From an uncultured Gammaproteobacteria bacterium (GTDB lineage Bacteria > Pseudomonadota > Gammaproteobacteria > SG8-11), in assembly GCA_964654485.1 (NCBI GenBank), contig CAZZJI010000002.1:57702-121701 (forward strand): DNA of 64,000 nucleotides. Direction: 5' to 3'. Made by a program: the position numbers and the translations under genes. The notes under the pieces were generated by a model. It was not told the DNA's origin. It did no database searches and worked only from the letters and a program-made list of their open reading frames with translations. Below are positions 1-64,000 of the stretch, one piece after another (the stretch's first letter is position 1; every line of letters begins with the position of its first letter).

Positions 1-410
1 AATAATTGCAGAAATAATTTGCGACAATAACCAGCTTCCGGCGAGGGATTGCAGACAACGCCACGGGACCTATCCTCTGGCAATACCACTTTACTGTCGA
101 TCAACCGAACCCCCATAAATTGAGTTTTTTTTGTACGAAACTCAGCGTCTTCAAGATAATGAGCCGGGTAAACTTGCGTTCCATGCAAACCATGTCTTTT
201 GACCGTGGCTTCAAACGCCTGCTTAGCCTCTGTTTGGTTTTTTTTATACTCCGCGAGCAACTTCTCATAACGTTTCAGTTGACGTAATATTTCGGCGGCC
301 AATAACAAACGTTTTTCATCCAGGAAATCATAGGCATCAAGAACCACGCCATGTTCTTCGCGAAGCTGTAAAACGGCAGAGCGAGTGGCTACGTGTTCAC
401 TACTAAGCAT
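1..410 (-). CDS. ntpD: V/A-type ATPase subunit D (N-terminal part; gene runs off the left edge)
   Basis: Reverse-strand ATG at 410..408 gives MLSSEHVATRSAVLQLREEHGVVLDAYDFLDEKRLLLAAEILR..., resembling the N-terminus of V-type D subunits (PTRMxLLxLKxxL...LLKDKxDEL pattern). It overlaps the subunit B stop by 8 nt and is the last gene of the operon. It is not in the ORF track because it is truncated. Confidence 0.55.
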   Translation of the reverse strand, partial: MLSSEHVATRSAVLQLREEHGVVLDAYDFLDEKRLLLAAEILRQLKRYEKLLAEYKKNQTEAKQAFEATVKRHGLHGTQVYPAHYLEDAEFRTKKTQFMGVRLIDSKVVLPEDRSRGVVCNPSPEAGYCRKLFLQL

Positions 411-1800
411 CCTTTTTTACCTCACACGTGATATGACGTTGAATTTGTTCGTCATCCAGCCGGTTAAGCTCAACGACGGGTAACGTTCGCAGTAAACGCC
501 AACCAATCTCCATACTTTCTTCCAATGAGCGTGCACGGCTTTGCTGCACCAACTGTTGTTCGAATCGCTCACCAAAATCAAGAAAAATGCGATCCGTTTT
601 CGACAGACCTTCAGTACCCATCACACTCGCCAATACACGCACGTGCACCGCACTTGCATAGGCTGAATACAGTTGATTGGCCAAATCTGGATGATCGGCA
701 TCAGTAAAATCTTTACCCGTCCCATCCTTCATTAACCGTGACAAACTTGGCAGCACCTTGACAGGTGGGTAGATGTCGCGTCGATTTAATTCGCGATCCA
801 GCACTATCTGCCCCTCTGTGATGAAACCCGTCAGATCGGGGATAGGATGTGTAATATCATCTGCTGGCATCGTCAGCATAGGTAACTGAGTCAGTGAACC
901 TTTCTGTCCCTGAATGCAACCGGCACGCTCATAGAGACTGGCCATATCCGAATACATATAACCGGGATAACCTTTTCGACTCGGTACTTCGCCATGACTC
1001 GCAGAAACTTCGCGTAATGCTTCACAATAGTTCGTCATATCGGTCATGATCACTAACACGTGCCGGCCGTCTATAAACGCAAGATATTCGGCTGCGGTCA
1101 GCGCGTAACGCGGCGCCAATAATCGTTGCGTACTGGAATCGGACGCCAGGTTAAGAAATAACACGGTATGCTCAAGTGCACCGCTACTTTCCATCACGCG
1201 TCGGAAACGTTCGGCAACATCATATGATACACCTATCGCGACAAACACCACTGCAAAATCACCTTTGGCCTCAGCTCCCCGAATCCTCGCATGACACGCG
1301 ATCTGTGTGGCCATACGGTCGTGTGGAAGGCCACCACTTGAGAACACAGGCAATTTTTGACCACGCACCAAACTGTTCATCAAATCGATAGTGGAGATAC
1401 CTGTTTCAATAAAATCAGTCGGCATTGCGCGTGCGACTGGATTTATTGGCAGGCCATCGATCCTTAACCGCTGCTGGCTGGACACGGGTGGCCCACCATC
1501 CAGCGGTCGCCCCACGCCGTTAAGCACTCTGCCAAGCACATCAGAACCAACACCGAAGTGCAACGGCTCACCCAAAAAACGAACCCGTGTACCTAATAGT
1601 GACAATCCGCTGGTTGTTTCAAAAACTTCTATGATTAAACTATCTTCACCTAACGCAGCAATACGACCTAACCGCACTCTACCCTGCTCATCCAATACTT
1701 CCACGGCTTCATTCAAGCCAACATTGACGTTACGTTCCAGCGTCAGCAACGGGCCCTCAATTCGTTTAGCAGTGTGACTTGAATAGACATTAACCTGCAT
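403..1800 (-). CDS. ntpB: V/A-type ATPase subunit B (non-catalytic nucleotide-binding)
   Basis: Translation is typical for V-type B (GPLLTLERNV..., conserved alpha/beta ATPase core), but it lacks a Walker-A GxxxxGKT. The likely start is the internal Met (MQVNVYSSH) at 1800, not the ORF-track start at 1896. Confidence 0.88.
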   Translation of the reverse strand: MQVNVYSSHTAKRIEGPLLTLERNVNVGLNEAVEVLDEQGRVRLGRIAALGEDSLIIEVFETTSGLSLLGTRVRFLGEPLHFGVGSDVLGRVLNGVGRPLDGGPPVSSQQRLRIDGLPINPVARAMPTDFIETGISTIDLMNSLVRGQKLPVFSSGGLPHDRMATQIACHARIRGAEAKGDFAVVFVAIGVSYDVAERFRRVMESSGALEHTVLFLNLASDSSTQRLLAPRYALTAAEYLAFIDGRHVLVIMTDMTNYCEALREVSASHGEVPSRKGYPGYMYSDMASLYERAGCIQGQKGSLTQLPMLTMPADDITHPIPDLTGFITEGQIVLDRELNRRDIYPPVKVLPSLSRLMKDGTGKDFTDADHPDLANQLYSAYASAVHVRVLASVMGTEGLSKTDRIFLDFGERFEQQLVQQSRARSLEESMEIGWRLLRTLPVVELNRLDDEQIQRHITCEVKKDA

Positions 1801-3550
1801 ATTGCGCATCCTGTTTAAGCAAACTGGAGAAGGCGTTTTCCATATCGCCAAACAGAACATCATATTGTTGCAACGCATCTTCACCAATATCTTCATTCAT
1901 GCGCCGCAAGCGCCGCATAATCGGCATCGCCGAAATTTGTTCTACATTGACTTTATGCTCTATTGCCTGCTCAGATAGGTCAATAAAATGGTTAATCAGT
2001 TGCATCATAATGGCTTGACGTCTTGGAGAACAATAGCGATCCGTTTCTGAAAAAGCGGACTGGCGAAGAAAGGCCTCGTTGATTAATTCCGCACAAATTA
2101 GCACTTGCTGTTGACGCGGCGGCAACGCATCTTTGCCAACTATGCGTGCCATGCGCTCCAAACGGGACTGCTCCTCCAGTAATGTCAAAAAACGTCTGCG
2201 CTGGCTTAACCATTCAGGATGATCGTGTTGCCGCCAAAAATCTACCAGATCATCGACATCACCGGAATAAGATTGCAATGGATGGATGGCCGGATAAAAA
2301 CGCGCTTGCGCCCGGACGCTATCTAATAACCAGAATACGCGTACATAGCGCTTTGTGTGAATCGTCACTGGCTCTGAAAAATCCGCAGAAGGCGGGCTTA
2401 TTGCACCTATTATACTCAAGGAGCCCACTTTGCCGCACAACGCACGCACATGCGCTGCGCGCTCATAGAAATCAGCAAGACGGCTGCTAAGATAGGCCGG
2501 AAAACCCGCTTCGCTTGGGATCTCTCCAAGACGCCCGGACACTTCCCGAAGTGCTTCCGCCCAACGACTGGTCGAATCCGCCATCAAGGCAACGCGCAAA
2601 CCCTGATCACGAAAATATTCTGCTGCAGTAACTGCGGTGTAAATACTTGCCTCGCGTGCCGCAACAGGCATATTCGATGTGTTGGCGATAATAACTGAAC
2701 GCTCCATTAATGGCCGTCCGGTTCGAGGATCCTCCAATTTCGGCAGATCATGTAACACGCCCGCCATTTCGTTGCCTCTCTCGCCACAACCAACGTAAAC
2801 AATCACATCCGCATCGCACCATTTTGCAAAGTTCTCTTGCAGTACGGTTTTCCCAGTGCCGAAACCACCGGGCATGGCGGCACGACCACCGCACGCGAGC
2901 GGGAAGAGACTGTCAAAAACCCGCTGCCCTGTTAACAAGGGTCCCCAGGTTGATAAACGTTCTCTTATTGGACGTGGTTTCCGTACTGGCCAAACATGAC
3001 TCATAGCCAGCGCATGTTCCTTGCCATCAACATCAAGCAGTTTGCATATCGTTTGTTTGTCGTCGTATTCACCTTCTGCAACCAACCATTGTATTTTTCC
3101 ACAAATACCCGGTGGCACGAGACAGTGCTGTCGCCGCCCCTGCACCAGGGGCATGACCGCCCCAATGACTGCGCCAGGTTTTAACTCATCCCCCACGCGA
3201 ACAACAGGTGAGAACCTGAATGTACTGGCGATAATGGGTTGTATACCAGGCTGAACATAAGTGCCGCCGTTTAATGATAAAGGTCGTAACAATCCATCAA
3301 ATATACCGCCAAGAATCCCTGGACCCAATTTAACCGACAGCGGCAACCCATTACTTTTTATTTTGTCACCTGGTCTTAGTCCACTGGTATCTTCATAAAC
3401 TTGTATCACGATTTCGTTTTTATCAATACGAATAATCTCGCCCAATAGTCGTTGATCACCCACTAACGCAACTTCGCTGATGTGAAAAATTTCCTCTGTC
3501 CTTGCTCGCAGCACTGGACCACCGATCCAGGTTATCGTGGCTTTACTCAC
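1790..3550 (-). CDS. ntpA: V/A-type ATPase catalytic subunit A
   Basis: Walker A GGFGTGKTVLQ, the V-type A N-terminal beta-barrel (GPVLRARTEE...) and the non-homologous insert region are present. The likely GTG start at 3550 (VSKATITWIGGPV) overlaps subunit E by 8 nt. Confidence 0.9.
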   Translation of the reverse strand: MSKATITWIGGPVLRARTEEIFHISEVALVGDQRLLGEIIRIDKNEIVIQVYEDTSGLRPGDKIKSNGLPLSVKLGPGILGGIFDGLLRPLSLNGGTYVQPGIQPIIASTFRFSPVVRVGDELKPGAVIGAVMPLVQGRRQHCLVPPGICGKIQWLVAEGEYDDKQTICKLLDVDGKEHALAMSHVWPVRKPRPIRERLSTWGPLLTGQRVFDSLFPLACGGRAAMPGGFGTGKTVLQENFAKWCDADVIVYVGCGERGNEMAGVLHDLPKLEDPRTGRPLMERSVIIANTSNMPVAAREASIYTAVTAAEYFRDQGLRVALMADSTSRWAEALREVSGRLGEIPSEAGFPAYLSSRLADFYERAAHVRALCGKVGSLSIIGAISPPSADFSEPVTIHTKRYVRVFWLLDSVRAQARFYPAIHPLQSYSGDVDDLVDFWRQHDHPEWLSQRRRFLTLLEEQSRLERMARIVGKDALPPRQQQVLICAELINEAFLRQSAFSETDRYCSPRRQAIMMQLINHFIDLSEQAIEHKVNVEQISAMPIMRRLRRMNEDIGEDALQQYDVLFGDMENAFSSLLKQDAQYAG

Positions 3551-4250
3551 TTGGCTTGTCCTTTTCTTTATCAGCCTGTTGCAAATCACCACACCGTATT
3601 CTGTATTGCGCAAGGAATTCCGCCTCAATACGAGAACGATTAACTAACAAACCTGATAATGTCCCATCGACGACCAAACCATTTGAACTAATACGAATAC
3701 CTGCTGATATATCCCGATTTACCACTAATGTTGAAGATTGGCCAGTTTGCTTAACAGTTTGTTTAGCTGTTTGTTTAGTTATGCATTCACGCAGTTGCTG
3801 CTTTTCTGCCACTGAGCAATCAGCGGGATATTCTATTCTCCAGTCATCGGTTAGCAACATCGTGGATGCAATACCCAATATATGTTCTATCCAGACCCGG
3901 CGTTGCTCCGGTAATTGCCAGCGTGACACAAGCATTTGTTGCAATTTATCCAGAGCGAATTTCAATAACCGCTGGTCACATCGGTACTGACGTTGTTTTT
4001 TTTCGGTTTGTTGTTTAGCTTTTGCTACGTCAATTTCCTGTTGTATTCTTTCACGGTTATCCAATACAACTTGGTGCATTCGCTTGCGCGCATCATGATG
4101 GGCTTGTTGAATGAGTCCCCCGGCTTGCTGACGTGCTTTGGCCTTTTCTGCTTCGCAGTATTCCTTATGATAACTTTGCACTACGTCTAATAAGCGCTCG
4201 ACTTGTGCATCAACGATACTGTCTGCTACTTTACTGTGCGCTAATGTCAT
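3543..4250 (-). CDS. ntpE: V/A-type ATPase subunit E (peripheral stalk)
   Basis: Charged coiled-coil N-terminus and a C-terminal globular segment (GIRISSNGLVVDGTLSGLL...RIEAEF) typical of E subunits. Position between F and A. Confidence 0.6.
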   Translation of the reverse strand: MTLAHSKVADSIVDAQVERLLDVVQSYHKEYCEAEKAKARQQAGGLIQQAHHDARKRMHQVVLDNRERIQQEIDVAKAKQQTEKKQRQYRCDQRLLKFALDKLQQMLVSRWQLPEQRRVWIEHILGIASTMLLTDDWRIEYPADCSVAEKQQLRECITKQTAKQTVKQTGQSSTLVVNRDISAGIRISSNGLVVDGTLSGLLVNRSRIEAEFLAQYRIRCGDLQQADKEKDKPSE

Positions 4251-4549
4251 TCCACTATACCCAGTTGGGTACGCAATCGTGTATTTAAATTTTCCATTGT
4301 TGTTTTCGCCCTGATATCAGGGACAACCAAAATGGCTGGTGATTCCTGACTGACGAAACGTTCAAAGTCTTTGGTTGGCAACATGGCGGCATACTCTGAG
4401 GTAATTAATATCAATGTTGCATGATGGCAGGCCCATTCAATCACGTTTATGAGTTCTTTAGCTTCAAGCAGTGGTGTTCTGATTCTTACCCCTGCCATAC
4501 GAAACCCGGCGGCACTTATCTCATCACCTATAAAAACAGGCGCTGTCAT
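4247..4549 (-). CDS. ntpF: V/A-type ATPase subunit F
   Basis: 100 aa, MTAPVFIGDEISAAGFRMAGV..., matching the V-type F N-terminal motif (IAVIGDxDTVxGFRLAGV). ATGA overlap with E. Confidence 0.7.
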   Translation of the reverse strand: MTAPVFIGDEISAAGFRMAGVRIRTPLLEAKELINVIEWACHHATLILITSEYAAMLPTKDFERFVSQESPAILVVPDIRAKTTMENLNTRLRTQLGIVE

Positions 4550-4550
4550 G

Positions 4551-4904
4551 TTAAATCAACTCGTTGAGGATAAGAATTGAAATAATGAGTCCGTAGATAG
4601 CGATACCTTCTGCAAGTCCCACCATTATTAACACACGGCCAAGCAATTCCGGTTTTTCTGCCATTGCCCCAATAGCGGCACTGCCAACAGCGGCCACGGC
4701 ATACCCAGCACCCAGTGCAGACAAACCCGTCGCCAACGCCGCTGCCAAAAACCCCCATTTCAAAACCTCCGGTGACAATTGAGCAGCGCTCACCGTTCCC
4801 TCAGCAAGTGCTAATGGTGTGAACCATAATAGTAGACTGGCAGCGGCAACGATGATGCCGCTGACAGCAATAAACTTGACGAGCCTGTTACTTTGCATGT
4901 CCAT
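4551..4904 (-). CDS. ntpK: V/A-type ATPase proteolipid subunit K (c)
   Basis: Gly/Ala-rich two-helix hairpin GLSALGAGYAVAAVGSAAIGAMAEKPELLGRVLIMVGLAEGIAIYGLI with the conserved ion-binding Glu. There is an extra N-terminal hydrophobic segment. Confidence 0.75.
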   Translation of the reverse strand: MDMQSNRLVKFIAVSGIIVAAASLLLWFTPLALAEGTVSAAQLSPEVLKWGFLAAALATGLSALGAGYAVAAVGSAAIGAMAEKPELLGRVLIMVGLAEGIAIYGLIISILILNELI

Positions 4905-6777
4905 GTTGTTCTCCTTGGTAATTTTTGCGCAGCTGTTGCAGTTGTTGTTGCGATGTTTGTTTTGTGGTTTGTGGTGCTACCAGGGGCCGGAATACACGGC
5001 CGGTGCCGCGTAAAAAACGGATAAAAAATTCAAATAAAATCAGACGCGTGGTTTGAATGGAGACCACCATGCCTTCCAAAACAAGAATAATAATGTTACC
5101 TGTTATAATAACAATACCTGCCAATATAATATTATCCAGCGTATTCGCCAATACCATGACGGCCAACGATAAGCCTGCGTGTGCCAAGGCAAACGCACCA
5201 ACACGAATAAAAGAAATGGTATTTATTATTAACTGCAATAAATTTTCCAGAAGCTGCCCTAATGCCACGCCAAGTGCCTGCGCGATGTGACCTGTTGCCA
5301 CGGCTGCATTACCTGCAAAGTACCAGCATAGACCGAAGACAAATGCCACAATAAACCAGAAATTGATAAAACTACCAATGATCCCGAGATACATCACAAT
5401 AACTGCGGCATCAATCAGTAACCAACGTGTTAGTTCCGCCCGCCAGTAGGCTTGCACGCTGTTTAACAACAATCCGAGAAATAAAATGACAATGCCTCCT
5501 ATCATTGGTAAAAAAAGAACGTGTAGCGGTTCTTCAATTGGATTAACCCATAAAGGCTCAATCACGTGCTCAATGCTAAATACACTACCAAAGATAAACC
5601 CAAATACCATCGACGCAATACCACAGCCAATCAATACCTTGAGTATTGGCCAGCGTTTTTGCAACAAAACACCTATCATAAAAAGCACCATGCCTTGACC
5701 AACATCACCGAACATGTACCCAAATAACAATGGTACGACAACCGTTAACAACATGGAGGGATCTATTTCATCTTTCGCAGGCGTGCCCAGCAACTTAGCA
5801 AAAAATTCAAAGGGCTGTGTCCATCCAGGATTGCGCATCACCATAGGTGATTTTAAACCCATCGGCGGCGATGGATAATGTATGACTGCGCGTACTGTCG
5901 TTTTCTCTAGCAAGCAGTTAAGTCGCGTACCACTTACATCATTTGTCCAACCGGTAATCCAGGCGAAATTCTCAGTCACTGGTAAATCATTGATATGGGT
6001 CAGAAACCACTCTATCTGTTGAATATCACCCAGCGCCTTGGTTAATTTATGAGTTTCAGACAGTTCAGCAATCCTCTGTTTATGTTGATGTATATCCTGC
6101 TGAATTTTATTCAAACGATGTTGTACCTGGTCATAGGCTTGCCATCTGTTGCCCGCCAACCATTTGGGCAATATTACTACACGACCTTTGAGCACGATCA
6201 GGTCGTGCTGCAATGAATTAAGATCACTGGTTGATCCAACAGACAACAGAAAAATATGTTGATCGGTAGTAACACGAACTATCAACACAGATGGGGGTAA
6301 ATGCGCGATGCGGGCCGCTATCGGTAAAATAAACAGTCGTGGCATAACTACCGGGCCAGCATTGACAAAATAACTGAAATCGATAATGTCACTTTGCATG
6401 TTCATAAAAAATTCTGATAATAAGGATAACTCGATCTGTTCATTTTGCAAAGTTTCGACCAGGTTAATGACCGAGTCCACCGCCTGCTTCCATGCATTGA
6501 GCTTTTCCATGGCGTTATCCATTCTTTCGGCGGGTTGCCCGGGAACGTCGGAAGGAGACAGATCCTGATTCGGCCAATAAACTTGATAACGTCGCATCAG
6601 CCGGTTGTAGTCTTCAAGCCGATCACGTAGATCAGGCATTATGGCCCGTTTGGTTATTTCGCTGTGTGTTTCCAGCTCAACATTTCCCGAGCGAGCCAGC
6701 GCGTCAGCCATTTTCAATAAATCATCCCGAGCAATCAGTATTTCAAACCAACGAGCAGAAACGGGTCGTAGCGTCAC
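4888..6777 (-). CDS. ntpI: V/A-type ATPase subunit I (a-subunit; membrane stator)
   Basis: 629 aa with a soluble coiled-coil N-terminal half and a polytopic C-terminal half. Position and size match subunit I. Confidence 0.8.
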   Translation of the reverse strand: MTLRPVSARWFEILIARDDLLKMADALARSGNVELETHSEITKRAIMPDLRDRLEDYNRLMRRYQVYWPNQDLSPSDVPGQPAERMDNAMEKLNAWKQAVDSVINLVETLQNEQIELSLLSEFFMNMQSDIIDFSYFVNAGPVVMPRLFILPIAARIAHLPPSVLIVRVTTDQHIFLLSVGSTSDLNSLQHDLIVLKGRVVILPKWLAGNRWQAYDQVQHRLNKIQQDIHQHKQRIAELSETHKLTKALGDIQQIEWFLTHINDLPVTENFAWITGWTNDVSGTRLNCLLEKTTVRAVIHYPSPPMGLKSPMVMRNPGWTQPFEFFAKLLGTPAKDEIDPSMLLTVVVPLLFGYMFGDVGQGMVLFMIGVLLQKRWPILKVLIGCGIASMVFGFIFGSVFSIEHVIEPLWVNPIEEPLHVLFLPMIGGIVILFLGLLLNSVQAYWRAELTRWLLIDAAVIVMYLGIIGSFINFWFIVAFVFGLCWYFAGNAAVATGHIAQALGVALGQLLENLLQLIINTISFIRVGAFALAHAGLSLAVMVLANTLDNIILAGIVIITGNIIILVLEGMVVSIQTTRLILFEFFIRFLRGTGRVFRPLVAPQTTKQTSQQQLQQLRKNYQGEQHGHAK

Positions 6778-7583
6778 ATCCCCTCCTCCCGGCGTCTGGC
6801 AAATAAACTACGTTGAATGATATTACCCCGTAGACGTTCAATATCCAGCGCCACCAGTGCCAGATGTATAAATGTCGCAACAGCTTGAAAGTTATATTTA
6901 CGAAACAAAATCCTCAGTTGTCTAACTAATGTTTCCCGTGTTTGCCAGGTGTGGTTTAAAGGACTTTGGCGAAAACTAACCAGGTGTTGATTTAATAGTG
7001 CAATAAGTTGTAATAGTGGTTGAGCATGTTTAGTATTTTTCACTGGCCATAAACTTTGCCAGTGTTGTACCCAGGCATCGGGTAATGTCATTCCGGATTG
7101 CCATGCCGGTATTAATGGTGCGTAACCGGATTGTTTCATGTACTCAATGCGTAGTTCCGGATTGGTGATACTAAAACGTTTTAAGCGTGGATTATCTAGC
7201 ATCCATGTCAACGCGGTATTACCGGTCAACAGGTATTGAAACGCGGGCAAATCAGGCAAATATTTAGTCCAATAGACTGATTTTTTCCATTGTTGAGGCT
7301 GCCATAGCGCAACCTCATCGATATAAAGAAGATATTGATTAATCAGGTTGGTTTCCAGCGTATGGTAATCATCGTGTTCATGCAAACTCAGCACCCAGGG
7401 CCGTAAAACAGTACGACGCGCATTTTGCAAATAACCCGCCAATTCTTTAAACGTTTCAAGCTGTTGCCAGGTACGTTCATCAGGCCGATCACCATGGCGA
7501 GCATGTAATCTGGCCTGTACATATGCGAATGTTGCAAGTTGATTCATGAACTTATCTCGTGCTAGTAATTTTTGTTGCATCAA
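6774..7583 (-). CDS. V/A-type ATPase subunit C/d-like (central stalk socket) protein
   Basis: 269-aa helical, Trp/Leu-rich protein inside the operon, with a 4-nt overlap with I. The assignment is by context and helical character only; it is shorter than typical d subunits. Confidence 0.45.
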   Translation of the reverse strand: MMQQKLLARDKFMNQLATFAYVQARLHARHGDRPDERTWQQLETFKELAGYLQNARRTVLRPWVLSLHEHDDYHTLETNLINQYLLYIDEVALWQPQQWKKSVYWTKYLPDLPAFQYLLTGNTALTWMLDNPRLKRFSITNPELRIEYMKQSGYAPLIPAWQSGMTLPDAWVQHWQSLWPVKNTKHAQPLLQLIALLNQHLVSFRQSPLNHTWQTRETLVRQLRILFRKYNFQAVATFIHLALVALDIERLRGNIIQRSLFARRREEGM

Positions 7584-7926
7584 GCTGTGTTGTAGTCAGC
7601 GCAACAGCAATTTGATCCAGCACGTCAGACATCGCTACAATATCAAATCGATCTTCTTGCTCATCCTCTTTTAGTTGTTTTGACACATGTTGCATACGAG
7701 TTATCTCGTCAGAAATCTTTCGACTACAGCGCTGATGAATTCGGGCAATTCGATTGTTATTTCGCTCACCAATGCGGCGAGCCGTTTGACGTGCTTGTTC
7801 GAGGATACGCTCAGTATCTGCTACACATTGTGCAACTTGTTGCTGGGCGTCACGCTCGGCCTTAAGCACATCATTAATTGCTTGGTCTGTGGTGATGCTG
7901 GCCTTATTGGTAGATTTTTTTTTCAT
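7552..7926 (-). CDS. V/A-type ATPase subunit G/H-like (small charged coiled-coil stalk protein)
   Basis: 124-aa, highly charged predicted coiled coil (AERDAQQQVAQ...EQARQTARR). It is the first gene of the operon, as in Thermus/Enterococcus ntp operons. Confidence 0.4.
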   Translation of the reverse strand: MKKKSTNKASITTDQAINDVLKAERDAQQQVAQCVADTERILEQARQTARRIGERNNNRIARIHQRCSRKISDEITRMQHVSKQLKEDEQEDRFDIVAMSDVLDQIAVALTTTQLDATKITSTR

Positions 7927-7996
7927 AATGTGTAGTTCGAATGTGTCAGATTAAATAACCTGTTTTTTATCCAAAAACACCTGGAAGGCACCTTAA

Positions 7997-8995
7997 TTAA
8001 CAAATTCTCGGCAATGGATCATCTTCCAATTCCTCCAGAATACGCTCACCACCGAGTTCTGTCTCCAGCACAACCCGCGACATACCACTGTCTACTTCAC
8101 CGATAAGATGACTATCAGCACCTTCTGGCATAGCTCGCCAACGGTCAAGCGCTTTGTCAACATCTTGTTTCGATACCACAGTAACAACCCGTCCTTCACA
8201 AGCCAGGTACAACGGATCATAACCGAGCATCTCGCATACAGCGTTCACTGGATCACGCACTGGAATATTTACATACTGAATGCGTAAACCGTATTTTGTT
8301 GCCTGGCTAATTTCGTGCAGCACAGTGGCCACTCCACCCCGTGTGGGGTCGCGCATGAACCGCAGGCCAGGCAAGTCATACAGTGCATTGCACAGTGCCA
8401 TTACATTAGCAGAATCAGATTGAACATTGCCTTTAAGACCGAACTGTTCGCGTGCAAGCATAATAGCGGCACCGTGGTCACCCACCGGCCCACTGACCAG
8501 CACTTGATCCCCGGGGATAATATTTTTCAGACCAAGAGACAAGCCTTTTTTTCTTTCACCAATACCTGTCGTGGTGAAATACACTCCACTGCCCTCACCG
8601 CGAGGTACAACTTTTGTATCACCACATACAATCTGCACCCCGGATCCAGTAGCGGCTTCAGCCATCGCATGGATAATACGTTCCAGTGTCTTTAATTCCA
8701 GCCCTTCCTCAATAATGGCTGACAAACTGAGATATTTTGCGATAGCACCGCTGACCGCAAGATCGTTGACTGTCCCATGAATGGCAAGTGAACCGATATT
8801 GCCACCAGGAAATTCCAGAGGTTTTACCGTAAAACCATCCACACTCATCATCAGATCACCCGCAAGCACGGGCAGCTTTACGGCATCGGCATTGGAATCA
8901 AGTAGCGGGTTGGCCAACTGACTGGCGAACACCTCCTCAATAAGCTGTCGCATGTAACGCCCACCATTACCATGAGCCAACGTGATATGTGTCAT
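7997..8995 (-). CDS. hypE: Hydrogenase maturation carbamoyl dehydratase HypE
   Basis: 332 aa with an AIR-synthase-like fold signature and a C-terminal ...PRIC ending in the conserved Cys. Confidence 0.9.
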   Translation of the reverse strand: MTHITLAHGNGGRYMRQLIEEVFASQLANPLLDSNADAVKLPVLAGDLMMSVDGFTVKPLEFPGGNIGSLAIHGTVNDLAVSGAIAKYLSLSAIIEEGLELKTLERIIHAMAEAATGSGVQIVCGDTKVVPRGEGSGVYFTTTGIGERKKGLSLGLKNIIPGDQVLVSGPVGDHGAAIMLAREQFGLKGNVQSDSANVMALCNALYDLPGLRFMRDPTRGGVATVLHEISQATKYGLRIQYVNIPVRDPVNAVCEMLGYDPLYLACEGRVVTVVSKQDVDKALDRWRAMPEGADSHLIGEVDSGMSRVVLETELGGERILEELEDDPLPRIC

Positions 8996-9045
8996 GATTA
9001 ACCTTCTTCTTTATATCGAGTTTATACCCATCACAAATAGATATA

Positions 9046-11313
9046 TTAGTCCTGTAATAATCCGTTTAACTCCATAATTTGACCAAAACATAATCCAGCA
9101 TCATTGGCTGGTATTTGATGTGGAAGATAGCAACGAAAATCATGCTGCTCTAACAGTTCAATAGCACGCTCGGTTAACAGTCGGTTTTGAAATACACCAC
9201 CACCAAGACCGACAGCAAAGTCGCCCTGCACAGCGCGTATTTGTAAAGCCTGTTGTAGCACAACAACCGCCATTGACTCATGAAAACAACGGGCCCGATC
9301 AACAAGCGGCACAGAATCATTCAATAATAGTGCTAGCAACGGCTCCCAGTCCGTACGCCAGACGTCATTTTCATCTGGGCTCAACGGTAGAGTCATCGCT
9401 TCAGCGCTACCATTGCTTGCAGAAGCCTCTAATAACATGGGTCCCTGTCCTTCAAAGCTGGTTATCTGTACTAAACCCGTTAATGATGCCGCGGCGTCAA
9501 ACAAACGCCCCACCGCCGAGCTTTGCGGGCAATTCACTTTACGTTGCCAGGCATGATGGGCCAGTTCAGTATTATATGCCGAATGTTGCCACTGTATATT
9601 CGCCTGCCAACACAGTGCTGCGGCACTGCGCCACGGGGCACGCCCTGCCTGCTCGCCACCGGGCAGATAAAATGGCCGCATACTGGCAACACGCTGCCAA
9701 TGTCCACTTTGTCCGAATAATGCCTCACCTCCCCATAATGTTTCGTCCGTGCCAAAACCGCTACCATCCCAAGTGAACACCAGCCATTGATTTTCGTGAG
9801 AAAATTCGCCCGCGACACAGGATGCATGAGCATGATGATGAAAAACAGGGTGCAGTGTTAATCCTGATTGATACGCCCAACGACTACTGGCATAACCGGG
9901 GTGCGCATCACACACGACTTGTTCAACATCAACTTGATAGAGTGTTTGCAGATCACTGATCACCTGGTTAAATACTTGCTGGCTGCGCAAGGAATCCAGT
10001 TCACCAATGTGTGGGGAAATAACGATGCGCTCATCCCATGCCAAGGCAATAGTATTTTTCATATGACCACCCACCGCCAGAGTAGGCACCTGCATACGAA
10101 ACGGTAACGGTAATTCTAACGGTGTATTTCCACGCCCTAAACGCAACGGACGTGCTTTATTGTGAATGACCCGATAAACGGGATCGTCTGCCGGACGTTG
10201 TATCGGGCGATTATGGTGTAAATAGGCCTCCGCCACGCAGTGAAGACGCCGTTCCACCTCCTCGTTTTCAGTCAGCACAGGCTCACCACTTATATTTGCG
10301 GACGTTGCGACAAGTGGCGCATTAAATGCTCTGAGTAATAAATGATGCAGGGGGCTGTATGGCAACATCACGCCCACCTCTTTTAATCCCGGTGCAATAT
10401 ATTCAGACAAATCACCCGTCTTTGTCTGGGTCATTAGCTGGGTCAATAGTCGCTTAGTCAATAAAATAATTGGATGAGCAGTGCTGTTAAGACATTCGTG
10501 CAGCTCATTTTCAGCTGTTACCATCTGATTTAATTGTACATCAGATACCATTACCGCAAGCGGTTTGTCAGGGCGCTGCTTTCGTTGCCTTAAACGCAAC
10601 ACAGCTGCATCATTACGCGCATCACACATCAGGTGATAACCACCAATACCTTTCACTGCGACAATCTTCCCTTGCTGGAATGCATATACACAACGCTGTA
10701 ATGCCTTTTCAGTGTCAGCGACCTCCCCTTTGGCATCTTTATATGTCAGGCCGGGACCACATTCAGGGCAAGCAATGGGTTCTGCATGAAAACGTCGATC
10801 AAGAGGATCTTGGTATTCCTGCTGGCAACGCGAGCACAGTGGAAAACCGACCATGGTGGTGTTGGCCCGGTCGTAGGGTAATTGACGAATCAGAGTATAA
10901 CGTGGCCCACAATGAGTGCAATTGATAAACGGATAGTTGTAGCGGCGATTGTTTTTATCGAACAGCTCTTCAAGGCACGCTGTACAAGCTGGCAAGTCTG
11001 CTACGATGCGAATGTCCTTGCTTGCACGGGCATCACTGGCACGAATACTAAACGTATCATGATATGCACATTCAGTTTCCCGTGATTCACTCAGAATCGG
11101 AGATGCATGAGGTGGTGCCTGGTCAATTAGCGCATCTTCAAAAATGCGCAGTTTGTCTGCTTGTCCTTCCGCATGTATTGCCACTTGTCCTATCCAGTTT
11201 TCAACCCAACCCTGGATGTTATTTTCCGTTGCAAGTCGATAAACAAAAGGTCTGAAGCCAACACCCTGCACATGGCCGATTAATAGATAGAATCGTGCCT
11301 GAGTCTTGTTCAT
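9046..11313 (-). CDS. hypF: Carbamoyltransferase HypF
   Basis: 755 aa. It has an acylphosphatase N-domain (VQGVGFRPF), two Zn-finger CxxC pairs (CTACLEE...CTHCGPRY; CSRCQQEY...CPECGP), a YrdC-like domain and a Kae1-like domain. Confidence 0.9.
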   Translation of the reverse strand: MNKTQARFYLLIGHVQGVGFRPFVYRLATENNIQGWVENWIGQVAIHAEGQADKLRIFEDALIDQAPPHASPILSESRETECAYHDTFSIRASDARASKDIRIVADLPACTACLEELFDKNNRRYNYPFINCTHCGPRYTLIRQLPYDRANTTMVGFPLCSRCQQEYQDPLDRRFHAEPIACPECGPGLTYKDAKGEVADTEKALQRCVYAFQQGKIVAVKGIGGYHLMCDARNDAAVLRLRQRKQRPDKPLAVMVSDVQLNQMVTAENELHECLNSTAHPIILLTKRLLTQLMTQTKTGDLSEYIAPGLKEVGVMLPYSPLHHLLLRAFNAPLVATSANISGEPVLTENEEVERRLHCVAEAYLHHNRPIQRPADDPVYRVIHNKARPLRLGRGNTPLELPLPFRMQVPTLAVGGHMKNTIALAWDERIVISPHIGELDSLRSQQVFNQVISDLQTLYQVDVEQVVCDAHPGYASSRWAYQSGLTLHPVFHHHAHASCVAGEFSHENQWLVFTWDGSGFGTDETLWGGEALFGQSGHWQRVASMRPFYLPGGEQAGRAPWRSAAALCWQANIQWQHSAYNTELAHHAWQRKVNCPQSSAVGRLFDAAASLTGLVQITSFEGQGPMLLEASASNGSAEAMTLPLSPDENDVWRTDWEPLLALLLNDSVPLVDRARCFHESMAVVVLQQALQIRAVQGDFAVGLGGGVFQNRLLTERAIELLEQHDFRCYLPHQIPANDAGLCFGQIMELNGLLQD

Positions 11314-11335
11314 TGCATTTTACACAGAGGCATTT

Positions 11336-12448
11336 TCACGCTGTGCGCCTCCCTCCTGCACGCCACCAAATACGACAAGCGCCTTCATCGGAGACCATAC
11401 ACGGCCCTATTGGATTATGTGGCGTACACCCTTTACCAAAAATCCGGCATTCATTCGGATAAATTTTCCCAAGAACAACCTGGGAACAATCACAACCTGG
11501 CGGCATTTCTCCGGCGCGTTTACGTTGAGTCTTTTCCGGCAATAACAAAAAATATTTGTGCACATCATAAGCAGCATAGGTATTATTTAAAACAAAACCT
11601 GAATCTGGGATCGTTCCGACACCGCGCCATTTGGCATCGGCAATGTCCATCACATTGTAAAGAACTTTTTTAGCACCCATATTGCCCTGAGCAGTGACAA
11701 CCTCGGGATAACAGTTATCTAAAAATGGACTATTTTCGATACATTGCCGTAACACAGAATAAAACGCAGCCAGTAGACTTTCCGCTGTAAAACCCGCTAC
11801 GGCAGCAGGAATGTGGTGTTTGTCGACAACGAATTGCCACTCCTCTGAGCCCATTACAGTGGCCACGTGACCCGGCGCTATCAAAGCATCAAACCCCGGT
11901 GTTCCGGAATCCAACAACATGGACACAGCCGGCCAGGTCAAACGACCTGATAGCAGCAGCAGCAGATTATCCGGAACACCGGCGGCAAGCATGCCCGCAA
12001 CGGGCGCCATGGTAGTTTCAAATCCTGCCGCAAAGAAAACGATGCGACGATCGGGTTGTTCTGTTGCCAGCCGGACGGCATCTATCGGCGAGGCAATCGG
12101 TTTGATATCAGCCCCGGCTGCCTTGGCTTGTTCAAGCGAACGAATCTCCTTCTTCGCGACATTAACCGGCACACGTAACATATCACCGAATGCAACAAGT
12201 GTAATCTCTTCGTGCAGCGCCAATTGAATAGCGTCATAAATATCTTCTTCGGGACAGATGCACACCGGACAACCGGGACCAGGAATCAGTTCAACTTCGT
12301 CTGGCAACACGTCGCGTAAACCAGCCAGGGTAATCGAACGCTCGTGACCACCGCAAACATTCATAATGCGTATTTTAGCGGGTAAGTCCAACCCTCTGAT
12401 TAAGGTTAACCAATGTTTTGCAGTAGAGTGTTTCGCTGTAAAAGACAT
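11336..12448 (-). CDS. hypD: Hydrogenase maturation factor HypD
   Basis: Conserved CGGHE, GPGCPVC and the C-terminal cysteine cluster (CxxHNPIGPC). Confidence 0.9.
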   Translation of the reverse strand: MSFTAKHSTAKHWLTLIRGLDLPAKIRIMNVCGGHERSITLAGLRDVLPDEVELIPGPGCPVCICPEEDIYDAIQLALHEEITLVAFGDMLRVPVNVAKKEIRSLEQAKAAGADIKPIASPIDAVRLATEQPDRRIVFFAAGFETTMAPVAGMLAAGVPDNLLLLLSGRLTWPAVSMLLDSGTPGFDALIAPGHVATVMGSEEWQFVVDKHHIPAAVAGFTAESLLAAFYSVLRQCIENSPFLDNCYPEVVTAQGNMGAKKVLYNVMDIADAKWRGVGTIPDSGFVLNNTYAAYDVHKYFLLLPEKTQRKRAGEMPPGCDCSQVVLGKIYPNECRIFGKGCTPHNPIGPCMVSDEGACRIWWRAGGRRTA

Positions 12449-12507
12449 TGTTTTTATTCAACCGTTATATTTCCAATAATAAGACCACGAATATATTTTA
12501 TTAATGC

Positions 12508-13290
12508 TTATAACCTAACGTTACTATGTTCAGGATCAAGCCGTGTTTTATTCTGTTTAACTTGCTGCCGCAGCCAATCTATCCAAAGAATTACCCCATT
12601 ACCAGACTTAACAGATAACAGGATAACAGGCGCTGTGCTCGCAAGCTGCCTTAAATAATGTTCAGCTTTCGCGGGATCAAAATCATCTATCACTGTTAAT
12701 AAATCTGACTTGCTAATAAGCACGAGATCAGCAACCCGAAACATTACCGGATATTTGGCCGGTTTGTCATCACCCTCGGTGACTGATAGCAAGGTAATAT
12801 TATGATGATGCCCAAGATCAAAACTAGCTGGACAAACGAGATTACCGACGTTTTCAATAAAAACAATATCCAATGGCTCAAGATCAATTTGCTGTAATGC
12901 ATCATGGACCATGTGAGCATCCAGATGACATGCGCTTCCGGTTGTAATTTGAATCGCGGTGACACCTTTGGCACGAATACGCTCGGCATCATTTTCCGTC
13001 TCCAGGTCGCCTTCGATGACCGCAATATTAAATTCATGTTGCAAAGCATCGATGCTCGATTCCAGCAAAGCTGTTTTACCGGAGCCCGGGGACGACATCA
13101 GGTTAAGTGTCAGTACCTGATGTTTATCGAAATGTTGGCGATTATGCATCGCCTGGTGATCATTTTCTGACAATAAATTAGTTAATACATCAACGACGGT
13201 TGTGCCAGATTGCATTTTCGCCAGCTTCCCATCAGGCTGGATCAAGTGTTTATTGCCCGGTGTTATATTACAACCACAGCTATCACACAT
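12508..13290 (-). CDS. hypB: Nickel-insertion GTPase HypB
   Basis: N-terminal MCDSCGC high-affinity Ni site, P-loop GSPGSGKT and the CH-motif region. Confidence 0.9.
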   Translation of the reverse strand: MCDSCGCNITPGNKHLIQPDGKLAKMQSGTTVVDVLTNLLSENDHQAMHNRQHFDKHQVLTLNLMSSPGSGKTALLESSIDALQHEFNIAVIEGDLETENDAERIRAKGVTAIQITTGSACHLDAHMVHDALQQIDLEPLDIVFIENVGNLVCPASFDLGHHHNITLLSVTEGDDKPAKYPVMFRVADLVLISKSDLLTVIDDFDPAKAEHYLRQLASTAPVILLSVKSGNGVILWIDWLRQQVKQNKTRLDPEHSNVRL

Positions 13291-13314
13291 AACTTTTCCT
13301 CATTTATGTCTGCA

Positions 13315-13665
13315 CTAATGCTCAGTTCGCATTTCAATCCGTTCAAGTAGTAATTCATCGCCACTTAATATTTCAGTTTGCCAATCGCCGCATTGTCCAC
13401 AAATCAAGCGATTAATACTGACTTCGCTTTCAGCAAAACAGGCTCGACAGCGAACACGTATCGGCATTGAGCTTATTATAAGCTTGGCTTGCTCAGCGAC
13501 CGTGTCTGCACTGGCGAAAGGAAAAACTGACAGCAACAAATTGGGTTCCACGCCGGACAACGGACCTACTTGTAAATAAATAATCTCAACCACAGAGGCT
13601 TTATGTTCAGCAGCGATGTTGCCAACCTGCTTAAGTAAACTTTGACATATCGACAGTTCATGCAT
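13315..13665 (-). CDS. hypA: Nickel metallochaperone HypA
   Basis: Begins MHELSICQ at the internal Met of the track ORF. Zn site CRACF...CGQCG. Overlaps hypC by 8 nt. Confidence 0.85.
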   Translation of the reverse strand: MHELSICQSLLKQVGNIAAEHKASVVEIIYLQVGPLSGVEPNLLLSVFPFASADTVAEQAKLIISSMPIRVRCRACFAESEVSINRLICGQCGDWQTEILSGDELLLERIEMRTEH

Positions 13666-13900
13666 TGTCAGGCTCCGCCTGGGCTGCCAACAGTTCATCG
13701 AACAATTCCCATGCTGACAAGGCATAGGATTCAGTTATCTTCTGAATAGCATAACCAACATGAATCAACACATAATCACCTGGGTTAAGATCCGCGTCCT
13801 GGAGTAAAAAAAGACTCACCTCCCTCTGCACACCTTTGGCCTCACAACGAGCGTTGAATCCGTTAATCTCCTTGATTTGCATTGGTATAGCAAGACACAT
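13658..13900 (-). CDS. hypC: Hydrogenase assembly chaperone HypC
   Basis: 80 aa starting MCLAIP, the essential Cys2 motif. Confidence 0.85.
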   Translation of the reverse strand: MCLAIPMQIKEINGFNARCEAKGVQREVSLFLLQDADLNPGDYVLIHVGYAIQKITESYALSAWELFDELLAAQAEPDNA

Positions 13901-14008
13901 AGCCGTATGCTCAATTTTGGTTAGAAATATTCTTTTCCACTATATATATGACATAATACTTCAAACTAAAGCTGCATGAATAATTTCAGGTTTGATCTCA
14001 ATACTAAC

Positions 14009-14091
14009 TTGACAGTAGTATACTTGTCAGGATTATAGTTGTTCCATTGGGGTATATACTAGTTATAAGCTAAAGTTTATAAGCTAAAGTT
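14009..14091. promoter_or_regulatory. Divergent hypC / omp promoter region with a palindrome and a 14-nt tandem direct repeat
   Basis: Palindrome TGACA-gtagtatact-TGTCA at 14009-14030, and TATAAGCTAAAGTT repeated twice at 14063-14091. Confidence 0.35.
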
Positions 14092-14145
14092 ATCCGCTAT
14101 TTATCGGTATATATTGCTAACCTGGAGAAATGGTCACTTGGGGAA

Positions 14146-14781
14146 ATGAAAAATTCTACCTGCATTCGCATCGTTTTTATCAGTGGTTTATTCTTTACGA
14201 TGACACTTCAAGCAAAAACTGAGATAACACCGATATTTGGCTACCGTTTTGGAGGTGAATTTACAGACATCACCGCCGTAAGCAAACTGAAAGTCACTGA
14301 CGATAACATTGCCGGGTTTTTGGTAAGTTTTGACAAGGATGCGCGCGCTCAATACGAGTTTTTATACAGCCATCAATCTTCCAGATTAAAAACGAACGCC
14401 TCTGTCGGGAATAATATTCTGTTTGATATGGATATTGATTATATCCAGATTGGCGGCACCGCACTCTGGCCGGAACTGTGGCCTGAACTTCGGCACCAAG
14501 ATAAGGTAACTCCGTTTCTGGCAGGTGGCCTGGGCTTAACGCATATGAGTCCGGATATATCGGGGTCTGATTCCGCGACCCGATTTTCATTCAATATCGG
14601 TGGCGGACTAAAGTGGTTCCTCAACGATCGAATCGGTATTCGCCTGGAAGTACGCGCCTATGGCACATTATTCGACAATGGTTCAGCGATTTTCTGCAGC
14701 AATGGTAATTGTGACATCAGTGTCACAGGTAATTTGTTTTCGCAGTTTGAAACTAATATCGGTGTCTTTGGTCATTTTTAA
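14146..14781 (+). CDS. Outer-membrane beta-barrel protein (OmpW/OmpA-like fold)
   Basis: Signal peptide, alternating amphipathic beta-strand pattern and a C-terminal aromatic Phe (…GVFGHF). Confidence 0.55.
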   Translation: MKNSTCIRIVFISGLFFTMTLQAKTEITPIFGYRFGGEFTDITAVSKLKVTDDNIAGFLVSFDKDARAQYEFLYSHQSSRLKTNASVGNNILFDMDIDYIQIGGTALWPELWPELRHQDKVTPFLAGGLGLTHMSPDISGSDSATRFSFNIGGGLKWFLNDRIGIRLEVRAYGTLFDNGSAIFCSNGNCDISVTGNLFSQFETNIGVFGHF

Positions 14782-14840
14782 CACCCACCTGCATTGCCCT
14801 ATTTCAAGTTAGCCATTAATTCCTTTATTGACGTTAATCG

Positions 14841-15296
14841 TTAACACAATATCTCTGACTTGATATTAGCCAATAACCCGGGTAACGCTTTTTCTACAGA
14901 TTGACTCAAGCCGCTTTCATAATTGCATTGCTCCATCTCTACTCCCCAAACAGAAATAAATTCGGGCAGCTCTCCAAGTGAGAGTGCAACGTCGATGGCA
15001 TCTTTTATACTAATACCATGGGATGATAGTTTGGTCGGACAGGTGTTCCATTGATCAGTGCCTAAATCTATTTTCCTTACTGTGCCCGGTTTTTCGCCTG
15101 AACGCATTGCATCAATAAAGAGTATTTGTTTTGCATGGGAAATTTTACTTACCCACTCTATAGCGGAACGATCACATACAACAAACTCAACGGTCGGTAA
15201 ATTACCAATTTCTATTTTTAATTGTTCACAGGCTATCCAACCTATTTGGTCATCTCCATAGGGTGAACCTAAACCAACAATCAACGCCCTCGTCAT
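14841..15296 (-). CDS. Hydrogenase maturation endopeptidase (HybD/HoxW family)
   Basis: MTRALIVGLGSPYGDDQIG... N-terminal motif. It follows the large subunit directly; the large-subunit stop abuts its start. Confidence 0.8.
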   Translation of the reverse strand: MTRALIVGLGSPYGDDQIGWIACEQLKIEIGNLPTVEFVVCDRSAIEWVSKISHAKQILFIDAMRSGEKPGTVRKIDLGTDQWNTCPTKLSSHGISIKDAIDVALSLGELPEFISVWGVEMEQCNYESGLSQSVEKALPGLLANIKSEILC

Positions 15297-16594
15297 TGTC
15301 TGGTCACCGTCAGATTTAAAAAATGTGTTGCACACGAAATACAGGGATCATAGTTACGTACAACCTGTTCCGCCTGAAAACGCAGTTTTTCTTCTGTCGC
15401 ATCCAGTCCATATTGCTCCAGTGTGAAGCGCAAGTCGTCTTCGATTCGCGCCTGGTTCTGACTGGTCGGTGGCACAATCCGTGCTGCTTGCACCACACCC
15501 TTTTTATTTATTTCATATTGATGCCATAAGCTACCGCGCGGCGCTTCTGTGCAGCCATAAGCAATGCCTTTTTTTGGCACTACGTCAACAAAAGGTGACT
15601 TGGGAACTTGATAATTCTCTAACAAGCGAATTGCTTCAATCAATGCATAATAAATTTCAGCCGCTCTTGCGACGATACTGTGATACACATTCTGACTGGG
15701 AAATTGAATTTTTGTTTCTTCTATAGATTGTTTAACTTCAGGATGTAACTTACCGTAGTTCAGGTTCATTCTCGCCAGTGGACCAACAAGATAAGGCTGC
15801 CCTGATAAAGTACAATGCAGAGCGGTTGAATAAATAACCTGCTTTTCCTCAAAGTGATGCTCAAATTGATTAATAGGGATATGTAAACCTTGAGTTGATA
15901 TAAGATCACCTTCATTCATTGGGTATTCGTGAGGATGACTGACAGAGACACTGGAAAAATCTTGCGCCAATTTTGGAAATTTTAACGCGGCTGTCCAATG
16001 AATTAATGCTTCTGCATCAGGTAATGCCGCATGGAGTTTATCCAGTAACGCGTTAATTTCTTCACTGGCTGGTGCGCGTGTGAAACCACCCACTTTTGCA
16101 CCTACCGGGTTAACCGATCGAGCGCCGAATAATCGTATTAAATCATTACCCAACGCCTGTAATTTTAACCCCCTGCGTAACTCTTGCGAATATTCCTTTG
16201 CCATGGCAGGTGCGCTGTCATAACCTAAAAAATCCGGTGCTGCAAGCAAATGGATATGCAAACTGTGGCTTTCCAACCATTCGCCACAATAAAATACACG
16301 ACGCATATCGCGCACCCATGAACCTGGATCGATGCCAAACAATGTTTCAAACGCGTGCACAGCACTCATTTGATAAGCAACCGGACAAATGCCGCATATT
16401 CGTGAAACAATGTCTGGTACTTCAGTATAAAGCCGTCCTTCAAGGAGTTTTTCAAATAACCGCGGTGGCTCAAAAATACGCAGTTCCAGTCTTTCTATTT
16501 TATTTTGTTTGATAGAAATATCTAATGCACCCTCACCTTCGACGCGCGCGAGCACTGGCACAGTTATTTTTCTTTTATTTTTATTATTTGGCAC
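15293..16594 (-). CDS. [NiFe] hydrogenase large (alpha) subunit, group 3b-like
   Basis: N-terminal RICGICPVAY (RxCGxC) and C-terminal DPCISCATH (DPCxxCxxH) Ni-Fe ligand motifs, followed by a 9-aa cleavable tail. The 433-aa size fits cytosolic group 3. Confidence 0.9.
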   Translation of the reverse strand: MPNNKNKRKITVPVLARVEGEGALDISIKQNKIERLELRIFEPPRLFEKLLEGRLYTEVPDIVSRICGICPVAYQMSAVHAFETLFGIDPGSWVRDMRRVFYCGEWLESHSLHIHLLAAPDFLGYDSAPAMAKEYSQELRRGLKLQALGNDLIRLFGARSVNPVGAKVGGFTRAPASEEINALLDKLHAALPDAEALIHWTAALKFPKLAQDFSSVSVSHPHEYPMNEGDLISTQGLHIPINQFEHHFEEKQVIYSTALHCTLSGQPYLVGPLARMNLNYGKLHPEVKQSIEETKIQFPSQNVYHSIVARAAEIYYALIEAIRLLENYQVPKSPFVDVVPKKGIAYGCTEAPRGSLWHQYEINKKGVVQAARIVPPTSQNQARIEDDLRFTLEQYGLDATEEKLRFQAEQVVRNYDPCISCATHFLNLTVTRQ

Positions 16595-17366
16595 CTTTTT
16601 TTCCCAGATTAATAGCAGCTTGTTTAAATGCGGGCGAATTATTTTGGATAAAAAGATATCGTTTCTCTATGTCCTCATTAAGTAAACCGAGCCCTGCAAA
16701 ACAAGTTGTCAGCGAGTCTGTATTTGTATTTTCAGATGGCCCAAAGCAGCCATAACAATCCCGGCCAAATCTCGGACAAAGTGCACCACAACCAGTACGA
16801 GTGATCGGCCCCAGACAGGGCACCCCTTTAGCGACCATAATGCAGACAGCTTGACTACGCTTGCACTCCAAACATATTTTTTCTGTTTCTTCAAACGGTT
16901 TCACACCGGATAACAGCGAATGAATAGCTGTAATTAACTGGCGCTTGTCGATCGGACATCCCCAAAGTTGATAATCCACTCTGACCTGATCAGAAATCGG
17001 TGTAGATGCATCGAGGCTATCGATGTATTTCGGTTTGGCATAAATATCTTTGATCCATTTTTTTGTATCATGGATATTTTTCAGTGCTTGTATGCCACCT
17101 GATGTTGCACATGCGCCAATCGTAATTAAGTATTGACTATTGCTTCGTATCGCCTGAAGACGAGCGATTTCATCAGACGTAGAAATGCTGCCTTCGATAA
17201 AAGCAATATCAACTTTAATATCAGGGTTAACAGGCCCCGCCTCGGGGAAATGGACAATATCCGTTATTGTAAAAAGTTCGATTAATTGCTCCCCAAGATT
17301 CAGGAAAGCAAGCTGACACCCGTCACACGAAGTAAATTTATGTACTGCTATTTTGGGTTTATCCAT
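16584..17366 (-). CDS. [NiFe] hydrogenase small (delta) subunit
   Basis: Starts MDKPKIAVHKFTSCDGCQ (proximal cluster Cys), the NuoB-like fold typical of group-3 small subunits. Confidence 0.85.
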   Translation of the reverse strand: MDKPKIAVHKFTSCDGCQLAFLNLGEQLIELFTITDIVHFPEAGPVNPDIKVDIAFIEGSISTSDEIARLQAIRSNSQYLITIGACATSGGIQALKNIHDTKKWIKDIYAKPKYIDSLDASTPISDQVRVDYQLWGCPIDKRQLITAIHSLLSGVKPFEETEKICLECKRSQAVCIMVAKGVPCLGPITRTGCGALCPRFGRDCYGCFGPSENTNTDSLTTCFAGLGLLNEDIEKRYLFIQNNSPAFKQAAINLGKKGAK

Positions 17367-17368
17367 TT

Positions 17369-18199
17369 TTAAAAACCTTTTAGCCCAAATGTTTCCTTGA
17401 TTTTGTCGTAACGAAAAACCGGCCCATTCTTGCAAATAAAATGCGGCCCATATTGACAATGCCCACAATGCCCTAACGCGCATTTCATATTGCGCTCCAT
17501 ACTTAGATAAATGGCCTCTACAGGCACATTCCTTAATGTTAATTCATGAATACAAACGCGCATCATGCCTTCCGGACCACACATCATCACAATGGTATTA
17601 TCACTGATGTTCATTTGATCAAAGAGTTCTATCACCAGCCCAACATGCCAGGGCCACGACGGATCACCCTTGTCAGCCGCTAGAAATACATCTGTGTCTG
17701 GCTGTTGCAGCCACTGTTCATATCGTTCACGCCAAATAAGATCTTTTGGCAGCTTTACACCTTGCAGAATGGTGAGTTTGCCAAAATCATCACGCCTTTG
17801 GTTAATATAATTAATGACGGATACCACGGGAGCACAACCCAGCCCACCCGTTATTACCAGCACATCTTTTCCTTGTGCTTCTGCAAGTGGCCAGCCTAGT
17901 CCGTAAGGTCCTCGTAATCCAATACAATCACCTTTATTCAGCTTACTCAAGCCCTGGGTTACTCGCCCGACAACGCGAATCGCATGGTCCAGCATCTCCG
18001 GGTCTTTTGGATCTGAAACAACAGAGATAGGGATTTCCCCTACACCATGTAAATACACCATATTAAATTGACCTGGCACAAAAGAATATTTTTTCCTTTT
18101 CTCGAGATCAGTAAATGCCAAACGTAACGTAAACACGGTTTGCGTCTCTTGAATACGCTCAATGACTTCAGCAGTATCAGGTAGATAGGGATTATGCAT
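17369..18199 (-). CDS. Hydrogenase gamma subunit (FAD/NAD(P)-binding, [2Fe-2S]; sulfhydrogenase HydG-like)
   Basis: Ferredoxin-NADP reductase-like fold with the C-terminal Cys cluster CALGHCGHCQYGPHFICKNGPVF. The probable start is the internal Met MHNPYL. Confidence 0.8.
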   Translation of the reverse strand: MHNPYLPDTAEVIERIQETQTVFTLRLAFTDLEKRKKYSFVPGQFNMVYLHGVGEIPISVVSDPKDPEMLDHAIRVVGRVTQGLSKLNKGDCIGLRGPYGLGWPLAEAQGKDVLVITGGLGCAPVVSVINYINQRRDDFGKLTILQGVKLPKDLIWRERYEQWLQQPDTDVFLAADKGDPSWPWHVGLVIELFDQMNISDNTIVMMCGPEGMMRVCIHELTLRNVPVEAIYLSMERNMKCALGHCGHCQYGPHFICKNGPVFRYDKIKETFGLKGF

Positions 18200-19325
18200 T
18201 ACGTTCTCCACAACTGCTTTCTCCACAACAGCCCTCTCCACAAATGACATTCACTTCTTCTGTAAAATCTATACTGGCTGGACACCAGGTGATACAACGG
18301 CCACAGCCTACGCAGCCGGAACGGCCATATTGATCGTGCCAACTTCCAAGCTTATGCGTCAACCACTGACGATACCGAAATTTCGTTTCTGCTCGGACAA
18401 CCAGACCGTGCATATAGCTATGCTCTTGTGTAAAACAAGAACTCCATTGTCGATAATGACTTATTTCCTTCGCATCCAATGTGACATCGTCGTGTTCACT
18501 GTGACAAAAGCAAGTGGGACAAACTGCGGTACAATTTCCACAGGATAGGCAACGCTCGGCTATCTTTTGCCATTGAGGATGATCCAGTTGTTCGAATAGG
18601 CTATCGCGTAAATTACGTCCAGGTAAAGTTCGCGTTTGTTTTTTGGCGGTATATTCTATCTGATGTCGTGCTTCAAGTAATTGTTGTTCAGTGGCCGTGT
18701 TGAGATGAAGTTGATCCAATATTTTTTGACCTTGTTCGGACCCGCTAGTGATAATGAAACCGTTATCAAGTTCCAGCAATGACAAATCAAAACCTGCTTT
18801 CACTTCAGGTCCATCACCGGTTGACACACAAAAACAGGTTTCTGCAGAATGTGTACAACCCACTGCAACAATAAGCATGTTTTCACGACGTGCTTTGTAA
18901 TAGGGATCCTGATACTCTCCCTGCAAAAAATGCTTATCCTGTAACTCGAGTGCGGCCAGATCACATGCGCGTACACCAATCATGGCCAGATGTTCTGGTG
19001 CCGGTATTGTCTGAGTAAAGTCAATGTTGGTCTTTTCTTTTCGAGTCGCCTTCCAAAGGTATTCTCTGGGGGTAAAAAGAAAGGGTTTGAGGTTCTGCGG
19101 TCCGTTGGCCCATGAAAACCAACGACCGTTACCCGTCTTTTTTAGTTTATATCGCCCGGGTGCTTGTTCATCTTGAATATCGAGTGGAAAATCTGCCGTA
19201 GTATGCACTTCATCGTAAACAATAGCGTCATCCTTTAATTTAGGTCCAATAAGTTTATACCCATCACTTTGTAAGGAGATAATAAGGTTCTGAAATTTTT
19301 TTCGGTTTAAAAAAAATGACGTCAT
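18192..19325 (-). CDS. Hydrogenase beta subunit (Fe-S cluster protein; sulfhydrogenase HydB-like)
   Basis: Several CxxCxxC...CP ferredoxin motifs (CLSCGNCTAVCPTCFCH; CVGCGRCITWCP). Confidence 0.8.
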   Translation of the reverse strand: MTSFFLNRKKFQNLIISLQSDGYKLIGPKLKDDAIVYDEVHTTADFPLDIQDEQAPGRYKLKKTGNGRWFSWANGPQNLKPFLFTPREYLWKATRKEKTNIDFTQTIPAPEHLAMIGVRACDLAALELQDKHFLQGEYQDPYYKARRENMLIVAVGCTHSAETCFCVSTGDGPEVKAGFDLSLLELDNGFIITSGSEQGQKILDQLHLNTATEQQLLEARHQIEYTAKKQTRTLPGRNLRDSLFEQLDHPQWQKIAERCLSCGNCTAVCPTCFCHSEHDDVTLDAKEISHYRQWSSCFTQEHSYMHGLVVRAETKFRYRQWLTHKLGSWHDQYGRSGCVGCGRCITWCPASIDFTEEVNVICGEGCCGESSCGERNA

Positions 19326-19593
19326 TGATTATTGTTCATCTTAAATAACACTCAGCAGATTTCATGTCTGATTTGTAATTAATCGTTTTAATTCTTCAAT
19401 AATACATCCTAGCGCTAAAAGGGGCTTTAATTATATAGGTATTTCTCATTAAGTAATGTTTTATTGTGTCCACCAATGCAGTGGCCAACGTTCCATTTAA
19501 TTTAAAAAAATAGCAATAATGAGTAACTAATATATTCTCTGTGTGGATTTTGCCGTATGATCTTGTAATATCCTCGATGATCAGGAATTCTTA

Positions 19594-21060
19594 GTGAGAA
19601 GAACTATAGGGTCATTTCTTGGGCCGGCAATTTTTATTTTTTTTATAGTGATTCCCGTGCCGGAGACCATGTCTAAAGAAGCAATGTATACCGCCGGTAT
19701 CGCATTGCTAATGGCAACGTGGTGGCTAACTGAAGCCATTCCGATACCGGCGACCGCTCTACTTCCTTTAGTGCTTTTCCCCGCCCTGGGTGTTGCCACG
19801 GTAGCCGAAGTGTCCGCCAATTATGGCAATCATATTATATTTTTATTTATGGGTGGGTTTTTTATTGCCAAGGCTGTAGAGAAATGGCATTTACATAAAC
19901 GTATCGCATTGCATACCATCAGGCTTGTCGGCGTGACACCAGAACGTATTGTGTTGGGTTTCATGCTTGTGACTGCGTTCTTATCTATGTGGGTCAGTAA
20001 TACAGCAACATGTATGATGATGGTGACGATTGCCATAGCGGTGCTTAAGCAGAAAAACAACACTGAAATCAACCAGGCCGGCCACGCGATGTTTGCAACG
20101 GCATTAATGTTAAGCATAGCTTATGCGGCGTCAATCGGTGGTGTCGCAACCTTAATAGGTAGCCCACCCAATGCAATTCTGGCCGGTATTGCTGAACAAC
20201 AATACGGCTATACAATCAGTTTTGTCGACTGGCTAATGTTTGGTTTGCCTTTGTCTATCGTCATGTTGGTCGTGGCTTGGTTTTATCTTACAAAACTGGC
20301 CTACCGTGACATCGATTTTGAATTAACTGGTGGTATGAAAACAATTGAGCAAGAAATCCAAAATATGGGCACCATGAGTACACAGGAGAAGCGGGTTTTA
20401 TTTGTTTTCGTCAGCGTGGCAATTGCATGGATAGTCCGCGGACTGGTTGATATAGACGCTTTCAAAATGATAAAGGACTCAACTATCGCCATTGCTGGTG
20501 CCATTATCCTGTTCATAATTCCAGCTGGATCAAATCCTGCCTCATCAAATAAAATGGAATTTCTACTCGATTGGCAGACTGCTGTGACAATTCCATGGGA
20601 TATTCTAATTTTATTCGGTGGTGGTTTCGCACTAGCGCATGGTGTTGCCAGTAGCGGATTAACTCAATGGATTGGACAGGAACTGAGTGTATTGCAGGGT
20701 AGCAACCTGATTATTGTACTCTTTATCGTTGTGACAATAATGGTGTTTTTAACAGAAATTACTTCTAATACAGCAACGGCAGTCTTGCTTGTGCCTGTAT
20801 TGGGCGCCTTGGCATCGGCAATTGAGAGCCATCCTTTGGGTCTAATGGTGGCAGCAGCCATAGCAGCTTCATTTGCATTCATGTTACCCGTTGCAACGCC
20901 GCCCAATGCGATTGTATTCAGTAGCCGGCAGATTAGTATTCCACAAATGGCTACGGCCGGTATCTGGCTAAATCTTGTGGGTATTGTCGTGATTACTGTA
21001 TTTGTCATGTTACTGCTACCAGTCATATGGGGTATCAATATTCATCGTTTTCCAGGTTGA
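19594..21060 (+). CDS. DASS-family (SLC13-like) Na+/anion symporter
   Basis: 488-aa polytopic protein with duplicated hairpin motifs (…SNTAT… twice), typical of the divalent-anion:Na+ symporter family. Confidence 0.8.
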   Translation: MRRTIGSFLGPAIFIFFIVIPVPETMSKEAMYTAGIALLMATWWLTEAIPIPATALLPLVLFPALGVATVAEVSANYGNHIIFLFMGGFFIAKAVEKWHLHKRIALHTIRLVGVTPERIVLGFMLVTAFLSMWVSNTATCMMMVTIAIAVLKQKNNTEINQAGHAMFATALMLSIAYAASIGGVATLIGSPPNAILAGIAEQQYGYTISFVDWLMFGLPLSIVMLVVAWFYLTKLAYRDIDFELTGGMKTIEQEIQNMGTMSTQEKRVLFVFVSVAIAWIVRGLVDIDAFKMIKDSTIAIAGAIILFIIPAGSNPASSNKMEFLLDWQTAVTIPWDILILFGGGFALAHGVASSGLTQWIGQELSVLQGSNLIIVLFIVVTIMVFLTEITSNTATAVLLVPVLGALASAIESHPLGLMVAAAIAASFAFMLPVATPPNAIVFSSRQISIPQMATAGIWLNLVGIVVITVFVMLLLPVIWGINIHRFPG

Positions 21061-21349
21061 ATTGGAAAATAGCAACTAATCTCAGAATGTTTCTTTTTTA
21101 GAATTAGTTGTCGCCCAACCGAGTTCTACTTCGACGCAAAGCAAAGCCTTACCCATAGCGGATAGGATTTGAGTGTTCAGAGTATGACCATTATTGTTCC
21201 CGGCAAGGCGCGAGGACGCAGTATGGCAGCCCCCTATCAGGAGGAACAACGCCGCCGGGGGCAAAAAAGGGGGCGTGCTTGCTATGGACACCTATATCCT
21301 ATTTGCTACGGGTATAGATTCCAAAATATGGATTGCAACGGCAAAATTA

Positions 21350-21562
21350 TTAATATATATCTCTATTTTGTTTTTCAGTACGATGTGCAAAATATATACC
21401 AAATGCTTCGATTGTAAAACCAACTATCAACAACACCACTCCTGTTATCGTTTCTGGTGCAAACCACAGTATCAATCCTCCTAGTAACATTAATACACTC
21501 GCAACAATCCTACGCGGAATTATTCCATAAAGAGTTTTGTTAAGAGTACTTTTTGGGCTCAT
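21350..21562 (-). CDS. Small two-helix membrane protein (hypothetical)
   Basis: 70 aa with two clear hydrophobic helices. No convincing SD sequence. Confidence 0.3.
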   Translation of the reverse strand: MSPKSTLNKTLYGIIPRRIVASVLMLLGGLILWFAPETITGVVLLIVGFTIEAFGIYFAHRTEKQNRDIY

Positions 21563-21795
21563 GTGATTAAACTCATTTTTGTAACAAATAACTCTATATA
21601 TTAAGTATAGAAGAATGGGTGGTATTGTCTCTTTCTATAAGCCTTAGCCTATTTAAGTATATTTACCGTTTTTTCTATATCCAATCAACCTAAGGCTAGT
21701 ACTCTAACATTATCTGTTTGTTTTATTTAAATTTATTTATACTATTCCTGTAGTTCACAACGCAACTTAGACAAATAATTGAAGTCCAATCGCTC

Positions 21796-22029
21796 ATGAA
21801 AACGCGCTTGCTAAAACAAATACTGATTATCCCATTCATTATCCTCTTATCAGCTTGTATATCAACAATACCGAAAGAAATACGGGAAGCACCCCTGAAA
21901 AATACACCGGCCGCTGAAGTACGCACTTATGTAGACGGGTTTATAGGCCAAACTGGTATTTTTATCTATGGTATCCTGACTATTATTATCGGCATTATTA
22001 TTATCCCTATTGGTAGTCGTACGCAATGA
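21796..22029 (+). CDS. Small lipoprotein (hypothetical)
   Basis: Lipobox LLSAC. 4-nt overlap with the downstream slp-like gene. Confidence 0.4.
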   Translation: MKTRLLKQILIIPFIILLSACISTIPKEIREAPLKNTPAAEVRTYVDGFIGQTGIFIYGILTIIIGIIIIPIGSRTQ

Positions 22030-22529
22030 AGACGATGAGCAAACCGCTGCAAAAATTATTCATGTTAATCCTGTTAGTCATATTAACGGCTTGCGCAACG
22101 GGACCACGCTATGATACGGCACGATACGATCAGCGTTTAACACCACAACAGAGTAAAGCGGATATTGAAAATACAAAAGATTCATTTGTTCTTTGGGGGG
22201 GTGTCATTATCAGTAGCACTAATCTGGAAGACGCTACGCAGCTCGAAATACTCAGTTACCCATTGAATTCCTCGCAGCAACCCGATACGACGCAAACACC
22301 TCGTGATAGATTTCTTATTATCAAAAAAGAATATTTAGAAACAATTGATTACGCGCAAGGCCGGCTTATCACTGTGGCTGGCGTATTGACCGGCTCCCGT
22401 GCCGGACAAGTGGGTGAATCGACCTATATATACCCCGTTGTTAAAGCAGACCATCTTTATCTATGGGGGAAAAACAGTTCAACGGATACAAAAGTTCATT
22501 TTGGGCTAGGAGTAATACTGAGTAACTGA
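22026..22529 (+). CDS. slp: Slp-family outer-membrane lipoprotein
   Basis: Lipobox ILTAC and the LWGGVI core characteristic of starvation lipoprotein Slp. Confidence 0.65.
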   Translation: MKTMSKPLQKLFMLILLVILTACATGPRYDTARYDQRLTPQQSKADIENTKDSFVLWGGVIISSTNLEDATQLEILSYPLNSSQQPDTTQTPRDRFLIIKKEYLETIDYAQGRLITVAGVLTGSRAGQVGESTYIYPVVKADHLYLWGKNSSTDTKVHFGLGVILSN

Positions 22530-22741
22530 TCGGTATATCTCCACGCATTGTTCTGAGAATTTCTTATTTTAAGAGTTCTATTGATTTTCAAAGCATAAAT
22601 ACACTCTATAGCGATTCCAAATAATTAATCGCTTTGTGGGCTTACAGTGCACTAGTTTAATAAGGTACTATTATTATTGTAAGAGTCGTGATGAATTGAT
22701 ATAAAGGGAATTGTATATTTATAATTAAAGGAATCGAAGCT

Positions 22742-23044
22742 ATGAACATTCCACTCATTACGATCCCACTGTTAGTACTATTGGTCTTGCTGCTTGGAGG
22801 CTGTGCCGCTACGCCAGACCTTGCCAAATTAGAATCATCTGTTGAAGCTGCTCAACTTACTGCAGATGAAGCAAAAGCGATGGCGCTAAAGGCGCAAGGA
22901 ACGGCAGACCGTGCGATAACGTTGGCTGAAGAAGCCATTGACAAAGCCAATGGTGCTGAATCTACGGCTCAAAGGGCGTTAACGGAAGCACAGCGCGCCA
23001 ACAAAAAAGCTGAACGCATGTTTCAAAAAGCCATTAGCAAATAA
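22742..23044 (+). CDS. Lpp-like (Braun-type) alanine-zipper lipoprotein with C-terminal Lys
   Basis: Lipobox LLGGC, an Ala-rich heptad coiled coil, and a terminal …AISK (C-terminal Lys as in Lpp). Confidence 0.55.
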   Translation: MNIPLITIPLLVLLVLLLGGCAATPDLAKLESSVEAAQLTADEAKAMALKAQGTADRAITLAEEAIDKANGAESTAQRALTEAQRANKKAERMFQKAISK

Positions 23045-23111
23045 ACGATAATTTGCTAAGCACATCATCGTCAGGCCCTCTGTGTCAGGATAGCTGTCGA
23101 CAACATGTCGC

Positions 23112-24164
23112 TTAATGTATTGAATTTAAAGACGCAGTATTTTTATCATAAATAGCTGTTGGTACACCTGTTTGGTGATTAGCCATGCCAATAATATGAT
23201 CCCATTCTGATGAAGATAACTCACCTATACCTGCGTTAACTAACGCCGACACTATGGGTGTCAAGTTTGTGTGGCTTGAAGTGCCCCTTTTTGCCTTTGG
23301 TATATGTGTCTCCATAAATAATATTCCATTTTTATTTCCTACTTTATAAGGCTGGTCCACAATACGTACCGATGTTCCCAAAGGAACCAATGTAACAAGT
23401 TGCCTAATATCCTCTGGATATAGGCGTAAACAGCCACTGCTAACACGCATACCGATACCAAATGGTCTATTAGTACCATGTAAAAATAAACCATCGTTGT
23501 TGAGCCTCATTGCATATTCACCGAGTGGATTGTCGGGGCCTGCGGGAATTACTCGTTGAGGCGAGAGAACACCATTTGCTAAAGCCCTGGCATAAGCCTC
23601 TTCCGGCATTGTCCAGTTTGGGTTTTTGATTTTCATTAATATTTTGAATTTTCCCTGCGGAGTTGGTTTATACTGGCGACCAATACTAAGAGGATAGGTA
23701 ATGACTTTGCGCGCTTCTCCCACCTTTGATTGAGGAAAATAGTACAAGCGCAGTTCAGCTAAATTTATTACGATCCCTTTCCATGGCGGCTGCGGCAGCA
23801 CAAACCACGTAGGTACAATAATATGCCTGCCGTGCTCTGGGAGCCATGGATCAACATCCGGATTGGCCGCAGTGATCTCGTTGTAACCCAAGCCAAAGCG
23901 ACGCGCAATATCTAACAAGGTCTCTTCGGCGCGAACCTGCACAATCTGAATACCACCCACAAGAGAATTGCCATTGGTCGGCAAGGTGTAACTGCTGGCC
24001 TCGGACCAGGCGCACACAAAAAGTAAACCCGAAACTAATAGGTAACGACTGATCCTGTAATTCGCAACGCAACGGGGGGTGTTTATACGCCATGTTTCAT
24101 TAGCGCTGCTTGCGTTATAACGGTAACTTGAGTTAAAGTCTTTTCCCGGCATAATGACTACCAC
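23112..24164 (-). CDS. LysM-domain L,D-transpeptidase (YkuD family)
   Basis: LysM (LLDIARRFGLGYNEITAANP) plus the YkuD catalytic motif HGTNRPFGIGMRVSSGCLRL. The exact start is uncertain. Confidence 0.8.
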   Translation of the reverse strand: MVVIMPGKDFNSSYRYNASSANETWRINTPRCVANYRISRYLLVSGLLFVCAWSEASSYTLPTNGNSLVGGIQIVQVRAEETLLDIARRFGLGYNEITAANPDVDPWLPEHGRHIIVPTWFVLPQPPWKGIVINLAELRLYYFPQSKVGEARKVITYPLSIGRQYKPTPQGKFKILMKIKNPNWTMPEEAYARALANGVLSPQRVIPAGPDNPLGEYAMRLNNDGLFLHGTNRPFGIGMRVSSGCLRLYPEDIRQLVTLVPLGTSVRIVDQPYKVGNKNGILFMETHIPKAKRGTSSHTNLTPIVSALVNAGIGELSSSEWDHIIGMANHQTGVPTAIYDKNTASLNSIH

Positions 24165-24340
24165 TCCTCAACAACAAGCAAATAACAAGCAAATTAGTCA
24201 AGTTTGAAGCACATCATCTGCACGTTGTTTTCATAATATACCTTATCATATGTAAAGTCTGGTTGGGTAAGCTGACTTTGTTAAAACAAACAGGTTTTAC
24301 ATCCGGATGGCGGTTGAAGCGCACTGTTTTACTGCCGTCA

Positions 24341-25714
24341 TTAGCCGCTAGACTCTAAATACTTATCAACCTCTGTTGAGAGATCTTTTAGCGATTGAGA
24401 TACATAAACAGGGTATGTATAGTCTGTCTCTAATTCACGTAAAGGTTCTGGTAAACAGGCCAATTGAATTTTTGTTTTTTCTCGAATTTCGTCAAGGGTC
24501 TTGGCCGGTTGTATGCGTTTACCGTTTTTCATAACAGGCTGAATCAGTGGCTCACCTTCTTGCTGCTCATTTTCTAAAGTAAGCACATCTTTTACTATAA
24601 TATTCTGCTTATTTTTTTGCCGAAAAACCTGTTTTCTACCCGGCCAGGTTGCTTTACCTTCTGATTGTTTTCGACGCGCAACAGCGGCATACTCTTGTAA
24701 TTTATATGCACAGTCGAGACAAGGGGCATCTGCGGAGGTATCCATATTGGTTCCAATACCAAAACCATCGATAGGCGCCTGAACTTTGAGTAGCTTGTTT
24801 AATTGATATTCATCGATACCACCGCTAGAGAATATAGTGACATACTCTAATCCACCTTGATCGAGAATGGAGCGTACTTTTTTGGCGTGCGACGCAAGAT
24901 CACCACTGTCCAGACGCACCGCCTTTATTTTAATATTTTCGCGCTTCAGGCGGGGTGCCAATTTAACCACTTTTTTAGCACCTTCTTCCGTATTATAAGT
25001 ATCAATCAGTAATACCACGTTTTCTGGTTGCGCTTTTGCAAAGTGTTCAAATGCGGATAACTCGTCATCGTGTGCTTGTATAAATGAATGCGCCATGGTG
25101 CCGAATATGGGGATGCCAAACTCCTTGGCGGCTAAAACAGTTGCTGAACCAGAAAAGCCCGCCAGATAACTTGCTCTCGCGGCCAGTAAGGCTGCCTCTG
25201 CACCATGTGCCCGCCGCATGCCAAAATCCACCAATAATTTGTCTGCTGCCATTAATACACAGCGTACGGCTTTACTTGCAATAACTGTTTGAAAGTGTAA
25301 TAAATTGATTAACCGACTCTCAACAATTTGAGCTTCCGGCAGCGGCGCTACAACGCGTAATATTGGTTCATCGGGAAAGAATACGGTCCCTTCCGGCATC
25401 GCATACACATCACCATTAAAACGAAGTGTACTTAAGTAATCTATAAAACGATTATTAAAACGTTTACTAGCAGCTAACCAATCTAACTCTTCAGTAGTAA
25501 ACCGAAAAGTCTCGAAATATTGGAGAACCTGCTCTAACCCAGCTGCAATCAAAAATCCACGATTGTTTGGTAGCCGCCTGACAAAGAACTCGAAAACGGC
25601 GATGCCATTCATTTTTTGCTCAAAATAGCCTTGCAACATTGTTAACTCATACAAGTCAGTTAACAATGTATCTGCATGTTGATTATTAATTCCTTTTATC
25701 ACGCTTGTAACCAC
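24341..25714 (-). CDS. pncB: Nicotinate phosphoribosyltransferase
   Basis: LLTDLYELTMLQGYF N-terminal signature of NAPRTase; 457 aa. Confidence 0.9.
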   Translation of the reverse strand: MVTSVIKGINNQHADTLLTDLYELTMLQGYFEQKMNGIAVFEFFVRRLPNNRGFLIAAGLEQVLQYFETFRFTTEELDWLAASKRFNNRFIDYLSTLRFNGDVYAMPEGTVFFPDEPILRVVAPLPEAQIVESRLINLLHFQTVIASKAVRCVLMAADKLLVDFGMRRAHGAEAALLAARASYLAGFSGSATVLAAKEFGIPIFGTMAHSFIQAHDDELSAFEHFAKAQPENVVLLIDTYNTEEGAKKVVKLAPRLKRENIKIKAVRLDSGDLASHAKKVRSILDQGGLEYVTIFSSGGIDEYQLNKLLKVQAPIDGFGIGTNMDTSADAPCLDCAYKLQEYAAVARRKQSEGKATWPGRKQVFRQKNKQNIIVKDVLTLENEQQEGEPLIQPVMKNGKRIQPAKTLDEIREKTKIQLACLPEPLRELETDYTYPVYVSQSLKDLSTEVDKYLESSG

Positions 25715-25779
25715 CCAAACCCTAAAATCTGATTGTAATAAATACTATTTTAGTCGAGTTGGAAATACGACTCGAACAA

Positions 25780-26361
25780 TCAATTAAAAGACTTGTCAAT
25801 CACTGGCAACACACCTAAGTCAAACATTTTTTGTACAGCGACATCCCCATCCTTAACATCAACTGCGCGTATCGCATCAACTAATAAAAATACAGTGAAC
25901 TGATGCTTGATCGCATCTTTTACGGTATTCAATACACAATAGTCGGTTGCAAGTCCACCGATAAACAGTCGTGTAATCCCCGCTTCTTCCAGCAATTTGT
26001 TCAAATTTGTATTTACGAAGCCAGAATAGGCATCTATTTCCGCTCTATCTGCCTTGGAAATAACGATCGTGTTGTTGGGTAAATTCAGTGTATCCGCAAA
26101 GTCTGCACCTTTGGTTCCTGCGATACAATGGGGTGGCCATATACCCCCATGCTCACTAAATGAAATATGGTTTTTAGGATGCCAATCGCGTGTCGCAAAG
26201 ATTGGCAGCTTCTTTTCCTTGAACAATTCAATATAAAGATTCAGCACATCGATGACTATGTCGCCATTTGTAATTGCCATACTGCCACCGGGTAAAAAAT
26301 CATTTTGAACATCAACAATAATCAATGCATCACCTTTGCGAAGTTCAATTTTTCCGGACAT
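25780..26361 (-). CDS. pncA: Nicotinamidase/isochorismatase-family hydrolase
   Basis: ALIIVDVQNDF motif and catalytic Cys (…DYCVL…). Adjacent to pncB. Confidence 0.8.
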   Translation of the reverse strand: MSGKIELRKGDALIIVDVQNDFLPGGSMAITNGDIVIDVLNLYIELFKEKKLPIFATRDWHPKNHISFSEHGGIWPPHCIAGTKGADFADTLNLPNNTIVISKADRAEIDAYSGFVNTNLNKLLEEAGITRLFIGGLATDYCVLNTVKDAIKHQFTVFLLVDAIRAVDVKDGDVAVQKMFDLGVLPVIDKSFN

Positions 26362-26416
26362 TATCTGTCACCTGATTTTTTAACGAATAATTGTATTTTA
26401 TCGTACTAAACCTGCG

Positions 26417-28765
26417 TTAAGAAACAGCTCGCACTGTGGCATCATTTAATAATTCTGGAATCGCGCTTTTCAATACGTCTTCAACGCGCTCTACCAGAAT
26501 AAAACAAATATCTTTTTCTACATGCTCAGGAAGATCACTCAAATCTTTTTTATTCGCTTTAGGAATAATGATGGTTCGAATTCCTACGCGGTGGGCGGCG
26601 AGTATTTTTTCCTTAATACCCCCCACAGGTAAAACCAGACCACTCAAGGTAATTTCCCCCGTCATGGCGATATCATTTCTTACTTGTTGTTGACTGTAAA
26701 GTGATGTCAGTGCGGTAAGCAGCGTTACGCCCGCTGATGGCCCATCTTTAGGTACCGCACCCTCAGGAATATGGATATGCACACCCGATGTCTGTATAAG
26801 CTTTGTATCAATACCCAGTGTATCAGCATGCGACCAGATATAACTTTGCGCCGTTACTGCAGATTCTTGCATTACTTCACCAAGCTGCCCTGTCAGAGTA
26901 AGGTCTTTTTTTCCAGGCAAAATCACTGCTTCAACGTAGAGCAATTGACCACCCATTTCCGTCCAGGCCAAGCCCGCGGCGACCCCGGGTGGTAATATTT
27001 TACGTAGTTGATCTGTATAAAAATATTTTGTACCAAGTAATTCACTTAAATTCTCAGGCAATACGCTTGATATTTGCTTTTCATTGCGTGCTATTTGAGT
27101 AGCCACTTTTCGAGCGATGCGCCCAATTTGACGCTCTAGTTCCCGGACTCCCGCTTCACGTGTATATCGCTGTATAATGTAGGATAAGGTTTTTTCCGGG
27201 ATACTCAATTGATCCTGTGTTATTCCGGCTTCATTAAGTTGACGTTTTATCAAGTAAAGTTGAGCAATTTTTTTCTTTTCTTCTTCGCAATAACCCGGTA
27301 AGCGCAATATTTCCATTCGATCTAACAAAGGTGACGGAATACTATCCAGCGTATTGGCAGTAGCGATAAAAAAAACATTTGTTAAATCAAAAGGAAGGTC
27401 CAGGTAATTATCATGAAATTCTTTATTTTGTTCTGGATCTAAAACCTCCATCAATGCCGCGGCAGGATCGCCCCTGAAATCAGAACCCAGTTTATCGACC
27501 TCATCCAGCATCAGTAATGGATTATTGACACCAGTACGGCGAATGGCGCGAAGAATACGGCCAGGCATGGCACCGATGTAAGTACGTCGGTGACCTCTTA
27601 ATTCTGCTTCATCGTGCAAACCACCCAGGCTAATTCTTTCGAATTTTCGCCCCAACGAATGTGCAATAGATTGCCCTACGGATGTTTTACCCACTCCAGG
27701 TGGGCCGACAAAACACAATATCGGTGATTTTGCTTGCGGATTTAAATTCATTACCGCGAGATGCTCTATAATCCGTTGCTTCACATCGATTAGCCCGTAA
27801 TGATCTCGATTGAGTATTTTTTCGGCGCGATCCAGATCGGTGTTATCTTCTGTGTTTTTATACCAGGGCAGATCTAATAGAAAGTCCACATAGCTGCGGA
27901 TGATCTGGTATTCGGGTGAAGCAGAGGTTAAACGTCCCAGTCGGTTAATCTCTTTTTCCAGTTCTTTGGTTACTATTTCGGGTAGTTTGTTTTCTGTCTG
28001 GCGTTTTTTCAATTCGACAATATCTTCTTGCTCTGGCGTATTCTCTCCCAGCTCTTTCTGAATCGCCTGCAATTGCTGGCGCAGCAGATATTCCTGTTGC
28101 TGCTTGCTCATTTCCGACTTAGCTTGATTGGTAATTCGGTTTCGTAGTTGCAGCACTTGTATTTCATGCATTAAATAGTCGTGTACAAGATGAAACACTT
28201 CAATTTGAGTATTTGCCTGTAAAATTTTAATTTCCTTTTCTACAGACAGTGAGAGTAAAGTAGATATAAGATAGGCTTGGTCGAGTGGCTTATTTATCTC
28301 TGAAATAATGTAATTAACGTCAACTTGTATTTCTGGTTGAACTAATTTAGCCATTTTTGCCGCCAAATCTAATATGGCACGATGTATGGCTTCTATTTCT
28401 GCATTCGTATCGGAGGGCTGCGGTAATTTATGAACATTATAATAATTTTCCTTTTTTGCTACATCAATAAGCTCTATTCTTTCAATGCCTTGCACCATGA
28501 TGTGCACGAGTTTATTTAGGTGTAACATTTTTTTTATAACGGCTAATGTACCCGTGTTATATAAATCATTAATTCCTGGCTTTTCAATTGATGCGTCTTT
28601 TTGGACGAATACACCAATTATTTTATCTTCACTTGCTAAAGCCTCCTCAATCGCTTTAATTGATAGCGGTCTGTTCACTACAATCGGCAAGAATAGTTGA
28701 GGAAATAGTGTGGTATTCTTGAGCGGAATTATCGGTATACACAGGTTTTCAGAGGCAGTAGTCAT
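26417..28765 (-). CDS. lon: ATP-dependent Lon protease (LonA)
   Basis: Lon N-domain, AAA+ Walker [10 protein letters not shown] and the protease domain with the Ser-Lys dyad region ([10 protein letters not shown]). Confidence 0.95.
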
Positions 28766-29106
28766 TTTTTATCCTCCATTTTCAGACGTATAAATAACAT
28801 GCCATCCTGATAGTCAGTAATTATTTTTACGTTGTCCATGTTACTGGGTATATTTACAACCCTTTGAAATCGGCTATAAGCTATTTCCATTGAATATATT
28901 TTTTGGTCACGTTGTATCGCAAAATCCCGTCTTTTACCTCTTATGACCAGGCTCTCACCCACGATAGAAATATCGATATCAGTGCTACGTACACCTGCCA
29001 ATTCTATTTTTACTAACCAACCTTGCGCATCTCGATAGATATCAATAGGTGGCTGCCATATAAACTGTTTATATGTTCTTACTTCTGTATTTAACAGGTT
29101 ATTCAT
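28762..29106 (-). CDS. Hsp20/alpha-crystallin small heat-shock protein
   Basis: Alpha-crystallin domain (PPIDIYRD...LVKIELAGV...). Its stop overlaps the lon start (ATGA). Confidence 0.85.
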   Translation of the reverse strand: MNNLLNTEVRTYKQFIWQPPIDIYRDAQGWLVKIELAGVRSTDIDISIVGESLVIRGKRRDFAIQRDQKIYSMEIAYSRFQRVVNIPSNMDNVKIITDYQDGMLFIRLKMEDKK

Positions 29107-29355
29107 CGTTAGTTAAATAGTTAGTTAAATTTGATCTAGCTATCTCATATCTTTATTTTACATCGCACTACCACAATTAAAATTAGCGTAAACACCTATA
29201 TAGAAACAAGTAATGAATCTCTTTAAATATATTTATAGCAATATACAGTTAAGCGCTTATTATTTCATAATGTCAATTGGTGAGAATACGAATAGATTAT
29301 TTCAACAAAAAAACATAATTTATAAGATGATCTTTTAATGAAAGGAGTATGACGC

Positions 29356-29793
29356 ATGTTAAGTACATGGGTGTTGGTTGCGGATACAAGCCGAGCTAAA
29401 TTCTTTTCGGTTGAGAAGAATGGTGCATTAAGCGAATTATTAAGCCTGGAACATCCGGAGGGGCGACAACATATCACTGACTTGACATCAGATTTACCAG
29501 GTCGTTCTTTCGACAGCTCAAAAAGTGGTGGTCGTCATGCCTTGGAAACAAAACTGTCGCCTAAACAACAAGGTGCAATTAATTTTAGTAAATTAATTTG
29601 TGACAAGCTCGAGTCTTGTCACAGCAAAGGAGAGTTTGACAAGCTAATTATTACTGCCCCGCCTGTATTCCTTGGTTTGTTAAGGAAAAAAATGGGTTCT
29701 AACATTACCAGGATAATCTCTACCGAAATAGCTAAAAATTTTATTGATCTTAGCGATAAGGAGATCAGACAACATCTCCCTGATAGAATTTAG
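29356..29793 (+). CDS. Host_attach-family protein (eRF1-like fold, 'protein required for attachment to host cells')
   Basis: N-terminus WVLVADTSRAKFF and a length of about 145 aa, as in the PF10116-type family. Confidence 0.55.
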   Translation: MLSTWVLVADTSRAKFFSVEKNGALSELLSLEHPEGRQHITDLTSDLPGRSFDSSKSGGRHALETKLSPKQQGAINFSKLICDKLESCHSKGEFDKLIITAPPVFLGLLRKKMGSNITRIISTEIAKNFIDLSDKEIRQHLPDRI

Positions 29794-29834
29794 GTGAGCC
29801 AAGATACTGAAGTGCGTTGAATAGTCTAGTGTTT

Positions 29835-30407
29835 TCAAAAAGAAAGTATTAATAGAGTAATGACTAAAGCAATTAATACCGCTCGAATGCCGGTCCATAG
29901 CCAAAACGTGCCGCTAATCTTACCTAAGAAAACACCAAGAAAAAAAACAATTATAAAAGCAACTGTGATTGAAACTTCTAAAGGATCTAACACTAACCAC
30001 TCAGGTATTGTCCACCAAAGCGGAAATATTATAATGATGGATATTATAAATGGCGCCAGGCCATTTATAAATGCAATTATGAATGGCGCTAACTGTGCTG
30101 CCCGGCCATGGGTCGTTTTATCGAGATTTGTCATCATGGCTTTTTCGAGTTCATGCAGCTCTTTTTTTCTCTCCGCTGTTTCACTGATATATGCACTACT
30201 GACACCACTCATGCCAAGCGCGATAGCGGCGCCTAAACAGGCACTAATAATAACGGATGTATTCGTGTTATCACTGACATAAAACCCCACGCATAATCCT
30301 AACATAGTCAGTGCGCCATCAAATCCATTGGTGACAAAATATCGCCGGGCAATTTTATCTGCTCGGGTGATGTGAAGCATGGAACGTGTACTTTTAAGTA
30401 AGTTCAT
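29835..30407 (-). CDS. VIT1/CCC1-family-like membrane protein (putative metal transporter)
   Basis: Motif VTNGFDGALTMLGLCVGF (cf. V-GANDG-VS---LV-GV) plus a Glu/Met-rich cytoplasmic helix (ETAERKKELHELEKAMM), then hydrophobic helices. Confidence 0.5.
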   Translation of the reverse strand: MNLLKSTRSMLHITRADKIARRYFVTNGFDGALTMLGLCVGFYVSDNTNTSVIISACLGAAIALGMSGVSSAYISETAERKKELHELEKAMMTNLDKTTHGRAAQLAPFIIAFINGLAPFIISIIIIFPLWWTIPEWLVLDPLEVSITVAFIIVFFLGVFLGKISGTFWLWTGIRAVLIALVITLLILSF

Positions 30408-30449
30408 TTGGATTAAAAATCGTTATATAGTGATTCAATCCATCGATAA

Positions 30450-30707
30450 TTACGATCCAGAAACGTCAACTTCATCTATGCTATGAATAGAACCACCCAT
30501 CGATTTAATTATTTCTTCGATACTTTTAAATTGAACATCGTCTCCGCTAACAGTGACCACAATACTCTCTGTTTTTTCATCAACGGCTTCTACTGTTAAA
30601 TTGACCAGGTAACTTGTGTCCTGTTCCGCAATTGCTTGTGCGAAATCAAGCGCATTGGGCTGGTGAGGTTTTAGAATGTCTAGCACGAGCCGCTTTACAA
30701 GAGTCAT
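30450..30707 (-). CDS. DUF211 (COG1888)-like small protein
   Basis: RLVLDILKPHQPN...SIHSIDEV pattern characteristic of DUF211. Confidence 0.5.
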   Translation of the reverse strand: MTLVKRLVLDILKPHQPNALDFAQAIAEQDTSYLVNLTVEAVDEKTESIVVTVSGDDVQFKSIEEIIKSMGGSIHSIDEVDVSGS

Positions 30708-30744
30708 CTGTGCTCCAGCTTGAATATTTCAATTACGCCTAATG

Positions 30745-31539
30745 TCACGATACTGTCATTTTATGGTTATCGTTTTTTTCGATAACCAACGGTACAAAAG
30801 CAACATCAAGCAGCGCATCGGCATGCGTTGATCCATCTAATTCCTTTACAAACAACATAAGTTCCTGGTGCATATGAGGCAAACCAACAGGAATAACCAT
30901 GCGACCGCCTGGTTTGAGCTGATTGATAAGTGCAGGTGGTATATGAGTTGCAGCTGCCGTTACGATAATTCCATCAAACGGGGCTTTTTCTACCCAGCCT
31001 TGATAGCCATTGCTACAACGCGTTTGGATATTGTCATAACCCAACATTTTCAGCCGTTTCGTTGCTGTTTCGTATAGTTCGGCGATACTTTCGATACTAT
31101 AAACTTTTTTAGACAGTCTGGATAGAATAGCGGCTTGATAACCTGAACCAGTGCCAATTTCCAGTACGATGCTCTGTGGTGTCAGATCGAGTAAATCCGT
31201 CATTAATGCCACGATATAGGGCTGCGAAATGGTTTGCCCATAACCAATGGGCAGCGGGCGGTCTGCGTAAGCAAAGAGTTTATCCGATAGCGGAACGAAT
31301 TTTTCTCTTGATACCTCGCCCATCGCATCCATAACACGTTCATCAAATGCCTTTCTGCCCGTCATTGAGGCAGTAAATTTAGCTTCAGCTGCTATATGTT
31401 CCAACATATGTAGTGGTTTTTTGTGCCTGGCAACATTTTTGGCTGCTGATGTCATGTGCCTTCCTCCCACGAAAAGAGATGGTGTTGTTGTTCTTAACTG
31501 TACACCTATTTTTTTTAATAAAGCAATTGGTAGTTGCAC
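30745..31539 (-). CDS. pcm: Protein-L-isoaspartate O-methyltransferase (cytoplasmic paralog)
   Basis: PIGYGQTISQPYIVALMTDLL and the GTGSGYQAA SAM motif. The N-terminal start is uncertain (internal Mets at aa 29 and 45). Confidence 0.85.
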   Translation of the reverse strand: MQLPIALLKKIGVQLRTTTPSLFVGGRHMTSAAKNVARHKKPLHMLEHIAAEAKFTASMTGRKAFDERVMDAMGEVSREKFVPLSDKLFAYADRPLPIGYGQTISQPYIVALMTDLLDLTPQSIVLEIGTGSGYQAAILSRLSKKVYSIESIAELYETATKRLKMLGYDNIQTRCSNGYQGWVEKAPFDGIIVTAAATHIPPALINQLKPGGRMVIPVGLPHMHQELMLFVKELDGSTHADALLDVAFVPLVIEKNDNHKMTVS

Positions 31540-34017
31540 TTATAAAACAGAGCCCTTGCCTGATAATTTTTTGTAAAATACTATTCCAGCGAGCATATAA
31601 AAGCCCATCGCAAAAACAATAACGATATTAAAACCAAAATTCATTGCAAGCAGAATAACCAACACGCTACTGATAACTGAAGCACAGCCATTAACACCCC
31701 ATGCCCACGGAACCGTCTCCGGGTTTGTAACAGCCAGGCTGCTCAAACCTATTGGAAATGGCATACCCATGAAAAAGGCAAGCGGTGCGATAAAAACAAG
31801 CGACAGCACAATTTTAATCACATCCGGTTGCCCTAATAAAAGTTTAAATATTTCCGGCAATAAAACCATATAAACAATACAACAGCCTATAATGAAGAAA
31901 AAAATACTCTCATAAGAAAATTTTTCGATAAACTTTTTGGCAAACGCACTGCCGATACCCGCAAATACCAGAAAAGCACACAATACCACAGCCACTGCAT
32001 ACAAAGGGTGACTCAGGAAAAGTATAAACTTCTGTATAAACGCCATTTCAATAAACATAAATGCCAGACCGATAGCGAAGAAATAAGTAAATGCGGATAT
32101 ATATGAGATTCTGCCCTGTTTTTTTGTTTCTTTTATTATTTCTTTATGACTTCGTCTGTATATCCATAATGGCAGTAAAATCAGCCCAACACTGGCAACA
32201 ATAGCTTGAGAAAGCGTCATACCGACGATCATCGTTCCCCATTCAATCAATAAAATACCCTGATTGGCCGGAAGCGATACAACATCTGTTAACAACTTCC
32301 ATTTGAAAAATGAAAAAAAATAGGGCCAATCGTCTGTGGCAGGTTCAATGTCGTATTTATACTGCTTTATAAATAAGTCTCTTTGTTCTCCCAACAAAGC
32401 AAGCGCACCAATATTAAAGTAGTCCGGCTCTAATATATTAACCTGATTGGCCTCCCCCGCCGTTAATCCGGGATAATAAGCCAGATCAAAACCTTGGTTT
32501 TGAGTAAATTGCCGAATTTTATCCAGCTCTGCTTCATCAAAGGGTTGCCGCTTTATCAATAATGATGAAATATTCCAGTTTCGAGCCAGAACCAGATGTT
32601 GTCCGGGGTTTGTAATGCCTCTTCTTTCTAATGCATCTATCGCCGTTGCAAACAGTTTCAGGCTATCTCTTGGCGGTATTTTTACCCATCGGGTCAAGGC
32701 CAGGATGCCATTGTCGGTTAAATGATTAATATATTCATCTATTGCCTCGACGGTATAAAGATAACTTTCATTGAGCGAATAAAGCCCGGCTGAAGATGCG
32801 TTGAATGAATCGAGTAAGGCCAGTTGAATCAGGTCATAGTGCGCATCGCTGCGATTAACATAACCCCGGGCATCCGAAATATGTATATTCACCGTTTCGT
32901 TATCGTATATATGGCCCGCGAATTCTGCGTATTTTTTTTTAACCAGATCGACCATTTGAGGATTGAGTTCAACAGCATCGATGTGACGTGCTTTATAATA
33001 AAGGCCTTGTAGAACCTCTGCACCACCGCCGGCACCCAGCACCAGGACATCAGGTTGGTCTAACAACTGATACGGTAAGGCTGACATCATCTGCGATAAA
33101 AAGTGCAGTGATCCACGCATGTCATTCAAATTATCTTCAACACGGGTTATCGCGGTCATACCCTCGCCATCGGTAAATACGGCAATTTGTGAAGGCGGCA
33201 ACGATTCTGCGTGCAAGCTTAAACCCGGTGCATATCGAAAAGGAATGTCCGGACTTTCTACGACACTGAGCAGACCTAAAGGACTTGAGCGACGCTCAAT
33301 AATTCTTGTTCCTTTTATATTAAGTGTCTGGCTTTCGGCCTTGTAAATAGATGGAACTAAAACTAGCCAATGTTCAGGAACGATCCAGGTCGAGAATAAC
33401 AAAAGCACCAGAAACCACGATATATAACCATCTATTTTTAGTTCAAAACAAGCAACAATCGCTGCCAGAAAGCCAATACTGGAAATAAAAATTAATGCCT
33501 GGGTTGGTGGTAAAATAAACAAAACAGCAATAATACCCAGAGCCCCAATCCCGGCACCGAAAAGATCAGCGGCATAAGCCGTTGTTATGCGATAACAATA
33601 AAATCGATATACCAATCCCAAACTTGTTGCTGCAAAAAGGAAAGGAAAAAAAAGGCAAAGATAAACCAGTAATAACCAGAACCATTGACTTCTGTCCCAT
33701 AAAATTTCCAGTGGGCTAAATGGTATAGCCTGAGCAATGAAAAAACAGACGATACTGAAGACCGAAAATAAACTGATATTGATGACAAAAAGCGCTTTTA
33801 CCCTGGTTTTAACCCAATCCTGCGTGATTGTTAACAGCGCGCCACTGGCACCATACCCCAATAATGCAACACTTATTATCATGTACGCGAAATGTTGCCA
33901 CTGAATTATTGAGAACAATCGCATAAGCAACACTTCGTAGCTCAGTACAGCAAATGAAATCATCGCAATCGAGATGATGGGGGGACGCGCAGAACCTATT
34001 TTTTGCACTTCACTCAT
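31540..34017 (-). CDS. Fused polytopic membrane protein / spermidine-synthase-like domain protein
   Basis: About 7 N-terminal and about 6 C-terminal TM helices flank a Rossmann SpdS-like domain (VLVLGAGGGAEVL...AVELNPQMVDL...DARGYV). Confidence 0.7.
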   Translation of the reverse strand: MSEVQKIGSARPPIISIAMISFAVLSYEVLLMRLFSIIQWQHFAYMIISVALLGYGASGALLTITQDWVKTRVKALFVINISLFSVFSIVCFFIAQAIPFSPLEILWDRSQWFWLLLVYLCLFFPFLFAATSLGLVYRFYCYRITTAYAADLFGAGIGALGIIAVLFILPPTQALIFISSIGFLAAIVACFELKIDGYISWFLVLLLFSTWIVPEHWLVLVPSIYKAESQTLNIKGTRIIERRSSPLGLLSVVESPDIPFRYAPGLSLHAESLPPSQIAVFTDGEGMTAITRVEDNLNDMRGSLHFLSQMMSALPYQLLDQPDVLVLGAGGGAEVLQGLYYKARHIDAVELNPQMVDLVKKKYAEFAGHIYDNETVNIHISDARGYVNRSDAHYDLIQLALLDSFNASSAGLYSLNESYLYTVEAIDEYINHLTDNGILALTRWVKIPPRDSLKLFATAIDALERRGITNPGQHLVLARNWNISSLLIKRQPFDEAELDKIRQFTQNQGFDLAYYPGLTAGEANQVNILEPDYFNIGALALLGEQRDLFIKQYKYDIEPATDDWPYFFSFFKWKLLTDVVSLPANQGILLIEWGTMIVGMTLSQAIVASVGLILLPLWIYRRSHKEIIKETKKQGRISYISAFTYFFAIGLAFMFIEMAFIQKFILFLSHPLYAVAVVLCAFLVFAGIGSAFAKKFIEKFSYESIFFFIIGCCIVYMVLLPEIFKLLLGQPDVIKIVLSLVFIAPLAFFMGMPFPIGLSSLAVTNPETVPWAWGVNGCASVISSVLVILLAMNFGFNIVIVFAMGFYMLAGIVFYKKLSGKGSVL

Positions 34018-34070
34018 AGCCAGTCTCGATATAATTTGCCTGTGCTATCAGGCCTCTGGAAAACTGGGAA

Positions 34071-34811
34071 CTAATGTCCGCCTGTTAATGGAACAAATGC
34101 GACCGGTAACATCTGATATATCTTAACTGTTCCATCCTCAGCCTTTTCAACTAAAGTCAAATTTTGTGTAAAAAAACGTCCGCCAACCGGTATCACCATG
34201 CGAGCACCGGGCTTTAATTGTTTCACTAATGGGGGTGGGATATGACTCGAAGCCGCAGTCACTATAATGCCATCAAATGGAGCATGTTGTTCCCAGCCAT
34301 AATATCCATCACCAAGCTTTACCTTTACATTCCCGTAGCCAAGTGTCTTTAGATGCGTTCTTGCTCGTTCTGCTAGCGGCTCAATGATTTCAATAGTAAA
34401 AACAGATTTAACCAGTTCAGCTAATACAGCCGCTTGATAACCCGAGCCCGTACCTATCTCCAGTATCCTCGCGTCCGCATCAGTTTCAAGCAAGTCCGTC
34501 ATTAACGCTACTATATAAGGTTGGGATATGGTTTGGCCATAACCAATGGGCAATGGACGATTTTTATAGGCAGACCCTTGCAAGGCCTTGGGAACAAAAA
34601 GATGGCGTGGCACTTTTCCCAGGACGCCCATTACACGAGGATCAAATTGTGTCTTCTTGGTAGAAGAATAAGTAAGGAGCACATCCCTATTAATTTCTTT
34701 TATTAGCTGTTTTCGTGCCTCGAAATAATCAATAGAAAAAACAACGCTAGAATGGACTAGCATCGTAAAAAAAATGAAGACGAAAATAAAAAAATGCTTG
34801 GTGAACTCCAT
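34071..34811 (-). CDS. Protein-L-isoaspartate O-methyltransferase paralog with N-terminal signal peptide/anchor
   Basis: Same PIMT motifs (TISQPYIVALMTDLL, GTGSGYQAA), preceded by a hydrophobic N-terminus MEFTKHFFIFVFIFFTMLVHSSVVFS. Confidence 0.8.
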   Translation of the reverse strand: MEFTKHFFIFVFIFFTMLVHSSVVFSIDYFEARKQLIKEINRDVLLTYSSTKKTQFDPRVMGVLGKVPRHLFVPKALQGSAYKNRPLPIGYGQTISQPYIVALMTDLLETDADARILEIGTGSGYQAAVLAELVKSVFTIEIIEPLAERARTHLKTLGYGNVKVKLGDGYYGWEQHAPFDGIIVTAASSHIPPPLVKQLKPGARMVIPVGGRFFTQNLTLVEKAEDGTVKIYQMLPVAFVPLTGGH

Positions 34812-34872
34812 AAAAATTTCTCATGCGTTATATAATTATTCCTTTTAGCAGCCTGAACACCGACTGATAGTG

Positions 34873-35349
34873 TTACTCGTTATAACTAAAATGTCCGCGA
34901 CGTACACCTTTTAATAATAAGTGAAATGCATCGCCATTGATATGCACCAGGTGTTCATGGTCACCCGCTTCAAAATAAACATTCGCGAGTGTGGTTAATT
35001 GTTCATCTAAATACGTATCCAGTCCATACACCGAACCTAGCGGTGGAACGGCACCCGGCACACAATCAGCAAACAATTTTTTAACCTCAGACTCATCAGC
35101 CAATATGAAATCCCTATCGACTTCCTCTCTTAACGCCCGTAATTTGAGCCAGCCATTACCTGGAATCACTACCATAGCGTAACCATTCAAGTTTTCGACT
35201 ATCACTGCTTTAGCAATATGATCTTCGGGTACGTGCGCGGCGCGGGCTGCATCACGGCTTGTGTATGTTTTTGGGTGACGTACCAGTTCAAAATCAATAT
35301 TATGTTCTGCTAAATAAGATCTTATTGATTCAGCTATGGACATTAACAT
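34873..35349 (-). CDS. YbaK/aminoacyl-tRNA deacylase-family protein
   Basis: 158 aa with YbaK-like motifs (…HIAKAVIV…GAVPPLG…). Confidence 0.7.
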   Translation of the reverse strand: MLMSIAESIRSYLAEHNIDFELVRHPKTYTSRDAARAAHVPEDHIAKAVIVENLNGYAMVVIPGNGWLKLRALREEVDRDFILADESEVKKLFADCVPGAVPPLGSVYGLDTYLDEQLTTLANVYFEAGDHEHLVHINGDAFHLLLKGVRRGHFSYNE

Positions 35350-35866
35350 CTCCTCTTAGAATTAATTGAATCCGTTCGGAGAGATTCATTATTGAACCAT
35401 TTTAAAATAACAACAGCGTGTTTATATTATTAATATAGTATTACCTAACGACATATAACAGGTTGACATGCATGAAAATTGAAATAGATGACTAAAAACC
35501 TAATATACCGCCTGAGCGATGTTTATCCACAAACCTCCTATTAATAAAAATTCACAAAACCAGTATCTGTGGCACAGACCTGCATATATATAATTGGTTA
35601 AAGTAGGATCGTTCCCATCATGCAATACGATGCACATGTGGTTCAGCAGGTGGCAACACGCTCATTAGACAAAGGTATCTATGTCATCTGTTTTTTCTAT
35701 ATGGCTGTTGCAAAAGACCAGGCACGTATTCGCACTCAAATCTCCGTAGCACATACTAAACAACATCCAGACAAAGCCATTGATGTCTTTAGAGAGGTAG
35801 GCATAGAATTGGGAATAACGCCTTAAATTGTTAACATGTTACATAATATTTCGCTTATAAGAGACC

Positions 35867-36496
35867 ATGTATCAAGGAGAAAAACTTAACGGCATCACAC
35901 ACCTGCTCGGCGCAGTAGCGGCCCTCGCGGGTACTGTCGTGTTAGTCGTTCTTGCTTCCATGCAAGGCGATCCTTGGAAAATTGTCAGCTTCAGTCTCTA
36001 CGGAACTACTTTATTTGTTCTTTATATATTTTCTACTCTCTATCACAGCTTAAGAGGACGGGCGAAACAGTTTTTCCAAAAACTTGACCATATCGCTATC
36101 TATTTGCTCATCGCCGGAACCTACACACCTTTCACACTGGTTACTCTGCGTGGTGCTTTGGGTTGGTCATTGTTCAGTGTAATCTGGGGGCTCGCAGCTG
36201 TTGGAATTATATGGGAAGTCTTACCTAATAAAGGTAAGAACAGAAACCCGAGAATCCTGTCGGTAATAATTTACATCATCATGGGTTGGTTAGTATTAAT
36301 AGCACTTGATCCATTAATTGATAATTTAACTAGTATAGGTATGGCCTTACTAGCCGCAGGTGGCGTGTTCTATACCATAGGAATGGTATTTTACGCATTG
36401 AGTGATAAGATGCGCCACGCACACGGTATTTGGCATTTGTTTGTCCTCGCGGGAAGCGTAAGCCACTATTTTACTATTCTTTTATACGTCGTATAA
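35867..36496 (+). CDS. Hemolysin-III/PAQR-family membrane protein
   Basis: 7-TM protein with conserved His motifs (THLLGA…, YHS…, HxxGIWHLFV). Confidence 0.85.
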   Translation: MYQGEKLNGITHLLGAVAALAGTVVLVVLASMQGDPWKIVSFSLYGTTLFVLYIFSTLYHSLRGRAKQFFQKLDHIAIYLLIAGTYTPFTLVTLRGALGWSLFSVIWGLAAVGIIWEVLPNKGKNRNPRILSVIIYIIMGWLVLIALDPLIDNLTSIGMALLAAGGVFYTIGMVFYALSDKMRHAHGIWHLFVLAGSVSHYFTILLYVV

Positions 36497-36711
36497 TTTT
36501 TTAAGGAACCGCAACACACATACCCGCATTCAACAACACCCTACCTAAAAAATATAAACAACCAAGAAAAATACAGAGGATTTATAATTATAAATGATTT
36601 CAGTTTCAACATCAGCATAATTGGAGGATAATGATTCTAATGTGTAGTTGATCATTCCAGGCAACCGTTTATTGCTTTACGAGAAGGTTTACTTTACAGG
36701 AAGGCTTAAGG

Positions 36712-39579
36712 ATGGGGAATCAGGCTCACACCGAAAAGATACAGCTAAACGCAGAAGGGACAGCAACAGGTGTACTTAAAATTATAACCGAGCTGTTAGC
36801 AGAAATTCATGCGCAACAATTAATTACACAAACTGTTAATCTCGATAGCACGCTGGATCGAGAGTTGGGATTTGATAGCCTGGCTCGTGTAGAGCTGTTA
36901 AGCCGTATTGAACATGAATTTCACATTGCCTTCCCTGAAAGGATATTCATCGAAGCGGAAACACCACGCGATTTATTACGTGCAACCCTCAGCGCCAGTA
37001 GTCCAAAAGTGATTGAAAACATCACGCCACTCAGTCAAACCACACTCGCTAAAGAGGAAACCGCACCAATTTCTGCGAAGACGCTAATTGATGTCCTTGA
37101 TTGGCACGTGTTGAGCCACCCGGATCGTCCTCATATTAAGCTATATAATGGTGACGAAGAGGAAGATGTCATCACGTATCGTGACCTCATGCAGGGTGCG
37201 GAAACTGTAATGGCTGGTCTACAACAACACGGTGTAGTTCCGGGTGAAGCAGTCGCAATCATGTTGCCTCCCGACCGGGATTATTTTTTTAGTTTTTTCG
37301 GTATACTGCTTGCTGGTGCCGTACCAGTGCCAATTTATCCCCCGGTGCGACCGTCCCAGATCGAGGACCATATGCGTCGCCACAAAAACATTCTGGGCAA
37401 TTGTCTAGCGTCGACACTCATCACCGTACCCGAAGGAAAAAAAATTGCAGGCCTACTTAAATCCCTGGTCGACACATTACGAAGTGTAGTTACAGTGAAA
37501 GAACTGTGTTTCGTATCGAAAAATTATCAACGGCCTGTTATTGGCGCTTTCGACACCGCCTTTCTACAATACACTTCGGGCAGCACCGGCAATCCAAAAG
37601 GCGTGGTGTTGTCTCATGCTAATTTATTGGCAAACATCCGGGCGATGGGTGAAACTATTCAGGCTAGCTCCAATGATGTTTTTGTAAGCTGGCTGCCTCT
37701 ATACCACGACATGGGTTTGATCGGTGCCTGGCTGGGTAGCCTGTACTATGCTGCCTCACTGGTAATTATGTCACCATTGACCTTTATCACCCGCCCGCAA
37801 AGCTGGCTTCGGGCAATTCATCAATTCCGTGGCACCCTCTCTGCATCCCCAAACTTTGGTTATGAACTGTGTCTACGTAGATTAGATGATAAGGATATTA
37901 AAGGACTGGATCTCAGTTCCTGGCGTATTGCTTTTAATGGTGCCGAACAGGTGAGTCCGGAAACAACACAACGGTTTTGTGAACGGTTTAGTCAATATGG
38001 TTTTCGACGTCAGGCATTTATGCCGGTCTATGGTTTAGCTGAAAGCTCAGTGGGATTAACCTTTCCGCCGCTTGGTCGCGGTCCACTCATTGACAAAATC
38101 CAACGCGAACCCTTCATGCGCACGGGTCGTGCTATTCCGGTTGAAATGAAAAAAACGGATAACAATGCATTATCTTTTGTCTCCTGTGGCACACCTTTGG
38201 CAAACCACCAAATCCGCATAGTGGATCAGACAAACCAGGAACTGCCTGACCGACAAGAAGGTCATTTACAATTTTGTGGCCCATCGGTAACCAGCGGCTA
38301 TTTTCGCAACCCACGTGAAAACCGTCGACTTTTTGTCGGCGATTGGGTCAATTCCGGCGACCTGGCTTATATTGCCAATGGTGAGTTACATCTGACTGGG
38401 CGCAGCAAAGACATTATTATCCGGGCCGGCCGCAACCTCTATCCACATGAACTGGAAGAAGCCGTTGGAGAGATAGAGGGTATCCGCAAAGGAAGGGTCG
38501 CTGCATTTGGTAGTACCGATCCCGTCGCGAACACAGAACAATTAGTGATATTAGCGGAAACGCGCGAAGATAAAACAAGCGCACTGGCCCATTTACGCAC
38601 CCAAATTATTTCCACGGCCATTGATCTGGTCGGTACACCACCCGATGAGGTGATACTTGCACCACCGGACACTATTTTGAAAACATCCAGTGGAAAAATC
38701 CGCCGTACTGCCTGCCGAGAAATTTATGAAAAGGGCCTTATAAATAAGCCCAAAAAAGCAGTGTGGTTGCAGGTGATGCATTTAATTCTGGTAGGCATGG
38801 TACCGCAACTGCAGCGTGCGCGACGAGTTCTGGTGTCAGCACTCTTTGGCCTTTATGCACGTCTGGTCTTCTGGACACTCGCCCCTGTCACATGGCTGTC
38901 GGTAATAGTACTACCACGCCCGTCTTGGCGCTGGGCAATCATGCGCTTCGCCACTCACCTGCTCGCTCGAGCCACGCGGACAACTGTTTCAGTACAAGGA
39001 AAGGAACATCTACTACCGTCTGAGCAACCCTGTGTGTACATAGCCAATCATGCGAGTTACCTTGACGGTCCACTGTTAGTACTGGTTTTATCTCGACAGT
39101 TCAGCTTTGTGGCCAAAGAAGCGTTTATTAGGCGATCTATATCCGGTTTATTTTTACGCCGCATACAAGCAGAGTTTGTTGAACGCTTTGATATTCAGCA
39201 AAGTGTTAAAGACGCACAACGTTTGGTATCCGTAGCAAAAGCAGGTCGATCACTGCTATTTTTCCCAGAGGGTACATTCACGCGTGTTCCCGGCTTGCTG
39301 CGCTTTCACATGGGGGCGTTTGCTATTGCGGCGCAAGCCAACGTCCCCATCATACCGATCACAATACGCGGTAATCGTTCTATATTTCGTGAAAACTCCT
39401 GGTTACCTCACCATGGAGCTATCACAGTTATTATCGGTGCGCCGATTAATCCGACTAATATCTCAGTCCCAGATAAAAGCAACACCTGGAATATAGCGCT
39501 CGTATTGCGTGATAGTGCTCGTCAACATATCTTACGTAATTGCGGCGAGCCAGACCTGGGCAAAGAAAAATTTCAATAG
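36712..39579 (+). CDS. Tri-domain carrier-protein / fatty-acyl-AMP ligase / lysophospholipid acyltransferase (PlsC-like) fusion
   Basis: Carrier-protein motif LGFDSLARVEL, AMP-binding YTSGSTGNPKGV, and acyltransferase motifs NHASYLDG and FPEGTFTR. Confidence 0.8.
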   Translation: MGNQAHTEKIQLNAEGTATGVLKIITELLAEIHAQQLITQTVNLDSTLDRELGFDSLARVELLSRIEHEFHIAFPERIFIEAETPRDLLRATLSASSPKVIENITPLSQTTLAKEETAPISAKTLIDVLDWHVLSHPDRPHIKLYNGDEEEDVITYRDLMQGAETVMAGLQQHGVVPGEAVAIMLPPDRDYFFSFFGILLAGAVPVPIYPPVRPSQIEDHMRRHKNILGNCLASTLITVPEGKKIAGLLKSLVDTLRSVVTVKELCFVSKNYQRPVIGAFDTAFLQYTSGSTGNPKGVVLSHANLLANIRAMGETIQASSNDVFVSWLPLYHDMGLIGAWLGSLYYAASLVIMSPLTFITRPQSWLRAIHQFRGTLSASPNFGYELCLRRLDDKDIKGLDLSSWRIAFNGAEQVSPETTQRFCERFSQYGFRRQAFMPVYGLAESSVGLTFPPLGRGPLIDKIQREPFMRTGRAIPVEMKKTDNNALSFVSCGTPLANHQIRIVDQTNQELPDRQEGHLQFCGPSVTSGYFRNPRENRRLFVGDWVNSGDLAYIANGELHLTGRSKDIIIRAGRNLYPHELEEAVGEIEGIRKGRVAAFGSTDPVANTEQLVILAETREDKTSALAHLRTQIISTAIDLVGTPPDEVILAPPDTILKTSSGKIRRTACREIYEKGLINKPKKAVWLQVMHLILVGMVPQLQRARRVLVSALFGLYARLVFWTLAPVTWLSVIVLPRPSWRWAIMRFATHLLARATRTTVSVQGKEHLLPSEQPCVYIANHASYLDGPLLVLVLSRQFSFVAKEAFIRRSISGLFLRRIQAEFVERFDIQQSVKDAQRLVSVAKAGRSLLFFPEGTFTRVPGLLRFHMGAFAIAAQANVPIIPITIRGNRSIFRENSWLPHHGAITVIIGAPINPTNISVPDKSNTWNIALVLRDSARQHILRNCGEPDLGKEKFQ

Positions 39580-39607
39580 ATGAGCTAATGCTAAAGGGAT
39601 AATCACG

Positions 39608-40951
39608 TTGTTCAAAATAAAAAAAGGTCTTGATATTCCAATTGCGAATCCACCGGAGCAAAAGATCTATGACGCGCAGCCGGTAGAGACGGTGGCGTTG
39701 GTTGGGCGCGATTATATTTGGCGGCGGGGTTCATTGTTAGTTCGAGAAGGTGATCGCGTCAAATTGGGCCAACCCGTGGTCCGGGACAAGAAACTACCTG
39801 ACATTATGGGTACTTCTCCTGGATGTGGAACAGTAGAGGCTATTCTTCGCGGCCCGAAACGTGTGCTCGCCACGTTTGTTATTCGCTTGGATGGTGACGA
39901 AGAAGTACATTTCCCGACTTTCGATGATGACGCAATTTACAAACTTTCCGCCGATAAAATTAAAGAAAATCTACTGATTTCCGGATTGTGGACTTCATTT
40001 CGAACTCGGCCCTATAGCACCCTGGCTGATCCTCACAGTATGCCTTACGCCATATTAATCACTGCAATCGATACCAATCCGCTGGCGCCCGATCCCATGG
40101 TGATTATTAGTACTGCAGCGGAAGATTTTCGGCGAGGCGTTGCACTCATCGCTAAACTGACCGAAGGCACGCTATTCGTTTGCAAAGCGCCGGACGCGCA
40201 GTTACCGATAGATGAGAAAACCAATATCGAAATCGCAAGTTTTTCAGGGCCCCACCCTGCAGGATTAGTAGGTACCCATATCCATTTTCTTTGCCCGGTT
40301 AGTGCAAATCGTACAGTCTGGCATATAGGGTATCAAGATGTCATTGCTATTGGACGTTTGTTTAACAGTGGCAGACGCGACCTACACAGAATAATTTCCT
40401 TAGCTGGGCCAGCAGTGCAACGGCCCCGGTTGATACGCACGCGCACCGGCGCCAATACCAATGAATTAGTGCAAGGTGAACTGGACTGTACACGGTGCAG
40501 GTTGATTTCAGGTTCAATATTATCCGGCTATCAGGCCAGTGACAGCACTGCTTATTTAGGACGTTATCACAATCAAATTACCGTATTGGGCGAAGGTGGT
40601 GACCGTGAAATGTTCAAATTTTTAATGCCTGGCCGCGATATGTTTTCCGCAACCCGTACCTTTATTTCCAGTGTGTTACCAAAAAAACGTTTTGCGATGA
40701 CGACCTCCCAAAATGGCAGCGCCCGAGCCATGGTACCTATCGGCAGTTATGAGCGGGTAATGCCGTTGGATATCCTTGCCACCCCGTTACTGCGTTCGCT
40801 TGTAGTCAAAGACACCGAATCCGCGCAAGCGTTAGGCTGCCTGGAACTGGATGAGGAAGACCTGGCATTGTGCTCTTATGTGGATCCCGGTAAATATGAT
40901 TTTGGATCAGTTTTACGCGAAAATCTAATGCACATTTTTAAGGAAGGCTAA
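39608..40951 (+). CDS. nqrA: Na+-translocating NADH:quinone oxidoreductase subunit A
   Basis: [12 protein letters not shown]… canonical NqrA N-terminus; 447 aa. Confidence 0.9.
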
Positions 40952-42195
40952 TGCGTCCATTACGTAATTTTCTTGACCGTATGGAACCCTTATTTCAAAA
41001 GGGGGGTCGCTTTGAACAGTTTGGCGCCTTATTTGAAGCTATCGATACCTTTTTATATTCGCCAAAAGATGTCACCCAAGGTTCGCCCCACGTGCGTGAT
41101 GCCGTAGACCTCAAACGCGTCATGATGACAGTGTATTTTGCGGTATTGCCTTGTTTTTTTATGGCGATGTATATCGTGGGTCACGATGCCAACGCCCTCA
41201 TGACGGCAAACGGTATTACTTCCGTACCAGGTTGGCGCGGTACATTCCTGGACAACATAGGTATCGGCTATGACCCTAATAATATCTGGGCGTGTTTCTG
41301 GCATGGCGCCATGTATGTTTTGCCGATTTATCTGGTTACCTTCCTGGTCGGCCTTACTTGGGAAATCGTGTTTGCCATCGTTCGCAATCATGAAGTCAAT
41401 GAAGGTTTTTTTGTCACGTCCATATTGTTCACCCTTACTTTACCGGCGACCATTCCATTATGGCAGGTCGCATTGGGCATATCATTTGGTGTAGTGATAG
41501 GCAAAGAAATCTTCGGTGGTGTGGGTAAGAATTTTCTCAACCCAGCGCTGGTAGGTCGTGCATTTCTATTTTTTGCCTATCCCGCGCAAATGTCAGGTAA
41601 TTCGGTTTGGGTTCCGGTTGACGTGGTGAGTAGTGCGACGTCTGTTGCAGTTGATGCGGTGAGTAGTGCTACGCCTTTGGCTTTATGGAACAGTGGCGGT
41701 GTAGAGGCAGTCCATGCAGCAGGCATAAACTGGGAAAATGCATTTTTAGGCCTCATTCCAGGTTCAATAGGTGAAACATCGACGTTGGCCTGCTTACTCG
41801 GCGCAGTAATATTGATTTATACACGCATCGCGTCTTGGCGAATTATGGCGGGTGTGCTCGCCGGCCTGGTTGTCGTGACGCTGTTTTTCAATTGGCTGGG
41901 CAGTGAGACCAATCCGATGTTTTCCATGCCCTGGTACTGGCATTTAGTATTAGGTGGTTATGCATTTGGATTAGTCTTCATGGCCACCGACCCGGTATCC
42001 GCATCAATGACAGAAACGGGGAAATGGATATTTGGCATACTCATCGGTGTGATGGTTGGCCTCATCAGAGTGGTGAATCCCGCCTATCCGGAAGGCATGA
42101 TGTTAGCCATCTTGTTCGCTAATGTATTTGCGCCCCTTATCGACTGGTTCGTTATACAGGCCAATATCCGACGGAGGTTAAAGCGCAATGCCTAA
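40951..42195 (+). CDS. nqrB: Na+-NQR subunit B
   Basis: Polytopic protein with the NqrB FMN-attachment region (…SGNSVWV…SSATP…). Confidence 0.9.
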   Translation: MRPLRNFLDRMEPLFQKGGRFEQFGALFEAIDTFLYSPKDVTQGSPHVRDAVDLKRVMMTVYFAVLPCFFMAMYIVGHDANALMTANGITSVPGWRGTFLDNIGIGYDPNNIWACFWHGAMYVLPIYLVTFLVGLTWEIVFAIVRNHEVNEGFFVTSILFTLTLPATIPLWQVALGISFGVVIGKEIFGGVGKNFLNPALVGRAFLFFAYPAQMSGNSVWVPVDVVSSATSVAVDAVSSATPLALWNSGGVEAVHAAGINWENAFLGLIPGSIGETSTLACLLGAVILIYTRIASWRIMAGVLAGLVVVTLFFNWLGSETNPMFSMPWYWHLVLGGYAFGLVFMATDPVSASMTETGKWIFGILIGVMVGLIRVVNPAYPEGMMLAILFANVFAPLIDWFVIQANIRRRLKRNA

Positions 42196-43009
42196 ATCAT
42201 CGTCAACACCGATACACAAAAGGCTGCTCGCTTTACCTAATGACGACAAGCGAAAAATAGTTTTTGTCGCGACCATTTTATGTTTGGTATGTTCCGTATT
42301 GGTGTCTACCGCAGCAGTTACACTGCGGTCGCTACAGGAAAACAATGCACAAATTGCTCGCAAGATGGAAATTCTCAAGGTGGCGGGCTTGCGCTCGTCG
42401 GGTGTAGATCTGGATGTCTATTTTAATCAACACATACAGACCAAAATCGTTGATCTGAATAGCGGTGAGTATATAGAAGATTTTAATGAATCGACATTTG
42501 ACGAACGTAAAACAGCACGTGACCAAAACACCAGTATCGAACTACTTGCCAAGCAGGATATCGCAAGAATTAAACGACGGGCAAATTATGTGCGTGTCTA
42601 TCTAATACCTGATGAACAAGGAAAGATTAACAAAATTGTATTGCCGGTTCACGGTTATGGGCTGTGGTCCACCATGTACGGTTTTTTAGCACTCAGTGCA
42701 GACGGTAGGACCATAGCTGATCTCACTTTTTACGAACAAACTGAAACCGCCGGACTGGGTGCAGAAGTTACCAACCCCAAATGGTTGGCACAGTTTGCTG
42801 GAAAACAAGCACTGGACTCGCAAGGCAGGCCGTTAATCCGGGTTGGCAAGGGCCCGGTAAATGCTGATGACACGGCGGCAAACTATTTAGTTGACGGTAT
42901 ATCCGGTGCGACGCTGACAAGTATAGGCGTGACAAATTTGATGCATTTCTGGTTGGGTGAATTGGGTTTTGGCCCTTATCTGGCAAAATTGCGTCAGCAT
43001 AATGACTAG
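42188..43009 (+). CDS. nqrC: Na+-NQR subunit C
   Basis: Single TM plus the FMN-binding domain (…SGATLTS…). Confidence 0.88.
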   Translation: MPKSSSTPIHKRLLALPNDDKRKIVFVATILCLVCSVLVSTAAVTLRSLQENNAQIARKMEILKVAGLRSSGVDLDVYFNQHIQTKIVDLNSGEYIEDFNESTFDERKTARDQNTSIELLAKQDIARIKRRANYVRVYLIPDEQGKINKIVLPVHGYGLWSTMYGFLALSADGRTIADLTFYEQTETAGLGAEVTNPKWLAQFAGKQALDSQGRPLIRVGKGPVNADDTAANYLVDGISGATLTSIGVTNLMHFWLGELGFGPYLAKLRQHND

Positions 43010-43082
43010 TCAGTAGAAAGACCTTGGTTACACAGAGACTATAATTGAAGTATAGAGTTTAAATATTTATAGCGCATGGACA

Positions 43083-43763
43083 TTGCCAATGACAATACAA
43101 ACAAAAAAGAACTTACTTGATCCTTTAATCGATCCTTTAGTCAATAAGAATCCCATTACGCTGCAAATTTTGGGTATATGCTCAGCCTTAGCTGTGACGA
43201 CAAAATTGGCTCCGGCCCTTATCATGGGCCTGGCGGTAACGGTTGTGCTCAGCGTCTCCAGTGTCTCAATAAGTCTAATACGTAAACATATTCCGGGCAG
43301 TATTCGCATTATTGTCCAAATGACCATAATTGCATCTTTGGTCATTATAGTTGACCAATTTCTTAAAGCTTATGCCTATGAATTAAGTAAACAACTCTCG
43401 GTGTTTATCGGTTTGATCATTACCAATTGCATTGTGATGGGACGCGCGGAAACCTTTGCGATGCATAACCCACCCACGGCAAGTTTTTTAGATGGTTTAG
43501 GCCATGCCATGGGTTACAGTTTGATTTTGATCATTGTTGCCGTAGTACGCGAATTATTAGGTTCTGGCACGTTAATGGATTATACCATCCTGCCACTGGT
43601 TAAAGATGGCGGCTGGTATGAACCCAATGGCTTAATGTTACTGGCGCCGGGCGCATTTTTTATTATCGGTTTATTGATATGGGCGATCCGCACCTGGAAG
43701 CCGGATCAAGTGGAAAAACCAGAGTATCAAATTCATGTGGTGCACCGTACTGAGGTTATGTGA
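43083..43763 (+). CDS. nqrD: Na+-NQR subunit D
   Basis: …[19 protein letters not shown]… canonical NqrD. Confidence 0.9.
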
Positions 43764-44371
43764 TGGAAACCTATCTATCCTTGTTTGTACGATCCATTTT
43801 CGTCGAAAATCTTGCTTTGTCATTTTTTCTGGGTATATGCACTTTTTTAGCGGTCTCTAAAAAAATTGAAACGGCACTTGCATTGGGCGCCGCAGTAGTC
43901 GTCGTGCAAGGCATTACCTTACCAATAAATAATCTTATTGCCACTTACTTATTAAATGATGGCGCTTTGTCCTGGTTGGGATTACCCGATGTCAACCTGG
44001 TCTATTTACATCTTATTATTTTCATTGGTGTAATCGCCGCGATGGTGCAAATTCTGGAAATGATTCTGGATCGTTATGTTCCGGCTTTGTATAACGCCTT
44101 GGGTATTTTTCTGCCGTTAATAACGGTCAATTGCGCTATCCTTGGAGGCTCACTCTTTATGTTTAATCGCTCCTATAATTTTACCGAAAGCGTCGTGTTT
44201 GGCGTGGGATCCGGGCTGGGTTGGGCATTGGCTATCGTCGGCCTGGCGGCGGTCCGTGAAAAACTAAAATACAGTGATGTGCCTGAAGGGTTACAAGGTT
44301 TGGGTATTACATTTATTGTTGCCGGGCTTATGTCTTTGTCCTTCATGTCATTTTCGGGAATACAATTATAA
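43760..44371 (+). CDS. nqrE: Na+-NQR subunit E
   Basis: …[20 protein letters not shown]… canonical NqrE. Confidence 0.9.
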
Positions 44372-44425
44372 GTCAATATTTTATTATATAGATGAGACAT
44401 TTCAAAATACGATATGGGTATCCAG

Positions 44426-45643
44426 ATGCTTGAGATCATCCTTGGAGTAAGCATGTTTAGCATCATCATTTTATTACTGGTGGGGCTAATATTATTCGCA
44501 CGATCTAAACTGGTTGCCAGTGGTGCTATCGATGTACTGATAAACGAGGAAAAAATCTTCCGTCTACCCGTGGGCCAAAAATTACTCAATGCCCTGGCAC
44601 AAACCAACCTGTTTTTGGCGTCTGCTTGTGGTGGTAAAGGAACGTGCGGGCAATGCAAAGTGCGCATAACGGAAGGTGGAGGAGAAATTCTTGCTACGGA
44701 AACATCTCTCATAAGCAAACGGGAGTCGCTGCACGGTGACCGCCTGGCATGCCAAGTGGCATTGAAGCAGAATATGAAAATCGAAATACCCGCAGAGGTG
44801 TTTGGTATTAAAAAATGGAATTGTACAGTGCGTAGCAATCGCTATATATCAACATTTATAAAAGAATTGACGCTGGCACTACCTTCAGGCAAAAAACTTA
44901 ATTTTCGCGCGGGTGGTTATATTCAAATTGAGTGCCCTCCCCACCACATTTATTACAAAGATATGGATGTACCGAATGAGTACCGAGCCGATTGGGACAA
45001 ATTTGATATGTGGCGATATGAATCAATATCCAAGGTCACGGTGGAAAGGGCTTATTCTATGGCTAACTATCCCTCTGAGAATGACATTGTAATGCTGGAT
45101 GTCCGTCTCGCTTCACCCCCTCCCAATCAACCTGAAGCACCACCGGGAGTTGTGTCTTCTTATATTCATAGTCTGCACCCAGGCGATAGCGTTACCATTT
45201 CTGGTCCTTATGGAGAATTCTTTGCCAAAGACACCGATACTGAAATGATTTATATCGGCGGTGGCGCCGGCATGGCACCCATGCGCTCGCACATATTTGA
45301 TTTATTAGAACGTTTACATAGTAAGCGGAAAATCAGCTTCTGGTACGGTGCGCGAAGCAAACGGGAAATTATTTACCAACACGAGTTCGATCAGTTGCAA
45401 AAAAAACACGACAATTTTGAATGGCATGTCGTACTTTCTCAGCCTCGAGCAGATGATAATTGGCTCGGTTATAGCGGCTATGTGCACACGGTACTTTTAC
45501 GCGAATACTTAAATGAACATCCTGCACCGGAAGACTGTGAATATTATTTGTGTGGTCCGCCCATGTTAACTGCTTCGGTGGTAAGTATGCTTGATGATCT
45601 GGGCGTGGACCCGGAAGATATTTTATTTGATGATTTTGGCTAA
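44426..45643 (+). CDS. nqrF: Na+-NQR subunit F
   Basis: TM helix, [2Fe-2S] ferredoxin Cys motif ([12 protein letters not shown]) and an FAD/NADH-binding domain. Start taken at the internal Met MLEIILGV. Confidence 0.9.
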
Positions 45644-45718
45644 AAAATAATGTGGTTGCGGAATCACTTCAATAGTGACGCAAGAGTCTTGTGTAAAACT
45701 GCAAAAAGGAATTAGAAA

Positions 45719-45922
45719 ATGATGGAATTAATACTGAGTTTTTTGGCATTCCTGTTCATGATATTAAGCATGAGTGTTGGTGTTTATTTTGGTCGCCGGG
45801 CTTTGCAAGGCAGCTGCGGTGGGTTGAATCAATTACAGGGCATTGATTCCGATTGCGACGGCCAATGCCAACGACCATGTCCTAAAAAAAAGAAATCAAC
45901 CCTGTCAGTAGGAGATAGGTGA
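45719..45922 (+). CDS. nqrM: Na+-NQR maturation protein NqrM
   Basis: 67 aa with a TM helix plus the Cys motif GSCGG…CDGQCQRPC typical of NqrM (DUF539). Confidence 0.75.
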   Translation: MMELILSFLAFLFMILSMSVGVYFGRRALQGSCGGLNQLQGIDSDCDGQCQRPCPKKKKSTLSVGDR

Positions 45923-46308
45923 TGGATACCATGTTAGTAAAAGACCATATGACGCGTAAGATTGTTACGCTACGACCAGACATGGATATAATGGAAGCCG
46001 TCAATATCTTGTGTGAAAATCAAGTGCCCGGTGCACCTGTGGTGGATCAATTAGGAAATTTTATTGGCATCTTGTCAGAAAAAGATTGCCTTAATGGCGT
46101 TTTGAATGCCGCTTATTATGAAGAACGAGGTGGACGGGTGGATGCGTTTATGCATCGCAACGTAGAAGTGGTTGAGGCCGAGGACAATATCACCGATGTT
46201 GCCAAACGTCTTGTTGATAAAGGTTACCGTGGAATGCCTGTCATCCACAATAATATCCTGGTGGGTATGATAAACCGTTCGGATGTATTAAAAGCTATCG
46301 TCAAGTGA
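45919..46308 (+). CDS. CBS-domain pair protein
   Basis: Two CBS repeats (…VVTLRPDMDIMEAV…; …VEVVEAEDNITDVAKRL…). ATGA overlap with nqrM. Confidence 0.7.
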   Translation: MMDTMLVKDHMTRKIVTLRPDMDIMEAVNILCENQVPGAPVVDQLGNFIGILSEKDCLNGVLNAAYYEERGGRVDAFMHRNVEVVEAEDNITDVAKRLVDKGYRGMPVIHNNILVGMINRSDVLKAIVK

Positions 46309-46342
46309 ACGTAGCCTTGTATCTGGAATTAAGACACTGTGA

Positions 46343-46375
46343 GGGCCCCCACCTGAGTGGGGGTCCTTGTTATAT
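46343..46375. terminator. Rho-independent terminator (bidirectional position between CBS gene and cspA)
   Basis: GGGCCCCCAC-ctga-GTGGGGGTCC, a 10-bp GC stem with one G·U wobble, followed by cttgttatatat on the + strand. Confidence 0.6.
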
Positions 46376-46392
46376 ATCAAAGAATCGGCTAA

Positions 46393-46599
46393 TTAACCTG
46401 TGACTCTGACGTGGCTGGCTTGGGGGCCTTTGGGACCATTTTCTACTTCAAAGCTTACGGTTTGTCCTTCAGACAGTGTTTTAAAACCCTCATTCTGCAG
46501 TGAAGAAAAGTGTACAAACACATCAGTCCCACCATCATCGGGGGATATAAAACCAAATCCTTTAGCATCGTTAAACCATTTAACATTACCTGTAGTCAT
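46393..46599 (-). CDS. cspA: Cold-shock protein (CspA family)
   Basis: [15 protein letters not shown]…DVFVHFS RNP1/RNP2 motifs; 68 aa. Confidence 0.92.
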
Positions 46600-47219
46600 G
46601 TAAATTACCTCTATAATAAATAAAATAAAAATATTGCAAATCTTGTTGAGGTATTACAGGAGAAAACCGGAAGGATACTGCTGATACATCTATTAAATTG
46701 CAACCAGGGTGTGTAGTAACATTTTATTCGTCGCAATGTCCCCCTTTAGTTACTTCATGGATCACGCTGCATGACGTTGTGCCAGCGGTGTACTGACTTA
46801 AAACATTTGCTACACGTTCCATTTGAGTTGAATTCACTCTAAAAGTTCCAGTTGTCTAAAAATAAACATCACCACCGAAATGTAATATACATCGAAGTAA
46901 AAAAGTAATAATACAAAAAGTCTTTTATTTAGATTCTGCACCTTAGTCGTTCGCACCCGTGCATGAATGCACGTAGTTAGAGGTAGGTTCAACTGATTTT
47001 TTTAGGTTAAACAGGTCGCCTTTGGCCTTTACTATAGAGTAAAGGCCGTTCGATAGCTGCCAGTTTTAGGTGTGTATACGTCATCCATGACGCATTATAA
47101 ACCTTAGTATTCAAAACATAACTAAGACAGATGGGTATCTTCTAATTTTCTTAGTTTCCTAAAAGATAGCTATATTTCTGCTTGAATAAGCATAACTGAT
47201 CATTGTTTTCCTTATATTA

Positions 47220-50200
47220 TTATTCAGATGCATCATGTATTTCACGGGTTAACAATCTTTTTGAGAATGAACCGTATAACACCGGTAATACAAACAGGGT
47301 AAGTAATGTAGACGATATCAATCCACCGACGACGACAGTCGCAAGTGGGCGCTGCACTTCAGATCCAACACCGGTTGCTAATAACATCGGGATCAAACCC
47401 AGCGCCGCAATAGACGCGGTCATCAGTACCGGGCGTAACCTTGATAACGCGCCTTCAAATACAGCATCAGTGACTGTATGAATACTGGGCTGTCGTTGGT
47501 TAATCGCATTTACCATGACAACACCATTTAACACCGCCACACCAAATAGCGCGATAAATCCAATAGAACCTGGCACTGACAGATATTGCCCGGTAAAAAA
47601 CAACGCAGCAATACCGCCAATTAACGCCAGTGGGACATTGAGCATAATTAACAAGGCCTGGCCGACGGAATCAAATGCGAAATAAAGCAATAAAAATATC
47701 AATGCGAGTGAAAGCGGGACGACAATCATGAGTCGGGCCTGCGCTCGCTGCTGATTTTCAAACTGGCCGCCAAATACGACGCTATAGCCGGGTGGTAAAT
47801 CGACCTTCTGCTGAATTTGTTGATCAATTTCCGCTACCAAACTGCCCATGTCTCGCCCTTCTACGTTAGATTGGATGACCACGCGCCGTTGCACATCATC
47901 GCGTCGAATTTGAGGAGGACCGGATTCAACGGCGACGCTGGCGATGTCGCGTAATTTTACCCAGGCACCACTTGGCGATTTAAGAATCAAGTCTTCAATA
48001 ACACTGACATTATTACGGTAGGATTTCGCTAAACGCACATAAATATCATAACGTTCATTGCCATTAATCACTTGCCCGGCGCTCTGCCCTCCGATGGCAT
48101 CCGATACCAGAGACATCACCTGATCTACCGGGATACCAAAACGCGCCAGGCGATCACGATCGGGCCGCACGACTAACTGTGCCTCACCGGCTATTTGTTC
48201 CATCGAAACGCCACGAGTGCCGTCAATGTTTTTGACTAATGTTTCGATTTCTTTACCTTTTGATGCAAGTACATCTAAATCAGGGCCAAATAACTTGATA
48301 GCCAGTTGCGCTTTTACCCCTGAAAGTAACTCATCCACACGTGTTGCAATAGGTTGTGAAAACGTAAACAGTAAGCCCGGAAATACAGACATTTTTTCTT
48401 CCATTAATTTCTGTATAGATATTCGATCCTTGGCCGACACCCAGTCATCAACCGGTTTTAAACCAACAAAAATCTCAATATTAGAAACAGGCTCAGGATC
48501 ACCCCCCACCTCAGCTCGCCCAATACGGCTGGAGGCATATAAGACTTCTGGAAATTCAAGCAACGTCGTTTCGAGTGTTTTGGCGACTGTTAATGCCGTA
48601 TCCAAACTGGATGAGGGCGCCAGTGTAACGCGGACATTAATGGTACCCTCTTCTAGCTCGGGAACAAATTCTGTGCCCAGCCAGGGGACCAATAATAACG
48701 AAGCAACAAATAACGTTAGTGCAATTGCTACAACAGAACGCCTTGCTTGTAATGCACGTTTTAGCGCTTTTCGATAAAACTTTTTAATTGGACGAAGCAA
48801 AGGGCTTTCACGATGTTTTACTCCCTTTTTAAAACAATAGGTCGCCAATGCTGGAATCACGACAAGCGCGACCATCAGCGAAGCAAACATCGACAATACG
48901 ATGGAAATTGCCATCGGTTGAAATAATTTTCCTTCTACACCTTCAAGTGAAAATAACGGGGCAAATACAATAATGATTATCATCACGGCAAAAAATACCG
49001 GCCGACCGACTTCGCGGGCCGACTGTTGAATTCTTAAGGCCATGCCATGACTGTCTTGAGCTGCATTAAAAGGATGCTTATCACCCGGTGCAACATTGGC
49101 CTGGATAAATTTACGATGCTCCTGGTCAGGCTGGGATAAGTGCTCGTAAATATGCTCCATCATGACAACGGAGCCATCCACCATCATACCAATCGCAATT
49201 GCAAGCCCCCCCAGCGACATGAGGTTAGCGGACACATCCCAGTAAGCCATAGCCATCAGCGCCAGTCCGACAGATATTGGTACCGATATCAGCACCAACA
49301 GTGAAGCCCGTAAATTCATTAAAAACAACAACAAAACCACCACAATTAACACAAAAGCCTCTAACAACGCTTTAGCCACTGTGTTTACCGCCTTATCAAC
49401 CAACTCAGATTGGTCATAAAAGGGTTCAATCACGACCCCATCGGGCAATGCGGCTTGGATAATGGGCAAACGTTGCTTGACACCATCAATCGTTGCCTTG
49501 GTATTTACACCCAGTCGTTTAAGAACAATGCCGACGACGACTTCACCCAGGTATTTAGGTTCACCTTGCGAGTCACGCAGCGTCATCGACACCGCGCCCT
49601 GGCGAATTTCGGCGCCAAACGCAACGTTTGCGACATCACGCACTCGCACCACTACACCATCTACATCTTTCAAAGAAACATTAGCGATATCACGTAAACC
49701 GTCTTCCCCGCTGCGTACCCAGCCCACACCACGAACCACCAACTGCTCTGCACCGCGGTCCATATACCAGCCGCCCGCATTGCGATTATTTGCTTCAATG
49801 GCCGCAGTTACCTCATCAGCAGAAATACCGTAAGACAATAGACTTTTCGGATCAAGCTGTACTTGATATTGACGCACATCCCCGCCAAAGGATAATACCT
49901 CAGTCACGCCATCAACCGGCATCAATAAAAGTTTGACTACCCAGTCATTCAAACCACGTAATGCCATGGTGTCATATTGGCTGGGTTCATCTGTGCGCAA
50001 CATGTATTGAAATACCTGGCCTAAACCAGATGTATTAGGGCCCATCTCCGGTACGCCGACTCCTTCAGGAATCTGTTCGCGAGCAGCTTGTAATCGTTCG
50101 AAAACAAGTTGGCGTGCAAAATAAATATCTGTTCCCTCTTTAAATACCACCGTGATACCGGACAAACCGGTTTTTGATATGGAACGCACTTCCTCTACAT

Positions 50201-50432
50201 CAGGCAAGCTATACATCACCGCTTCAATCGGATAGGTGATCAGTTGTTCAACTTCTTCCGCTGCCAGACCCTGGGCTTCTGTATTTATCGTCACCTGCAC
50301 ATTGGTCACATCAGGAAAGGCATCAAGGTTCAGGGTCGGCAGGATTAATACACCAACGACCACAGACGCCAGCAATGAAAGCACAACCAGCAAACGATTT
50401 GCCACGGAAAAATCAATAATATTATTCAGCAT
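47220..50432 (-). CDS. czcA: Heavy-metal efflux RND permease (CzcA/CusA family)
   Basis: 1070 aa with N-terminal MLNNIIDFSVANRLLV and the 12-TM RND architecture. Confidence 0.9.
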   Translation of the reverse strand: MLNNIIDFSVANRLLVVLSLLASVVVGVLILPTLNLDAFPDVTNVQVTINTEAQGLAAEEVEQLITYPIEAVMYSLPDVEEVRSISKTGLSGITVVFKEGTDIYFARQLVFERLQAAREQIPEGVGVPEMGPNTSGLGQVFQYMLRTDEPSQYDTMALRGLNDWVVKLLLMPVDGVTEVLSFGGDVRQYQVQLDPKSLLSYGISADEVTAAIEANNRNAGGWYMDRGAEQLVVRGVGWVRSGEDGLRDIANVSLKDVDGVVVRVRDVANVAFGAEIRQGAVSMTLRDSQGEPKYLGEVVVGIVLKRLGVNTKATIDGVKQRLPIIQAALPDGVVIEPFYDQSELVDKAVNTVAKALLEAFVLIVVVLLLFLMNLRASLLVLISVPISVGLALMAMAYWDVSANLMSLGGLAIAIGMMVDGSVVMMEHIYEHLSQPDQEHRKFIQANVAPGDKHPFNAAQDSHGMALRIQQSAREVGRPVFFAVMIIIIVFAPLFSLEGVEGKLFQPMAISIVLSMFASLMVALVVIPALATYCFKKGVKHRESPLLRPIKKFYRKALKRALQARRSVVAIALTLFVASLLLVPWLGTEFVPELEEGTINVRVTLAPSSSLDTALTVAKTLETTLLEFPEVLYASSRIGRAEVGGDPEPVSNIEIFVGLKPVDDWVSAKDRISIQKLMEEKMSVFPGLLFTFSQPIATRVDELLSGVKAQLAIKLFGPDLDVLASKGKEIETLVKNIDGTRGVSMEQIAGEAQLVVRPDRDRLARFGIPVDQVMSLVSDAIGGQSAGQVINGNERYDIYVRLAKSYRNNVSVIEDLILKSPSGAWVKLRDIASVAVESGPPQIRRDDVQRRVVIQSNVEGRDMGSLVAEIDQQIQQKVDLPPGYSVVFGGQFENQQRAQARLMIVVPLSLALIFLLLYFAFDSVGQALLIMLNVPLALIGGIAALFFTGQYLSVPGSIGFIALFGVAVLNGVVMVNAINQRQPSIHTVTDAVFEGALSRLRPVLMTASIAALGLIPMLLATGVGSEVQRPLATVVVGGLISSTLLTLFVLPVLYGSFSKRLLTREIHDASE

Positions 50433-50444
50433 GGTCTTACCTCA

Positions 50445-51710
50445 TTAGTGGTTGTGAATATCGAAGCCGCTTTTTGCAAGTTCCGACTGCAGGAAAAAAA
50501 CGCCCTGCGTGACAATGCGCGTTCCCGGTTTAATTCCTTCTACAACTACCGTGTCATTAACTGTACGCATAATTTTCACTTCCATTGGTTTATAATGCCC
50601 TGCTTCTAATTCAACAAAAACCACCCAATCCCCATCGGTACTGCGTATTGTCGCCTTTTCCGGAATCGTTATTGCCTCACTTTGTTTCGAGCTTAGGATA
50701 AAAGTATCGACAAATAAACCGGGGTGCAGTTTGTCATCCTCGTTGGGTACTTCAATCACGACGGCGAGTGTCCGCGTGCTTTCATCCAGTGTGTGATGTG
50801 CCTGAACCACTTTTCCTTGCAACCAGGTTTTACCCGCTAATACACGTGCAACAGCCCCTGTTTCGATTTTTGACCCGTCCTCCGGCGTGAGGCGCGCTTC
50901 TACCCATAATTGATTTTCATCGGTAATAACAAATAAAATGCGTCCCGGTTCAATAATCTCACCAACGATGAATTCATCCTTAATCACCGTGCCGTTTTGG
51001 GCTGCCAATAATTCAAATTCACCTGTAGCTTTTGACGCATCCTGCTGCTTCAATAAAGATTCTATTTGCGTTTTTGTCATACCGTAGGCTATGACCTTTG
51101 CATAAGCTTGTTGATAGGCGACTTGTGCTTCAATATAACGCCGTTCCGATACCACTTTTCGGCCCAGTTTTTTAACTCGCTTCCATTCACGATCAGAAAC
51201 CAGTAGTTGACCTTGTGCTTCAGCCATATCAACACTGGACAAGGTCACCAGTACTTGCCCTTGTCGGACATGTTGGCCCAAACGCGCGTGGCGCTTCACG
51301 ACTTGTGCGTCAATACGGGGCGTAACTTTTGTGGATCGATATGCATTAGCAACAACTTCACCTGGCGCTCTTATTTCTTCCGGAACACTATTGAATTTAA
51401 TTTCGGTTACGACAATCTGAGCTGTTTGTCGTTGCAGTGGATTCAATTCCACAGCGCCTTCGGCATGTTCATCTCCTTGTTTATTTTCACTACCGTGCCC
51501 ATGTTCGTCTTCTTTGTTATTCTCACTGCCGTGCCCGTGCTCGTCTTCTTGTTTATCCTCACTACCGTGCTCATGTTCTTCGTCATGTTTGTTTTCGCCA
51601 TCGTGCGCATCTTTATGTTGTTGCGGCTGATCATGATCTTCGACTACCCACGCACTTGTTGAAAACAATGAAAGCAGAATAGCCAGAATCAAGGTGTTTA
51701 ATTTTTTCAT
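50445..51710 (-). CDS. czcB: RND periplasmic adaptor (CzcB family) with His-rich N-terminal repeat region
   Basis: Membrane-fusion-protein core, plus N-terminal (EDEHGHGSENxx)n His-rich repeats. Confidence 0.85.
   Translation of the reverse strand: MKKLNTLILAILLSLFSTSAWVVEDHDQPQQHKDAHDGENKHDEEHEHGSEDKQEDEHGHGSENNKEDEHGHGSENKQGDEHAEGAVELNPLQRQTAQIVVTEIKFNSVPEEIRAPGEVVANAYRSTKVTPRIDAQVVKRHARLGQHVRQGQVLVTLSSVDMAEAQGQLLVSDREWKRVKKLGRKVVSERRYIEAQVAYQQAYAKVIAYGMTKTQIESLLKQQDASKATGEFELLAAQNGTVIKDEFIVGEIIEPGRILFVITDENQLWVEARLTPEDGSKIETGAVARVLAGKTWLQGKVVQAHHTLDESTRTLAVVIEVPNEDDKLHPGLFVDTFILSSKQSEAITIPEKATIRSTDGDWVVFVELEAGHYKPMEVKIMRTVNDTVVVEGIKPGTRIVTQGVFFLQSELAKSGFDIHNH
51470..51640 (-). repeat. In-frame tandem 36-nt repeats encoding His-rich (EDEHGHGSENxx) units in czcB
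   Basis: Protein shows HDEEHEHGSEDKQEDEHGHGSENNKEDEHGHGSENKQGDEH. The DNA shows near-identical units (…ctcactgccgtgcccgtgctcgtcttc…) repeated 3-4 times. Confidence 0.7.
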
Positions 51711-51737
51711 TTTAATTCTCCAAAAACGGGATGGACT

Positions 51738-53006
51738 TCATTTTGTATTTGCAAGCCATTTTGTTACTGATCCTGTTGCGACAAGCCAATCTATCCATGC
51801 TTGCCACACATCGCCTTTTAATTTCACGCCACTGAGTTGGATATCCAGCGTTTGTTGTACTTGGATAAGGTATTGCGTGGTACTGATCTCCCCCGTTTCC
51901 CAAAGTCTTTCCAAATTTTTCAGATGATTGCTCAATGCTTTTTTCCCTGTTTGACTCCACAATTGCATCGCGTCAGACATCACAATATACTGGTTTTTTG
52001 TTGCCTCAATACGCCCCAGTATCTGCCGGTAAATATTTTGCGCTTGCTGTTCTTCTTTAACTGCTTCTTGGCTTGATGCTGTCACATCGCTACGAAAATT
52101 GTTTCGAACTTGTACAGGTATTGAAAAACGAAGGGCCACCAAGGTATCGTCATCCTCAGTGCCTGCAGTGACACCAATGCTTGGATCAGCACGACGATCC
52201 TGTTTTGTTACACGGATACGGGCTTTAGAAGCTTTAACTTTTAATTGCGCAGCCACAACCAATGGATTTTCTGCAGCAAGCATTTCTACATCAATATTTT
52301 TCGATATGCTTGTCGGCAAATTGGCAGGAAAAGGTAGAGAAGGATCAACATCAACACCTGTTAAAATCTTAAAGTCACCTGATGCATTTATTAAATTTGC
52401 AGTAAATTCCGCATTTTTAATAATCGCCCCAGTCAGCGTGAGTTGCGCCGTATCAACTTCAACCTGGCCGATATCCCCGGCAACTTGACGACGTTTAACC
52501 AACTGGACAAATCGATCCATCAATTGCACTTGACTTTTTGTTAAATCATTCATATCCCGGCGACTTAAATACCGGACTATCACTGCTACAAGCTCTCCCG
52601 TCACTTGTTCTTTCACCGAAAACAAGTTTGCTTCAGCGGTTTGTAATAAAAACTCTGCTTCGTCATAACGCGCAGATCGTTTATCGTACCAATCGATCGT
52701 TTGTGTTATTCCCAATGTATAGGTAGAAACACCGGCGTCTTCGGCTTCAATTTCTAACTCAGGGTTATAGAGTGGTTTTTCACTGCCTTCGACGCGCGCT
52801 TTCGCAATATCGACGTCCGCCTGGGCTGATAGAATTGCAGGATGTTCCAACAACATGCCTTCAACAAAGGTCAGTAATTCACCTGATTCGTGAGTATTGT
52901 TTTCTTTAATAACGGGGTTTTCTATATTTGTTGCATTAGCTATTCCTGAAATAGCAAAGAACATACCAGTGCACACACTCAGGATAACAAAAGTTTTCGA
53001 TAACAT
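51738..53006 (-). CDS. czcC: Outer-membrane efflux factor (CzcC/TolC family)
   Basis: Signal peptide and the duplicated coiled-coil / beta-barrel OEP pattern; 422 aa. Confidence 0.75.
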   Translation of the reverse strand: MLSKTFVILSVCTGMFFAISGIANATNIENPVIKENNTHESGELLTFVEGMLLEHPAILSAQADVDIAKARVEGSEKPLYNPELEIEAEDAGVSTYTLGITQTIDWYDKRSARYDEAEFLLQTAEANLFSVKEQVTGELVAVIVRYLSRRDMNDLTKSQVQLMDRFVQLVKRRQVAGDIGQVEVDTAQLTLTGAIIKNAEFTANLINASGDFKILTGVDVDPSLPFPANLPTSISKNIDVEMLAAENPLVVAAQLKVKASKARIRVTKQDRRADPSIGVTAGTEDDDTLVALRFSIPVQVRNNFRSDVTASSQEAVKEEQQAQNIYRQILGRIEATKNQYIVMSDAMQLWSQTGKKALSNHLKNLERLWETGEISTTQYLIQVQQTLDIQLSGVKLKGDVWQAWIDWLVATGSVTKWLANTK

Positions 53007-53084
53007 AACGGTAATCCATAATCATTTATTCATGATAAAACATCGCGCAAACTGCGCAATGCGCTAACTAAGCAGATAAAAAGA

Positions 53085-53390
53085 TTATGAGGTCGGGGGG
53101 GGTGTGGGAGGTGTTATGATAAGAGAATAAAAACGATTTACAGAATATGATGAGGCACTGTGTCGAGGTATATAAAATACCTCTTTAGATAAACTGAATA
53201 GCCCCGTCATATGCGCTGTGGCATGGCAACAGTGGTCATCTAATATATCATCAGATTGATCGAGAGAGTCTATATCTAAAAATACTTCACTGGTATGGCC
53301 AAAAAATGCTTCACTATGACTGTCTGACGACCACGCTAAGCCACTGGAAAGAATAGCGAAAATTAAAAATTGTATAGTGGCGTGTTTCAT
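53085..53390 (-). CDS. Small secreted protein at the head of the czc operon (CzcI-like, putative metal-binding)
   Basis: Signal peptide MKHATIQFLIFAILSSGLAWSS, an HCCHATAH motif and a Pro-rich tail. It lies immediately upstream of czcC. Confidence 0.4.
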   Translation of the reverse strand: MKHATIQFLIFAILSSGLAWSSDSHSEAFFGHTSEVFLDIDSLDQSDDILDDHCCHATAHMTGLFSLSKEVFYIPRHSASSYSVNRFYSLIITPPTPPPTS

Positions 53391-53568
53391 AATAAGCAGA
53401 TAATGCACGTTTTTGATGAGTAATATCAAGTTATTTTTAGATTTATCGTCCAATCAATGTATAACTTTATGATTTGTATAAAAAATATTTGCCGTACGTA
53501 GTGCAAATATAAATCCCATGCCTAATTGTGAGTATGAAATTGCAGTAAAGTTTCAAAAAGCGTATCGA

Positions 53569-54261
53569 TTATTGCTCCACAGGCAATCCAGCCAGCTTCC
53601 ATTCAGGATAACCATCTTCAAGACGCCTTGCCTTAAAGCCGTTTTTTCTAAGCCGCGCCACCGCGTTGAATGCCAGAATGCAATGCGGTCCTCGACAGTA
53701 AGCAACAATTTCCTGATCAGTATCCAGGTCCTTTAGATGGTTTTCCAATTCTGATAAAGGAATATTCACCGCGCCGGGCACATGACCTGCGGCGTATTCT
53801 TGCGACGGACGCACGTCGATAACGGTAACTAATCCTGCACGGGCGCGCTTCAGTAATTCCTCACGTGGAATCGGTTCGAATTGATCTTTTACCGTTAAAA
53901 AAGTAGCGATAAGACGATCTACGTCTGCAAGATTTTCTTCAGCGACCTGACGCAATACTTTCAACAACATCACCACTTTGTCACCAGCGAGCTGATAAAA
54001 TACATGCTGTCCTACCTTGCGTGTTGTCACCAGACTGACTTGGCGCAGTTGCTGCAGGTGTTGGGAGGTATTGGCGGTGGATAGCCCGGATAAGTCAGCT
54101 AGTTCTTCGACATTACGCTCCCCTTGGGCGAGAAACTCCAGTAATTCCAATCGATTACCGTTACTTAACGCCTTGCCAATGCGGGCGAACTGGGTAAATA
54201 GATCCTGTTTAAATGTGTTTTTGCTTGACATTCGTGTCTTTTTTAATAAAATAATATTCAA
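53569..54261 (-). CDS. ArsR/SmtB-family HTH regulator fused to a rhodanese domain
   Basis: ArsR winged helix (…LELLEFLAQGERNVEELADLSGLSTANTSQHLQQL…) plus a rhodanese domain with the active-site loop AYCRGPHC. Confidence 0.8.
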   Translation of the reverse strand: MNIILLKKTRMSSKNTFKQDLFTQFARIGKALSNGNRLELLEFLAQGERNVEELADLSGLSTANTSQHLQQLRQVSLVTTRKVGQHVFYQLAGDKVVMLLKVLRQVAEENLADVDRLIATFLTVKDQFEPIPREELLKRARAGLVTVIDVRPSQEYAAGHVPGAVNIPLSELENHLKDLDTDQEIVAYCRGPHCILAFNAVARLRKNGFKARRLEDGYPEWKLAGLPVEQ

Positions 54262-54345
54262 TATATTAATTGAATAATTGATTTTGTCAATTCAATTTGT
54301 TTATTTTTTACGTATTAATCCTGCGGTATCTTAAATATTATTTTA

Positions 54346-55269
54346 TTGAAAAGGGCCACTCAAGAAAGGTTTAATAATATGAATTTTAGCGAATTAATCA
54401 TGAATAATGAGATCACTGTTCGGCTCAGCTTCTTTTTCGGTATTTTTGCCGTCATGGCCATTTGGGAAGTCGTTGCACCATGCCGTGCGTTAACGGTATC
54501 CAAAATCGTTCGTTGGACCAATAACCTGGGAATCGTTTTTCTCAACAGTGTTGTTTTGCGTCTACTCTTTCCAGCAGCTGCAGTCGGTGTGGCGGCGTTT
54601 GCAGCCGAACACGGTTGGGGAATATTTAACTATATTCAATTACCCTATCTCATCGCCATGCTGCTTTCTGTCATCATTTTAGATTTTATAATTTATTTAC
54701 AGCATGTATTGGTCCATGCGGTACCCGCCTTGTGGCGCTTGCATCGGGTACATCATGCTGATCTGGATTTCGATGTGACGACGGGGGCGCGTTTTCATAC
54801 TCTCGAAATCATTCTCTCTATGCTCATCAAGTTCGCCACTATCATTGTGCTTGGTCCGCCTGTTGTCGCCGTCGTGATTTTTGAAATTCTGCTTAACGCT
54901 ACCGCGATGTTTAATCACAGCAACGTACGCCTTCCGCTAACACTTGATCGCATATTACGCCGTTTCGTGGTCACGCCAGACATGCACCGAGTGCATCATT
55001 CTGTGGAAGACGATGAAGCGAACAGTAACTTTGGCTTCAACCTACCCTGGTGGGATCGATTATTCGGAACCTATCGCGCCCAGCCTCGCGGTGGCCATGA
55101 AGGAATGATCATTGGCATCCATAAATACCGTAATCCGAAACAAGTATCCTGGCTACCGGGTATGCTTGCGTTACCTTTTACGGGTAGGATAACGGATTAT
55201 GCTATTAATCGTCGCCAGTGGAACACTGATGACAGGAAAAAATATGATGAAAGTAAAAATGATGCATAA
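54346..55269 (+). CDS. Fatty-acid hydroxylase/sterol-desaturase-superfamily membrane protein
   Basis: His boxes HVLVH, HRVHHAD and HRVHHS, with several TM helices. Confidence 0.75.
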   Translation: MKRATQERFNNMNFSELIMNNEITVRLSFFFGIFAVMAIWEVVAPCRALTVSKIVRWTNNLGIVFLNSVVLRLLFPAAAVGVAAFAAEHGWGIFNYIQLPYLIAMLLSVIILDFIIYLQHVLVHAVPALWRLHRVHHADLDFDVTTGARFHTLEIILSMLIKFATIIVLGPPVVAVVIFEILLNATAMFNHSNVRLPLTLDRILRRFVVTPDMHRVHHSVEDDEANSNFGFNLPWWDRLFGTYRAQPRGGHEGMIIGIHKYRNPKQVSWLPGMLALPFTGRITDYAINRRQWNTDDRKKYDESKNDA

Positions 55270-55344
55270 TAAACTGCTACGCTCGGCATTACTCGCAATA
55301 TTGGCAACGGGCATTGCGATTGCGGGCGGATATGCAGCACGCAC

Positions 55345-55381
55345 CTAGTACACCGTCAAGGCTATTTTGACGGTGTACTAG
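55345..55381. terminator. Perfect 15-bp inverted repeat hairpin (putative bidirectional terminator/protein-binding palindrome)
   Basis: CTAGTACACCGTCAA-ggctatt-TTGACGGTGTACTAG, located between two convergent genes. There is no strong U-tract. Confidence 0.5.
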
Positions 55382-55446
55382 TAACCACCTTGACGGAATA
55401 CTCGCTCGGGAGCTAGCAGATAAAATGGAAAATTGTTATAAATTTA

Positions 55447-57366
55447 TTAGTTTGAAAGATATTTTTCCTTAATCTTAGCAATAACAACATCTGCCGCATC
55501 TTCAGCTTTCATATCCGCCATATGCAAATGAATCTCTGCCGCTTCCGGTTCTTCGTAAGGACTATCAAATCCTGTAAAATTTTTGATTTCGCCATTTCTT
55601 GCTTTTTTATAAAGCCCTTTTGGATCGCGTTGCTCACAAATTTCAAGCGGCGTATCAACAAAAACTTCAATAAATTCATGTTCCCCCAACATATCTCGAA
55701 CCATGCGTCGTTCAGCGCGAAAAGGCGAAATAAAAGCCGTTAAAACAATCAACCCGGCATCCACCATTAATTTTGCAACCTCTCCCACTCGACGAATATT
55801 TTCTACTCGGTCTGCTTCAACAAAACCTAAATCTATACTGAGTCCGTGCCTAACGTTATCACCGTCCAATAGATAGGTATGCTTACCCAAAAGATATAAT
55901 TTTTTCTCGATTAAATTAGCAATGGTAGATTTGCCAGACGCACTAAGTCCAGTAAACCAAAGTACCACAGGTTTTTGACGTTTTTGCTCGGAACGGGCTA
56001 ACTGATGCACATCGACCGCTTGCCAATGAATATTTGTGGCTCGACGCAGGCCGAAATCAATCATGCCAGCAGCAACCGTAGCGTTGCTAATTTTATCAAT
56101 CATGATAAATGACCCTAATGCCGGAATATCCCGGTAAGGATCAAAAACAATGGCATCATCAAGACTAAAATTGCAAACGCCTACCTCATTCAATTCCAGT
56201 ACTTTACCAGCTTCATGCTCCAGCGAATTGACATTCACTTTATATCTTAACTCTGTCACTTCGCCAATTATTGTTTTATTAGTTGTTTTAATAAGATAAG
56301 GTCGGCCTGGCAACAGAGGCTTATCGTGCAACCAAATCAAATGAGCCTGAAACTGATCAGTTGTTTCCGGTCTATGATCAAGCCCAGTAATCACATCGCC
56401 ACGGGAGATATCAATTTCATCTTCTAGAGTGATAGTGACAGCTTGATCCGCAACAGCTGATTTCAGTTCGCCATCATAAGTCACAATCGATTTTACTTTG
56501 CTGGTTTTTGCACTTGGCAAGGCGATAACCACATCACCCGGCTTCACCACACCGGATGAAATCGTGCCTGAAAATCCTCGAAAATCTAGATTAGGCCGAT
56601 TTACCCACTGAACTGGCATCCGCAAAGGTGTTGCATCTGTTTGCTTTGAGACATCAATTGTTTCTAATTCTGTCATCAGTGTCAGACCGTCATACCAGTC
56701 CATATTATTACCCGAGTCCGTAATATTATCTCCCTTAAGAGCTGACATCGGCACACAAGTTATACTTGAAAAATTCAAGTTTGCAGCAAATGATCGATAT
56801 TCTTCTTCTATTTCCCGGTAAGTTTTTTCAGAATAATTGACTAAGTCCATTTTATTAATCGCCACAATAACATGGCGAATACCAAGCAAGCTCACGATGT
56901 AACTGTGTCGCCGCGTCTGGGTTAACATACCCTGGCGAGCATCAATCAGAATAACAGCCAAATCTGCCGATGAAGCCCCTGTTGCCATGTTACGGGTATA
57001 CTGCTCATGACCCGGTGTATCAGCAACAATGAATTTGCGTTTTTCGGTAGAAAAAAAGCGAAAGGCGACATCAATTGTAATACCCTGCTCACGTTCTGCC
57101 GCGAGTCCGTCCACCAACAAAGCAAAGTCGAGATCTCCACCTTGAGTTCCAACCTTTTTGCTATCATTTTCAAGGGTTGCTAACTGATCTTCAAATATCA
57201 ATTTTGAATCATAGAGAAGACGACCAATAAGAGTCGATTTACCATCATCCACGCTACCACAGGTAATAAACCGCAAAAAACTTTTGTGCTCCTGCTCTTT
57301 TAAATACCCTTCAATATCTTCTGAGATTTTTTCGGATTGCTGAACTTCGTATGATTTATTTGACAT
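55447..57366 (-). CDS. cysNC: Bifunctional sulfate adenylyltransferase subunit 1 / APS kinase (CysN-CysC fusion)
   Basis: GTPase G1 [16 protein letters not shown], then the C-terminal APS-kinase P-loop GLSASGKST; 639 aa. Confidence 0.9.
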
Positions 57367-58277
57367 TAGAAATAACCCTCCTGTTTTTTCTGTTCCATGG
57401 AGGCATTACTGTCTTTATCAATCGCCCTTCCTTCTCGTTCAGATGTTTTTGTCAATAGCATTTCCTGAATTATTTTAGTTAACGTAGTCGCAGTCGATTC
57501 AATAGCGCCTGTTAGTGGATAACATCCCAGCGTTCGAAACCGCACCATTTTTATTTGCGGCTCTTCACCCTGTTGTAAGGGCATACGATCATCATCGACC
57601 ATCACCAGCATGCCATCCCGCTCAACCACCGGGCGCTCCTTAGCCAAATACAATGGTACAATTGGAATGTTTTCCAGATAGATATATTGCCAAATATCCA
57701 ATTCAGTCCAGTTGGAGAGTGGAAAAACCCGCATACTTTCGCCTTTTTGTATCCGGTTGTTATAAATATTCCACAACTCTGGCCGCTGATTTTTGGGGTC
57801 CCAGCGATGCTGAGCTGAACGAAAAGAAAAAATACGCTCTTTGGCACGAGATTTTTCCTCATCGCGTCGCGCTCCGCCAAAAGCCGCATCAAAATTATAT
57901 TTATCAAGTGCTTGCTTTAAGCCTTGCGTTTTCATTACGTCTGTATGGACGGCAGACCCATGAGTGAATGGACTCATCTTCATCTCCACACCTTCTTGAT
58001 TGATATGGACGATCAGATCCAAACCATTATCAGCAGCAAACTGCTCTCGAAATGCGATCATCTCGCGAAACTTCCAGGTAGTATCTATGTGCATGATTGG
58101 AAAGGGAAGTTTTGACGGATAGAAGGCCTTCATGGCCAAATGCAACATCACGCTACTGTCCTTTCCAATGGAATAAAGCATTACTGGGTTTTCACAAGTT
58201 GCGGCAACTTCACGCATAATATGAATTGATTCTGTTTCAAGGCGTTGAAGGTGGGTCAGTGTGGTCATAGAAAACAC
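57366..58277 (-). CDS. cysD: Sulfate adenylyltransferase subunit 2
   Basis: PAPS-reductase-like fold with [15 protein letters not shown] (SGGKDS-type PP-loop); 303 aa. Confidence 0.9.
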
Positions 58278-58495
58278 ATCCTAATTATAAATTTTTTAAT
58301 GTAACCTAATAAAAGGTGCTCTATATAGATATAGATCTAACTAATGATACAACATTCCGGTGTTTTTAAAAAATTAAAAAAGGACCACAAACGCATAGCT
58401 GGACAAAATATGTTATTTCCTCCAATATTGAAACTTTCAGCAGTTACGCGGGTTAAATGATTAATAAATCAGCCATTTTGTACGATAAATTAAAT

Positions 58496-58963
58496 ATGAA
58501 TATATTTCGCCAACTGAATTATCGTCGCTTTGTGATAACGTTATTATTACTGGCGGGGTTATTACCACAAATGCGCACTGTCTTTGCCTGCACACTAATC
58601 GACGGTGTGATTCAATTTAGCTGTTGCTGTGATGAACCAGGTGAAATGAACTGCGATAACTATGTTAACAACAACGGCAATTGTGACAATCACTCCCCTG
58701 CTCTTGCAAAGGAATGTTGCGATATTTCCTACCAGGCGGTTAGCACGTCAATAAACGCGAACACAGTCGGCATTTATATCACGGATGCCCGGATACTCAA
58801 TCTTGATGCTCCCCAACCTCCTCCTGGTGTTGTTCTTAACAACTCTTTTGCCCATTCTTCGACTCCTTTAACAAGCAATGCTGGGTACACTATCATTTCC
58901 GGCATCCAGTCTGCCAAGGCAGGCAAATCAACATATCTGCACACGCGACGTCTTCGCATCTAA
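58496..58963 (+). CDS. Cys-rich secreted protein upstream of cusBA (hypothetical metal-binding accessory)
   Basis: Signal peptide, then CTLIDGVIQFSCCCDEPGEMNCDNYVNNNGNCDNHSPALAKECCD (10 Cys in about 45 aa) and a Pro-rich segment. Start chosen at the internal Met. Confidence 0.4.
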   Translation: MNIFRQLNYRRFVITLLLLAGLLPQMRTVFACTLIDGVIQFSCCCDEPGEMNCDNYVNNNGNCDNHSPALAKECCDISYQAVSTSINANTVGIYITDARILNLDAPQPPPGVVLNNSFAHSSTPLTSNAGYTIISGIQSAKAGKSTYLHTRRLRI

Positions 58964-59068
58964 ACAATACCCTTAAATAATTTCGACACGCTGAACGCGC
59001 AACATGTAATTAATGCATACGCGTTCGGCTCAGTAATTTTATCGCATGTTATTTTTTAAGGTATTGCT

Positions 59069-60619
59069 ATGTTTTTATATTTTCCAATGACAAAATACGT
59101 TTCGTCAGGATTAACTACCACTCCCTTTAATTCTGATAAAACACGCTACCACCAAGCAGGATGTACTGTGTTGACTGCATTTTTTATATTTGGGTTGTTT
59201 GCCATCAGTGGCTGCACTGAACAGAGCAGCAATCCTGACAGCGCTATTTTGAATACACAGGCGAGTACACAGGAAAAACTCGATCCCGCAGGCCCCTATC
59301 GCGTAAAGGTAACCGTAAACCCGGAAAAACCAAAAGTCGGCATTAACCAGGTAAAAATAAAGGTTGAGGATGATAAAGGCAATGCAATCCGTGGCGCGCA
59401 TCTCAAAACTGTTGCAGTAATGCCGTCTATGGGAAGCATGCCAGCAATGTATGCGCCTGCGGAAATGCAAGAAACCAGTCCGGGTGTTTATGAAGGTGAG
59501 TTTGAACCCACCATGAGTGGAGAATGGCCGCTAACAATTGATATTACAACCGAAGCGATGGGACAAGGTAGTATCACCTACGATCTGGCCACGGGTCGCA
59601 AAGGCCTGCGCTGTGCAAATTGTAAAGGTTCTGCTGAATCAATGGCGGAGGATTCCATCCTAGTGGACAACTATCGCCGTCAGTTGATCGGCGTAACGAC
59701 CTCCAAAGTTGAACGGCAAGACCTGGTTAAAAATATTCGTGCGGCTGGCAGCATTAGCTATAACGAGACAGGTCTGGTTGATGTCACACTAAAGTTCAAT
59801 GGTTGGGTAGGCAAGCTCCACGCTAACTATACCGGCATCGCGGTACAAAAGGGAGCCCCGCTATTTACTGTTTACAGTCCTGATTTATTGGCCGCACAGG
59901 AAGAATATCTGGAAACAGCTCGCCGTAACAGACAAAAACCTGCCAATCGAATGTTACAAGCGGCCCATCGAAAATTATTATTGTGGGATTTATCAGAAAA
60001 ACAAATCGCTAAATTGAAAAAAAATGGCAAGGCAGCCGAATACGTTACAATTTTTTCACCGGCCAATGGAATTGTCATTATGAAAAATATCGTCGAGGGA
60101 TCGGCGATCAAAGCCGGTGAACAATTGTTTCGCATCGCGGATCTGTCAACGGTATGGGTTAAAGCTCAAATTTACGATTATGAAATACCACTGGTGAAAA
60201 CCGGCATGCCTGCAAATGTGATCCTGCCGGATCTACAAGACCGTGAGTATGCGGGGCAAATCAGTTACATCTATCCCTATATGCAAGACGACACCCGTAC
60301 CGCCAGTGTGCGACTGGAACTGGACAATGCCGATGGTTTTTTGCGGCCCGATATGTATGCCCATATTCATCTCAAAGCAGTACTTAAAAACCGTTTGCTT
60401 GTGCCGGAGAATGCAGTTTTATATGCAGGTCAAACGCGCGTTGTCTTCGTTGATCTAGGAGAAGGCCGCTTGCAACCACGACGCATTAAAATCGGTGCGC
60501 GTAATCAGCAATACATCGAAGTGCTGGCGGGTCTGGAAAGTGGTGATATGGTTGTGACGTCGGGTAATTTTCTCATTGCTTCTGAAGCGAAGTTAAAAAC
60601 GGGGATGGATCAATGGTAG
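59069..60619 (+). CDS. cusB: RND periplasmic adaptor (CusB family) with extra N-terminal beta-sandwich (FixH/YtkA-like) domain
   Basis: Lipobox ISGC. The N-terminal roughly 150-aa region carries a Met-rich motif (MPSMGSMPAMYAPAEM), followed by the membrane-fusion-protein core. Confidence 0.8.
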   Translation: MFLYFPMTKYVSSGLTTTPFNSDKTRYHQAGCTVLTAFFIFGLFAISGCTEQSSNPDSAILNTQASTQEKLDPAGPYRVKVTVNPEKPKVGINQVKIKVEDDKGNAIRGAHLKTVAVMPSMGSMPAMYAPAEMQETSPGVYEGEFEPTMSGEWPLTIDITTEAMGQGSITYDLATGRKGLRCANCKGSAESMAEDSILVDNYRRQLIGVTTSKVERQDLVKNIRAAGSISYNETGLVDVTLKFNGWVGKLHANYTGIAVQKGAPLFTVYSPDLLAAQEEYLETARRNRQKPANRMLQAAHRKLLLWDLSEKQIAKLKKNGKAAEYVTIFSPANGIVIMKNIVEGSAIKAGEQLFRIADLSTVWVKAQIYDYEIPLVKTGMPANVILPDLQDREYAGQISYIYPYMQDDTRTASVRLELDNADGFLRPDMYAHIHLKAVLKNRLLVPENAVLYAGQTRVVFVDLGEGRLQPRRIKIGARNQQYIEVLAGLESGDMVVTSGNFLIASEAKLKTGMDQW

Positions 60620-63600
60620 ATCCACAGACAACAAATTCTAATTTCCCGAATCCGGTTGAACACAAGACTGGCATTATTGAAAAAATTATAGCGTATTGTG
60701 CACTCAACCGTTTGCTAACGCTGTTACTCATTGTCGCGGCCACCTTTTGGGGTTACCGTGCATTGATCAATACACCACTTGATGCGATTCCTGATTTATC
60801 GGATGTACAGGTGATCGTTTTCACTGAATGGCCGGGGCGCAGTCCTGACCTGGTCGAAGACCAAATTACTTACCCATTAACAACGACCCTGCTGGCCGCA
60901 CCCAATGTTTCCTTTGTGCGCGGGCAGAGTTATATGGGACTGAGTTTTGTCTATGCCATATTCGAAGATGGCACGGATATTTATTGGGCACGTTCGCGCG
61001 TACTGGAATATCTCAACTCCGCGCTGGATAAGCTACCGGACGGCGTACGCCCTACTCTGGGTCCAGATGCCACTGGCGTTGGCTGGGTATATCAATATGC
61101 ATTGGTTGATAAAAGTGGCAATAACAATCTGGCGGATTTACGCTCTCTACAGGATTTCAAACTCCGTTACTGGCTGGAATCAGTCGAGGGTGTCGCCGAA
61201 GTCGCATCGGTTGGCGGTTTCGTTAAAGAATATCAAATCCACGTCGATCCCAACAAGTTGGCCGGTTACGCTATCCCACTAAAAAAAGTCATCGAAGCCG
61301 TTCGCCAGTCAAACAACGATGTCGGTGGACGCGTATTGGAAATTTCCGGGCATGAGCATTTTATACGTGGCCGCGGTTATATCCAATCAGTGCACGAACT
61401 GGATGATATTGTCATCGGTCTTGGCAAAAAGGGCGTTCCGGTGCTGTTAAGCGACGTTGCCGTCATCAGCGAAGGACCTGCTCCGCGCCGCGGTGTTGCG
61501 GAACTCGATGGTGAAGGTGAAACCGTTGGCGGTATAGTGATCATGCGTTACGGTGAAGATGCTTTGGCTGTCATCGACCGGGTCAAACAACGCCTGGATG
61601 AAGTCCGCAATAATCTACCAGAGGGTGTGGAGATCGTCACTGCCTACGACCGTTCTGACCTGATCAAACGTGCGATTGAAACATTAAAAAGCACGCTGAT
61701 CGAAGAAATGATTGTCGTTTCGTTAGTGATCGCTGTATTTTTATTACATTTTCGTTCGGCACTCATTGCCATTCTGACCATACCCGTTGCTATTCTGCTG
61801 GCGTTTATCCCGATGTCTCAACAAGGCCTCACAGCAAACATTATGTCATTAGGTGGCATCGCCGTCGCCATTGGCGCTATGGTGGATGCGTCGATCGTGA
61901 TCATTGAAAACATTCATAAACGGCTCGAACAATGGGAAGAGCAAGGCAAGCATGGTAATCGACAGCAGGTCATCATTACCGCCATGCAGGAGGTAGGCCC
62001 GAGTATTTTTTTCGCATTATTAATTATAACGGTGTCATTCCTACCGGTGTTTGCACTTGAAGGCACCGAGGGCCGTTTGTTTAAACCGCTGGCGTTCACT
62101 AAAACCTACTCCATGGGATTTGCCGCCCTACTGGCGATTACCTTTATCCCGGCTCTGGCCGCATTGTTGATACGCGGGCGTATTCGTGGTGACAAAAGCC
62201 CGTTAAACCGCTGGTTGGTCGCGGCCTATAGCCCCATAGTCAGACTGGCTGTACGCTGGCGTTGGTTTGTCGTCGGCATTTCGGCCGTCGCGTTGCTTGC
62301 CACTGTCCCGGTATTCCTTCAACTGGGCAATGAATTCATGCCTCCATTAAATGAAGGCAGTATTTTGTATATGCCTACGGCAGTGCCGGGTATGTCAGTC
62401 AATGAAGCAGCTAAAGTATTGCAGTCGCAGAACAAAATACTCACTACGTTTCCGGAAGTGGAGCGGGTCTTCGGTAAGATTGGTCGCTCGACCAGCCCGA
62501 CTGACCCAGCACCGTTGTCCATGGTAGAAACAGTGATAACATTAAAACCGAAAAGTCAGTGGCGCGCCGGTCTGAACTGGGACGACCTGATTGCCGAGAT
62601 GGATGAAAAATTGAAATACCCAGGCATGCCCAATGTCTGGTGGATGCCGATACAAACACGAACGGAAATGCTCGCCACCGGCATACGTAGCAGCCTGGGG
62701 ATCAAGGTGTTTGGTGACGATCTGGCGACAATCGAGAAAACCGGTGTCGAAATTGAACGTGCATTGCAAAACGACGATCGTACCAAACAATATACACGTA
62801 GTGCTTTCGCAGAACGCATCACGGGTGGCTATTTCCTTGATTTTAATATCGACCGTAAAAAAATCGCCCGTTATGGCCTGACCATAGCCGATGTTGAGAA
62901 TGTCATAATGGCCGCAATCGGCGGTATCGCCGTATCGGAAACCATAGAAGGCCGTGAACGTTATGCGATTAATCTACGTTATGCGCGCGATTATCGTGAT
63001 AACCCGGAATCACTAAAACGTGTACTGGTGCCCACGCCCACCGGCGCGCAAATCCCGCTGGCGCAATTGGCGAACATTGAATTTGTCAGCGGGCCGCCCA
63101 TGCTACGCAATGAAGATGGTCAATTAGTCGGTTTTGTGTTTGTCGATGTCAACAACAAAATTGGCATCGCCGATTACGTCAACCTGGCACGTGATGTTGT
63201 GAGCGATCAAGTAAACGTTCCAGCCGGGTACCGTCTTGATTGGGCAGGTCAGTTTAAATATTTTGAGCGCGCCAAGGCCAAATTAATGATCGTCGTGCCC
63301 CTCACCTTGTTCATTGTTTTCGTTATGTTGTTTATACATAGAAAGTCAGTGATTGAATCGCTTATTGTATTGTTGGCTGTGCCTTTTTCATTGATCGGTG
63401 CAATATGGCTACTTTATTTTCTCGACTATAACCTCAGCATTGCCGTGTGGGTCGGCATTATTGCACTGGCCGGACTGGACGCAGAAATGGGCTTATTGAT
63501 GATGTTATACCTGGGCATGGTCTATAAACAACGAAAAGCCGCAGGCGAAATAATGTCGATGCAAGACTTAAGCGCGGTCATCGTTGAAGGTGCCGGGCGG

Positions 63601-63858
63601 CGTATTCGGCCCATGTTAATGACCGGTTTGGCCTTACTACTCGGATTGATGCCCATCCTGTGGAGCGACGGTAGCGGCGCTGATGTCATGAAACGTATCG
63701 CGGCACCTATGATAGGCGGCATCGCATCTGCATTATTCACTGTACTCATTTTATTTCCGGCGATATTCGCAATTTGGCGCGAATTTGATTTACGGAAAGT
63801 CAATGAATCGAATCAACTTATTACAAACCAGACTTCGGCCAAAGGAGAGCTAAAATGA
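60613..63858 (+). CDS. cusA: Heavy-metal efflux RND permease (CusA/CzcA family)
   Basis: 1081 aa with the RND N-terminus (…LNRLLTLLLIVAATFWG…) and a Met-containing periplasmic cleft region. Confidence 0.9.
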   Translation: MVDPQTTNSNFPNPVEHKTGIIEKIIAYCALNRLLTLLLIVAATFWGYRALINTPLDAIPDLSDVQVIVFTEWPGRSPDLVEDQITYPLTTTLLAAPNVSFVRGQSYMGLSFVYAIFEDGTDIYWARSRVLEYLNSALDKLPDGVRPTLGPDATGVGWVYQYALVDKSGNNNLADLRSLQDFKLRYWLESVEGVAEVASVGGFVKEYQIHVDPNKLAGYAIPLKKVIEAVRQSNNDVGGRVLEISGHEHFIRGRGYIQSVHELDDIVIGLGKKGVPVLLSDVAVISEGPAPRRGVAELDGEGETVGGIVIMRYGEDALAVIDRVKQRLDEVRNNLPEGVEIVTAYDRSDLIKRAIETLKSTLIEEMIVVSLVIAVFLLHFRSALIAILTIPVAILLAFIPMSQQGLTANIMSLGGIAVAIGAMVDASIVIIENIHKRLEQWEEQGKHGNRQQVIITAMQEVGPSIFFALLIITVSFLPVFALEGTEGRLFKPLAFTKTYSMGFAALLAITFIPALAALLIRGRIRGDKSPLNRWLVAAYSPIVRLAVRWRWFVVGISAVALLATVPVFLQLGNEFMPPLNEGSILYMPTAVPGMSVNEAAKVLQSQNKILTTFPEVERVFGKIGRSTSPTDPAPLSMVETVITLKPKSQWRAGLNWDDLIAEMDEKLKYPGMPNVWWMPIQTRTEMLATGIRSSLGIKVFGDDLATIEKTGVEIERALQNDDRTKQYTRSAFAERITGGYFLDFNIDRKKIARYGLTIADVENVIMAAIGGIAVSETIEGRERYAINLRYARDYRDNPESLKRVLVPTPTGAQIPLAQLANIEFVSGPPMLRNEDGQLVGFVFVDVNNKIGIADYVNLARDVVSDQVNVPAGYRLDWAGQFKYFERAKAKLMIVVPLTLFIVFVMLFIHRKSVIESLIVLLAVPFSLIGAIWLLYFLDYNLSIAVWVGIIALAGLDAEMGLLMMLYLGMVYKQRKAAGEIMSMQDLSAVIVEGAGRRIRPMLMTGLALLLGLMPILWSDGSGADVMKRIAAPMIGGIASALFTVLILFPAIFAIWREFDLRKVNESNQLITNQTSAKGELK

Positions 63859-64000
63859 ACAATCAACTTAAACAACGATCCAGCTATTTATTACAGCATA
63901 TGTGCAAATTACTATTGATAGTCTTTACCGGCTTTTTCGCAAACATAAGCTATTCTTCAGAAGACGGAACTAAACAGATTGAGCAGGGAAAACGTGTTTA
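63855..64000 (+). CDS. Start of secreted protein (partial; runs off the right edge), possibly a third component of the cus system
   Basis: ATGA overlap with cusA. The N-terminal hydrophobic signal-like segment is MNNQLKQRSSYLLQHMCKLLLIVFTGFFANISYSS. Confidence 0.3.
   Translation, partial: MNNQLKQRSSYLLQHMCKLLLIVFTGFFANISYSSEDGTKQIEQGKRV

Follow-up and report, generated by a model that had tools for sequence, protein, structure and literature searches.

A hypE-ATPase junction retained across one subclade of bacterial A/V-type ATPases, and its possible tie to hydrogen metabolism

The locus described here raises the question of why an operon for a rotary A/V-type ATPase should begin directly behind a set of hydrogenase maturation genes, and whether this neighbourhood reflects a functional tie. 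The window, by which the whole analysed stretch of 64,000 nucleotides from an uncultured gammaproteobacterium is meant, carries three modules on the minus strand between positions 19325 and 1, located as in the initial annotation, namely a hydrogenase (19325-14841), hypCABDFE (13900-7997) and the ATPase (7926-1); the sole interruption among them is, as had been noted, one plus-strand outer-membrane protein (OMP) gene (OMP_b-brl, 14146-14781). With a probability of roughly 0.6 for the explanation as a whole, the region is read here as a hydrogen-metabolism supercluster native to the chromosome of a sulfur bacterium, a Thiohalomonadales-like gammaproteobacterium, and organised in at least two transcription units. 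The longest-ORF starts of several genes lie too far upstream (atpA, atpB, subunit d/C, hydD, hydG and hypA). Those of atpA (3550), atpB (1800) and subunit d/C (7547) were corrected from gene calls on Logan contig L001, which is identical to the window contig and carries the full-length atpD, and those of hydD (likely M40, ~17366), hydG (probably near 18202) and hypA (probably near 13665) were estimated from the onset of family alignments.

The hydrogenase and maturation operons

The first unit, hydBGDA plus a protease gene, is predicted from homology to encode a group-3b [NiFe] hydrogenase that is cytosolic and linked to NAD(P):

18192..19325, minus: hydB, beta subunit, FeS, AsrA-like (Pfam Fer4_22; top NCBIfam sulfhyd_HydB/ShyB)
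17369..18250, minus: hydG, gamma subunit, FAD/NAD(P)-binding, AsrB-like (Pfam NAD_binding_1, DHODB_Fe-S_bind, FAD_binding_6; NCBIfam PRK08345, sulfhyd_HydG)
16584..17483, minus: hydD, small (delta) subunit (Pfam Oxidored_q6; top NCBIfam sulfhyd_HydD/ShyD)
15293..16594, minus: hydA, [NiFe] large (alpha) subunit, group 3b (top NCBIfam sulfhyd_ShyA/HydA)
14841..15335, minus: hydrogenase maturation endopeptidase, HycI family (Pfam HycI; TIGR00072, 96 bits, above cut-off)
14146..14781, plus: outer-membrane beta-barrel protein, parting the 3b operon from the hyp operon (Pfam OMP_b-brl)

Sulfhydrogenase Hyd/Shy families are the top NCBIfam families for all four hydrogenase subunits, HydA carries the motifs RICGICPVAY and DPCISCATH, and no twin-arginine signal was found on reading the hydD sequence. 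The top PDB matches of HydA (E 5e-67; next family 2e-42) are the alpha subunit of P. furiosus SHI and the cytosolic NiFe hydrogenase of T. kodakarensis. With P. furiosus soluble hydrogenase I and the T. kodakarensis enzyme, the window operon shares the four subunits in the order beta, gamma, delta, alpha, as well as a full-length large-subunit match that is the best among solved structures; however, it encodes a bacterial homologue, which scores 254 versus 700 bits and falls far under the NCBIfam equivalog cut-offs.

The second unit would consist of hypCABDFE, followed directly by the nine-gene A/V-type ATPase operon. Its first part and the flanking intergenic regions are as follows:

13901..14145, no strand: hypC/OMP divergent intergenic region, presumed hyp promoter region (repeats in sequence)
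13658..13900, minus: hypC (Pfam HupF_HypC; N-terminus MCLAIP)
13315..13725, minus: hypA (Pfam HypA, alignment begins at residue 21)
12508..13290, minus: hypB (TIGR00073 hypB, 283 bits)
11336..12448, minus: hypD (Pfam HypD, 1e-121)
9046..11313, minus: hypF (Acylphosphatase, zf-HYPF, Sua5/YrdC and HypF_C domains)
7997..8995, minus: hypE (TIGR02124, 387 bits; C-terminus PRIC motif)
7927..7996, minus: hypE-to-ATPase spacer, 70 nt (site scans, fold)

All six hyp genes score above their Pfam cut-offs; NCBIfam was scanned for hypB and hypE, and both exceed the cut-off there too. Within the hypC/OMP intergenic region, a 14-nt sequence is perfectly duplicated in tandem (14063-14090), and an inverted repeat (14008-14031) can form a hairpin. 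The hypE stop at 7997 and the first ATPase ATG at 7926 are indeed 70 nt apart, and the earlier suggestion that read-through or co-regulation from hypE into the ATPase is plausible holds up, as scans of 7927-7996 returned neither terminator-like nor promoter-like (sigma-70-like) sites and the spacer has no significant fold (z -1.25). This negative result is weak evidence, since the same scans performed at chance level over the whole region (promoters, 41 sites versus 39 expected; terminators, 19 versus 19.6 expected). A clear Shine-Dalgarno sequence ahead of the ATG was likewise not seen in the spacer.

The ATPase operon and characterised rotary enzymes

The ATPase operon comprises nine genes in the order G, d/C, I, K, F, E, A, B, D (7926-1, minus). 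It had been described as complete, which is true of the source contig; the window, however, lacks part of atpD, which runs off the window start:

7552..7926, minus: peripheral-stalk subunit G/H-like, 124 aa (weak matches to V-type subunit H, ATP-synt_B, MJ0223 and V-ATPase G)
6774..7547, minus: short subunit d/C, 257 aa (AlphaFold (AF2) model, pLDDT 91.7, and Foldseek)
4888..6777, minus: subunit I (a) (Pfam V_ATPase_I; NCBIfam PRK05771 variants)
4551..4904, minus: subunit K (c) (Pfam ATP-synt_C; sequence and family alignment)
4247..4549, minus: subunit F (Pfam ATP-synt_F)
3543..4250, minus: subunit E-like, 235 aa (profile collinear with Thermus V-type subunit E, at an E of about 0.2 only; operon position conserved)
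1790..3550, minus: catalytic subunit A (PRK04192, 715 bits, cut-off 470; ATP-synt_ab_Xtn domain)
403..1800, minus: subunit B (PRK04196, 648 bits, cut-off 349; P-loop absent)
1..410, minus: subunit D, truncated by the window edge, 136 of 205 codons (full L001 gene, Pfam ATP-synt_D; fragment, weak TIGR00309)

The G/H-like gene opens the operon in every related locus in which a gene was detected or called upstream of subunit d/C. The 257-aa subunit d/C, which carries a 'hypothetical' label in databases, has no Pfam or NCBIfam match; Foldseek places its model closest to subunit d of yeast and human and to subunit C of Thermus (probability 0.9-1.0, TM 0.56-0.61). Subunit K (c) has a signal-like N-terminal segment, followed by a single hairpin that is near-invariant throughout the aligned ATPase family, with the carboxylate located within GLAEGIAIYG. 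The Walker A motif of subunit A reads GGFGTGKT, the A-type subunit A of P. horikoshii comes nearest to it among solved structures, and its bit scores are 581 for Pyrococcus, 523 for Thermus and 468 for Enterococcus; judged from its sequence, subunit A has less in common with the sodium pump of Enterococcus than with the ATP synthases of archaea and Thermus.

Like the V/A-type ATP synthase of Thermus thermophilus (atpGILECFABD), the enzyme has nine subunit types, a single-hairpin c subunit with one carboxylate, the non-homologous insert in subunit A and the d/C fold, but it differs in gene order (G-d/C-I-K-F-E-A-B-D), in that its operon is joined to hypE, in its shorter d/C subunit (257 versus 323 aa), which is invisible to sequence models, and in the conserved signal-like N-terminal segment of the c subunit in the window family. 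The Na+-V-ATPase of Enterococcus hirae (ntp operon) is similarly a bacterial V-type rotary enzyme found alongside an F-type ATPase. That enzyme is known to be a pump whose c subunit, NtpK, has four helices and Na+ ligands, whereas the window c subunit is a two-helix hairpin without them and the subunit A match is weaker (468 bits). The window enzyme would be proton-coupled, because its single-hairpin c subunit has one carboxylate and lacks the Ser/Thr/Gln sodium ligands; both this ion specificity and the direction of operation are read from motifs.

Conservation of the hypE-ATPase junction

When the hypE-ATPase adjacency was searched for in other genomes, a check proposed in the initial annotation, the outcome was positive. 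The main finding sits outside the window: the junction marks one well-supported ATPase subclade. Of the 17 distinct lineages in this subclade, the window counted, 14 have hypE directly before the first ATPase gene (linked loci: L002, L003, L082, L084/85, L086/99/101, the P0031 locus, L092, L093, L094, L118/121, L123, L169, L171 and L172; unlinked: L088, L170 and L090/91), as against 0 of 38 informative loci outside it. In trees, the hypE-linked loci form one clade (99-100% bootstrap) within a large bacterial A/V-ATPase family, so the linkage arose once and much of its recurrence reflects common ancestry rather than separate events. The spacer measures 18-55 nt in 11 of the 13 measured hypE-linked relatives (mostly 18-33 nt, with 55 nt in L169); it is 136 nt in L092, and L082 is frameshifted, with a spacer that is not measurable. 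At 70 nt, the window spacer exceeds that of most relatives.

The genes beyond the hyp-ATPase block vary and are different at each locus, while the junction stays. In L003, hypE is the sole hyp gene before the ATPase, with a 330-nt promoter-sized gap and a divergent ROK kinase gene upstream, and L082, L172, L094, L121 and L123 have a hyp cluster of another type (hypB-F-C-D-E), whose hypE is 42-47% identical to the remaining hypE, compared with 65-89% among the latter; the ATPase genes of these five loci nest beside L084 in trees. In L088, the operon follows a divergent gene after a 320-nt gap, and L170 is a cyanobacterial contig that has the operon without hyp genes. The remaining clades of the family have neighbours other than hyp, which holds for the Solemya velum symbiont (L083), and in a sister clade a PAS/GAF kinase, an RR-SpoIIE phosphatase and a STAS protein, i.e. 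stress-type partner-switching regulators, are encoded upstream of the ATPase operon. The junction is an old feature, retained across one ATPase subclade and usually tight and operon-like (18-33 nt).

Behind atpD, about half of the relatives (L002, L084, L086, L087, L088, L093 and L171) carry an Isp-type hydrogenase operon, which we take to be group 1e from its domain pattern and general knowledge of such operons. This operon, hupD-hupH-hynS-isp1-isp2-hynL, begins 160-370 nt past atpD in six lineages and ~2.5 kb past it in L087, with an IS110 transposase gene between, and is missing in 6 informative lineages. It resembles the Isp-type group-1e clusters of sulfur-oxidising Gammaproteobacteria (hynS-isp1-isp2-hynL), with hupD and hupH ahead, and follows the relatives' atpD, whereas the window genome has a DsbD_2 gene on the opposite strand after atpD and no 1e operon there. 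The initial annotation proposed that the 3b hydrogenase is tied specifically to the ATPase; this is not borne out, as the 3b operon is separate, behind the divergent OMP gene, and not beside hyp in the visible relatives. Its adjacency is peculiar to the window lineage; the partners retained beside the ATPase are hypE and, among relatives, the 1e hydrogenase.

Expression, direction of operation and rival explanations

From spacing and synteny, we infer that the hyp and ATPase genes are co-transcribed. Transcribed with or from the hyp operon, the ATPase would be made while the cell builds hydrogenases, in a hydrogen-linked, low-oxygen energy mode, leaving the aerobic mode to a housekeeping F-type enzyme. 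The ATPase is probably a proton-coupled auxiliary rotary ATP synthase/ATPase, with a presumptive direction and physiological role; it could act as an ATP synthase on a proton gradient from hydrogenase-linked electron transport, and synthesis appears slightly likelier than ATP-driven pumping. Counting against this explanation, the sole hydrogenase of the window is cytosolic and itself builds no gradient.

The statement that no regulatory link had been established between such hydrogenases and a V-ATPase is not upheld in view of a published network for Ca. Endoriftia, where Hyd1e, Hyd3b and V-type ATPase genes have network neighbours in common with the rTCA module (Mitchell et al. 2024, PMC11636981), while the F-type ATPase goes with the CBB module, apart from the V-type ATPase (PMC11636981). 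The Ca. Endoriftia persephone module, with V-type ATPase, Hyd1e and Hyd3b as a single expression group, may offer an analogy (PMC11636981); unlike in the window, the Endoriftia genes are non-adjacent, hypE (RS07045) being followed by a hypothetical gene and fusA rather than by the ATPase. In Margulisbacteria RA1A, a [NiFe] hydrogenase and a V-type ATPase also share one genomic region (Ech hydrogenase, V-type ATPase, Rnf), which was read as one energy-conserving unit, but there the hydrogenase is a membrane-bound, ion-pumping group-4 enzyme and the operon of the atpEXABDIK type, whereas here Hyp maturation genes and group 3b/1e are involved (PMC6349859).

It is possible, if rather unlikely, that the enzyme is instead an ATP-driven proton pump that hydrolyses ATP from substrate-level phosphorylation to hold the membrane potential in anoxic, fermentative periods, the 3b hydrogenase venting reductant as H2; co-regulation would then be as in the preferred explanation, with the direction of operation reversed. 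The examined organisms with this ATPase also have F-type ATP synthases (PMC11636981; PMC7434838), the window's single hydrogenase is cytosolic and predicted to be bidirectional, and the regulators of the sister clade suggest conditional use, all of which would suit a pump; however, the c subunit has one carboxylate per single hairpin, the nearest solved relatives are the Pyrococcus and Thermus ATP synthases and not dedicated pumps, and many relatives pair the operon with a periplasm-facing 1e uptake-type hydrogenase that is able to build a gradient. More doubtful is a frozen accident, in which an ancestral single insertion placed the A/V-ATPase operon between hyp and a hydrogenase operon, where inertia kept it, under its own promoter and with no functional or regulatory tie to hydrogen. 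The monophyly of the linkage fits this, as do the operons without hyp neighbours (L088, L170, L090/91, L083 and all other clades) and the unlinked hypE and ATPase of Endoriftia, but the junction outlasts reshuffling of both flanks at every locus, remains in L003 though all other hyp genes are gone and remains where the hyp cluster is of another type; moreover, spacers of 18-33 nt leave scant space for a separate promoter, and V-ATPase and hydrogenase are co-expressed even with unlinked genes (PMC11636981).

Two further readings, both raised by the initial annotation, fare far worse. A recently acquired genomic island of archaeal-type genes might be suspected from the patchy distribution of the A/V-ATPase family, which includes a few cyanobacteria, and from the archaeal A-type enzymes that are the best match of subunit A among solved structures, yet it is highly improbable: GC3 (ATPase 0.42, hyp 0.42, 3b 0.36) agrees with that of the remaining window (0.41), RSCU values correlate with those of the rest at 0.88-0.89, where random 8-gene subsets average 0.90 (5th percentile 0.85), neither a tRNA nor an Rfam match turned up, nor any integrase, transposase or other mobility gene among the neighbours, and the block is common to a whole clade of gammaproteobacterial loci with divergence as expected. 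Least probable of all is the energisation of an intracellular vacuole or compartment, a role suggested for the V-ATPases of Thiomargarita and Beggiatoa among large vacuolate sulfur bacteria (PMC4853749), as the Lon protease is nearest to a Thiohalomonadales MAG (81%) and Nitrosococcus (65%) and not to Beggiatoaceae, the ATPase family also occurs in small-celled symbionts such as the Solemya velum gill symbiont (L083), on a cyanobacterial contig (L170) and in many gammaproteobacterial MAGs, and compartment functions are not encoded anywhere in the window. Under the preferred explanation of a native supercluster, the conserved junction suggests that cells produce the ATPase along with their hydrogenases, for an energy metabolism linked to hydrogen.

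Hydrogenase and maturation genes upstream of the ATPase

In the initial annotation, hydrogenase, hyp and ATPase genes were placed on the minus strand together with one plus-strand outer-membrane protein (OMP) gene, and the ORF listing and family scans agree with this map. The features preceding the ATPase operon are:

19325-14841, minus strand: hydrogenase module as mapped by ORF listing and family scans, comprising in order its four subunits (AsrA-like FeS protein, AsrB-like FAD/NAD(P) protein, small subunit, [NiFe] large subunit) and a HycI-family endopeptidase
14146-14781, plus strand: outer-membrane beta-barrel gene, between the group-3b hydrogenase and hyp modules
13900-7997, minus strand: hypC-A-B-D-F-E (family scans)

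The enzyme encoded at 19325-14841 is, by sequence, a group-3b [NiFe] hydrogenase and predicted to be cytosolic, as Pyrococcus sulfhydrogenase Hyd/Shy families are the top NCBIfam matches for all four subunits (ShyA/HydA for the large subunit), the alpha subunits of P. furiosus SHI and of the cytosolic T. kodakarensis hydrogenase match the large subunit over its full length (5e-67; next family Mvh, 2e-42), and the small subunit has no RRxF motif of a Tat signal, with homology beginning at MDKPKIAVHKFTSCDGCQ. The group-3b heterotetramer is represented by its beta (FeS, AsrA-like) and gamma (FAD/NAD(P), AsrB-like) subunits, and the large subunit carries the nickel-binding motifs RICGICPVAY (N-terminal RxCGxC) and DPCISCATH (C-terminal DPCxxCxxH). 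The Hyp maturation set comprises all six genes, hypA-F, including the cysteine that ends HypE (PRIC) and Cys2 of HypC. A specific tie between the group-3b hydrogenase and the ATPase, as initially suggested, finds no support: in L093 and L099, the only two related loci with sequence upstream of hypC, the 3b operon does not adjoin hyp, and the 3b-hyp adjacency is lineage-specific.

The divergent intergenic region between hypC and the OMP gene (14005-14090) contains a perfect 14-nt tandem duplication, two copies of TTATAAGCTAAAGT at 14063-14090, as well as a hairpin-forming inverted repeat at 14008-14031 (8 pairs, 8-nt loop). The 14-nt repeat has no further exact copy within the window, where the best other match has 2 mismatches, and the element may be an operator of the hyp operon. 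FNR-box and sigma-54 promoter patterns show no enrichment within the window, and none occurs upstream of the hyp, hyd or ATPase genes.

It had been proposed that the three modules form a horizontally acquired island, yet their GC3 and codon usage are indistinguishable from those of the window's other 31 genes and neither a tRNA, an Rfam element, an integrase nor another mobility gene was found flanking the region, so that a recent island is unsupported. The comparison with the vacuolar V-ATPase of large sulfur bacteria fares no better, as the best matches of the Lon protease, a single marker, are a Thiohalomonadales MAG (81%) and then Nitrosococcus (65%), pointing to a host outside the vacuolate Beggiatoaceae. 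Elsewhere in the window, two paralogous protein-L-isoaspartate O-methyltransferase genes flank a gene whose 825-aa product contains a spermidine-synthase-like domain (30745-34811, minus strand), an unusual trio, and a 955-aa PP-binding, AMP-binding and acyltransferase fusion (Aas-like) is encoded just upstream of putative nqr genes (36712-39579, plus strand).

Subunits of the ATPase

The ATPase genes are arranged in the order G-d/C-I-K-F-E-A-B-D, which is common to all collected loci that extend far enough. The enzyme had been described as complete, and nine genes are indeed present, but atpD, encoding subunit D, passes the window start; the full gene of 205 codons lies on L001, an identical Logan contig, where it is followed by a DsbD_2 gene on the opposite strand. 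Subunits A, B, D, F, I and K are recognized by Pfam or NCBIfam. Subunit A contains the non-homologous insert (ATP-synt_ab_Xtn), scores above cut-off for PRK04192 and has the Walker A motif GGFGTGKT, while the non-catalytic subunit B scores above cut-off for PRK04196 and lacks this motif. The central stalk (D, F, d/C) and the membrane sector (I/a, K/c) are all identified, d/C from a predicted structure used in a fold search. For the candidate peripheral-stalk subunits G/H (124 aa) and E (235 aa), profile matches to Thermus E, MJ0223 and V-ATPase G are collinear but weak (E 0.03-0.4), and size and conserved operon position add to this putative assignment.

The second gene (6774-7547, minus strand) encodes a 257-aa protein that matches no Pfam or NCBIfam model and is labeled "hypothetical" in databases, and sequence profiles against the PDB gave nothing usable. 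Its AlphaFold model has a pLDDT of 91.7, and the top matches in a fold search are V-ATPase subunit d and Thermus subunit C, by which the protein is predicted to be a shortened V-ATPase subunit d/C. The family spans 852 representative clusters, 745 of which reach E<=1e-10, with lengths of about 250-260 aa throughout, and since it has no annotation, automated annotation scores such ATPases as incomplete and pathway-completeness calls are currently too low. In the closest relative, the d/C gene has an in-frame stop codon (L002:6055-6825), and many hyp genes are frameshifted in L082, a 1.36-Mb contig; both are probably assembly errors rather than pseudogenes.

The c subunit (4551-4904, minus strand) is a single two-helix hairpin that is nearly invariant throughout the family, with its carboxylate in GLAEGIAIYG, and begins with a hydrophobic, signal-peptide-like segment ending in A-x-A/E-E that is conserved across the whole family. 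Sodium sites of c subunits are marked by a Ser/Thr next to the carboxylate and a Gln in helix 1, neither of which is found here, indicating that the ATPase would be proton-coupled. Among solved structures, subunit A scores highest against the Pyrococcus A-type enzyme (581 bits), followed by Thermus (523), Enterococcus (468) and eukaryotic enzymes (~460), and the placement of the family against archaeal and Thermus clades goes no further than this bit-score ranking; the proximity to Pyrococcus and then Thermus favors the reading of a putatively ATP-synthase-capable enzyme.

Conservation of the hypE-ATPase junction

As initially claimed, the ATPase operon starts seventy nucleotides past hypE. 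The spacer (7927-7996) contains neither a terminator-like hairpin nor a sigma-70-like site and its predicted fold is ordinary (z -1.25), although terminator and promoter scans performed at chance level across the region, so that a negative result in the spacer proves little alone. The junction has the features expected of a single transcription unit, namely a common strand, a short spacer, no terminator by this weak scan and an adjacency that is kept across divergent genomes.

Subunit A has thousands of relatives, the best 120 of which share 66-90% identity; most of these belong to gammaproteobacterial MAGs or to the gill symbiont of Solemya velum. About 90 loci of the ATPase family were gathered by exact-protein look-ups, one genome scan and a metagenome scan that took the 257-aa protein as its seed, and were annotated by tblastn with the window proteins. 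The genome scan, using query-specific peptides of the A subunit alone, returned only L002 and L003 as true relatives; the other 78 matches are distant (26-37% identical over part of the query) and are probably FliI- or F-type-like ATPases. In neighbor-joining trees (corrected p-distances, midpoint rooting), the hypE-linked loci fall into a subclade of the bacterial A/V-ATPase family with 99-100% bootstrap support, both for d/C+I (54 taxa) and for d/C+I+A+B (32 taxa). A search for hypE-ATPase adjacency in other genomes had been recommended in the initial annotation, and hypE was found directly upstream of the ATPase in 14 of 17 subclade lineages and at none of 38 informative loci outside. Most lineages have a spacer of 18-33 nt; longer ones occur in L169 (55 nt), the window (70 nt) and L092 (136 nt). 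The suggested co-regulation of, or read-through from, hypE into the ATPase operon thus appears supported, and extended, by a tight junction conserved in relatives. Downstream of atpD, seven lineages carry hupD-hupH and then a small-subunit/Isp1/Isp2/large-subunit operon, which we take to be the group-1e Isp-type (Hyn) pattern; these genes are absent from six informative lineages, including that of the window.

The hypE-ATPase linkage arose once, hence plain counts overstate the independence of these observations, and the junction could simply reflect inherited history. We argue that it is maintained beyond this, on three grounds. The genes beyond the block vary in every locus (GGDEF/NMT1, pilin-like, AAA_16, EVE or DsbD_2 genes, and the OMP gene and 3b operon in the window), so the surrounding chromosome was reshuffled while the junction stayed. 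In L003, an intact hypE lies 24 nt before the ATPase while every other hyp gene is lost; a divergent ROK kinase gene and a 330-nt gap precede it, and this hypE looks like the first gene of the ATPase operon. Five loci (L082, L172, L094, L121 and L123) have a different hyp order, hypB-F-C-D-E, and their hypE shares just 42-47% identity with that of the remaining loci, among which hypE is 65-89% identical, yet their ATPase genes nest beside L084 with 84-100% support; by sequence, the hyp cluster appears to have been swapped with the hypE-ATPase arrangement retained. An obligatory coupling is argued against by several loci in which the ATPase operon stands alone: in L088 a gap of 320 nt separates it from a divergent gene, in L170 it is found on its own on a cyanobacterial contig, and in L090/91 it is preceded by a thioredoxin-reductase-like gene. 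The neighbors in sister clades are different again, prominent among them a PAS/GAF kinase together with an RR-SpoIIE phosphatase and a STAS protein.

In the sister-clade loci L107-L119, these three genes lie ~0.5-6 kb upstream of the ATPase on the same strand, the kinase being a large histidine kinase and the phosphatase a response-regulator/SpoIIE (PP2C) protein; together with the STAS protein they form a partner-switching cassette that suggests conditional regulation of the ATPase. L170 (GCA_051439605.1, JBFRWN010000124.1) carries PsbO, NdhA and NdhH genes and is thus truly cyanobacterial; its operon has no hyp genes and is nested inside the hyp-linked clade, which suggests that the ATPase operon may have been transferred alone. 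An Oxidored_q6, Complex1_49kDa and Pyr_redox_2 trio lies ~2.5 kb upstream on the other strand. The full hypABDFE-ATPase-hupD-hupH block is present in L084 and L085, deposited under the name of a cyanobacterium, 'Kaarinaea lacus' (Nostocales); identity to the window is 72-75% for HypD, HypE and subunit A and 63-70% for HypA, HypB and HypF, and the block reflects either a contaminated assembly or transfer. In a distant peat-metagenome clade, L139 (680-5300) encodes HypA, HypC, both hydrogenase subunits and a protease ~4-9 kb upstream of the ATPase, which may be an independent association or chance; L148 and L149, the only two in the neighboring sub-group with sequence that far upstream, lack such genes. 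The peat-clade ATPases (L136-L150) are preceded by a divergent gene for a 520-aa fusion of multihaem cytochrome c and cytochrome b (Ni_hydr_CYTB), and in most of these loci (L139, L141, L148-L150) also by a UbiA prenyltransferase gene; in L086 and L171, UbiA and multihaem cytochromes are encoded 3' of hynL.

A possible role in hydrogen metabolism

Beside their F-type ATP synthase, many bacteria have an A/V-type enzyme with no settled purpose; the V-type ATPase of Synechococcus was termed enigmatic (PMC7434838), and the role of those in Thiomargarita (PMC4853749) and Nautilia has been guessed at but is unsettled. In Margulisbacteria, genes for an Ech group-4 hydrogenase and a V-ATPase lie in one region (PMC6349859). 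An incomplete literature search found no published description of an ATPase operon nested between hyp and Hyn genes, which does not prove it to be unpublished. The ATPase is probably transcribed together with hyp and would thus belong to the hydrogenase-producing state of the cell, in agreement with Ca. Endoriftia persephone, in which the V-type ATPase sides with Hyd1e, Hyd3b and the rTCA/denitrification module, and the F-type ATPase with the CBB/oxygen module (Mitchell et al., 2024, PMC11636981), though hypE and the ATPase are not adjacent there.

One reading, to which we assign a probability of roughly one in five, is that hyp, ATPase and Hyn form a co-inherited and co-transcribed cassette for H2 respiration, in which a second rotary ATP synthase would harvest the gradient from periplasmic H2 oxidation and the operon would be tied obligatorily to hypE, so that it is built only when hydrogenases mature. 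The gradient could alternatively arise by H2 cycling between the cytosolic 3b and the periplasmic 1e hydrogenase. A serious alternative is that the enzyme works in the opposite direction, as an ATP-driven pump in fermentative, H2-evolving periods.

The components are all of known kinds and the novelty lies in their arrangement. The conserved operon-like hypE junction, together with the frequent placement of the ATPase genes between hyp and the operon of an uptake-type hydrogenase, links the ATPase family to hydrogen metabolism, which fits the sole available co-expression study (PMC11636981) and yields a testable hypothesis, namely that ATPase expression is induced by hydrogen or anoxia and that a knockout has a phenotype on H2. 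If the H2-respiration cassette is real, the "enigmatic" second ATPase found in many sulfur oxidizers, symbionts and some cyanobacteria would gain a defined role.
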